A stretch of DNA of 37,686 nucleotides from Burkholderiaceae bacterium (GCA_035536515.1 DATLOA010000194.1:1-37686); one strand, 5' to 3'. Positions 1 to 37,686 are shown, counted from the first letter of the stretch. The notes: generated from the letters alone by a model not told the origin. Program-made: numbers and translations.

Positions 1-1673
1 TGCGGCAGATGAGGCTCCATCGCCTTCTTGAACAAACCTTTCGCAACGCCATCCGGTGCCTTGACGCTCTCGGGCAACGAGAACGCCCACTCGAGCAGTC
101 GATGATCAAGCAGCGGCGAGCGCGACTCGAGACTTACCGCCATGCTCGCGGTGTCGACCTTCACCATCAAGTCGTCGGGCAGATACACATGCGTGTCCGC
201 CCAATTGGCGCCCGACACGAAATCTGGCGCTTCATCAAAGTAACGGTCCAAAAGATCAAGGGCAGAGCTTTGCAGGAACGGGGTCATCGCCGGCCCGTAT
301 GCAGCACTTTTCTGCTCGTCAGAGAAAGACACAATCGAGAACGCGTAGCGTTGACTTGACTTGCGTGTGCGCTCGGTCAGACGTTGCGCAAGCGAAGTGA
401 GGCGCGCCCCGAACCGCCCTTGCTGAACTCCGCGCGGCAATGAGCGCAAGCCAGCCGCGGCAAGCGCCGCGAGAGGGGGCGGCACGTGATCTAACTCGGC
501 GAGCTTTCGCATCGAGTCGTAGCGCGGGTAGCCGATGAACGCTTCGTCACCCCCATCTCCGTTGAGCGCAACGGTAACGTGCTGGCGCGCCATCTCCGAG
601 ACGTAGTACGTCGGGATCATCGACGCGTCTGAAAACGGCTCGCTGTAGTGCCAGATTAATTTCGGAAGAATATCGGCCGCGTTTGGCTCGAGTATTAACT
701 CGTGATGATCGGTGCCGTAACGCTGCGCCACCATGCGGGCGTACTTCGTCTCGTCGTATTCCGCGTGCCGGGAGCCGATCGAAAATGTCTTGACCGGTTC
801 ACCCGATAGTTGGGCCATCATCGCGACCACCGCGGAGGAATCAACACCCCCTGAAAGAAACGCGCCCAACGGCACATCAGAAATCATTCGCAGCTTGACC
901 GATTCCTTCAGCAACTCGACCAGCTCGTGCTGCTTTTCTTGCGCGTCGAAAGCAGATGCCGCGCGGCTGCTCGGAAGCGGCAAACTCCAATAGCGCTCCG
1001 CGGGACCGATCCGCCAGCCGTTCACCTCTCGCTGCGCGATGAGCTTGTGTGCCGCTGACAGCTTGTTTACAGACTCGAAGATAGTGCGCGGTGCGGGGAT
1101 GTACTGATACGTCAGATACTGATGAATCGCCGCGTAGTCGAGCTTGCAATCGAGGCCTGGCCACGTGACAAGCGCTTTCAACTCCGAGCCAAAAACCAGC
1201 GAATCGCCGATGCGGGCCCAATACAGAGGCTTCTTTCCGAGACGGTCACGCGCCAACAGCAAGCGTTGCAACATCGGATCCCAAAGCGCAAACGCGAACA
1301 TCCCGCGCAGGCGATCGATAACGGCGTCCCCCCAAACGCTATAGCCCTCCAAGATCACTTCTGTGTCGCTATGGCTGCGAAATTGCGTGCCGCGAGCTTC
1401 GAGCTCGGCTCGAATCTCCTGAAAGTTATAGATCTCGCCGTTGAACACGATCCAGCAGCGGGCATCTACGGTGCTCATCGGCTGGTGACCCGCAGGTGAA
1501 ATGTCGATGATCGACAGCCGGGCATGGCCCAGTCCGCACGTTCCGTCGGTCCATGCGCCGCGGTCGTCGGGCCCGCGATGCTTGATCACATCGACCATTT
1601 GATTGAGCCGCCCGATCGCCGTGTCGCGATCGATTCGCCCGTCAAGCCTTACGAATCCAGCGATGCCGCACAT
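1..1673 (-). CDS. asnB: asparagine synthase (glutamine-hydrolysing), AsnB family; partial, the C-terminus runs off the left edge
   Basis: It is absent from the ORF track because there is no stop codon in the window. Hand translation of the minus strand from the ATG at 1673-1671 gives MCGIAGFVRLDGRIDRDTAIGRLNQMVDVIKHRGPDD (Ntn Cys2 and HRGPD motif). In-frame hand translation gives the PP-loop SGGVDS at 837-854 and PDDLMVKVDTASMAVSLESR at 121-179. Confidence 0.9.
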   Translation of the reverse strand, partial: MCGIAGFVRLDGRIDRDTAIGRLNQMVDVIKHRGPDDRGAWTDGTCGLGHARLSIIDISPAGHQPMSTVDARCWIVFNGEIYNFQEIRAELEARGTQFRSHSDTEVILEGYSVWGDAVIDRLRGMFAFALWDPMLQRLLLARDRLGKKPLYWARIGDSLVFGSELKALVTWPGLDCKLDYAAIHQYLTYQYIPAPRTIFESVNKLSAAHKLIAQREVNGWRIGPAERYWSLPLPSSRAASAFDAQEKQHELVELLKESVKLRMISDVPLGAFLSGGVDSSAVVAMMAQLSGEPVKTFSIGSRHAEYDETKYARMVAQRYGTDHHELILEPNAADILPKLIWHYSEPFSDASMIPTYYVSEMARQHVTVALNGDGGDEAFIGYPRYDSMRKLAELDHVPPPLAALAAAGLRSLPRGVQQGRFGARLTSLAQRLTERTRKSSQRYAFSIVSFSDEQKSAAYGPAMTPFLQSSALDLLDRYFDEAPDFVSGANWADTHVYLPDDLMVKVDTASMAVSLESRSPLLDHRLLEWAFSLPESVKAPDGVAKGLFKKAMEPHLP

Positions 1674-1726
1674 GGCGTCAAACGACCTCTATAACAATGT
1701 GACAATTGTTTCGAAAGCGGCGCGCA

Positions 1727-3787
1727 TCATACGTTCCTGGCGGGAGCAGTAATCAATTCCGCAGTTGCCACCCGAAATCGGCTCGCTGCCAGCGCGACTA
1801 CGCACGCACGGTCGAGCCAAACGGCGATGAAAACAATTGCCAACGGCACGATCGGGTCAACGTAGCGCGGTATTACCGTTGTTGCCAATGCAGTCAACAC
1901 TATCGCACCGTGCATCATGGCGCCCACATATCCCGCGACTGCCAACCACAGCCATCGACGTCCGGCAACAAGGCTCGCCAGCAGAGTAATCAATGACGCG
2001 ATTGCGACCAAAGGTCCGAACAGTGGTACCTGCACGAGAACCCTGAGTGTCATATCGATTGTTGAAGAGTCGCGCTGCAGCGTTCGATCCGGGGCGCTGA
2101 TTAGTTGCCCGTATGCAAATTCGGGGACGTGGACCGTTTCCGCGAGTTTCCGCGCGAGCGTGTTGTGACTCTGCTCGAACGCCTGGAAGTGTTCGTTCAG
2201 CCACTTTTCCGTGTTGGCCGCATAGGGAAAGTGAATCCACCAAGCGGTAAAAACGTGGTCGGCGACGTGGGATGCATAAGCGAGAGGATGATGGGTGATG
2301 CTGGACGTCGCGAACTCACGATAGTACGGAATCATTTCCTCGCGGTCGCGAAAACCGAAGTTTCTCAGCGCGCTCTGAGTTGCCGCCGATGCGCGGTTGA
2401 AATTGTTCATCGAATACAAAGCACGCTCGACCGGCGAGGCTTGTGCTGCCTGGTCGCGCCGGTAGTCTTCGAGAGCAGCGGCAACCGCGGTGGCGGCCGC
2501 ATGCGGCTCGGCCAGATCCTCCACGCGATACAAATGGCCCACGTGCGGAAAGAGAGCTAGCCAGGCAATCGACTGGGCGGGTGTCCCGCGATAAGCATTG
2601 CTTGCGAGGGTTACAACTGCGAATCCGGCAACCATCGGGACTATGGTGGCGAGAGCAATCATTCGGCGGTGGCGGAAACGGTACACAAACAGCAACAGCG
2701 TGCAAACGGGAACGAAAAATCCGGCGGGCCGTATTAGGATCACGAGCAGGGCGGTCACGCCGACCATCGCCAGCCTGAGTCGTGTTGCCCGCTCGAGCAC
2801 CAGAATGACGGCGCTGAGATGCAAAAGCAGGCTCGACGCGTAGATGACTTCGGTGAGTGCGAACATCGAGTATTTGGTCACGGTGCCGAGCAACAGGAGC
2901 GCGATTGCGCACAAAGCGGCGACGGCGCGGAATTTGAGCGCAATGTGCAACGCCTGATAGAGCACCAACACGCTTGCGATCCACACGCCGATCTGTGCCG
3001 CTGGAAGCCCAGTGAGGCCGTTTCCCGGAAGCGCGACTAGCTTCGCGAAAGCCCAGTAGCCGAGCGGCACGATTGCATTAGCTGTCAAATAAGTGTGCGA
3101 ATCAGGATTCAGCAGCGGCACATTGGGCATCGCGAACCCAAAGAACCAGAGTACGTAGGCGGCGGCTCCTACTACTGCAACGGTCCAGATCGGACTGTGC
3201 GCGGCTTGGTACACCAGTGTGCGCAAGGCGTTTCTCGTTGCACCAAGCGCACGCGGATGAGTAAAGCCTACGACCGTCAAGAACACTGCAAGAGATGCAA
3301 ACCAAAGCAAGGCGATCACGGCGAGTCCGAGTGACCCAAACTCAAGCCGATATTGCACCCCATAGGAGCGCCCGTTGTTGCGCGGATCAGAATCGTCGCT
3401 GGCTGAGAAAATCAGCGTATCGCTTGAGCGTGCATCCGTGGCGGTTTGCCAGTGGGAGAATCTTCCGCGGCCCTGCTGATGGATATCCTGATGGACCGAA
3501 TGCGCTGCGCCGATTGCGACGCCGTCCTCGAACAGACGAAGACTCGATTGCCTGGGCCGTTCGTTGGTATCGCTCTGCCGGCCGAACACAAGACTGGGCA
3601 CGACTGAAGGTCCGAACTCAAAAGCGTATGCGCTCCCGCCTTGGCTGAGAATGCCAGCCGGGATTACTTCCGCCGTTTCTTCCCACAGTCCGGAACGCAA
3701 CGCGGCGGCGTAACCAGCGACCAGCGTAGCGGTCAGCAATACGAGCAGGCAACGCCTGATTGCTTTCGGTTCATTGATGCCTGTCAT
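1727..3787 (-). CDS. large polytopic inner-membrane protein, candidate GT-C-type (ArnT/PMT_2-like) glycosyltransferase; function unknown
   Basis: 686-aa ORF with roughly 11-12 hydrophobic helices by eye. A ~120-aa non-hydrophobic domain follows TM1 (aa ~33-150, contains FSASDDSDPRNNGRSY). NPDSHTY (nt 3089-3109) sits in the loop after the third helix and resembles the PDExRY loop motif of ArnT-type GT-C enzymes. A ~165-aa soluble insert (aa ~420-585) precedes three C-terminal helices. The gene itself is secure; the family call rests on motif recall only. Confidence 0.65.
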   Translation of the reverse strand: MTGINEPKAIRRCLLVLLTATLVAGYAAALRSGLWEETAEVIPAGILSQGGSAYAFEFGPSVVPSLVFGRQSDTNERPRQSSLRLFEDGVAIGAAHSVHQDIHQQGRGRFSHWQTATDARSSDTLIFSASDDSDPRNNGRSYGVQYRLEFGSLGLAVIALLWFASLAVFLTVVGFTHPRALGATRNALRTLVYQAAHSPIWTVAVVGAAAYVLWFFGFAMPNVPLLNPDSHTYLTANAIVPLGYWAFAKLVALPGNGLTGLPAAQIGVWIASVLVLYQALHIALKFRAVAALCAIALLLLGTVTKYSMFALTEVIYASSLLLHLSAVILVLERATRLRLAMVGVTALLVILIRPAGFFVPVCTLLLFVYRFRHRRMIALATIVPMVAGFAVVTLASNAYRGTPAQSIAWLALFPHVGHLYRVEDLAEPHAAATAVAAALEDYRRDQAAQASPVERALYSMNNFNRASAATQSALRNFGFRDREEMIPYYREFATSSITHHPLAYASHVADHVFTAWWIHFPYAANTEKWLNEHFQAFEQSHNTLARKLAETVHVPEFAYGQLISAPDRTLQRDSSTIDMTLRVLVQVPLFGPLVAIASLITLLASLVAGRRWLWLAVAGYVGAMMHGAIVLTALATTVIPRYVDPIVPLAIVFIAVWLDRACVVALAASRFRVATAELITAPARNV

Positions 3788-3838
3788 CCTTCGAAAGTGC
3801 GTAATGCGAGGACGACTAAATGCGTGTGCGTCGTTGGG

Positions 3839-4639
3839 TCATCGCTCGCCGCACACGGTCCAGCTATAACCGTGTCGATGGTGCAGTCGAATGTTCGTAA
3901 AGCCGGCGACCGCCAGCAACTCGCGCGCCTCGTTTTCGAGGTAATACTTGGCGTACGCCGGGTTCAACTGGTCGTAGATGATCAGATGGCGTTTTCGTCG
4001 ACTCATCCGCGCAAAAACTTCAGTCACATACTGCCGCATGGGCAACGGTGCGAACCGGCACGCGGCAAGGTACAGATCGGCAGCGAAGGTCAGCGCCCAG
4101 CAGATTGCGCTCAGAACTCCGTGGGGCAGGCGGCGCGTCAGCGCGCGAAACGGCTGCACAAACGCCAGGTAATTCTCGTTGCCTTCGCGACCGTATAACC
4201 AGATCAGAAGCAGTCCGCCCTGGCGCAGCGCGCGACGTGCGGCGGCTACTACCGTGGATGGATTTTCGATGTGGTGCAGGACGCCGATCGACAAGATCAA
4301 GTCGAGATCGTGCTCATTGGCAATCGATTGCCCTCGGCTGTGGACGAGCTTTACTTTATCGGCAACCGCGGAAAATCGGGTGACTAGGACATCGAACGCG
4401 TTCGATGGCTCGATCGCGACCACGTGCGCTGCACCGGCCTCAAGCAGCATGTTTACTACGCGTCCCGAGCCCGAGCCGATTTCCGCGACCCGCATGCCCT
4501 TGATTCGCTCGACGTCCAGCAGCGGCCCAAAAATGTCGGCCAACAGATCGATCGATCCGTAGTAGCCCGAGTTGTCGGTGTAGCGCGTCCATTGCTCGCC
4601 AAAGTCAGCGACTGTTCTGGCGTCCAGGTTTGCCTTCAC
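3839..4639 (-). CDS. class I SAM-dependent methyltransferase
   Basis: Motif I is VAEIGSGSGRVVNMLLEAG and the post-motif is LILSIGVLHHIENP...LRQGGLLLIW. The GTG start at 4639 overlaps the upstream stop as GTGA (4636-4639). Confidence 0.85.
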   Translation of the reverse strand: MKANLDARTVADFGEQWTRYTDNSGYYGSIDLLADIFGPLLDVERIKGMRVAEIGSGSGRVVNMLLEAGAAHVVAIEPSNAFDVLVTRFSAVADKVKLVHSRGQSIANEHDLDLILSIGVLHHIENPSTVVAAARRALRQGGLLLIWLYGREGNENYLAFVQPFRALTRRLPHGVLSAICWALTFAADLYLAACRFAPLPMRQYVTEVFARMSRRKRHLIIYDQLNPAYAKYYLENEARELLAVAGFTNIRLHHRHGYSWTVCGER

Positions 4640-5556
4640 AGTCCGTCGGCGGGGGGAGACGATGTAATGCGATAAATCGGCCGGTCATAACGCGACAGTC
4701 GCATCTGACTGATCTGGTCTGCTATCAGTCCAAAAAAGCCCGAGAGGATGCCGCCCAGCGTCAGCAGCACGGCGCCGGCCGGAACGCCGCGACCGGTCAA
4801 AATCGCCCAGCCGAGGCCGTAGAGGATGCCGGCAAAAAAGAGCATCACACCTGCCCTGAGAAAAATGCGCATCGGTGCAAACAGCATGAAAATGCGCATC
4901 AAGAGCATGAATGCATGAAAGCCGTCGGCGACCTTGACTTTACTCACGCCGATGCGCGGGTTCAACTCGATCGGGTAAAAGTCGATCGGGTAGCCGCGTT
5001 CTAGCATGATGACCGTGCTTGTAATGCTGGCGCTGAAGCCGTTGGGAAGCAGATCGACGTACCGGGAGATCACGTCACGGCGAAACACCCGCAGGCCGCA
5101 ATTGATGTCCTTGCCAGCACTAAACTTCAGGGATCGCGCTGCCAACCGTATAAAAAACTTCCCCAGTGTGCGTACCGGTGACGGGCCGGAGAATCGGCGT
5201 TGCGCGACGACTGCCGCCAGCCCGCGCGAGCTGACTATCAATGCCATTGCTGCGAGGTCGCTCACACGATGCTCGTTATCCGCGTCGAACCAGGCGACGT
5301 ATTCGCGTGTCGCGATACTGATACCGGTCTTAAGTGCGGCGCCATAGCCACGATTGAACGGATGCTGTGCGACAATGATTTTGGCGAACCCAAGCGCGAT
5401 CTGAGCGGTTCGATCATCCGACCCGTCGTCGATCACGATAACTTCCGCCTCGGGAGCGTCGCGCGTCAACGCGTCGAGCGTCGCCGCGATGCCTGCCTCT
5501 TCGTTGAATGCAGGGATGACGATACTCACGCGACTGAAAACGCTGTTCGACATCAT
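4636..5556 (-). CDS. family 2 glycosyltransferase, GtrB/ArnC/DPM1-like polyprenyl-phosphate sugar synthase type
   Basis: VSIVIPAFNEEAGI and VIVIDDGSDDRT, plus the DXD in WFDADNEH. Two C-terminal hydrophobic helices (aa ~225-290) match membrane-anchored polyprenyl-P glycosyltransferases. Length is 306 aa. Confidence 0.85.
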   Translation of the reverse strand: MMSNSVFSRVSIVIPAFNEEAGIAATLDALTRDAPEAEVIVIDDGSDDRTAQIALGFAKIIVAQHPFNRGYGAALKTGISIATREYVAWFDADNEHRVSDLAAMALIVSSRGLAAVVAQRRFSGPSPVRTLGKFFIRLAARSLKFSAGKDINCGLRVFRRDVISRYVDLLPNGFSASITSTVIMLERGYPIDFYPIELNPRIGVSKVKVADGFHAFMLLMRIFMLFAPMRIFLRAGVMLFFAGILYGLGWAILTGRGVPAGAVLLTLGGILSGFFGLIADQISQMRLSRYDRPIYRITSSPPADGL

Positions 5557-5577
5557 GCTGCGTCCTGATGGGGCGCC

Positions 5578-7464
5578 CTAGCGCACGCCGGTTGCGTCGC
5601 GCCACACAGCGAACGTCAACAAAGTCCAAAGAGCATAGCCGTGATCGGCGCGCAGTTCGACATGCTCCCGCCATAAGCGGGCGACGCCGTTAGGCGACAA
5701 GTAGGGAGCGAGCGCATCCCCGTCGCGCACCAGCATTCTTTCTGCCAGCGGCCGCAATGCTCCGCGCAGATGGGCGTCCACCGGCACCTTGAACCCCCGC
5801 TTTTCAGCGCGACTAATGGCGGGTGGAACACCCCGGCGTGCGAGCGCCGCGCGCAGGATTTTCTTGTCGGGTCCGCGCAGCGGCGTGAGCAAAGATGAGT
5901 CGAGCTTGCCCGCAAGTTCCATCATTCGGCGATCCAGAAACGGCACGCGCACCTCTACACCGTGTGCCATGCTCATGGCGTCACTCTTTACGAGAAGATC
6001 GCCCGGCAGGTAGTAAGTCTGATCGCCGAGTAGGCAGCGATCGACGAGCGTACCGGACTGACCCATCGTAGCCGCGTACTCATCGAGTGGATCTGCCAAC
6101 TGACCGAGCGCAAGCAGCGGCCCTGCGTACACCGTCTCCATCTGTTCCGGAAACAGATAGCGCCGCCATTGCGGATGGTGCATCCCGCGCGCAAATGCCA
6201 TTCCGGAAAACAGTCGTGCCATCTTCTCTGAAGCCGGGATTCGTCCGTGCCCGTGGCGGCACAATCGACGAAGCTGTTGCGCACCCAAGGCGGAAAGTCG
6301 CTTCGGTATCAGGGGCGAAGCCAGTGCAGCAATGCGGCTGGCGCGATAAGTTTCATAGCCGCCGAAGAACTCGTCGGCGCCGTCCCCCGTCAGTACGACA
6401 GGCATCCTACGGCGCGCAGCCTTGCATACGGCACTGAATGCCAAGCCGCTCGAGTCGGCGCAATTGCCGTCATAGTGATAAACCATCTTGATAAATCGCT
6501 GCTCGAGTTCGCTTGCGTCTTCCACGTCGACGCTTACGTGCTCGAGCCCAAACTTTGAGGCGATCGCCGTGGCTTGCGCGCCCTCGTCATATTCGTGCGT
6601 TGCGAATCGTGCCGTGAACGCCGGAACTGACTTGCCGGATAGCGTCGAAGCTGCCAGACCGCTATCGATTCCGCCGCTCAGCAACAGACCCACCGGAACG
6701 TCGCTGACAAGAATGTCGGACATCACTGCGTTCCACACGCTGTCAAAGGCGGCAAGCGCCGTCGGCATGTCGCGTATTTCCCCCGTGCGTGTCGGACGCC
6801 AATATCGGCTTACGCGGATTCCCTGGGCGTCGGCCACCAGGATGGATCCCGGCGGTACCGGCTGCACATCGCGCAACAGGGTTCGTTCCGGGCCGGGGTA
6901 GCCTTGCGCGAGATATCGATGCAGGCTCTCCACGCTTATTTGGCGTGAAGTCTCGGGCGCGGCCAGCAATCCCTTGATCTCGCTCGCGAAGCGCAGCGAG
7001 GACCCATTCCACGAGTAGTAAAGCGGCTTGATGCCGATGGGGTCGCGCACGAGGATCATGCGCTGCCGCCGACGGTCCCACAGACCAATGGCGAACATGC
7101 CTTCGAAGCGTGCAAAGGCGCCCGTATCCCATGCGGTGTACGCCGGTGCGATGACCTCGGTATCGGACGTCGTCAGAAAACGCAGTGGCTGGATTGCTGC
7201 CAACTCGCTGCGCAAAGCCACGTCGTTATAAATTTCTCCGTTGTAGGTAACCACGGTCGTGTCGGCGGCATCGTGCATCGGCTGATTCGCTTGCTCGCTA
7301 AGGTCGCGAATTGCCAGCCTTCGATGTCCCAAACCTACGTTGCCATCGATCCACGTACCCCATCCATCCGGCCCTCGGTGCGCTAGGATGTCGGTCATTG
7401 CAGTCAGCACGCGCGTGTCGACTGGCTCACCACCGAAATTCACGATCCCTGCGATACCGCACAT
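5578..7464 (-). CDS. asnB: asparagine synthase (glutamine-hydrolysing), AsnB family (second paralog)
   Basis: MCGIAGIVNFGG (Cys2 nucleophile), HRGPDG, the PP-loop LLLSGGIDSGLAAS, and LLVKSDAMSMAHGVEVRVPFLD. Length is 628 aa. Confidence 0.92.
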   Translation of the reverse strand: MCGIAGIVNFGGEPVDTRVLTAMTDILAHRGPDGWGTWIDGNVGLGHRRLAIRDLSEQANQPMHDAADTTVVTYNGEIYNDVALRSELAAIQPLRFLTTSDTEVIAPAYTAWDTGAFARFEGMFAIGLWDRRRQRMILVRDPIGIKPLYYSWNGSSLRFASEIKGLLAAPETSRQISVESLHRYLAQGYPGPERTLLRDVQPVPPGSILVADAQGIRVSRYWRPTRTGEIRDMPTALAAFDSVWNAVMSDILVSDVPVGLLLSGGIDSGLAASTLSGKSVPAFTARFATHEYDEGAQATAIASKFGLEHVSVDVEDASELEQRFIKMVYHYDGNCADSSGLAFSAVCKAARRRMPVVLTGDGADEFFGGYETYRASRIAALASPLIPKRLSALGAQQLRRLCRHGHGRIPASEKMARLFSGMAFARGMHHPQWRRYLFPEQMETVYAGPLLALGQLADPLDEYAATMGQSGTLVDRCLLGDQTYYLPGDLLVKSDAMSMAHGVEVRVPFLDRRMMELAGKLDSSLLTPLRGPDKKILRAALARRGVPPAISRAEKRGFKVPVDAHLRGALRPLAERMLVRDGDALAPYLSPNGVARLWREHVELRADHGYALWTLLTFAVWRDATGVR

Positions 7465-7509
7465 ATCATCTGAAACGGCGCTCGAGGCTCCGAGTCTGTT
7501 CCGAACGCA

Positions 7510-8178
7510 TTATTTGTGGGCGACGTAAAGCGTATTCAGCCCGTACAAGAACCTCGATTCGCGAATGTCCGTGAACCCGGCATCGCGCAGCAGCGACAGA
7601 ACTTCTGAACGATCAAGACCCGGCTCCTCATGCGCATCGATTTCGCGATGCTTGTCCTCCGAATACCACCAGATTTTATGGCCAATGGCACCAATCCAGC
7701 GCCCGATCATGGTCAGGATGACGCGACCGCCGGGACACAGGACGCGTCTCGCCTCGTGCAGCGCTTCGTTCCGCTCGGGGATGTGATTCAAGCAGGCAAC
7801 GAACGACACTGTATCGAAGCTCGCGTCGGCAAACGGTAGATGCGCCGATGATTCGATCAGCATGCAATCTGATCCCCAATCTACAACGTCGGCGCCGATG
7901 CTGCCGGCTTCGTCCCCTTTAACTCCCATGCTGCAATACAACTTGATCAGGACGTTGTCGCCCGCGCCGATATCGAGCACACGCCCGCGCAACTCAGGCA
8001 GTACGGCGGCAAGTCGCTCTCCTCGCAACGATGTTGTCCCCAGGCGTTCACAGACATGATCGGGCAGGATCGCCATTCGCACGGGCGCGAGCAGCAAGTC
8101 GTACGCGTGGCGCCAGATGGGCTTGTGCGCCGAAACGGCCCACGAAGGTGGCAAGGAGGCAGTGTGAGTATGTCTCAA
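7510..8178 (-). CDS. class I SAM-dependent methyltransferase (Methyltransf_11-like)
   Basis: Motif I is RVLDIGAGDNVL, followed by FDTVSFVACLNHIPE...LCPGGRVILTM. The TTG start at 8178 overlaps the upstream stop as TTGA (8175-8178). The start is uncertain because an internal Met (MAILPDH) is also possible. Confidence 0.8.
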   Translation of the reverse strand: MRHTHTASLPPSWAVSAHKPIWRHAYDLLLAPVRMAILPDHVCERLGTTSLRGERLAAVLPELRGRVLDIGAGDNVLIKLYCSMGVKGDEAGSIGADVVDWGSDCMLIESSAHLPFADASFDTVSFVACLNHIPERNEALHEARRVLCPGGRVILTMIGRWIGAIGHKIWWYSEDKHREIDAHEEPGLDRSEVLSLLRDAGFTDIRESRFLYGLNTLYVAHK

Positions 8179-9251
8179 CGGCGGCGCCTGTTCGCAGATG
8201 GCGGTTCTTCGCGGTCAGCAGCTTCGATCTGCGGGGCGCCATTATCGATGCGCGCTTGCAAAGCTTTGGCTAAGTGCTCCGTGTAGCGCACACGACCCCA
8301 TCGGTTTAGATGAGTCTGGCTGGAAAAATATGCGGCGGGCATTTGAAGCGGCATATCCAGGATGTCAACAGGTGACAGTCCGAGCGTTTGTGCGATGTTT
8401 CCACGCACGGTATTAAGTTCTGCGTACTCTCGCGCACCAAGGACGCCTGCGGGAACCGGAGTGACGAGCAGCAGAACTCGTGCGTGAGCAATGCGCATGC
8501 GGGAAGCCAGTACGATTAGCGCGTCCATGAACGCTTCGTTTGGCGTAATGTTGGAAATCGCGCCGAACCCCGGCGGACTGGTTTGCGCTTCTAACAACTG
8601 CGCGCTGCCGGCGCGCAGGCCGTAGCCCGGGTCGAGCATGCTCCCGCGTGATGTTCTGAGCTCTGTTTCCACCGTGCCGGTTCCCCCGTAGTACAGCGCG
8701 AAACTGCCGGGCATCGGGGCGTAGACGACAGTTCTGTCGAGGTATTCACGGGCAAACGCCAACGCGTTCTGAATCGTTAAGGGGACCCGATTGTTCTGCT
8801 CGTTCGAACGGGCGACGTATGCCACCCACGATTCCCAGCTGGCATCGCGAACGAATTGAATCGGATGAATAGCGAGAATGATCCAGGGCGGGCGAGGCTG
8901 ATCGGTCGCCATCTCGTGGATCATTGCTGCATAACCCGCCGGCCCGATGTACCCAATCGTGCAATAGTTTTCGGCTTCGATCTTCAGTTCGTCGCGTAAT
9001 AGCGACGCCACGATTCCCATCAAGCAAGAGCTGTCACCAAGCAAGGCGAGGTCGAATGGTTTTCGTTCGCGGAGCCGGCCGAGCTGCGTGTCAACGATCA
9101 AGTGATCAACCGAAGGATGCTTTCGATGCTGAGCGTCGTCCTGCGCACCGGCAAATACCACCAACAGCACCCCCAGTAACACAGCGACGACTGCCGCAAG
9201 TGGCGCCAACTCTCGCAGCACGAGGCCCATCGGTGGAGAAGAAGCGCTCAT
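8175..9251 (-). CDS. membrane-anchored hypothetical protein, possible SGNH/DltD/AlgJ-like acyl-transfer partner of the adjacent MBOAT
   Basis: There is one N-terminal hydrophobic helix (LAPLAAVVAVLLGVLLVVFAG). LALLGDSSCLMG (aa 69-80) resembles SGNH block I. SSQTHLNRWG (aa 310-319) resembles the D/T-H-W block of AlgJ/AlgX/DltD-type proteins. It lies 5 nt downstream of the MBOAT gene. The functional call is by motif and context only. Confidence 0.5.
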   Translation of the reverse strand: MSASSPPMGLVLRELAPLAAVVAVLLGVLLVVFAGAQDDAQHRKHPSVDHLIVDTQLGRLRERKPFDLALLGDSSCLMGIVASLLRDELKIEAENYCTIGYIGPAGYAAMIHEMATDQPRPPWIILAIHPIQFVRDASWESWVAYVARSNEQNNRVPLTIQNALAFAREYLDRTVVYAPMPGSFALYYGGTGTVETELRTSRGSMLDPGYGLRAGSAQLLEAQTSPPGFGAISNITPNEAFMDALIVLASRMRIAHARVLLLVTPVPAGVLGAREYAELNTVRGNIAQTLGLSPVDILDMPLQMPAAYFSSQTHLNRWGRVRYTEHLAKALQARIDNGAPQIEAADREEPPSANRRRR

Positions 9252-9256
9252 GTGCC

Positions 9257-10654
9257 TCAGAACTGAAAATAAATGAACGTTGGGCGGTGCCGCTCGAGAA
9301 ACACCAGCGTCAGCGTAATCAACGATCCAAGGCTTGCGACTCTAGTCCAAGAAGACCGGGCGCTCATGGTGGTCCGTTCAACCAAGTTGATTTGAACGTA
9401 TTCGAAAAGCGCAAGCGCAAACATCAGCATCAGAGTTGCGGTCAGCAGGCTCAAGTGCAGCGGCGCCCATTCCCAGTTACGAAGTGCTGTAATCAACGCT
9501 TCCATCAGACCGGGACCGGTCGCGCGGAACAGAAACCATCCGATGAAAACGATCGACATTGTGCCAAGCCAGCCTGCGAAACGGCCGATGCGAGTTTGCG
9601 GCTGGTTCGGGATGCCGAGCAGCCTCCACGTCGCGAGAGCGACTCCGAGAAACAAGCCCCATAAAACAAAGTTCCACGCTGCCCCGTGCCAAAGTCCGCC
9701 CAAAATCATTGTCAGCATCAAAGCCGTCACCGTCCTTGATGCGCCATATCGATTTCCGCCGAGAGGGATGTAAACATAGTCGCGCAGCCACCGGCTCAGA
9801 CTGATGTGCCAGCGGCGCCAAAAGTCGCTGGGCGAGACCGCGCGATACGGAAAACGAAAGTTCCAGATCAGTTTGAATCCAAGCAAGCCCGCGCATCCCT
9901 TGGCAATCAGGCTGTAGCCCAAAAAATCAGCGTATATCTGCACACCGAACAGGACGGTGCCCAGTACCACCGACCAGGCGTACGGCTGCGCGGGCACGAA
10001 CAGGGAGTCGACGATGGGGCCCGCGGTATCGGCAATGACGATCTTCACCGCATAACCAAGCACCACTAAACCGATTGCATCCCGCACCGCTCGTGCGTCA
10101 ACGCTGCGCGGTCGCTTGAACTGCGATAAAAGGTGCTCGGCCCGCTCGATTGGCCCGGCGATCAGTTGCGGGAAGAAAAAGCTAAACGCGAAAAACGTCA
10201 CGATCTGGCGTTCCGCCTGATATTCCCTGCGCCACACGTCGACCACATACGCGATCAATTGAAACGTATGGAATGAAATGGCAAGCGGCAACACGATATC
10301 GAGGTAGGTCCACCGCGCTTGCAGTCCGATTGCACCGAGGACAATCGCGAGCGAGTTCCCGAAAAAATTCACGTACTTGAAATACGCGAGACAGGCCAAC
10401 TGAGCAGCGACGCAAAGTGCCAGCACTGCGTTGCGCCGGCTACTTGACGTCGCAGCCTCAATGCTGAGCGCCGCCAGATAAGACACCAGCGATAGCCCGA
10501 GCATCAGCGAAAGAAACCGCCAATCCCACCACGCGTAGAAGATGCAGCTTGCCGCGAGTAGAAGCAAATTTTGGCTTCTGACTTGGCGCAGGAAGTGATA
10601 CAGGACGAATACGACGGCGAATAAAATTATGAAGGAAAGGGAAACGAACGACAT
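9257..10654 (-). CDS. MBOAT family O-acyltransferase (AlgI/DltB/PatA-like)
   Basis: 465-aa polytopic protein with the hallmark FWRRWHISLSRWLRDYVYIPLGGNR motif, which contains the catalytic His. Confidence 0.92.
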   Translation of the reverse strand: MSFVSLSFIILFAVVFVLYHFLRQVRSQNLLLLAASCIFYAWWDWRFLSLMLGLSLVSYLAALSIEAATSSSRRNAVLALCVAAQLACLAYFKYVNFFGNSLAIVLGAIGLQARWTYLDIVLPLAISFHTFQLIAYVVDVWRREYQAERQIVTFFAFSFFFPQLIAGPIERAEHLLSQFKRPRSVDARAVRDAIGLVVLGYAVKIVIADTAGPIVDSLFVPAQPYAWSVVLGTVLFGVQIYADFLGYSLIAKGCAGLLGFKLIWNFRFPYRAVSPSDFWRRWHISLSRWLRDYVYIPLGGNRYGASRTVTALMLTMILGGLWHGAAWNFVLWGLFLGVALATWRLLGIPNQPQTRIGRFAGWLGTMSIVFIGWFLFRATGPGLMEALITALRNWEWAPLHLSLLTATLMLMFALALFEYVQINLVERTTMSARSSWTRVASLGSLITLTLVFLERHRPTFIYFQF

Positions 10655-10663
10655 GTTCGGTCG

Positions 10664-11419
10664 TCAACGGGTACCTGAGCCGCCTCGCTTTTCATAAACT
10701 GCCATCAACCGAAAACCGCACACCGGCCCCAGCACGCGCTCGATGCGGTCCTCGAAGTGCAACAGCGAGCGTGCGACACCGGGTGTTATCAGCGACCAGG
10801 ACTTAAACCCCCCGGAAAGCGGATAAGCGAGCAGGCTGAGCCAATTCAGGCGAGTCAGGTCGAGCGTGGGCTCGCGGCAATTCAGAGCTGCAGCGTAGCT
10901 GCCGGTTAGAAGGGTTGGAATCGCCTGATTGCCCACATAAGGATTCTTATTTGGATTGGGACGGCCCTCCAGCAGCGGGTTGACGCTGCTATCCACCGGC
11001 TCTTCATGCATTGCTCGGTAGACCAATCCGCTCAGCGGCGTAATTCCGGGTTCAACAAATACGAGGCGACCGCCAGGTTGCAGCACGCGCGCGGCGTCTC
11101 TCAGAAACTTGATTGGATATTCGATGTGATGCAGCACATCAAGCATCACGATGTTCACCACGCTGCCTGAGCGGAGGGGTAGCGCTTGCGCGTCTGCCAC
11201 AAAATCCAGCCAGGGCTCGTACACGATGTCGAACGACAGCACGTCGGGTGCGAACTGCTTGAAGTTGCCGGAGCCGCCGCCGACTTCAATCGTCAAGCCG
11301 GGTTGGCATGCGGCAGCGATGCGCCGGTATAAATGTCCGTAGACCTCTCGCAGCACCGGCTTCGATGCCCACACCTCTCTATGAGACAGCTGCCGCTCGG
11401 CGGCGCTCGTTGCGGCCAT
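10664..11419 (-). CDS. class I SAM-dependent methyltransferase (Methyltransf_11-like)
   Basis: Motif I is LTIEVGGGSGNF, followed by IVMLDVLHHIEYP...LQPGGRLVFVEP. I prefer the ATG at 11419 (MAATSAAERQ...), which sits 1 nt from the upstream stop at 11421-11423. The ORF-track start at 11449 is a TTG that would overlap the upstream gene by 29 nt. Confidence 0.82.
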   Translation of the reverse strand: MAATSAAERQLSHREVWASKPVLREVYGHLYRRIAAACQPGLTIEVGGGSGNFKQFAPDVLSFDIVYEPWLDFVADAQALPLRSGSVVNIVMLDVLHHIEYPIKFLRDAARVLQPGGRLVFVEPGITPLSGLVYRAMHEEPVDSSVNPLLEGRPNPNKNPYVGNQAIPTLLTGSYAAALNCREPTLDLTRLNWLSLLAYPLSGGFKSWSLITPGVARSLLHFEDRIERVLGPVCGFRLMAVYEKRGGSGTR

Positions 11420-11420
11420 G

Positions 11421-12701
11421 TCAGATGAACTTAAGCCGGCGTGCGGCAAAACCGAGCATTGCGATCAACAACGCCCCGTGTCTCCAGCGTGAGATGTTGG
11501 TCTCTCCGTACGTCCGTTCGCGGTAGGTAATCGGAATCTCGACGATGTGCAACGCCATCCGCGCTGCGCCGAACAGCAGGTCAAAATCGCCGAAGGGATC
11601 GAATTCGCCGAAGTAGGCGCGGTGTTGAGCCAGGCGCAGATAGTTGTCGCGTGTGATGACCTTGGTGCCGCACAGCGTGTCCTTGAAGCGCTGCCCGAGG
11701 ACGAAGGAGAAGGCAACCGCGAAGAACTTGTTGGCGACAAGGTTCAGAAAACGCATCGCGCGTTTTTCCATCGGATACACCAGTCGGCTGCCGTTGATGA
11801 ACTCTCCCTTTCCGCTTGTGATGGCGGCGTAGAACTTCGGCAAGTCCTCAGGTGGCACCGTTATATCGGCGTCCAGGATCATCAGGATTTCGTTGCGCGC
11901 CATCGCGAATCCCTTGCGTACAGCGTCTCCCTTGCCTTTTCCATCCTGTTGAGCGATGACAATGTTCTTTCCGACGAACCGCGATTGCGCATCGCGAATC
12001 TTTGCCCAAGTGTCGTCCTTGGAACCGCCTTCGATAAATATCAGTTCGTCATCGGGCCCCATCTTTGGCAAACGGTTGACGATTGCGTCAATGTTTCCCG
12101 CTTCATTGCGCGCGGGAACCACGACCGACACCGACGCCACTTTTGAGTCCGCCCGAGTGGCCGCCATCACGGGCCTTGCCACCAGCACATTAACGAAGCA
12201 CAGGCTCGAAATGACCGGCAATGGTGCCAGGTATCGATTAGCGATGGCGCTGAGCAGGGGGATGTTGACGGGCAGCAGCACTTTTGGATCGCGTCGAATC
12301 ACTTCCAGATCCGCGAGTCGCATGAAATTGGCCATGTCGCTATGCGATAGCCAATTCCACTCAAGGGTCTTGCTACGAAGCCCAAGCCGCGTAGCCAGTC
12401 CCAGTATCGGGCGCCACAACGAGCTGTAATACACAACGATCACACGGGCGCGGTCCGTCAAACTTGGGCGCAGCCGAGTCAAATACGCTTGGATATCGCG
12501 CTCGTAGTGAAGGGTGCCGTTGAGCAGCACAAAATCGGCGTCGAGCGGCGTTGCAGTGGCCTCATCGATCGACATTGTCCGGCAGTACGTCAGATACGAA
12601 TCGAGCTCGTGGCTTGGCGGGTCCACACTGAGCAGCGAATCTCCGGGGCGAGCAAACAGGCCGATGTAGCGGGCCAGAAGGCGGTAAAAATAACCCTTCA
12701 C
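11421..12701 (-). CDS. family 2 glycosyltransferase with an N-terminal degenerate methyltransferase-like domain
   Basis: The C-terminal ~235 aa carry VSVVVPARNEAGNI, ELIFIEGGSKDDT and the DXD in ILDADITV. The N-terminal ~190 aa have a methyltransferase-like layout (ADFVLLNGTLHYERDIQAYLTRLRPSLTDRARVIVV). Where the GxGxG SAM loop should be, the sequence is SLLSVDPPSHE. The GTG start overlaps the upstream stop as GTGA (12698-12701). Confidence 0.8.
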   Translation of the reverse strand: MKGYFYRLLARYIGLFARPGDSLLSVDPPSHELDSYLTYCRTMSIDEATATPLDADFVLLNGTLHYERDIQAYLTRLRPSLTDRARVIVVYYSSLWRPILGLATRLGLRSKTLEWNWLSHSDMANFMRLADLEVIRRDPKVLLPVNIPLLSAIANRYLAPLPVISSLCFVNVLVARPVMAATRADSKVASVSVVVPARNEAGNIDAIVNRLPKMGPDDELIFIEGGSKDDTWAKIRDAQSRFVGKNIVIAQQDGKGKGDAVRKGFAMARNEILMILDADITVPPEDLPKFYAAITSGKGEFINGSRLVYPMEKRAMRFLNLVANKFFAVAFSFVLGQRFKDTLCGTKVITRDNYLRLAQHRAYFGEFDPFGDFDLLFGAARMALHIVEIPITYRERTYGETNISRWRHGALLIAMLGFAARRLKFI

Positions 12702-13687
12702 ATGCCTTCTCCGCGCATTCGCAGTAGTCGCCGGCTATGCGAGGTGAACGCGAGCGCCACGACCGCGCTCGTGCAGAGCCCAATGAAGAAGACGCCGTGG
12801 ATTGCAACCGCCAGCACCAGTCCTTCCGATGCTGGTTTGCCGAGCAGGATGAATGCTGACACGATCGCCGCATGAAAAGTCCCGATTCCTGACGGCGCGG
12901 CCGGAATCGCAACCCCCAGCGCGCCGGCAAACATCAGCACCATCACATCGGCAACGCCCAGATTCATTCCGACCAGCTGTGCGATTGCCAAGTAGGCCAA
13001 GACATACAAGACAAGCCAGATAAATGCAGTTTGCATCAGCAGAATGGCGATGCGGCCGGGCGTGGTCGACTGGCGTAGGTGCATCAAAGGCCGCAGCAAA
13101 TGCCGGTACAGGCGCGGCGAAAGACGAACGGCGCGCGACGAAAACCGAATCGCCTTGATCATCCAAACGGAACGAGCGGTCAGCAAGGCGGCCACCGCGA
13201 CACTGAGAATGACGAGGGCAATCGCAACCACGTTGATTCCACTGTCGCCAGTCGCCAGCAGCGTCGCCGTCGATGCGAGCCCAAAGGCCGCCACCGCGAT
13301 CAGGTCAAAGACTTTTTCAACCGCGAGGGCCGATACGCCAGAGTGAATTGACGGTGCGCCTGCGCCGCGCGCGGACAGCACGACGCGTAGCGCGTCTCCG
13401 CCGCGGAGCGGGAAAACCTGATTACCGCCGAGACCGAGGGCAGCGACCACCAGCGAACGCGGCATCGTCAGTGCCTCGATCAGCAAAGTGCGCCAGCGCC
13501 ATGCAAAGGCGATTACGATCACGCTCACGACCAGCACGATCACCGGCAAGCGATCCCATTGCGCGCGCGAAGCCAGCCCACGAAACGCCTGTAGATCGGC
13601 GAATGAAAACACGACCACCAGTGCCACGAGACTGATGGTCAGCGGGAGCCACGTGCGCAAGATGGCTTTCGAAACCTTCGACGGCAC
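12698..13687 (-). CDS. flippase-like (UPF0104 / lysyl-PG synthase TM-region family) integral membrane protein
   Basis: 329 aa with about 8 hydrophobic helices. The FPLRGGDALRVV motif is what I recall for the MprF-flippase-like family. The GTG start lies 21 nt downstream of the rfbC stop. Confidence 0.7.
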   Translation of the reverse strand: MPSKVSKAILRTWLPLTISLVALVVVFSFADLQAFRGLASRAQWDRLPVIVLVVSVIVIAFAWRWRTLLIEALTMPRSLVVAALGLGGNQVFPLRGGDALRVVLSARGAGAPSIHSGVSALAVEKVFDLIAVAAFGLASTATLLATGDSGINVVAIALVILSVAVAALLTARSVWMIKAIRFSSRAVRLSPRLYRHLLRPLMHLRQSTTPGRIAILLMQTAFIWLVLYVLAYLAIAQLVGMNLGVADVMVLMFAGALGVAIPAAPSGIGTFHAAIVSAFILLGKPASEGLVLAVAIHGVFFIGLCTSAVVALAFTSHSRRLLRMRGEGM

Positions 13688-13708
13688 TTGTGTTACCTCG
13701 TTGCGCGG

Positions 13709-14251
13709 CTAGCGGTACAGCTCCGCGCAAGCCACAAGTGGTGCACTCGCGTCTTTGCCGGACAGAACAGCGGCGTCGGGCAGCGGCCACTTGATTGCAA
13801 GCTGCGGATCGTTCCAGCGCACTACACGGTCAAAATCTGCGTCGTACAACTCGCTGGCCTTGTAGCTGACGTCAGCTTCATCGCTTACAACTTGAAAACC
13901 GTGCCCGAAGCCGGGCGGAACCCACAGCATTTGGAAATTGGTTTCGGTGAGGTCGACGCTGACCCACTGAGCGAACGTCGGTGAACTGTGGCGTAGATCG
14001 ACCGCAACATCGAAGATTGCGCCGCGTGTGCATCGAACAAGTTTTCCTTGTGGCCGTTTCAATTGATAATGCAGGCCGCGCACAACATTGCGTACGGAGC
14101 GCGAATGATTGTCCTGGCGGAAATGCACGTCCAGTCCGGCGAGCGCAAACTTTTTCTCATTCCATGATTCCAGAAAGAAGCCACGAGCGTCGCTTCGTAC
14201 CTGGGGTTTGATTAGTAGGACACCCGGTAGCGCGGTTGGGGTGATCTCCAT
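13709..14251 (-). CDS. rfbC: dTDP-4-dehydrorhamnose 3,5-epimerase
   Basis: RmlC cupin motifs are present: VRGLHYQ, KLVRCTRGAIFDVAVDLR and LWVPPGFGHGF. I moved the start from 14359 to the ATG at 14251 (MEITPTALPGVLLIKPQV), which gives the usual ~180 aa. Confidence 0.9.
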   Translation of the reverse strand: MEITPTALPGVLLIKPQVRSDARGFFLESWNEKKFALAGLDVHFRQDNHSRSVRNVVRGLHYQLKRPQGKLVRCTRGAIFDVAVDLRHSSPTFAQWVSVDLTETNFQMLWVPPGFGHGFQVVSDEADVSYKASELYDADFDRVVRWNDPQLAIKWPLPDAAVLSGKDASAPLVACAELYR

Positions 14252-14339
14252 CTTTTGCTTGTTTGCGAGCTGATCTGCTTCGCGTGAGAGAATACCCGAG
14301 CCGACGCTCAGCTTGCCGTGTCGGTCGGCTCGATCGCGA
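14252..14339. promoter_or_regulatory. divergent control region between rfbC (modification operon) and fcl-rfbA-rfbD
   Basis: This 88-bp gap is the only non-coding space available to drive both divergent operons. It contains a perfect 9-bp inverted repeat, CGAGCCGAC (14297-14305) and GTCGGCTCG (14324-14332). I could not identify clear -35/-10 boxes. Confidence 0.4.
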
Positions 14340-15329
14340 ATGAACAAGAACTCCCGCATTTTTGTGGCTGGTCACAGGGGTCTCGTGGGCTCGGCGATAG
14401 TTCGCCGTCTGCTCGCGCTTGGCTTCGACAATCTCTTATTGCGCACGCATCGCGAGCTCGATCTCGCCGAGCCTTCATCAACTCATCAATTTTTTGAAAG
14501 CGAGCGGCCCGAGTTCGTGATAGTCGCCGCGGCCAAGGTCGGCGGCATTCATGCAAATAGCACCCTGCCCGGAACCTTCATTCACACCAACCTGTCGATC
14601 CAGACTAATGTTCTGCACGAGGCGTGGCGCGCTGGGGTTGAAAGGTTGTTGTTTCTCGGCTCTTCCTGCATCTATCCGCGCGAGTGCCGTCAGCCGATAA
14701 AGGAAGACTATTTGTTGACCGGTCAGTTGGAGCCGACCAATAGCGCTTATGCCGTGGCCAAGATCGCCGGCATCGAGATGTGCCGCTCCTACAACGTGCA
14801 ATACGGGATGCGATTTCTAGCCGCGATGCCGACAAATATGTACGGTCCCGGCGATAACTTTGACCTTGAAACAAGTCACGTCTTGCCAGCGTTGTTGCGC
14901 AAGACGCTTGAGGCTGCGCAAAACGGCGATGATGAAGTCGTCGTTTGGGGCACCGGAGAGCCTCGCCGCGAGTTCCTGCATAGCGATGATCTCGCGGATG
15001 GCTGCGTGATGCTGCTGTCTCTCGACACGGCGACGTTCGATGACTTTATGCGCAGCCACTACTATCCACTGATCAACATTGGGTACGGCGAGGACATTAC
15101 GATTGCCGAACTGGCGCAACTTATCGCGCGGAAGGTTGGCTACCAAGGTCGCCTTCGCTTCAACTCCTCGCGGCCGGATGGAACGATGCGGAAGCTGATG
15201 GACAGCACGCGCATGCGCAGCCTGGGCTGGAAGCCGAAGATCGATCTTGAGCAGGGCATCGAACAGATGATCGATCGGCTGCGTTCACAGTTTCCCACGC
15301 CGCGAACGGAGCGGGCGGCCGCGGGCTGA
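14340..15329 (+). CDS. fcl: GDP-L-fucose synthase (GDP-4-keto-6-deoxy-D-mannose 3,5-epimerase/4-reductase)
   Basis: [39 protein letters not shown] and TSHVLPALL are collinear with E. coli Fcl as I recall it. I prefer the ATG at 14340 over the ORF-track TTG at 14313. Confidence 0.92.
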
Positions 15330-15337
15330 CTGTCAGC

Positions 15338-16243
15338 GTGGCGAGAAAAGGCATCATTCTGGCGGGCGGATCGGGCACTCGCCTGTATCCGGTGACGCAT
15401 GTTCTGTCGAAGCAATTGCTGCCGGTGTACGACAAGCCGATGATTTATTACCCGCTATGTACGTTGATGCTGGCGGGCATTCGCGACATCCTGATCATCT
15501 CGACACCGGCAGACACGCCCCGCTTTTCCGAGTTGCTCGTTGACGGGTCGCGCTGGGGCTTGAATCTTAGTTACGCGAGCCAGCCGTCGCCCGACGGTCT
15601 GGCGCAGGCGTTTGTCATCGGCAAAGACTTTGTTGGAGGCAGTACGAGTGCCCTGGTGCTTGGCGATAACATTTTTTACGGCCATGACTTGTCGATTGTT
15701 TTACAAAGAGCAAACGCGCAAACGGCGGGCGCGACGGTATTTGCGTACCACGTCAATGACCCGGGACGTTATGGAGTGATCGAGTTCGACGACGCAGGCC
15801 GAGCCATGACGCTTGAGGAAAAGCCGAAACAAGCGCGGTCCAGCTATGCGGTAACGGGACTGTACTTTTACGATCGACGAGCACCCTCGATTGCTGCAGA
15901 ACTAAAGCCTTCAGCACGTGGTGAGCTCGAAATCACCGACCTTAACCGCCAATACCTGCAATGGGGCGAGCTAAGGGCCGAAGTGATGGGCCGCGGCATT
16001 GCCTGGCTTGATACCGGCACCCACGACTCGCTGCTTGAAGCATCCACATTCATTGCGACGATCGAGAAGCGTCAGGGACTCAAGGTGTCGTCTCCGGAAG
16101 AGATCGCTTGGCGGATGGGCTATATCGATCGCGATGCCATGCTTGCGCTTGCGCATGCGATGGGCCAAAGCGAATACGGACACTATCTGGTGCGCATTGC
16201 CGACGAGCGCATCCTGGATGCGGGCACCGGCGCACGCGCCTGA
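15338..16243 (+). CDS. rfbA: glucose-1-phosphate thymidylyltransferase
   Basis: GTG start, then [36 protein letters not shown] and [14 protein letters not shown]. Confidence 0.95.
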
Positions 16244-16258
16244 CGCGCAAACTCTGCA

Positions 16259-17146
16259 ATGCGAATATTGTTGACCGGAGGGGACGGTCAGGTGGGTCGG
16301 TACTTGACGACTACGTTGGCACCGCTCGGCAACGTCATTGCTGCCGATCGCACGACATTAGATCTGTCGCAGCCGCAGCACATCCGACCGCGTGTAACGG
16401 CGCTAACCCCGAACGTGATCGTAAACGCGGCGGCCTACACCGATGTTGAACGTGCCGAGTTGGAAGAACAGTCCGCACTGACCATTAACGGCGTCAGCGT
16501 CGGCGAGCTTGCGGAAGTAGCACTCGAGCGGCAAATTCCGTTAATTCACTACTCGACGGACTATGTCTTTGATGGCACCAAAACACTGCCGTACGTTGAA
16601 GAGGATCCGCGTGCGCCGTTGTCGGTTTATGGCCGTTCGAAGTTAAATGGCGAAGAAAGAATCCGTAACTCCGGCTGCGCGCATCTGATTCTGCGTACCA
16701 GTTGGGTCTACGCTGCGACGGGGCGCAACTTTCTCACCACCATGCTGCGCCTGGCGGCCGAACGCGAGGAGCTGCATGTCGTTGATGACCAGTTCGGGGC
16801 GCCAACGTTTGCTGGCTTTATCGCAACGGCTACTGCGCAAATGCTCGGAGAGATTTTGTCGGGCGGTGCGGCGCGGGAGCGGGTGAACAACGGCGATACG
16901 GTGCACGTGGTCAACAGTGGCGTGACGAGTTGGTTCGGCTTCGCCTCCGAGATCTTCGCAAGCCGTATGGTTCAGCAACGCGTGCCAACGCCCAGGCTTG
17001 TCCCGATCAAGACCAGCGAGTTTCCGACACGGGCGCGCCGACCGGCGAACTCGTATCTAAGTACTCAAAAGGCGCGCACCATGTGGGGCCTGCACGTGCC
17101 GGAGTGGCAGGAGTCGCTTACTGATTGCTTGCGTCAGCTGCCATAA
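16259..17146 (+). CDS. rfbD: dTDP-4-dehydrorhamnose reductase
   Basis: MRILLTGGDGQVG, NAAAYTDVERAE, HYSTDYVFDG and YGRSKLNGE (YxxxK). Confidence 0.93.
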   Translation: MRILLTGGDGQVGRYLTTTLAPLGNVIAADRTTLDLSQPQHIRPRVTALTPNVIVNAAAYTDVERAELEEQSALTINGVSVGELAEVALERQIPLIHYSTDYVFDGTKTLPYVEEDPRAPLSVYGRSKLNGEERIRNSGCAHLILRTSWVYAATGRNFLTTMLRLAAEREELHVVDDQFGAPTFAGFIATATAQMLGEILSGGAARERVNNGDTVHVVNSGVTSWFGFASEIFASRMVQQRVPTPRLVPIKTSEFPTRARRPANSYLSTQKARTMWGLHVPEWQESLTDCLRQLP

Positions 17147-17163
17147 CGCGAGCCCGAACGCCG

Positions 17164-18591
17164 TCAGGCCCGGCCGAAGTCGTCCGAAAAGCGAACGATG
17201 TCGTCTTCGCCCAAATACGCCCCGCATGCGACTTCTACGATTGTTAACGGCTGATCCGTCGCGTTCTCAATCCGGTGTTTGATATTGATCGGAACGTAAA
17301 TCGATTCGTTCGGGCCCAGATCGACTGACCGCTCGTCGACCGTGACCCGCGCACTGCCCCGAACGACGACCCAGTGTTCCGAGCGCTTGTGATGCATTTG
17401 CAGCGAGAGTTTCTTCCCTGGATTAACTTCGATTCGCTTGACCTTGAACTGCGGCGCCTCGTGCAGCACGGTGTACTTGCCCCATGGCCGATGCACGGTC
17501 AGATGCTCCTTGGTGGTGACGTGGCCGTCTCGCTTAAGCTTGGCGACGATGTCCTTGACCTGTTGACTGGAGTCCTTGTGCGCGACCAACACCGCGTCCG
17601 GCGTGTCGATGATGACCAGGTCTTCGACGCCCACCGCGGCCACGAGTCGATCTTCCGAGCGCAGATACGTACGTCGTGAGTTGACGAGGATCGTGTCGCC
17701 TTCGGTGCTGTTGCCGGCCTCGTCGGTCTGGCGCGTCTCGGCCACCGCCTTCCAGCTGCCGATGTCGCTCCAGCCGAAGGCACACGGGATCACGGCGACA
17801 TTCGCCGCCTTTTCCATCACCGCATAGTCGATCGAGATGTCGGGCATCTCGTTGAATGACGCTGCGTCGAAAAGCACCTGGCCGGCGGCATTCATCGCGC
17901 TGCGCTGCGCGACCCACTGCGCAGCTTGCAGCACCTTCGGCGCGTGCTGCTCGAGTGCCGCCAGGATCGCGGCGGCCGTGAAGCAGAACATGCCGCTGTT
18001 CCACACGAAATTGCCGGCGCGCAGATACTCGGTGGCTTTTTCGATGGTGGGTTTCTCGACAAATCGCACGACTTCGTGCGCGCGTGACCGCGCGACGGGC
18101 ATGCCCCATTCGATGTAGCCGTAGCCGGTGTCGGGCGCCGACGGTTCGATGCCGAACAGAACCAGCCGGCCTTCACGCTTGGCTAGCGCGGCCGCGTCGG
18201 CAACCGCGGCGCTGAACTCGGCGGGCTTGTCGATCAAGTGATCGGCGGCTAGCACGACCAGCACGACATCGGATCCGAACTTCGCCTGCGCCCACAGTGC
18301 CGCGAGCGCGACCGCCGGCGCCGTGTTGCGACCGACCGGCTCGAGCAGCAGCGAGATCTGTTTCGCGCCGGTCTCGTCCATCAGTTCTTCGGCGGTTTTA
18401 TACGAGTACGCCATGTTGGTCACGACCGCAGCATGCGAAACGCCGGGCAGCGCGCACGCGCGTTCCCACGTCAGCTGCAACAAGCTCTTTCCGCCGGCGA
18501 TCTTCATAAAAGGCTTCGGCGTAGCCTCGCGCGAGACCGGCCACAGCCGAGTGCCCGAGCCGCCCGAAAGAATGATCGGAAGTAACTGCAT
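17164..18591 (-). CDS. manC: mannose-1-phosphate guanylyltransferase / mannose-6-phosphate isomerase (type II PMI-GMP)
   Basis: N-terminal IILSGGSGTRLWPVSRE and a C-terminal cupin region, RPWGKY...LSLQMHHKRSEHWVVVRG. Length is 475 aa. Confidence 0.95.
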   Translation of the reverse strand: MQLLPIILSGGSGTRLWPVSREATPKPFMKIAGGKSLLQLTWERACALPGVSHAAVVTNMAYSYKTAEELMDETGAKQISLLLEPVGRNTAPAVALAALWAQAKFGSDVVLVVLAADHLIDKPAEFSAAVADAAALAKREGRLVLFGIEPSAPDTGYGYIEWGMPVARSRAHEVVRFVEKPTIEKATEYLRAGNFVWNSGMFCFTAAAILAALEQHAPKVLQAAQWVAQRSAMNAAGQVLFDAASFNEMPDISIDYAVMEKAANVAVIPCAFGWSDIGSWKAVAETRQTDEAGNSTEGDTILVNSRRTYLRSEDRLVAAVGVEDLVIIDTPDAVLVAHKDSSQQVKDIVAKLKRDGHVTTKEHLTVHRPWGKYTVLHEAPQFKVKRIEVNPGKKLSLQMHHKRSEHWVVVRGSARVTVDERSVDLGPNESIYVPINIKHRIENATDQPLTIVEVACGAYLGEDDIVRFSDDFGRA

Positions 18592-18682
18592 TTCTGCTCT
18601 GCTCAGCGACGTGGTTTCATTCGCGCAGCTTATCAGCGCCGCTGGCCGCTAGAATCGTCTCTACTTTCGCGATTCCATCGAC
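18592..18682. promoter_or_regulatory. divergent intergenic region between manC and manB
   Basis: This 91-bp gap lies between divergent starts. A -10-like TAGAAT sits at 18650-18655, 27 nt upstream of the manB GTG start codon. There is no convincing -35 at 17-nt spacing. Confidence 0.25.
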
Positions 18683-20068
18683 GTGACACTTCCCGATCCA
18701 TCGATCTTCAAGGCCTACGACATCCGAGGCATCGTCGACCGCACATTGACGGAAGCCGCAGTGCGCGCGATTGGCTCGGCACTCGGGTCAGTGGCGTCGG
18801 AAAGCGCTGTAACGGCAATGGCAGTCGGCCGCGATGGCCGCCTTTCCGGCCCTGCGCTGCGCGATGCGTTGATGGACGGCATCGTGAATAGCGGCATCAA
18901 CGTGATCGATGTCGGCATGGTGCCGACCCCGGTGCTTTACTTCGCAACGCATCTTCTACAGACCGGCTCAGGTGTATCGATCACCGGTAGCCATAACCCG
19001 CCCGAGTACAACGGGCTGAAGATGATGATGGCCGGTGCGACCCTGTATGGCGACGGCATTCAGGCGTTGCGGCAGAGGATTGAGGAGGGAGGCCTCGCTA
19101 CTACGGCTCGGCGCGGGCAGAGCAGCAGTCGCGACGTTGTACCCGCGTACCTCAACGCAATCACTACCGACGTGAAGCTGGCGCGGCCGATCAAGATCGC
19201 GATCGATTGCGGCAACGGCGTGGCGGGGGCGGTTGCTCCCGACCTGTATCGCCGTCTCGGCTGTGAGGTCATCGAGTTGTTTACCGAGGTCGACGGCACG
19301 TTTCCAAATCATCATCCCGACCCGGCGCATCCGGAGAATTTGCAGGACTTGATTCGCTGCCTGCGTGAAACGAATGCCGAGATCGGCCTCGCGTTCGATG
19401 GCGACGGCGACCGGCTGGGTGTGGTGACCAAGGGTGGGGAGATCATTTATCCCGATCGGCAGATCATGCTGTTTGCGCAGGACGTGCTAGAGCATCATCC
19501 AGGTGGCGAAATCATCTTCGACGTCAAGTGCACGCGCCTGCTCGCGCCGTGGATTCGTGAGCACGGAGGCAAACCAACCATGTGGAAGACCGGGCACTCG
19601 CTGATCAAAGCTAAATTGAGGGAGACCAGCGCTCCTTTCGCCGGCGAAATGAGTGGTCATCTTTTTTTTAACGATCGTTGGCCGGGCTTCGATGATGGTT
19701 TGTATGCGGGTGCGCGCCTACTCGAAATCGTGAGCAGAAGCGCTGATCCTTCAGCCTTGCTAAATGCGTTGCCGGCCGCGATCAATACGCCTGAGCTTCA
19801 GCTTAAAACGGTCGATGGCGAAAATTTTTCTCTGGTCGAGCGCCTGCGACGTGAAGGTAAATTCGACGGAGCGGAAGAGATCATCACGATCGACGGCGTG
19901 CGTGTCGAGTATGCGGATGGGTTCGGCCTGGCGCGGCCGTCGAACACGACGCCGGTCGTGGTGATGCGCTTCGAAGGCGACGACATGGCGGCGCTAGAGC
20001 GCATCCAGCGCGATTTCGGCGCTCAGATACTCAAGATAAAGCCGGACGCGCGGCTGCCGTTCGCATGA
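18683..20068 (+). CDS. manB: phosphomannomutase/phosphoglucomutase
   Basis: Phosphoserine loop SITGSHNPPEYNGLKM, metal site AFDGDGDRLG, and GEMSGHLFF. GTG start. Confidence 0.95.
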   Translation: MTLPDPSIFKAYDIRGIVDRTLTEAAVRAIGSALGSVASESAVTAMAVGRDGRLSGPALRDALMDGIVNSGINVIDVGMVPTPVLYFATHLLQTGSGVSITGSHNPPEYNGLKMMMAGATLYGDGIQALRQRIEEGGLATTARRGQSSSRDVVPAYLNAITTDVKLARPIKIAIDCGNGVAGAVAPDLYRRLGCEVIELFTEVDGTFPNHHPDPAHPENLQDLIRCLRETNAEIGLAFDGDGDRLGVVTKGGEIIYPDRQIMLFAQDVLEHHPGGEIIFDVKCTRLLAPWIREHGGKPTMWKTGHSLIKAKLRETSAPFAGEMSGHLFFNDRWPGFDDGLYAGARLLEIVSRSADPSALLNALPAAINTPELQLKTVDGENFSLVERLRREGKFDGAEEIITIDGVRVEYADGFGLARPSNTTPVVVMRFEGDDMAALERIQRDFGAQILKIKPDARLPFA

Positions 20069-20072
20069 CGGT

Positions 20073-21086
20073 TTGAAAAGCGTGCTGGTCACTGGCGGCG
20101 CGGGCTACATCGGCACGCACACGATGGTGGAACTGCTCGCCGACGGCTATGACGTTGTGTGCCTCGACAATTTCAGCAACAGCTCGCCAGAGGCGATCAA
20201 GCGCGTCGAAAAAATTGCTGGCAGGCGTGTGACGACGGTAACCGGGGACGTCCGCGATCGCGAGGTGATGTCGCGTGTGTTCAAGCGCCCGATCGATGGC
20301 GTGATTCACTTCGCCGCGCTAAAAGCGGTGGGCGAATCGGTGTCGCGTCCGGTCGATTATTACGGCAACAACGTCGGTGGCACCCTGGCACTGCTAGAAG
20401 CAATGCACGAGCGCAAGGTACAGCGGCTGGTATTCAGCTCATCGGCCACCGTGTACGGCGTGCCAGATCAATTGCCGATTATGGAAGACGCCGCGGTGCG
20501 CCCGATTAATCCGTATGGGCACACCAAGGCGATGGTCGAGCAGATCTTGCGCGACTGGTGCACTGCTGGCGGTGAGCACGCGGCAATCTCGCTACGCTAT
20601 TTCAATCCGATCGGCGCGCACGATAGCGGCTCGATCGGCGAAGACCCGCACGATATTCCGAACAATCTTTTTCCGTTCATCACGCAGGTGGCGGTCGGCA
20701 AGCTCGACAAGCTCACGGTATGGGGCAACGACTGGCCGACGCCTGATGGAACAGGAGTGCGCGACTATTTGCACGTGATGGATCTGGCGCGCGGGCACGT
20801 GCACGCGCTCGAATTTGCGTTTGCAAAGGGCGGGTATTCAACGATCAACTTGGGCTCGGGCCACGGCACCAGCGTGCTGCAGATGATTGCTGCGTTTGAA
20901 CGTGCGGCGGGCCGCCAAATTCCGCATGCGTTCGGGCCTCGCCGGGCGGGTGACATCGCCTCCTGCTGGGCGGACCCTTCACTGGCGCAACGGCTGCTTA
21001 AATGGCAGACCAAGCGCAGCGTCGAGCAGGCGTGCGTCGACGGCTGGCGCTGGCAGCAGCAGAATCCGGACGGATACCGCGGCTGA
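20073..21086 (+). CDS. galE: UDP-glucose 4-epimerase
   Basis: VLVTGGAGYIGTH, SSSATVYG, YGHTKAMVE (YxxxK) and FNPIGAH. The TTG start is 4 nt after the manB stop. Confidence 0.9.
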   Translation: MKSVLVTGGAGYIGTHTMVELLADGYDVVCLDNFSNSSPEAIKRVEKIAGRRVTTVTGDVRDREVMSRVFKRPIDGVIHFAALKAVGESVSRPVDYYGNNVGGTLALLEAMHERKVQRLVFSSSATVYGVPDQLPIMEDAAVRPINPYGHTKAMVEQILRDWCTAGGEHAAISLRYFNPIGAHDSGSIGEDPHDIPNNLFPFITQVAVGKLDKLTVWGNDWPTPDGTGVRDYLHVMDLARGHVHALEFAFAKGGYSTINLGSGHGTSVLQMIAAFERAAGRQIPHAFGPRRAGDIASCWADPSLAQRLLKWQTKRSVEQACVDGWRWQQQNPDGYRG

Positions 21087-21125
21087 CCGGGGTTCCGGCG
21101 GGTTGCGAGGCTGCACAATCCGCCC

Positions 21126-22091
21126 GTGCGAATCCTGATCGTCAAGACGTCGTCGATGGGTGACGTCGTACATGCGCTGCCGTTGGCGGCCGACATTGCG
21201 CACGTGCAGCCTGGCGCGCAGATCGACTGGTTGTGCGAAGAAGCTTTCGCCGCAATTCCTGCAATGAGCCGCCACGTGGGCGTCGTACAGCGCGTTGCGT
21301 TGCGTCGCTGGCGCAAGCGGCCGTTTGATCCGGCCGTGTGGCGCGAAGTGCGCTTGGCGAAAAGTGCGTTGCGTGGTGCGCACTACGACCTCGTGCTCGA
21401 CGTGCAGGGACTTGCAAAGAGCGCGTGGCTCGCGCGCTGGAGCGGCGCTCCGGTCATGGGTTTCGATTCCTCGACAGCGCGGGAAGGCATTGCCGCGCGC
21501 TCTTATCAGCGGTCCTTTGGAGTGCCGCGCGCGCTGCACGCGATCGAGCGGTGCCGACGCTTGGGGGCAGCTGCCCTTGGATATTCGCTTAATGGTGCAC
21601 CGCGCTTCGGCATTGCATCGGGCGCTGAACGGCACGCGCAGCGCGAGAAGAAGGCCGTGCTGCTCGTCAATGCGAGCCGTGCAACCAAGTTATGGGATGA
21701 CAAGCGCTGGCTCGAGTTAGAGCGGTGGCTGAGTGAGCAAGGGATCGCGAGCGTGCTGTTCTGCGGAACGGCGCATGAGCGATTGCGCAGCGAATCGCTC
21801 GCCGCCCAAATGCAGCGCGCCGAAGTCAGCCCACCGGCAACGCTTGCGACGATCGCCCCGGCGCTTGCAGGGGCTGCAATCGTCGTCGGGCTCGATACCG
21901 GGCTAACGCATCTCGCCGCAGCACTTGGGCGGCCAACGGTAGGAATTTTTTGCGATTACGACCCGGCGCTGGTCGGGCTGACCGCCGATGCTGATGCGGG
22001 CAATGCCGTAGCGAGCGTGGGCAGCGCCACGGCTGCGCCATCAGCCAGCGAAGTGATCAACGCTGCAGCGCGCGTGACAGGTCTGCAATGA
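21126..22091 (+). CDS. waaC: lipopolysaccharide heptosyltransferase I (GT9)
   Basis: GTG start, then RILIVKTSSMGDVVHALPLAADI and C-terminal VGLDTGLTHLAAALGRP. It overlaps waaA by 4 nt. Confidence 0.88.
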   Translation: MRILIVKTSSMGDVVHALPLAADIAHVQPGAQIDWLCEEAFAAIPAMSRHVGVVQRVALRRWRKRPFDPAVWREVRLAKSALRGAHYDLVLDVQGLAKSAWLARWSGAPVMGFDSSTAREGIAARSYQRSFGVPRALHAIERCRRLGAAALGYSLNGAPRFGIASGAERHAQREKKAVLLVNASRATKLWDDKRWLELERWLSEQGIASVLFCGTAHERLRSESLAAQMQRAEVSPPATLATIAPALAGAAIVVGLDTGLTHLAAALGRPTVGIFCDYDPALVGLTADADAGNAVASVGSATAAPSASEVINAAARVTGLQ

Positions 22092-23434
22092 CGCTGGTAC
22101 GCGCGGTGTATACAGCGGTGGCCTTCGCAGCGATGCCACTCGTCGCCGTTTATTTGCTGTGGCGCTCGCGCAAGCAACGCGAGTATCGGCTGCATTGGGC
22201 CGAACGCTTCGGCTTGCGCTTTAAGCGAAGCGACCCGGGTCCGCTGATTTGGATTCACGCAGTCTCGCTCGGTGAAACGCGCGCGGCCGAGCCGTTGATC
22301 AATGCACTCGCTGCACATTACCCGCGCCACCGGTTTCTGCTGACCCACATGACGCCGACCGGACGCGCCGCCGGTGCCGAGATCGGAAGGCGTTTGCCCG
22401 GGCGCGTCCTGCAAAGCTATCTTCCGTACGACCTGCCGTACGCGGTGCGCCGTTTTCTGCGCGCGTTTCGACCGCTGCTTGGCATCAGCGTCGAAACGGA
22501 GGCGTGGCCAAACCTGGTCGCGGCTGCAGTGGAGCAACGCATACCAATGACGCTCGTCAACGCGCGCTTGTCCGAGCGCTCGTTTCAGCGCTCGCGCCGC
22601 TATGCGGCGTTGATGCCGGGATTGCTGCATGAGACCGCAGAGCGATTTTCGTTGGCGCTGGCGCAAACCGCGGCCGATGCGGATCGAATTCGGCAGGTGG
22701 GAGCCCGCAAGGTCGAAGTGACCGGCAATATGAAATTCGACTTCGCGCCTGACGAGGGTCAGGTCGCGCGCGGAAACGCCTGGCGCCGTGCGTGCGGTAC
22801 ACGGCGGGTCTGGGTGTTAGCCAGCACCCGTGAAGGCGAGGAAGCGATGTTCCTCGAGGCATTGCCTGCGCAATTTGACGCGCTGGTGGTGATCGTTCCG
22901 CGCCACCCTCAACGCTTCGACGAGGTCGCGCGATTGATCGAAGCGCGTGGAATACCTTTCGTGCGCCGTTCCCAGTCCATCCTCAGCGCGTTTCAAGAGT
23001 GCGGCATATTGCTCGGCGATTCTATGGGCGAGATGGCAGCGTATTACGCGGCGGCCGACGTCGCCTTCATCGGTGGGAGCCTGCTACATCTTGGTGGTCA
23101 GAACCTGATCGAAGCGTGCGCGGTAGGCACACCCGTGGTCGTCGGGCTTCACACCTTTAACTTCGAGCAAGCGACGCGCGACGCTATTGCGGCGGGCGCA
23201 GCGGTCCGTGTGGCCGATGCGGCGCAGGCGGTCGGGGCGATGGCGTCGATCGCAAGCGACCGTGCGCGGCGTACCCAAATGAGCGAAGCCGCGCTGAAAT
23301 TCGCCGATGTACACCGCGGTGCAACGGCGCGCTCGCTCGCGCGGCTCGTGCCTTTTATCGAGGCGGCGTCGGCGGTGGATTTGACTGGACGGGCCGCGTC
23401 GGCGCCGGTGACAGCGGAGTCGGCCGATCGTTGA
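22088..23434 (+). CDS. waaA: 3-deoxy-D-manno-octulosonic acid (Kdo) transferase
   Basis: IWIHAVSLGETRAAEPLI, VPRHPQRF and GGSLLHLGGQNLIEA. A ~25-aa low-complexity C-terminal tail overlaps the 3' end of tolC. Confidence 0.92.
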   Translation: MTLVRAVYTAVAFAAMPLVAVYLLWRSRKQREYRLHWAERFGLRFKRSDPGPLIWIHAVSLGETRAAEPLINALAAHYPRHRFLLTHMTPTGRAAGAEIGRRLPGRVLQSYLPYDLPYAVRRFLRAFRPLLGISVETEAWPNLVAAAVEQRIPMTLVNARLSERSFQRSRRYAALMPGLLHETAERFSLALAQTAADADRIRQVGARKVEVTGNMKFDFAPDEGQVARGNAWRRACGTRRVWVLASTREGEEAMFLEALPAQFDALVVIVPRHPQRFDEVARLIEARGIPFVRRSQSILSAFQECGILLGDSMGEMAAYYAAADVAFIGGSLLHLGGQNLIEACAVGTPVVVGLHTFNFEQATRDAIAAGAAVRVADAAQAVGAMASIASDRARRTQMSEAALKFADVHRGATARSLARLVPFIEAASAVDLTGRAASAPVTAESADR

Positions 23435-24998
23435 CGCGCGGAGTCGAAGTCGTTCCGCGCGGGCGCGTTGTTGGCGCGGGGGGTGTCGTGGCCGGCGGCT
23501 CCAGCACAGGCGAGGTCGACCGCTGCGGGGAGCGTACGTTTACGGCCGGCACATCCGGCACGGTGATTGGCTCGGCCGGATCTAGCAGCGCGTTGACTGC
23601 AGCTATGTCCGCGTCCCCCAACGTGCCCGCGGCCTGCTTCAAGCGCAAGCCCGCAAGCAACACGTCGTAACGCGCGCGCTTCAAATCGCGCTGTGTCTGC
23701 ACCAGCTGCGTCGTCGCATATAAAACGTCGAGCTGAATGCGCACGCCGACTTCGTAGCCAAGCTGTGTCGATTCCAATTGCGTACGCGCCGACACCTCGG
23801 CGGATTCGAGCGCGCTCACCTGCGCCAGTCCGAAGTTGACGCCGGTGTACGCGTCGCGCGCCGCGTTAGCGGCGGTGCGGCGCGCCGACTCGAGGTCGAA
23901 ATTGGAGCGCTCCTGTAGCGCAAGCGCCTCTCGCACGCGGCTTTGAATCAGTCCGCCGGTGTAAAGCGGCACGTTCAGCACCACGCCGACCGAGCCGCTG
24001 TTGATGCGCGGGTTGGTATCGCTGCCTTGCGTCCCGTTAAACCGATTGAGGTTGTAGCCACTGATCAGATCGACCGTCGGTTTGTACGCGTCGCGCTGGC
24101 GCTGGATTTCGCGCGATGCGATTTCGTAACCGGTGCGCGCAATCTGCACCGAATAGCTGCCGTCTTCGGCGGCGCGCACCCACGTGTTGATGTCCTGCGG
24201 CAGCGGAGCACTCAGCGTCGGCCGCTCTCGAAGCGGCGCCAGCGTGTCGGGCTCGCGGGCGATGATGATCTGCAGCTCGCTGCGGCGAACCAGCAAGGCG
24301 CCAAGTGCAACCTGCTCCTGCGCCGTGATCTGATCGAAGCGAGCCTGCGCTTCGTTAGTATCGATAATGGTCTTGGTGCCAACTTCGAATTCGCGTCGTG
24401 CCTGCTGCAGCTGTTCGCCGGTCGCCTGTTTCGATGCGACGAGCGCAATCAATTGATCGCGCGCCGCGAGCACGTTGAAATACGCATTGGCCACGCGCAG
24501 CGCGACGTCCTGCTGCGATTGCGCCAACTGGGCCTCGCTTTGAATGACCGTCAACCGCGCCTGGTCGAGCGCAGTCAGGTTTTGCGGGCGGTAAATCGGC
24601 ACCGTGAGGTCCAATCCGCCGCCGATAACGCTGTAATTGCTGCTGGTGCTGCCAAGCCCGGGAGTCGATGATCGATAGAGGTTGTAGTCGTGACGCGCGC
24701 TGGCGCCGATGTTAGGTAGCAGCGCCGCGCGCGCCTGCGGGACGCGCTCCTGCGTTGCAAGCTGAAGTGCACGCGCCGACGCCAGCACCGCGTCATTGGA
24801 CAACGCTTCGCGGTAAAGCGTCAGCAGATCGTTGCGCACGCCTGCAGTGCCTACGTCAGCCGCGGTTCGTGAATCGGTCGGCTGTGGCTTTTGCTGTGCC
24901 CAGCCGCCGACGGGTGCAAACAACAGCGCCGCGCTCATGAGCGCTGCAGTGACCCTCTGCAGGTCCAGAACTTTTTTTGCGCCTGTTCTTATGCTCAT
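23355..24998 (-). CDS. tolC: TolC family outer-membrane efflux channel, with a Pro/Thr-rich C-terminal tail
   Basis: Signal peptide MSIRTGAKKVLDLQRVTAALMSAALLFAPVGGWAQQ, followed by two OEP-type repeat halves. I moved the start to the ATG at 24998. The ORF-track start at 25172 would overlap the rhodanese gene and adds an Arg-rich, non-signal N-terminus. Confidence 0.88.
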   Translation of the reverse strand: MSIRTGAKKVLDLQRVTAALMSAALLFAPVGGWAQQKPQPTDSRTAADVGTAGVRNDLLTLYREALSNDAVLASARALQLATQERVPQARAALLPNIGASARHDYNLYRSSTPGLGSTSSNYSVIGGGLDLTVPIYRPQNLTALDQARLTVIQSEAQLAQSQQDVALRVANAYFNVLAARDQLIALVASKQATGEQLQQARREFEVGTKTIIDTNEAQARFDQITAQEQVALGALLVRRSELQIIIAREPDTLAPLRERPTLSAPLPQDINTWVRAAEDGSYSVQIARTGYEIASREIQRQRDAYKPTVDLISGYNLNRFNGTQGSDTNPRINSGSVGVVLNVPLYTGGLIQSRVREALALQERSNFDLESARRTAANAARDAYTGVNFGLAQVSALESAEVSARTQLESTQLGYEVGVRIQLDVLYATTQLVQTQRDLKRARYDVLLAGLRLKQAAGTLGDADIAAVNALLDPAEPITVPDVPAVNVRSPQRSTSPVLEPPATTPPAPTTRPRGTTSTPRVNDRPTPLSPAPTRPVQSNPPPTPPR

Positions 24999-25009
24999 CA
25001 ACGGTTCCA

Positions 25010-25333
25010 TCAGTAGGTCGGCATCGCCGGATCGACCTGACGCGCCCACGCATCGACGCCGCCGGTCAAATTGAACACGCTTGCAAATCCCTGACGCTCC
25101 AGAAACATCGCGACGTGCATGCTGCGCCCGCCATGGTGACAGATGCACACGGTATCGCGCGTGGCTTCCCACTCACCCAAGCGCTGCGGAATCGTTTGCA
25201 TCGGCGCAAAGTGAGAGCCCTCTATCCGGCATACGTTGTTCTCCCACGCTTCGCGCACGTCGAGCAGCAGCGGCTTTGCACGGTCGGGATTGGCTAGCCA
25301 CGCCGCCAGCTCCGGCGCCGACAGCGGCTTCAT
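25010..25333 (-). CDS. rhodanese-like single-domain sulfurtransferase (GlpE-like)
   Basis: Active-site loop VCICHHGGRS. The ATG at 25333-25331 shares one base with the pcm-like TGA (TGATG junction). The TTG at 25336 is an alternative start. Confidence 0.85.
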   Translation of the reverse strand: MKPLSAPELAAWLANPDRAKPLLLDVREAWENNVCRIEGSHFAPMQTIPQRLGEWEATRDTVCICHHGGRSMHVAMFLERQGFASVFNLTGGVDAWARQVDPAMPTY

Positions 25334-26013
25334 CAAAATTTGAAGCCTGACGGTCGTGGCGCATTCCGCAGCGGTTTCACATGTGTTTCGAACAGGTTCA
25401 ACGTGTCAAAGCCATCAGCGGTCACACGCGTGACGATTTGCGCCACCATCGCGGGCTCGACGCCTACGATCGCCGCCAATCTTCCGCCCAGCTTCAGCTG
25501 CTCCGTCAACGCGGGCGTGACGATCGGTAACGAACCGGTGACGACGATGACGTCATATGGCGCACCGGCGGGCACGCCCAGGCTCGCATCGGCCAGCTCG
25601 AGGCGCACGTTATGTACGCCGGCCCGCCGCAGGTTCGATTCGGCGAAGTCCTTAAGCCGAGGCTCAATCTCGACCGAGATAACATCGTCCGCCTTGTGCG
25701 CAAGCAGCGCGGCCATGTGACCAGAGCCGGTGCCGATTTCGAGCACGCGCTCGTGCGGTTTTACAACGAGCTCCTGCAATATGCGCGCTTCCATTTTAGG
25801 CGCCCACATTGATTCGCCGCTGTCCCACTGGTCGATCCGCAGCGGTACTTCCATATCGGCAAATGCCAGCGCGCGATATGCGGGCGGAACGAAGTGCTCG
25901 CGCTTGACGACGAGCAACAGGTCAAGCACCGATTGATCGAGCACGTCCCAGGTCCGCACCTGCTGCTCGACCATATTGAAGCGTGCTTTTTCGATGTCTA
26001 ACCCGGGCTGCAT
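25333..26013 (-). CDS. protein-L-isoaspartate O-methyltransferase family protein (TolC-linked paralog)
   Basis: SAM motif I VLEIGTGSGHMAALLA, then YDVIVVTGS. Length is 226 aa. Confidence 0.85.
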   Translation of the reverse strand: MQPGLDIEKARFNMVEQQVRTWDVLDQSVLDLLLVVKREHFVPPAYRALAFADMEVPLRIDQWDSGESMWAPKMEARILQELVVKPHERVLEIGTGSGHMAALLAHKADDVISVEIEPRLKDFAESNLRRAGVHNVRLELADASLGVPAGAPYDVIVVTGSLPIVTPALTEQLKLGGRLAAIVGVEPAMVAQIVTRVTADGFDTLNLFETHVKPLRNAPRPSGFKF

Positions 26014-26141
26014 AATGGTTTGGTCTTTAAGCCGATTGAAAGTTTATCAGCGGCATACTCTGCCGCTGTGCACTTCAGGCTGCCTAATGTGCGATCCGTC
26101 GCAAGAAAGCAGTGTGGCAAGCTAGCGCAACGAGCTGAGCG
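26014..26141. promoter_or_regulatory. divergent intergenic region between the pcm-like gene and thiD
   Basis: This 128-bp gap lies between divergent starts and is more AT-rich than the flanks. It contains an 8-bp perfect hairpin (26048-26068). I could not assign promoter boxes confidently. Confidence 0.25.
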
Positions 26142-26978
26142 ATGCAGCCATCGATTCCCAATGTGTTGACCGTCGCCGGCGTCGATCCGTCGGGAGGCGC
26201 AGGCATCGTCGCCGACGTCAAGGCGATTAGTGCGCAGCGCGCGTATGCCTGCGCAGTAGTGGCGGCGCTGACTGCGCAGAACACGCGCGGGGTCACTGGC
26301 GTGCTCGCGATCGATCCAACCTTCGTCCGGCAACAGCTCGACACGCTGTACGACGACGTTCGCATCGATGCGCTCAAGATCGGCATGATTGGTCAGAGCG
26401 CCGTGATCGAGGCGGTCGCGGACCGGCTGGCGGCGCACGACACGCCGCATCGAGTGCTCGACCCGGTGATGATTGCGAAGAGCGGCGACGCGCTGCTCGA
26501 AAAATCGGCGATCGGTGCGCTGCGCGAAACGCTGATGCCGCTGGCAACGGTGATCATGCCAAACCTGCCTGAAGCCGGCGTGCTGCTCGAAGCCCGGCCG
26601 GTCGAGACTGTCAAAGAGATGTATCGAGTGGCCGAGCGGTTGCGCGATTTGATGCCGCACAGTGGCGCGCGATGGGTCTATCTAAAGGGCGGGCATCTGC
26701 CCGGCGACGACGCGTTCGATCTGCTGACCGACGGCGACCGCATGATTGAATTGAACGCGCCGCGCATCGCAACGAAGAACACGCACGGCACCGGATGCAC
26801 ACTGTCGGCGGCGCTGGCGGCGCTGTTGCCGAAAACCGGCGACGTGCCCGAGGCGGCACGCCTGGCGAAGGCATATTTGACGTCGTCGCTGCGGTACTCT
26901 GATCAGCTGGCCGTCGGCTCCGGGTACGGGCCGGTGCATCACTTCCACGCGTTGTGGCAGCACCCCAAATTCGCGTGA
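26142..26978 (+). CDS. thiD: bifunctional hydroxymethylpyrimidine kinase / phosphomethylpyrimidine kinase
   Basis: LTVAGVDPSGGAGIVADVKA and KNTHGTGCTLSAALAA. Confidence 0.93.
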   Translation: MQPSIPNVLTVAGVDPSGGAGIVADVKAISAQRAYACAVVAALTAQNTRGVTGVLAIDPTFVRQQLDTLYDDVRIDALKIGMIGQSAVIEAVADRLAAHDTPHRVLDPVMIAKSGDALLEKSAIGALRETLMPLATVIMPNLPEAGVLLEARPVETVKEMYRVAERLRDLMPHSGARWVYLKGGHLPGDDAFDLLTDGDRMIELNAPRIATKNTHGTGCTLSAALAALLPKTGDVPEAARLAKAYLTSSLRYSDQLAVGSGYGPVHHFHALWQHPKFA

Positions 26979-26994
26979 CATAATGCGCGCCCTC

Positions 26995-27071
26995 GGCGGA
27001 TTAGCTCAGCCGGTTAGAGCAGCGGAATCATAATCCGTGTGTCCGGGGTTCGAGTCCCTGATCCGCCACCA
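26995..27071 (+). tRNA. tRNA with CAT anticodon: elongator tRNA-Met, or tRNA-Ile2 if C34 is lysidinylated
   Basis: The cloverleaf folds by hand. Acceptor stem GGCGGAT/ATCCGCC, D arm GCTC...GAGC, anticodon stem GCGGA/TCCGT with loop ATCATAA (anticodon CAT), T arm CGGGG-TTCGAGT-CCCTG, and an encoded CCA. The G1-C72 pair and the lack of three G-C pairs in the anticodon stem argue against an initiator tRNA. Confidence 0.88.
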
Positions 27072-27081
27072 AGACACTCAT

Positions 27082-27372
27082 ATGCGTAAGTTTGCAAAGC
27101 TTGCTTTCCTACTGATAGGCCTTTCGCTGGCGGCGTGCCAATCGACGAATCGGCTGCCCGACGGCTCGATGATCGGCGTGATGACGACGCAGCAGCTGCA
27201 AGATGTGCAGATCGACGGCAAGCAGCGACGCCTGGCACCCGGGGCGCGCATCGTCGGCGCCAATAATTCGTCGGTCACGCCGAATCAGGTGCCGGCCAAC
27301 AGCAAGGTCCGTTATCGGGTCGACGCGTCGGGGTTGATCACTCACGTCTGGATTCTTCCGCAAGATAAGTAA
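27082..27372 (+). CDS. small lipoprotein of unknown function
   Basis: MRKFAKLAFLLIGLSLAACQ has a lipobox (LAAC). I moved the start from 27037, which lies inside the tRNA, to the ATG at 27082. Length is 96 aa. Confidence 0.7.
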   Translation: MRKFAKLAFLLIGLSLAACQSTNRLPDGSMIGVMTTQQLQDVQIDGKQRRLAPGARIVGANNSSVTPNQVPANSKVRYRVDASGLITHVWILPQDK

Positions 27373-27414
27373 TTTTCCTTTACTCGCCGCCGGCCTCATT
27401 TCCTGAGACAAACC

Positions 27415-28800
27415 GTGACCGCGAACAAAAAGCTCTACATCCGGACTTTCGGCTGTCAGATGAACGAGTACGATTCGGGCAAGATGGCCGACGTGCTGCA
27501 GGCATCTGACGGCCTGATAGCGACCGACGACCCGGCCGTCGCCGACGTCATTCTGTTCAACACCTGCTCGGTCCGCGAAAAGGCGCAGGAAAAAGTCTTT
27601 TCAGACCTCGGCCGCGTCAAGCATCTGAAGCAGAGCAAGCCCGATCTGCTGATCGGCGTAGGAGGCTGCGTCGCCAGCCAGGAGGGCGCCGCGATCGTCG
27701 AGCGTGCGCCCTACGTGGACCTGGTGTTCGGCCCGCAGACGCTGCACCGGTTACCGGAGCTGATTCGCAAGCGCCGCGCGAGCGGACGCGCGCAGGTCGA
27801 CATTTCCTTTCCCGAAATCGAAAAGTTCGATCATCTGCCACCGCCGCGCGTTGAGGGGGCAAGCGCGTTCGTGTCGATCATGGAAGGGTGCAGCAAGTAC
27901 TGCAGCTTTTGTGTCGTGCCGTACACGCGCGGCGAAGAGGTGTCGCGACCTCTTGACGACGTGCTGATCGAAGTGGCCGATCTGGCAGCGCAAGGCGTCA
28001 AGGACGTGACGCTTCTCGGGCAGAACGTGAATGCGTACCTGAGTGACGACATCGACTTCGCAGCGCTACTGGAACATGTCAACGAGATTCCCGGCATCGA
28101 GCGCATTCGATACACGACGTCACACCCGAAAGAATTTACGTCGCGGCTGATCGACGTCTACGCGCGGCTGCCAAAGCTTGTCAATCATGTGCATCTCCCG
28201 GTGCAATCGGGGAGCGATCGCGTGCTCGCTGCGATGAAGCGCGGCTATTCGGTGCTTGAATACAAGTCGATCGTGCGCAGACTGCGCAACGTGCGGCCGG
28301 ACATATCAATCTCGTCTGACTTCATTGTGGGATTTCCTGGCGAAGGCGAGCGCGATTTTGAGCAGACAATGCAGTTGATCGCAGACGTCGGCTTCGACGC
28401 GAGCTTCAGTTTCATCTATAGCAAGCGGCCCGGAACACCGGCAGCCGACCTTGCGGACGAAACGCCGTCGGCCACGAAGCTCGCAAGGCTGGCGCAGCTG
28501 CAGGCGGCGATCGATAACCACGCCCAGCAGATCAGTCGAGCGATGGTGGGTTCAATTCAGCGCATCCTGGTCGAAGGTCGATCTAGGAAGCACGCTGCCG
28601 AACTAATGGGTCGCACCGGGAACAACCGTATCGTCAATTTCCCCGGCGGCCCGCGCCCGGACGGCCTGATCGGCGAAATGCTTGACGTGCAAATAACGCA
28701 GGCGTTGGCGCACTCGCTGCGCGGGGAACTTCGGCAGTACGAACCGGCTCTGATGGCGTGCGATGAACTGCCTTTACAGGCGACGAAAAACGTTCCATGA
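27415..28800 (+). CDS. miaB: tRNA (N6-isopentenyl-adenosine37-C2)-methylthiotransferase
   Basis: [15 protein letters not shown], the radical-SAM motif [16 protein letters not shown], and a C-terminal TRAM-like region. GTG start. Confidence 0.95.
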
Positions 28801-28896
28801 GGCGGGTTGCGCGCTACGATCGGCGCCACTTTCGGAGCGCATTGGCCATCGATACGGGCGTGCCGCGCTCGAGTTCCGGACAGGTGGGAGACATGC

Positions 28897-31791
28897 ATGA
28901 CTGAATCACGAGCGTACGGCGTATCGCGTTTGTGCATTGCTTTTGCCGCGGCATCAATGTCAATGTTGTCGGCGTGCGCCACGATGCAGCCGGCAAGCAG
29001 TGCTTCACCTGCGCCAGCACCGCCGCCCGCAGCGTCGGCGATGCCAGCGGCCGCATCTGCCTCGCCGGCGCCCGCACCCGTGCCTCCGGGCGCCCCGGGT
29101 GCGCGGCCCACCACGACGACCCCCGCTGCCTCTGCTGGAGCTTCCGGCGCGACGCCATCGCCACCGGCCGCCGGAGCACCGCGTCCGTTTGCCGAAGTTA
29201 TTAAAGACGCCAAGCAAGTTGCTGGCTTTCTTCCGCTCTGGCAAAAAGACGATCGCACATGGATCGAAATTTCTCCCGAGCTTCTTGACAAGCCGTTTTT
29301 TCTTTCAATCAACATGAGCCGCGGCATTGGCGAGCGCGGTCTATTCGCTGGCTTGATGGGTTCGTGGTATTCCACCGGCGGCGAATATGTCGGCCAGTTC
29401 CGCAAAGCGGGCGGCAACGTGCATCTGCTCGCAAAGAACACGACATTTATTGCGCGCGCCGGGTCGCCTGAAGAGCGCGCGGTCAAGAATGGTTTTTCGG
29501 ACAGCTTGATGGGCTCGGCGCCGATCGCGAGCGCGCCGCATCCAGAGCGCAAGTCTATTTTGATCGACGCAAATGCGTTGTTAATGACCGACATGCCGCG
29601 CGCGTCGTACGTGATTGAGCGCGCTTATCGCAACTCGTTTTCATTCGACGCTCGCAACTCGTTCATTCAGTCGGCAAAGGCCGATGCGGAGCGAACCGTT
29701 TTCGATGTCACCGCGCATTACGCGCAGCCGCGCATACCGGTTCCCGCACCACCGCCGACGACGCCGGGCGCCACGCCATCGCCGTTTTATCCACCGCCAG
29801 TGGTGCTCGAGGATCCGCGCAGCTTGTTCCTGGGATTTTTGTACACGTTCACCAAGCTGCCCGACAATCCGATGCGGCCACGCCTTGCGGACTCGCGCAT
29901 TGGTCACTTCGGCACAGCCAAAGTCAATTTCAGTGACGACTCGAAATTTCTTCCGGTGCGCTGGTATGTGCAGCGCTGGCGTATGGAGAAAAAAGATCCT
30001 AACGCCGATGTTTCGGAGCCGGTCAAGCCCATCACGTTTTTCCTAGGCAACGAGATCCCCGAAAAGTATCGCGAGCCGATCCGGCAGGGCATTCTGGAAT
30101 GGAACAAAGGCTTCGAGCGCATCGGCTTTAAGGACGCCCTTGTCGTGAAGCAGCAGCCCGATGACGCTGACTACGATCTCGGCGAGACGCAGTACTCATC
30201 GGTGCGTTGGATGGCAACGTCGACGCCGTCTTTCGGCGCGATCGGCCCCTCGCAGGTTGACCCGCGCACGGGCGAGATTCTGGACGCCGACATCGGTTGG
30301 GATTCCAATGTCGTACGCAACATTCGCGCGTTGAGAACCGAAGGCGTGGTGACGTATACGCCGATGTACGACGCCGTCTCCGGCGAGCTGAGCGCGCATG
30401 CGCATGGCGCCCCGGGCGACGTGCACGGGCATGTGCACAGCCGCTTTTGCAACCACATCGAACACGCGGCGCGTGAAATGGGCTTTGCGATGTCGCTGCT
30501 CGAAGCGCGCGGCGACCTCGATCCCGAAAGCCCCGAAGCCGACCAGCTGGTATTCGATTTTCTGAAGGATGTGACGATGCACGAGGTCGGTCACACACTC
30601 GGGTTGCGCCATAACTTCCGGGCGTCGACTGCGGTGAGTCTGCAGCAGTTGACCGACAAGACGTATGCAGAGAAAAATGGATTGACGGGCTCGGTGATGG
30701 AGTACACGCCTGTCAACATTGCATTGCGCGGCGAAAAGCAGGGCGCATATTTCACGCCGACACTGGGCGCGTACGACTATTGGGCGATCGAGTACGCGTA
30801 CAAGCCATTTTCCGCGGAGCAGGAAGGTGCGGAATTGGCAAAAATCGCTGCCCGCGCCAGTGACCCGAAGCTCGCGTTCGCGACCGATGAGGATATCGGC
30901 GTTGCAATCGATCCGATGGTCAATCAGAGTGACCTTGGCAACGATCCACTGGCGTTCTTCAAGCGCCGCATGCAGCTGTCGCGTGAACTGTGGCAGCGCC
31001 TCGAGCAGCGGCCGTTGTCGAGCGGCGAAAGCTATTCGGCGCTGCGCCGCCGCTTTTTGACCGGCTTTACGCAGATGGGTTATGCAATGGGCACGGCTGC
31101 CAAGTACGTGGGCGGCTCCGAGATCGTCAACGACTACGCGGGCACAGCCCGCCTTCCGGTCACGCCGATCGACGCCGCCAAGCAGCGCGAAGCGCTGACG
31201 CTAATTGCCGACGGATTGTTGCGCAGTGACAGTTTCAAGGTGTCACCGGAGTTTTTGCGCAAGCTCGTGACCGAGCGGCTCGAGCGCGACTCGCAGTTTT
31301 TGAACAGCAACTATGTGGCATCCGGGTCGCCGTTCGAGCTCAATCTGCCCGAGCGTGTTCTCACCGTGCAGCGCGATGTGCTGAATCGGCTGATGAGCCC
31401 TGTCGTCGCGCGCCGCGTGGTTGAAAACGGAGGGCGCGCAGCCGGCCAGCGCGGTAAGCAAACCGAGCCGTTTACGCTGTCCGAGTTGTATGGAACCGTG
31501 CAGCGCTCGATCTGGGAAGAAGCGCGGATCGGCGCTGACAGCGATGTGATGCGCCGCAATCTGCAGCGCGAGCATCTGCGGCGGCTGACGGCCGGGCTGC
31601 TGGGTTCATCGGGAAGCTATCCGGCAGACGCGCGCGCGCTGCTCCGCCGCGATGCGCGGCAGCTGCGCGACTGGCTCGCAAGTGCGTCGAACAAAGCCGG
31701 TCTCAGCGCCGAGACGCGCGCACATTACGCCGAAGCGTCGGAGACGCTGAGCGAAGCGCTGAAAGCGCCGATGCTGCGGTCGGGCGCTTAG
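28897..31791 (+). CDS. large zinc metalloprotease (metzincin-like HExxHxxGxxH), predicted lipoprotein
   Basis: HEVGHTLGLRH at nt 30580-30612. The N-terminus MTESRAYGVSRLCIAFAAASMSMLSAC has a lipobox. GGGAG lies 6 nt upstream of the ATG at 28897. A ~70-aa Ala/Pro-rich linker follows the lipobox. It resembles the DUF4953/DUF5117-type zinc-dependent metalloproteases as I recall them. Confidence 0.85.
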   Translation: MTESRAYGVSRLCIAFAAASMSMLSACATMQPASSASPAPAPPPAASAMPAAASASPAPAPVPPGAPGARPTTTTPAASAGASGATPSPPAAGAPRPFAEVIKDAKQVAGFLPLWQKDDRTWIEISPELLDKPFFLSINMSRGIGERGLFAGLMGSWYSTGGEYVGQFRKAGGNVHLLAKNTTFIARAGSPEERAVKNGFSDSLMGSAPIASAPHPERKSILIDANALLMTDMPRASYVIERAYRNSFSFDARNSFIQSAKADAERTVFDVTAHYAQPRIPVPAPPPTTPGATPSPFYPPPVVLEDPRSLFLGFLYTFTKLPDNPMRPRLADSRIGHFGTAKVNFSDDSKFLPVRWYVQRWRMEKKDPNADVSEPVKPITFFLGNEIPEKYREPIRQGILEWNKGFERIGFKDALVVKQQPDDADYDLGETQYSSVRWMATSTPSFGAIGPSQVDPRTGEILDADIGWDSNVVRNIRALRTEGVVTYTPMYDAVSGELSAHAHGAPGDVHGHVHSRFCNHIEHAAREMGFAMSLLEARGDLDPESPEADQLVFDFLKDVTMHEVGHTLGLRHNFRASTAVSLQQLTDKTYAEKNGLTGSVMEYTPVNIALRGEKQGAYFTPTLGAYDYWAIEYAYKPFSAEQEGAELAKIAARASDPKLAFATDEDIGVAIDPMVNQSDLGNDPLAFFKRRMQLSRELWQRLEQRPLSSGESYSALRRRFLTGFTQMGYAMGTAAKYVGGSEIVNDYAGTARLPVTPIDAAKQREALTLIADGLLRSDSFKVSPEFLRKLVTERLERDSQFLNSNYVASGSPFELNLPERVLTVQRDVLNRLMSPVVARRVVENGGRAAGQRGKQTEPFTLSELYGTVQRSIWEEARIGADSDVMRRNLQREHLRRLTAGLLGSSGSYPADARALLRRDARQLRDWLASASNKAGLSAETRAHYAEASETLSEALKAPMLRSGA

Positions 31792-31816
31792 TATCCCGCA
31801 ACAGGGCGGGGATCAT

Positions 31817-32911
31817 TTGGCGAAACGCGCGTCTGCGGCAAAGAAAATACTGAGGTTCGCAGCCGACGCGAGCAACGCCGAGCTGGCGAACGTGACCGGT
31901 GCGCTCGACGCCAACTTGCGGCAGATCGAGACGGAGCTCGACGTCTCGATCGCGCGCCGCGGCCACCAGTTTCGCATCGAGGGCGCGGCTGAAAATGCAC
32001 AAGCTGCGATAGCCGTGCTGGAGTTTTTTCTCGAGCGCGCGCGCAAGACGCAGCGCACGATTACGGTAGACGACATTCAGCTCTATTTTGTCGAGCTTCA
32101 TTCGCAAAACAGCCGGCGCGACGCTTCTCACGGTTCGGGCACTCCAGACAATTCCGGCGACGATTCGTCATTGCCGCAACTGCATACGCGGCGCCCCGAT
32201 CTGCGGGGCCGCACTCCGCGGCAGCGCGACTACATCGAAGCAATCCTCGCGCACGACATCACGATCGGCATCGGTCCTGCCGGCACCGGAAAGACTTATC
32301 TCGCGGTCGCGGCGGCGGTCGATGCGCTCGAGCGCGAAGTCGTCAAGCGCATCGTGTTGACACGGCCAGCTGTTGAGGCGGGCGAGCGGCTTGGATTTCT
32401 GCCGGGCGATCTCGCGCAAAAGGTTGATCCGTATCTGCGTCCGCTGTACGACGCGCTTTTCGATCTGCTGGGCTTCGACAAGACGCAGCGGCTGCTAGAG
32501 CGGCAAACGATAGAGATCGCGCCGCTCGCGTACATGCGCGGCCGCACGCTAAATCAGTCGTTCGTCATCCTCGACGAGGCGCAAAACACCACACGCGAGC
32601 AAATGAAGATGTTTTTGACGCGCATCGGCTTCGGCTCGAAGGCGGTCGTTACCGGCGACGTAACTCAAATGGATCTGCCGCGTGGCACCGCCAGCGGGCT
32701 GATAGAAGCGCAGCATGTGTTGGCCGAAGTGCGCGGCATCGCGTTTACGTATTTCACGGCGGCCGATGTAGTGCGGCATCCGCTGGTGGGCCGCATCGTC
32801 GAAGCGTATGAAGCCGCCGAAGAGCGGTCGCAAGCGGCCGAGGCTGCGCGCCCGGCGCGGGTGGCCGGTGCGACACTGGTGCCGGATACCGCTCGCCGCC
32901 GCGCGAACTAG
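31817..32911 (+). CDS. phoH: PhoH-like ATPase (YbeZ)
   Basis: Walker A GPAGTGKTYLAV and Walker B VILDEAQN. The N-terminus is collinear with E. coli YbeZ. TTG start. Confidence 0.92.
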   Translation: MAKRASAAKKILRFAADASNAELANVTGALDANLRQIETELDVSIARRGHQFRIEGAAENAQAAIAVLEFFLERARKTQRTITVDDIQLYFVELHSQNSRRDASHGSGTPDNSGDDSSLPQLHTRRPDLRGRTPRQRDYIEAILAHDITIGIGPAGTGKTYLAVAAAVDALEREVVKRIVLTRPAVEAGERLGFLPGDLAQKVDPYLRPLYDALFDLLGFDKTQRLLERQTIEIAPLAYMRGRTLNQSFVILDEAQNTTREQMKMFLTRIGFGSKAVVTGDVTQMDLPRGTASGLIEAQHVLAEVRGIAFTYFTAADVVRHPLVGRIVEAYEAAEERSQAAEAARPARVAGATLVPDTARRRAN

Positions 32912-32917
32912 CCGCGC

Positions 32918-33346
32918 TTGCCAAAACTGACACTATCGATCCAGGCGCAGAACCAATTCGCCGGTTTGCCTGCACGCTCGACGCTCGCGCGGTGGATCGC
33001 AGCCGCGGTCGAGCGCGACTCGCAACTGACGCTGCGCTTTGTCGGAACAAAGGAAGGCCGGCGTCTAAATCGGGATTACAGGGGCAGGGACTACGCCACC
33101 GATGTGCTGACGTTCGCCTATTCGACACAGCCGGAAGTGCGCGCCGACATTGTCATCTGCGTTCCGGTGGTGAAGCGCGAAGCCGGCGTCTTGCGCAAGT
33201 CGGTGTATGACCATTTAGCGCATCTGGTGGTGCATGCGACGCTGCACGCCCACGGACACCACCATGGCAACGCGACTGCCGCTCGCGCGGTTGCTGCGCG
33301 TGAAGCAAAGGTCCTCCGATCGCTTGGAAAGCGGGCGCCGTACTGA
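32918..33346 (+). CDS. ybeY: rRNA maturation endoribonuclease YbeY
   Basis: The position between phoH and corC fits. The histidine triad region HATLHAHGHHH (nt 33233-33265) corresponds to the HGxLHLxGYDH motif. TTG start, 142 aa. Confidence 0.85.
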   Translation: MPKLTLSIQAQNQFAGLPARSTLARWIAAAVERDSQLTLRFVGTKEGRRLNRDYRGRDYATDVLTFAYSTQPEVRADIVICVPVVKREAGVLRKSVYDHLAHLVVHATLHAHGHHHGNATAARAVAAREAKVLRSLGKRAPY

Positions 33347-33443
33347 GCTGCGGGGCTCGATTATTGTCAAATCGAGCTGGTGTATTCTGAATCTGTCTTA
33401 ACCTACGGGAGAGCGGTCGGCGCGCCGATAGCCTCCCACCTGC

Positions 33444-34343
33444 ATGTCAGAACCTCCAACTAGCCGTCTTCTTCCGTCTCACACACATAAGTCTTTGCTG
33501 GAGCGCCTGAGCGCGTTTATTTTTCGCGAGCCTGAGAATCGCGAGGATTTGCTGCAGGCGCTGCACGAGGCCCACGACCGCGATCTACTCGATGCCGACG
33601 CATTGTCGATGATCGAAGGTGTGCTGCAGGTCTCAGAACTGCGGGCGCGCGATTTGATGATTCCGCGCTCGCAAATGGACGTTGTCGACATCGCAGAGGC
33701 CCCGCGAACCTGGATTCCGTTCGTGATCAGCACCGCGCATTCACGCTTTCCGGTGATCGAAGGCAGCCATGACCAGGTCGTTGGCATCCTGCTGGCTAAG
33801 GATCTGCTGCGCTATTACACCGAAACCGATTTTGATTTGCGCGCCAGCCTGCGGCCGGCGACTTTCATTCCGGAGAGCAAGCCGCTCAATGTGCTGTTGC
33901 GCGACTTTCGCGCGCATCGCAACCACATGGCGATCGTTGTCGACGAATACGGCGGAATCGCCGGGCTGATCACGATCGAAGACGTGCTCGAGCAGATTGT
34001 TGGCGACATCGAAGACGAGCACGACGTGGACGAAAGCGACGGGGCAATCGTGGCCGAGGGCGAAGGGCGCTACCGGGTTAGGGCGCTGACCGAGATCGGG
34101 CTGTTCAATGCGCGATTCGGCACTGCGCTGCCAGAGGCGACGTTCGATACGATCGGCGGGTTGTTGAGTGAGCAGCTGGGCCGTGTGCCAAAGCGCGGCG
34201 ACGTGGCGGAGCTCGACGAGCTGCGATTTGAAGTGATGCGCGCCGATGCTCGGCGTCCGCACCTGTTCATGGTGACCCGGCTCCCGAAAAAAACGGTGGT
34301 TGAAGAGTTCTCCGAGACTGCAGAGCAGAAGCACACGGCATAG
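33444..34343 (+). CDS. corC: HlyC/CorC family transporter-associated protein (CBS pair plus CorC_HlyC domain)
   Basis: The CBS-pair region runs from LMIPRSQMDVVDI to MAIVVDEYGGIAGLITIEDVLEQIVGDIEDE. The C-terminal transporter-associated domain and the ybeX position in the ybeZYX-lnt block also fit. Confidence 0.9.
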   Translation: MSEPPTSRLLPSHTHKSLLERLSAFIFREPENREDLLQALHEAHDRDLLDADALSMIEGVLQVSELRARDLMIPRSQMDVVDIAEAPRTWIPFVISTAHSRFPVIEGSHDQVVGILLAKDLLRYYTETDFDLRASLRPATFIPESKPLNVLLRDFRAHRNHMAIVVDEYGGIAGLITIEDVLEQIVGDIEDEHDVDESDGAIVAEGEGRYRVRALTEIGLFNARFGTALPEATFDTIGGLLSEQLGRVPKRGDVAELDELRFEVMRADARRPHLFMVTRLPKKTVVEEFSETAEQKHTA

Positions 34344-34404
34344 CGGCCGCTCAGTTTGACGACGCAAGCGGCACAATGCTTTGCCTTGACTTGCATGATC
34401 CGAA

Positions 34405-35886
34405 ATGAACTTACGTCATTTGCGGCCGCTCTATGCGTTGCTTGCCGGCGTAATTCACGCCTGCTCGTTCGCCCCGTGGAATTTGCCGTGGCTGCAGGTG
34501 TTGGCACTCGGCGCGCTGTTCGCGCTCGGTGCGCGCGCCACTTCGGCCAGAAGCGCTGCCGTGCTCGGGTTCGCATTCGGCATGGGCTGGTTCGGCGTCG
34601 GCATCTCGTGGGTCTACATCAGCATGCACGTCTACGGGCTGATGCCGGTGGTGCTGGCGGGCGCCGCGACGGCGGCCTTCTGCGCGTATCTCGCGCTGTA
34701 TCCGGCGCTGGCGCTTGGCGGCGCTCACAAATTGTTTCGGAGCGTGCCGGTGCGGCTGGCGATCGGCCTGCCCGCACTATGGATGATCAGCGAATGGCTG
34801 CGCGGGACAGTGTTTACCGGCTTTCCATGGGTTGCAAGCGGCTATGCGCACACCGACGGTCCGCTGGCAGGCTGGGCACCGACGCTCGGTATGTACGGCG
34901 TCACGCTGATGGCAGCGTTGCTCGCCGGCGCCTTAAGTTTGCTGACGCTGCCGCAGCGCCGCTACGGTCGGGTCACAGCGGTATTCGTGATCGTCATCGG
35001 CGCCGGGTGGCTGAGCCGTACCCAGACATGGACGACGCCGGTCGGCGCGCCGATCAGCGTGCGACTTGTGCAGGCGAACGTGCCCCAGAATTTGAAGTTC
35101 GAGACCGACGGCATTGCGCGCGCGTTTACCGCGCACTTGGCGCTGATGCAGGGGCCGCGCGTCGATCTGGTGGCCATGCCGGAGTCGATCTTTCCGGTGC
35201 CGTTGCAGCACGTGCCGCCTTCGTACCTGCAGGCGTTTCGTGACTTTGCGCAACAGCACCAGACGGCGGTGATCTTCGGAATCTTTCTCGAGGAACCGCG
35301 CGCCCACTATTTCAACAGCGCGGTGGGGTACGCGCCGGGCGATGCAACCCTGCGCCGGTACAGCAAACGTCATCTGGTGCCGTTCGGCGAATTCATTCCA
35401 CCCGGCTTTCGCTGGTTCGTTGATCGGATGAAAATGCCGATTGGCGATCAGCAGCGCGGCGCGAGCGCGCAGCCGCTCCCGCTGGCTGGGCAGCGAGTCG
35501 CAGTCAACATCTGCTATGAGGATTTGTTCGGTGCTGAAATAATCGATGCCTGGCACACGGACGGTCCGGCACCCACGCTGATGCTGAACATGTCTAACCT
35601 CGCCTGGTTCAACGATTCGCTGGCGCTGCCGCAGCATCTGCAGATCTCGCGGATGCGGGTGCTCGAAACGCAGCACCCGATGCTGCGCGCTACGAATACC
35701 GGCGCCACCGCCATCATCGATGCACATGGCGAAGTCGTTTCACAGCTTCCGTATCTGACGGCGGGCGCGTTGAACGGACAGGTGCAGGGTGTCGAGGGAA
35801 CTACGCCGTTTATCCGTTTCGGAAACTGGCCTGCGCTTGGGTTGGCGGCACTGCTGCTGCTGGGCGCGCTGACCAGAAGAAAGTAA
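34405..35886 (+). CDS. lnt: apolipoprotein N-acyltransferase
   Basis: N-terminal polytopic region plus a CN-hydrolase domain with VAMPES (Glu) and [10 protein letters not shown] (catalytic Cys). Confidence 0.93.
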
Positions 35887-35921
35887 TCGAGCAGTCGGCC
35901 GATCCGTACAATCGTCGCGCC

Positions 35922-36836
35922 ATGATGACCTTTCAGGACACCATTTTGCGGCTGCAAAAGTACTGGGGCGAGCAGGGCTGCGCGCTCCTGCAGCCCCTCG
36001 ATCTCGAAGTCGGTGCCGGTACGTCGCATCCGGCGACGTTTCTGCGCGCAATCGGCCCCGAGCCGTGGCGTGCGGCGTACGTGCAGCCCTCGCGTCGGCC
36101 GAAAGATGCACGCTACGGCGAAAATCCGAATCGATTGCATCAGCATCATCAGTTTCAGGTCGTGCTGAAGCCGTCGCCGACCGACATCCTCGACGTTTAT
36201 CTCGGCTCGCTGGCGGCACTCGGCATCGATCCGCTGGTCAACGACATCCGCTTCGTTGAAGACAACTGGGAGAACCCGACGCTGGGCGCGTGGGGACTTG
36301 GCTGGGAAGTGTGGATGAACGGCATGGAGATCACGCAGTTCACATACTTCCAGCAAGTGGGCGGACTCGAATGCAAGCCGATCACCGGCGAGATTACGTA
36401 CGGCATCGAGCGTCTGGCAATGTACCTGCAGAACGTCGACAACATCTACGATCTCGAGTACTGCGTGTGGCGCGATCACCGCGCGCAGCGCTCGCTGCGC
36501 TACGGAGATGTCTTTCACCAGAATGAGGTCGAGCAGAGCCGCTATAACTTCGAAGCCAGCGCCCCCAAAGTGTTGCTCGCCGAATTCAATCTGTTCGAAG
36601 CCGAGGCGAAGCGGCTGATGGATGCCGAACTCGCACTGCCGGCGTACGAGATGGTGCTGAAGTGTGGGCATGCATTTAACTTGCTCGACGCGCGCGGCGC
36701 AATCAGCGTTACCGAGCGCGCGGCCTATATTGGCCGCATCAGAACGCTGTCTCGTCTGGTCGCGCAAAGCTACTACGACTCGCGCGAGCGCCTCGGCTTT
36801 CCGATGCTCGACACAGCGGTCAAGGTTGAGGCGTGA
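35922..36836 (+). CDS. glyQ: glycine--tRNA ligase alpha subunit
   Basis: [42 protein letters not shown] is nearly invariant GlyQ sequence. Confidence 0.97.
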
Positions 36837-37686
36837 CGGCGTCGCTGCTCGTCGAAATTCAAACCGAGGAGCTGCCTCCGAAAGCGCTGAAGGCTTTGTG
36901 CGGGGCGTTCGCATCGGGTATCGAAAGCGGGTTGCGCGCCCGCGGATTGGTGTCCGACCAGAGTGTGATGACTGTGTATGGAACGCCACGCAGGCTCGCG
37001 GTTTACCTGACGCACGTTGCCAAGAAATCAACCGACACGTCGTTTCGCCAGAAACTGTTGCCGGTTTCGATCGGGCTTGACGACAAAGGCAAAGCGACGC
37101 CTGCGCTACAAAAAAAACTCGCCGCCCTCGGTGTCGAAGTCGAAGTCAAGAAACTGAAGCGCGAAAGCGACGGCAAGCAGGAAGTTCTGGTCTATGAAGG
37201 GCACAAACCGGGCGAGCTGCTGATTGCCGTGCTGCAGCCGGTGATTGAGGCGACGATCGCGGCGCTGCCGGTTCCGAAGATGATGAGCTACCAGCTTTTC
37301 GACGGCGAAACGACCACGAGATTCGTACGTCCCGCTCACCACTTGATTGCAATGCACGGGCACGCGGTCGTCCCGGTGCACGCATTGGGACTGCAGTCGG
37401 GAACCAAGACGCAAGGCCATCGATTTCTCGCGCCCGGCATCTTGACCGTGCTCGCGCCCGAGATGTACTCAGAGCAATTGCTGGACGAGGGGTATGTAAT
37501 TGCGTCGTTCGAAGAGCGGCGCGCGAAGATCGAATCGCTGCTGCTCGCAGAGGCGCGCAAGCATGATGCGCTGCCGGTCGTTCCTGCCGATCTGCTTGAC
37601 GAAGTCACTGCGCTCGTCGAGTGGCCGGTGGTTTACGCATCGACGTTCGACGCGGAGTATTTGTCGGTGCCGCCCGAGTGCCTGCT
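36833..37686 (+). CDS. glyS: glycine--tRNA ligase beta subunit; partial, runs off the right edge
   Basis: It is absent from the ORF track because there is no stop in the window. The GTG at 36833 overlaps the glyQ TGA (GTGA). Hand translation gives [21 protein letters not shown]...RRLAV, the typical GlyS N-terminus, and the frame stays open to 37686. Confidence 0.92.

Follow-up and report, generated by a model that had tools for sequence, protein, structure and literature searches.

Related systems

Three-component periplasmic glycosylation has been described previously, also inside ABC-transporter O-antigen loci (Kelly et al., 2024; PMC11127046). In GtrA/GtrB/GtrC (Shigella, Salmonella) and likewise in PPPRS/MATE/GT136 of Citrobacter youngae, a polyprenyl-phosphate sugar is built by a cytoplasmic synthase, carried over the membrane by a flippase and added to a completed glycan by a periplasmic GT-C; the C. 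youngae system is placed in an ABC-transporter O-antigen locus, and its GT136 enzyme has an extra soluble domain that is a carbohydrate-binding module (PMC11127046). An archaeal neighbourhood of an AglD-like GT2, a UPF0104 protein (arCOG00899) and a PMT/STT3-like protein was proposed, as a prediction only, for S-layer N-glycosylation (Makarova et al., 2015, PMC5898192). In Pseudomonas aeruginosa, the GpgSDF system (glucosaminyl-phosphatidylglycerol) places a glycosyltransferase beside a UPF0104 predicted flippase; GpgS is a GT4 enzyme acting on phosphatidylglycerol, and it is accompanied by a deacetylase but not by a GT-C (PMC12713373). Und-P-sugar GT2 enzymes are also paired with GT-C enzymes in systems modifying lipid A or the core, namely Arn (ArnC/ArnT/ArnE-F), Lgm, Flm and RgtE with RgtA-D, with the sugar being tailored on the lipid carrier by ArnD in the case of Arn. 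The wxc LPS locus of Xanthomonas campestris was reportedly described by Vorhölter et al. in 2001. Its region 3 (wxcK-wxcO), in a hypervariable Wzm/Wzt locus beside rml and xanA/xanB supply genes, forms a side-branch module that includes the GT2 WxcL and the membrane protein WxcO (PMC13133917).

The window analysed here, an entire contig of 37686 nt, carries a string of twelve genes that resembles these systems to different degrees. Of the Gtr-type components, it contains GT2 synthases (GT2b and a methyltransferase-like fusion, MT::GT2) and a protein with a GT-C fold and an acidic residue in the first periplasmic loop. GtrA, MATE or SMR ArnE/F flippases gave no family match in the window, and gaps of at most 53 nt leave no room in the string for an unannotated small flippase gene. 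Unlike the Gtr and C. youngae systems, the string has, by its gene content, a UPF0104 protein in place of the GtrA or MATE flippase, a GT-C family without a Pfam model whose extra domain is N-terminal and lies between two TM helices, and two AsnB proteins, three methyltransferases and an MBOAT pair in addition. The wxc region, compared by its description, has the same kind of GT2 and membrane protein module next to supply genes, but uses the GtrA-like WxcN, makes a Fuc3NAc branch and has no UPF0104, AsnB or MBOAT (PMC13133917). The archaeal neighbourhood shares the family triad and the predicted flippase, and differs in having no amidotransferase, methyltransferase or MBOAT genes (PMC5898192). 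GpgSDF has UPF0104 alone in common with the window, which encodes GT2 transferases and lacks a deacetylase; a system of this type was rejected.

ArnT is a structural neighbour of the window GT-C, but the window has no SMR-type flippase and its locus context is that of O-antigen, not lipid A. An Arn-type lipid A pathway was rejected on the lack of matches to ArnA, ArnB, ArnD or ArnE/F in the window and of a PMT_2/ArnT match for the GT-C itself. As in DltB/DltD, AlgI/AlgJ/AlgX, PatA/PatB and WssH/WssI, an MBOAT with catalytic His motifs is encoded beside an anchored partner with a GDS motif and a conserved His; unlike these pairs, the one in the window would act on an LPS glycan, a substrate that no MBOAT is known to acylate. 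Dlt D-alanylation was rejected, as no DltA, DltC, AMP-binding or carrier gene was found in the window and the partner is unlike DltD. The original prediction had considered the composition undescribed, which is true of the exact gene set and not of the concept, already published (PMC11127046; triad PMC5898192). The twelve genes probably represent an uncharacterised and unusual form of a known kind of O-antigen decoration system, not a new one.

Organization of the gene string

All twelve genes are on the minus strand with gaps of no more than 53 nt, as originally predicted; from the left end, successive intergenic distances are 53, 51, -4, 21, 45, -4, 5, 9, 1, -4 and 21 nt. Three predicted overlaps of 4 nt each (GTGA at 4636-4639, TTGA at 8175-8178 and GTGA at 12698-12701) and a predicted 1-nt gap (position 11420) were found as well. 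The only gap exceeding 53 nt, again in line with the prediction, is 14252-14339, flanked by the rmlC start at 14251 and the divergent fcl-like start at 14340. The promoter of the string probably lies in this gap, which contains no match to the sigma-70 consensus; promoter function there is therefore an inference. Terminator-like sites showed no enrichment (19 versus 15.4 expected from shuffled sequence).

Pfam and NCBIfam profile searches, together with sequence motifs for the partner of the MBOAT and structure prediction for the GT-C, bore out the gene content that had been predicted. The first gene (13709-14251) encodes RmlC, dTDP-4-dehydrorhamnose 3,5-epimerase, which passed the equivalog cut-off of TIGR01221 (235 bits versus 155.75), and its position at the head of the string is the same in three related loci (L085, L087, L090). 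These loci also keep the order of the sugar-nucleotide supply block, identified by Pfam and NCBIfam at 14340-21086 as fcl-like (+), rmlA (+), rmlD (+), manC (-), manB (+) and galE (+). Neither rmlB and gmd nor ugd or another uronic-acid gene is in the window. The waaC and waaA genes (Pfam, NCBIfam) are found 7 kb right of the string.

At the other end, the contig edge falls within gene 12, encoding AsnB2 (1-1673), the 3' part of which is missing. The predicted absence of Wzx, Wzy, Wzz, Wzm/Wzt, WaaL and WecA/WbaP accordingly holds for the large ORFs of the window and not for the operon, from which the absence of an exporter cannot be claimed because the contig ends within this gene. A search for a contig that overlaps the window at its left end found none. 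WecA-type initiation and WaaL ligation are usually encoded away from ABC-transporter O-antigen loci.

Enzymes of the two proposed cassettes

We propose that two lipid-carrier cassettes may be distinguished within the string. Cassette B would consist of the UPF0104 protein, pseudoMT::GT2 and MT1, supplied by RmlC, the Fcl-like protein and other sugar-nucleotide enzymes; cassette A would comprise the MBOAT, its GDS-motif partner, MT2, AsnB1, GT2b, MT3 and the GT-C with its N-terminal domain, with AsnB2 adjoining.

The polytopic UPF0104/LPG_synthase_TM protein of cassette B (12698-13687; PF03706, 9.7e-32), with family labels COG0392 and AglD2/YbhN/PplT, is a predicted flippase of the lipid-linked sugar. 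Such an action of UPF0104 on polyprenyl sugars is itself a prediction with no experimental demonstration (PMC5898192, PMC12713373). Its gene is directly upstream of MT::GT2 in L085-L087, L090 and L092, and a divergent copy comes after GT2b in L005, L088 and L089. The 426-aa pseudoMT::GT2 fusion (11421-12701; GT2, 5.5e-23) has a GT2 domain of Dpm1/AglJ type at residues 192-321 (AglJ, 2.1e-31) and is predicted to be a second polyprenyl-phosphate sugar synthase. Its family is very large and conserved, with 8000 matches at E<=1e-20; Lysobacter, Luteibacter and Pseudoxanthomonas members show 63-67% identity. The degenerate N-terminal methyltransferase-like domain lacks the GxGxG loop in 115 homologues, in which its other blocks are conserved nonetheless. 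MT1, a class-I SAM methyltransferase (10664-11419; Methyltransf_11, 2.2e-10), is encoded after MT::GT2 in L022, L085, L087 and L090-L092 too.

In cassette A, GT2b (4636-5556; Glycos_transf_2, 5.2e-29) is a predicted polyprenyl-phosphate sugar synthase of the GtrB/ArnC/PpgS/Dpm1 type with hydrophobic C-terminal TM helices. Its best NCBIfam matches were AglJ (1.2e-21), PpgS (2.1e-21) and ArnC (3.3e-9; 36 bits, cut-off 529), all below equivalog cut-offs; as this holds for all GT2 matches, the synthase type was assigned and the substrate was not. Two class-I SAM methyltransferases belong with it: MT3 (3839-4639; Methyltransf_11, 2.9e-13; Methyltransf_9, 4.5e-8), 55-59% identical in L004, L005 and L034 and always together with GT2b, AsnB1 and MT2, and MT2 (7510-8178; Methyltransf_11, 1.5e-11), 53-58% identical in the same loci. 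The glutamine-dependent amidotransferase AsnB1 is complete (5578-7464, 628 aa; Asn_synthase, 3.5e-72), has Cys2 and the motif SGGIDS, and is encoded beside GT2b in these three loci (52-54% identity). For AsnB2, 557 aa are present with Cys2 and SGGVDS kept (Asn_synthase, 2.7e-81; GATase_7); it passes TIGR01536 and scores 549 bits, under the cut-off, with TIGR03108 (EPS/PEP-CTERM amidotransferase).

The MBOAT-family membrane O-acyltransferase, of AlgI/DltB/PatA type (9257-10654; Pfam MBOAT, 2.2e-27), contains the motifs FWRRWHISL and GGLWHGA. Its match to DltB TIGR04091 (6e-42) fell short of the cut-off (144 versus 375 bits), and PDB sequence matches were to DltB (6bug and 8jem, about 2e-25). 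The 358-aa partner (8175-9251) is anchored by one N-terminal TM helix and has an invariant GDSSCL motif (residues 72-77) and nearly invariant H314, D207 and G103. Searches against Pfam and PDB, including one with a 44-sequence profile, gave no match, whether to DltD, AlgJ/AlgX or SGNH; by its motifs, the partner is a candidate SGNH-like periplasmic acyltransferase. Its gene directly follows that of the MBOAT in all the neighbourhoods inspected (window, L002, L004, L005, L088, L089). Relatives make up ~60 clusters in 5.8 billion proteins, and all those named by their source are 'hypothetical protein'.

The 686-aa protein (1727-3787), predicted to be a periplasmic polyprenyl-phosphate-sugar transferase, had no Pfam, NCBIfam or PDB sequence match. 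An AF2 model based on 55 sequences (pLDDT 93.7, pTM 0.87) was compared with PDB by Foldseek, and all 20 top matches, like almost all among the top 40, were GT-C enzymes, including EmbA/B/C, AglB, ArnT, STT3, Pmt, ALG3/9, AftD and PglB (best match, E 2.4e-5, probability 1.0). Weak profile matches within the family were to PMT_2 (3), PMT (1) and GT87 (1). Across the 55 family members D229 and Y244 are invariant, and D229 (codon 3101-3103), which lies in the loop that follows TM helix 1 of the core (its first periplasmic loop), is a candidate catalytic residue. The protein, originally termed GT-C-like, is hence a true GT-C by fold.

Exporter genes and modularity in related loci

Only one relative (L002/L087) was fully syntenic, with manB through AsnB2 in the order of the window at 57-81% amino acid identity. 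In this locus wzm and wzt (with Wzt_C) begin 192 nt past AsnB2 and are followed by GT4 fragments and a methyltransferase. AsnB2-wzm was also present in two independent JGI contigs (L083 and L084), with wzt also reached in L084; AsnB2 orthologues followed by wzm-wzt in L002 and L084 are 80% identical. Another relative (L085) shares the flanks and an MT::GT2 of 84% identity, has a different middle part and continues with AsnB-wzm-wzt-MT-GT4. In L090, wzm is directly upstream of UPF0104 with wzt (Wzt_C) nearby. GT4 genes and methyltransferases stand beside wzm/wzt in L002, L085 and L090; the window contains no chain-building glycosyltransferases and no chain terminator. Cassette B is common in ABC-transporter-type O-antigen loci, Pseudoxanthomonas included: in Pseudoxanthomonas suwonensis (L086), UPF0104-MT::GT2 lies inside a classical metB-wzm-wzt...gmd-rmd-etfA LPS locus of the kind described previously (PMC2238763). 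The original conclusion that no exporter meant no O-antigen assembly line is not upheld, given that the contig is cut in gene 12 and that wzm/wzt lie directly past AsnB2 in the syntenic relative. An exporter just left of the window in the same operon, the finding named at the outset as one that would overturn this conclusion, is what synteny reveals in the relatives, not in this genome.

The core of cassette A is a portable module that recurs in distant Bradyrhizobium-like MAGs. Its order in L004, L005 and L088 is GT2b-UPF0104-MT3-GT-C x2-MBOAT-partner, with AsnB1 upstream of GT2b and MT2 after UPF0104 in L004 and L005; L088 was read only from inside its GT2 gene. Wzm/Wzt were absent within 10 kb on either side of cassette A in L005, where the flanks are unrelated genes, and from the read parts of L004 and L088, each of which runs off its contig on one side. 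An O-antigen exporter is therefore no obligatory companion of cassette A. Donor-side enzymes of L004 and L005 are 53-59% identical to those of the window, in contrast to 28-29% for the GT-C (28% in L088), which would fit a conserved donor sugar and divergent acceptors.

Proposed role of the gene string

The string probably makes up the decoration genes nearest the promoter in a hypervariable LPS O-antigen locus of the Wzm/Wzt type, in what is likely a Burkholderiales MAG, with the two lipid-carrier cassettes within it. Judging by gene order in relatives, the exporter and polymerising glycosyltransferases most likely lie just past the left contig end, and synteny suggests that this genome itself has wzm/wzt. 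A lipid-carrier, post-export decoration logic, as originally put forward, is supported by the two Dpm1/GtrB/ArnC-type GT2s, the UPF0104 protein, the GT-C fold, the MBOAT motifs and the recurring module. Each GT2 would transfer a sugar from a nucleotide sugar to undecaprenyl phosphate at the cytoplasmic face. AsnB1 would amidate a carboxyl group, probably that of a uronic acid, and MT2 and MT3 would methylate the sugar, either as nucleotide sugar or when lipid-linked. The lipid-linked sugar would then be turned over to the periplasmic face by UPF0104 and passed by the GT-C, with Asp229 as the putative catalytic base, to the exported O-polysaccharide or core. The periplasmic N-terminal domain of the GT-C may assist acceptor binding, and the MBOAT with its anchored partner would O-acylate the same glycan in the periplasm. 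With two GT2 synthases against one GT-C and one UPF0104 protein in the window, one cassette is incomplete here.

It is unlikely, though worth considering, that the genes encode a self-contained, export-independent envelope modification like Arn, Lgm or Rgt, with an Und-P-sugar being transferred onto lipid A, core or another periplasmic glycoconjugate. Cassette A standing alone among unrelated genes in L005, and likewise without Wzm/Wzt in L004 and L088 (one side read), would agree with this, as would waaC and waaA only 7 kb from the string, the weak similarity of GT2b to ArnC and PpgS, and ArnT among the structural matches of the GT-C. In every relative sharing the flanks of the window, however, wzm/wzt are in the same string; the window has no ArnA, ArnB, ArnD, deacetylase or ArnE/F, the GT-C falls outside GT83 by sequence, and rml, man and fcl supply genes beside a cluster, as found here, are typical of O-antigen loci.

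We regard as improbable a product that is a free membrane glycolipid rather than a polymer decoration, made and flipped by the GT2/UPF0104 pairs (a glycosylated phospholipid like those of GpgSDF/HexSDF, or of glycosyl-diacylglycerol type), with its head group tailored by the amidotransferases, methyltransferases and MBOAT. Experimental roles of UPF0104 are indeed confined to phospholipid systems, namely the flippase domain of MprF, GpgF and E. coli PplT with ClsB (PMC12713373; bioRxiv 10.1101/2022.03.11.483950). A fatty-acid desaturase gene adjoining the module in L089 would also be in keeping with such a product. Yet the module sits inside O-antigen loci, and the GT-C is conserved together with GT2b, while known GT-C enzymes take polyprenyl-linked donors. 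Moreover, GpgS is a GT4 and not a GT2 of the Dpm1/GtrB type (PMC12713373, Table 2). Least probable is an ordinary cytoplasmic O-antigen repeat-unit pathway, with the GT2s as backbone glycosyltransferases and a polymerase, ligase or unrelated function for the 686-aa protein, since, for all that GT2, methyltransferase and AsnB genes are frequent in conventional O-antigen clusters and wzm/wzt adjoin the string in relatives, the structural neighbours of the 686-aa protein are polyprenyl-dependent GT-C enzymes with no WaaL, Wzy or SEDS among the matches listed, GT2b carries a TM hairpin at its C-terminus as GtrB/ArnC-type synthases do, and UPF0104 and MBOAT would make no sense in a purely cytoplasmic route.

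N-terminal domain of the GT-C protein

New elements of the proposed decorating locus are the Pfam-less GT-C family, UPF0104 replacing GtrA, and a widespread unannotated periplasmic domain at the N-terminus of the GT-C. This domain (3338-3685, minus strand; residues ~35-150) is beta-rich, lies between TM1 and TM2 and is predicted to be periplasmic, with eight strands and one helix in the confident AF2 model. Searches with the domain against Pfam and PDB sequences gave no match. It carries the motifs GxGRFSHW and FSxSDNSDPRTNGRxY and is a candidate acceptor-binding or docking module. A search at E<=1e-3 retrieved 3400 representative proteins, most aligning over this domain only, and at other loci it is joined to other enzyme types.

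Organisation and content of the gene string

The original prediction of twelve co-directional genes at positions 1–14251 was confirmed, with every gene on the minus strand and its coordinates unchanged. Successive intergenic gaps were 53, 51, −4, 21, 45, −4, 5, 9, 1, −4 and 21 nt, including start/stop overlaps GTGA (4636–4639), TTGA (8175–8178) and GTGA (12698–12701) and a 1-nt gap at position 11420. The sole larger gap, 14252–14339, lies between rmlC (start 14251) and a divergent fcl-like gene (start 14340). No sigma-70 consensus was found in this intergenic region, a promoter scan gave nothing above chance, and terminator-like sites were not commoner than in shuffled sequence. The window is a complete contig of 37,686 bp, and the twelfth gene, encoding the amidotransferase AsnB2, runs off its left end.

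RmlC scored above the NCBIfam equivalog cut-off and the UPF0104 protein matched Pfam family LPG_synthase_TM (9.7e-32). Pfam and NCBIfam searches identified three class-I methyltransferases (MT1–MT3) and a Dpm1/AglJ-type GT2 domain at residues 192–321 of a 426-aa fusion protein (MT::GT2). The glycine-rich SAM loop was missing from the N-terminal half of this fusion in all 115 aligned homologues, other blocks being strongly conserved, so that the label 'pseudo-methyltransferase' is a fair one. A second GT2 protein (GT2b, 306 aa) has a hydrophobic C-terminus and its top matches were AglJ, PpgS and ArnC, all under equivalog cut-offs. Both AsnB-family amidotransferases (AsnB1 and AsnB2) contain Cys2 and an SGGxDS loop. 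For the MBOAT protein, which has the motifs FWRRWHISL and GGLWHGA, DltB was both the closest family and the closest PDB sequence. Its 358-aa partner has one N-terminal transmembrane helix, an invariant GDSSCL motif and nearly invariant H314, D207 and G103; profiles from the single sequence, 4 sequences or 44 sequences gave chance-level matches only and no credible Pfam or PDB relative, and an SGNH-like fold is a hypothesis at motif level. Membership of the string in Dlt, Arn or GpgSDF was rejected on membership tests. As originally reported, no large ORF of the window matched Wzx, Wzy, Wzz, Wzm/Wzt, WaaL or WecA/WbaP.

Exporter genes in syntenic loci

The original prediction had concluded from the lack of an exporter that the string is independent of O-antigen assembly. 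Comparison with relatives speaks against this. A fully syntenic relative, a 559-kb ENA contig (L002/L087), encodes a homologue 61% identical to the 686-aa protein of the window and has the same gene order from manB to AsnB2, with protein identities of 57–81%. After AsnB2 and a 192-nt gap come genes for an ABC-2 permease and for an ABC ATPase that includes a Wzt_C domain; further on are GT4 gene fragments, a methyltransferase gene and one for an 871-aa membrane protein. The junction of AsnB2 and wzm was repeated in two JGI contigs of the L002 lineage, one of which runs on into wzt. A further relative, L085 (MT::GT2 84% identical), has manC, rmlD, rmlA, fcl, rmlC, UPF0104, MT::GT2 and MT1 in common with the window but differs in the middle, where a methyltransferase and a 562-aa membrane protein precede AsnB-wzm-wzt-MT-GT4. 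In L090 (82% identical), wzm is directly upstream of UPF0104 and a wzt with a Wzt_C domain is nearby. Wzm/wzt genes, whose discovery next to the string the original prediction had listed as grounds for rejecting it, thus accompany every relative having the flanks of the window; the contig of this genome itself ends within AsnB2. Judging from synteny, the lack of an exporter in the window, and hence the supposed independence from O-antigen assembly, most likely arises only because the contig stops there. An exact look-up of the gene for the 686-aa protein for leftward extension returned only one 2.9-kb Logan contig, and a wobble-degenerate pattern of the AsnB2 tail recovered from JGI metagenomes L002-lineage contigs only, none of them from the organism of the window. 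In L002/L087 and L085 (ENA ERZ250395xx contigs), the manC, rmlA, rmlC, AsnB and large GT4 genes are split into fragments; these look like frameshift errors of long-read assembly, not pseudogenes.

UPF0104, MT::GT2 and MT1 together form cassette B. MT::GT2 belongs to a very large, well-conserved family: 8000 matches were returned at E<=1e-20, and homologues from Lysobacter, Luteibacter and Pseudoxanthomonas are 63–67% identical. These matches raised the possibility that the window is of Xanthomonadales origin, which was rejected in favour of Burkholderiales since the named members of the 90%-identity cluster around the GlyQ of the window are all 'Burkholderiaceae bacterium' MAGs. In relatives, a dedicated polytopic membrane protein with no Pfam model comes after cassette B. 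In Pseudoxanthomonas suwonensis, UPF0104-MT::GT2 is situated within a classical LPS locus, metB-wzm-wzt-GTs...gmd-rmd-etfA-etfB-xanB-xanA; the metB...etfA locus of xanthomonads is hypervariable (PMC2238763).

The 686-aa protein is a predicted GT-C glycosyltransferase

Searched alone, the 686-aa protein matched nothing in Pfam, NCBIfam or PDB sequences. It is rare, with only six close homologues in a set of 5.8 billion proteins; a profile was therefore run exhaustively against 1.84 billion representative proteins, of which 151 matched at E<=1e-30 and 3400 at E<=1e-3. From this search, 55 homologues, most covering most of the protein, were aligned. Asp229 and Tyr244 were invariant and Y233, G243, Q265, E313, R353, P354, P501 and R641 nearly so. 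When family members were scanned singly, all transferase-family matches were to GT-C families (PMT_2 three times, best 2e-6; PMT and GT87 once each), and a 28% identical homologue in locus L009 likewise passed PMT_2. An AlphaFold model based on five sequences was unusable (pLDDT 49); the model based on the 55-sequence alignment, with a pLDDT of 93.7 and a pTM of 0.87, was used instead. The first 20 Foldseek matches of this model in the PDB were all GT-C enzymes, as were nearly all of the first 40, including EmbA/B/C, AglB, ArnT, STT3, Pmt1/2/4, ALG3, ALG9, AftD and PglB; the best E-value was 2.4e-5 at a probability of 1.0, with low global TM-scores of 0.22–0.31. The modelled fold identifies the protein as a GT-C glycosyltransferase.

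We read the topology, from the model and hydropathy, as TM1, a periplasmic beta-rich domain of about 110 residues (35–150), TM2, a cytoplasmic amphipathic helix, TM3 and the loop PLLNPD229SHTYL. Known GT-C enzymes have their catalytic acid in the first external loop of the core, and in the model the loop with Asp229 is the counterpart of this loop.

A widespread N-terminal domain and a second membrane protein family

The TM-anchored, beta-rich domain at the N-terminus of the GT-C protein (about 110 aa; window positions 3338–3685) contains the motifs GxGRFSHW and FSxSDNSDPRTNGRxY. It has no relative in Pfam, and a 26-sequence profile found none among PDB sequences. Further copies are encoded at 2580–4691 in L003, 9926–11332 in L010, and 11746–12225 and 15551–18172 in L005. 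Depending on the locus, the domain stands alone or is fused to GT-C proteins, to members of a second polytopic membrane family, to a sulfatase-family protein or, in Pedobacter, to a pectate-lyase-like beta-helix, and several copies in one locus are common. Among 54 loci with a length of 15 kb or more, 38 had an AsnB-like gene within 10 kb.

Members of the second polytopic family (764–873 aa, without a Pfam model) are encoded in L005 (15551–18172), L002 (20317–22091), L088 (13790–16387), L090 (11733–14027) and L091 (5275–7578). Most carry the N-terminal domain, and in relatives the family accompanies cassette A, described below, or follows cassette B. Based on an RPG-type motif, these proteins may be further GT-C enzymes.

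Cassette A is a recurrent module

The remaining genes from MBOAT to GT-C (cassette A) are missing from L085 and L090–L092. They recur in distant Pseudomonadota and Bradyrhizobium-like MAGs (L004, L005 and L088) as GT2b, UPF0104, MT3, two GT-C genes, MBOAT and partner, with AsnB1 ahead of GT2b and MT2 after UPF0104 in L004 and L005; the L088 contig is cut within the GT2 gene and covers the downstream part. In L005 and L088 the cassette ends with a protein of 865–873 aa. Sub-sets were found in L034 and L089. The GTDB species set contained no close GT-C orthologue (best full-length match 29% identical), and therefore no cultured organism with cassette A can be named. The donor-side enzymes GT2b, AsnB1, MT2, MT3 and MBOAT of L004 and L005 are 53–59% identical to those of the window, against 28–29% for GT-C (28% in L088), suggesting that the donor sugar is conserved while the acceptors diverge.

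Between GT-C and AsnB2, the 76% identical relative L003 has an insertion (2580–5387) that encodes an additional methyltransferase and a sulfatase-family membrane protein of 703 aa bearing the N-terminal domain, which again points to shuffling of cassettes here. In the Bradyrhizobium-like L088, an OafA-type acyltransferase (Acyl_transf_3 and SGNH; 5991–7922) is encoded beside the MBOAT pair, and this module therefore contains two different periplasmic acylation systems.

A predicted periplasmic decoration pathway

In the pathway suggested by these genes, the GT2 proteins would load sugars onto undecaprenyl phosphate, with AsnB1, MT2 and MT3 tailoring the sugar. AsnB paralogues encoded in O-antigen clusters, for example WbpS and WbtH, usually amidate uronic acids; no ugd was found in the window. 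The UPF0104 protein would flip the lipid-linked sugar, GT-C would pass it to exported O-polysaccharide or core, and MBOAT with its partner would O-acylate the glycan in the periplasm. The two GT2 proteins stand against one GT-C and one UPF0104 protein. Three-component decoration follows the same logic and operates within ABC-transporter O-antigen loci, where its GT-C enzymes can bear a carbohydrate-binding module (PMC11127046). Where known systems have GtrA, MATE or SMR flippases, the string has UPF0104. A flippase role has been predicted for an archaeal UPF0104 family (PMC5898192), and experimental links of UPF0104 are to phospholipids only (PMC12713373; bioRxiv 10.1101/2022.03.11.483950). 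The original prediction is supported in part: its periplasmic decoration pathway is well founded, though not its independence from an O-antigen exporter.

The sugar supply is partly encoded locally. Positions 13709–21086 include rmlA, rmlC, rmlD and the fcl-like gene; rmlB and gmd are missing there, and also from the corresponding parts of L085, L087 and L090 that were read, so that the dTDP-rhamnose and GDP-fucose pathways are both incomplete locally. The fcl-like protein scored 435 bits against a GDP-L-fucose synthase cut-off of 500, and its gene co-occurs with MT::GT2 in L009 and L022.

Alternatively, the string could be a stand-alone, Arn-like modifier of lipid A or core. We consider this unlikely but retain it because waaC and waaA are close to the string and cassette A occurs without a nearby exporter: in L005, where the flanking genes are unrelated, neither side has Wzm/Wzt within 10 kb (the flanks of L004 and L088 were read on one side only). 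A pathway to a free glycolipid of the GpgSDF type is highly improbable. The presence of GT-C, UPF0104 and MBOAT makes it unlikely that the string is a purely cytoplasmic repeat-unit pathway.

Within the decoration pathway, the unusual elements are UPF0104 as flippase, a GT-C family without a Pfam model, a widespread unannotated N-terminal domain, and the linkage of the synthase to an MBOAT pair and to tailoring genes of the AsnB and methyltransferase types. A joint reading of all of these is speculative, and we hold it to be possible rather than probable. Cassette A would be a portable pathway for an amidated, doubly methylated sugar on polyprenyl phosphate, flipped by UPF0104 in its first such role in bacterial glycan decoration and attached by a previously unrecognised GT-C family. 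The N-terminal domain of the latter may be a shared acceptor-targeting module, marking a large and hidden group of enzymes that modify glycans in the periplasm (GT-C, the second polytopic family, sulfatase-type transferases and beta-helix enzymes) in many phyla and strongly linked to AsnB. If the decoration pathway proposed above is right, UPF0104 would represent a fourth kind of flippase in three-component decoration, the new GT-C family may be missing from CAZy too, MBOAT/partner pairs would gain a new use on LPS, and sugar amidation and methylation would appear to share a cassette with lipid-carrier loading. The domain could then serve as a bioinformatic marker for such enzymes in thousands of uncultured bacteria. 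Were only the acceptor wrong, the finding would still be an O-antigen serotype-variation cassette, of interest to LPS specialists and unsurprising.

Other genes in the window

In the right part of the window, a 994-aa Met-zincin (DUF4953/DUF5117/DUF5118; 28807–31791) is encoded between miaB and phoH in an otherwise conserved miaB-phoH-corC-lnt string. A 220-aa ORF without a family match (25998–26660, minus strand) overlaps by about 500 nt the well-supported thiD (26142–26978, plus strand) and is probably not a real gene. The family match of a 605-aa TolC-family ORF (23355–25172, minus strand) begins at residue 109, indicating either a start codon called too early or an N-terminal extension of about 100 aa.
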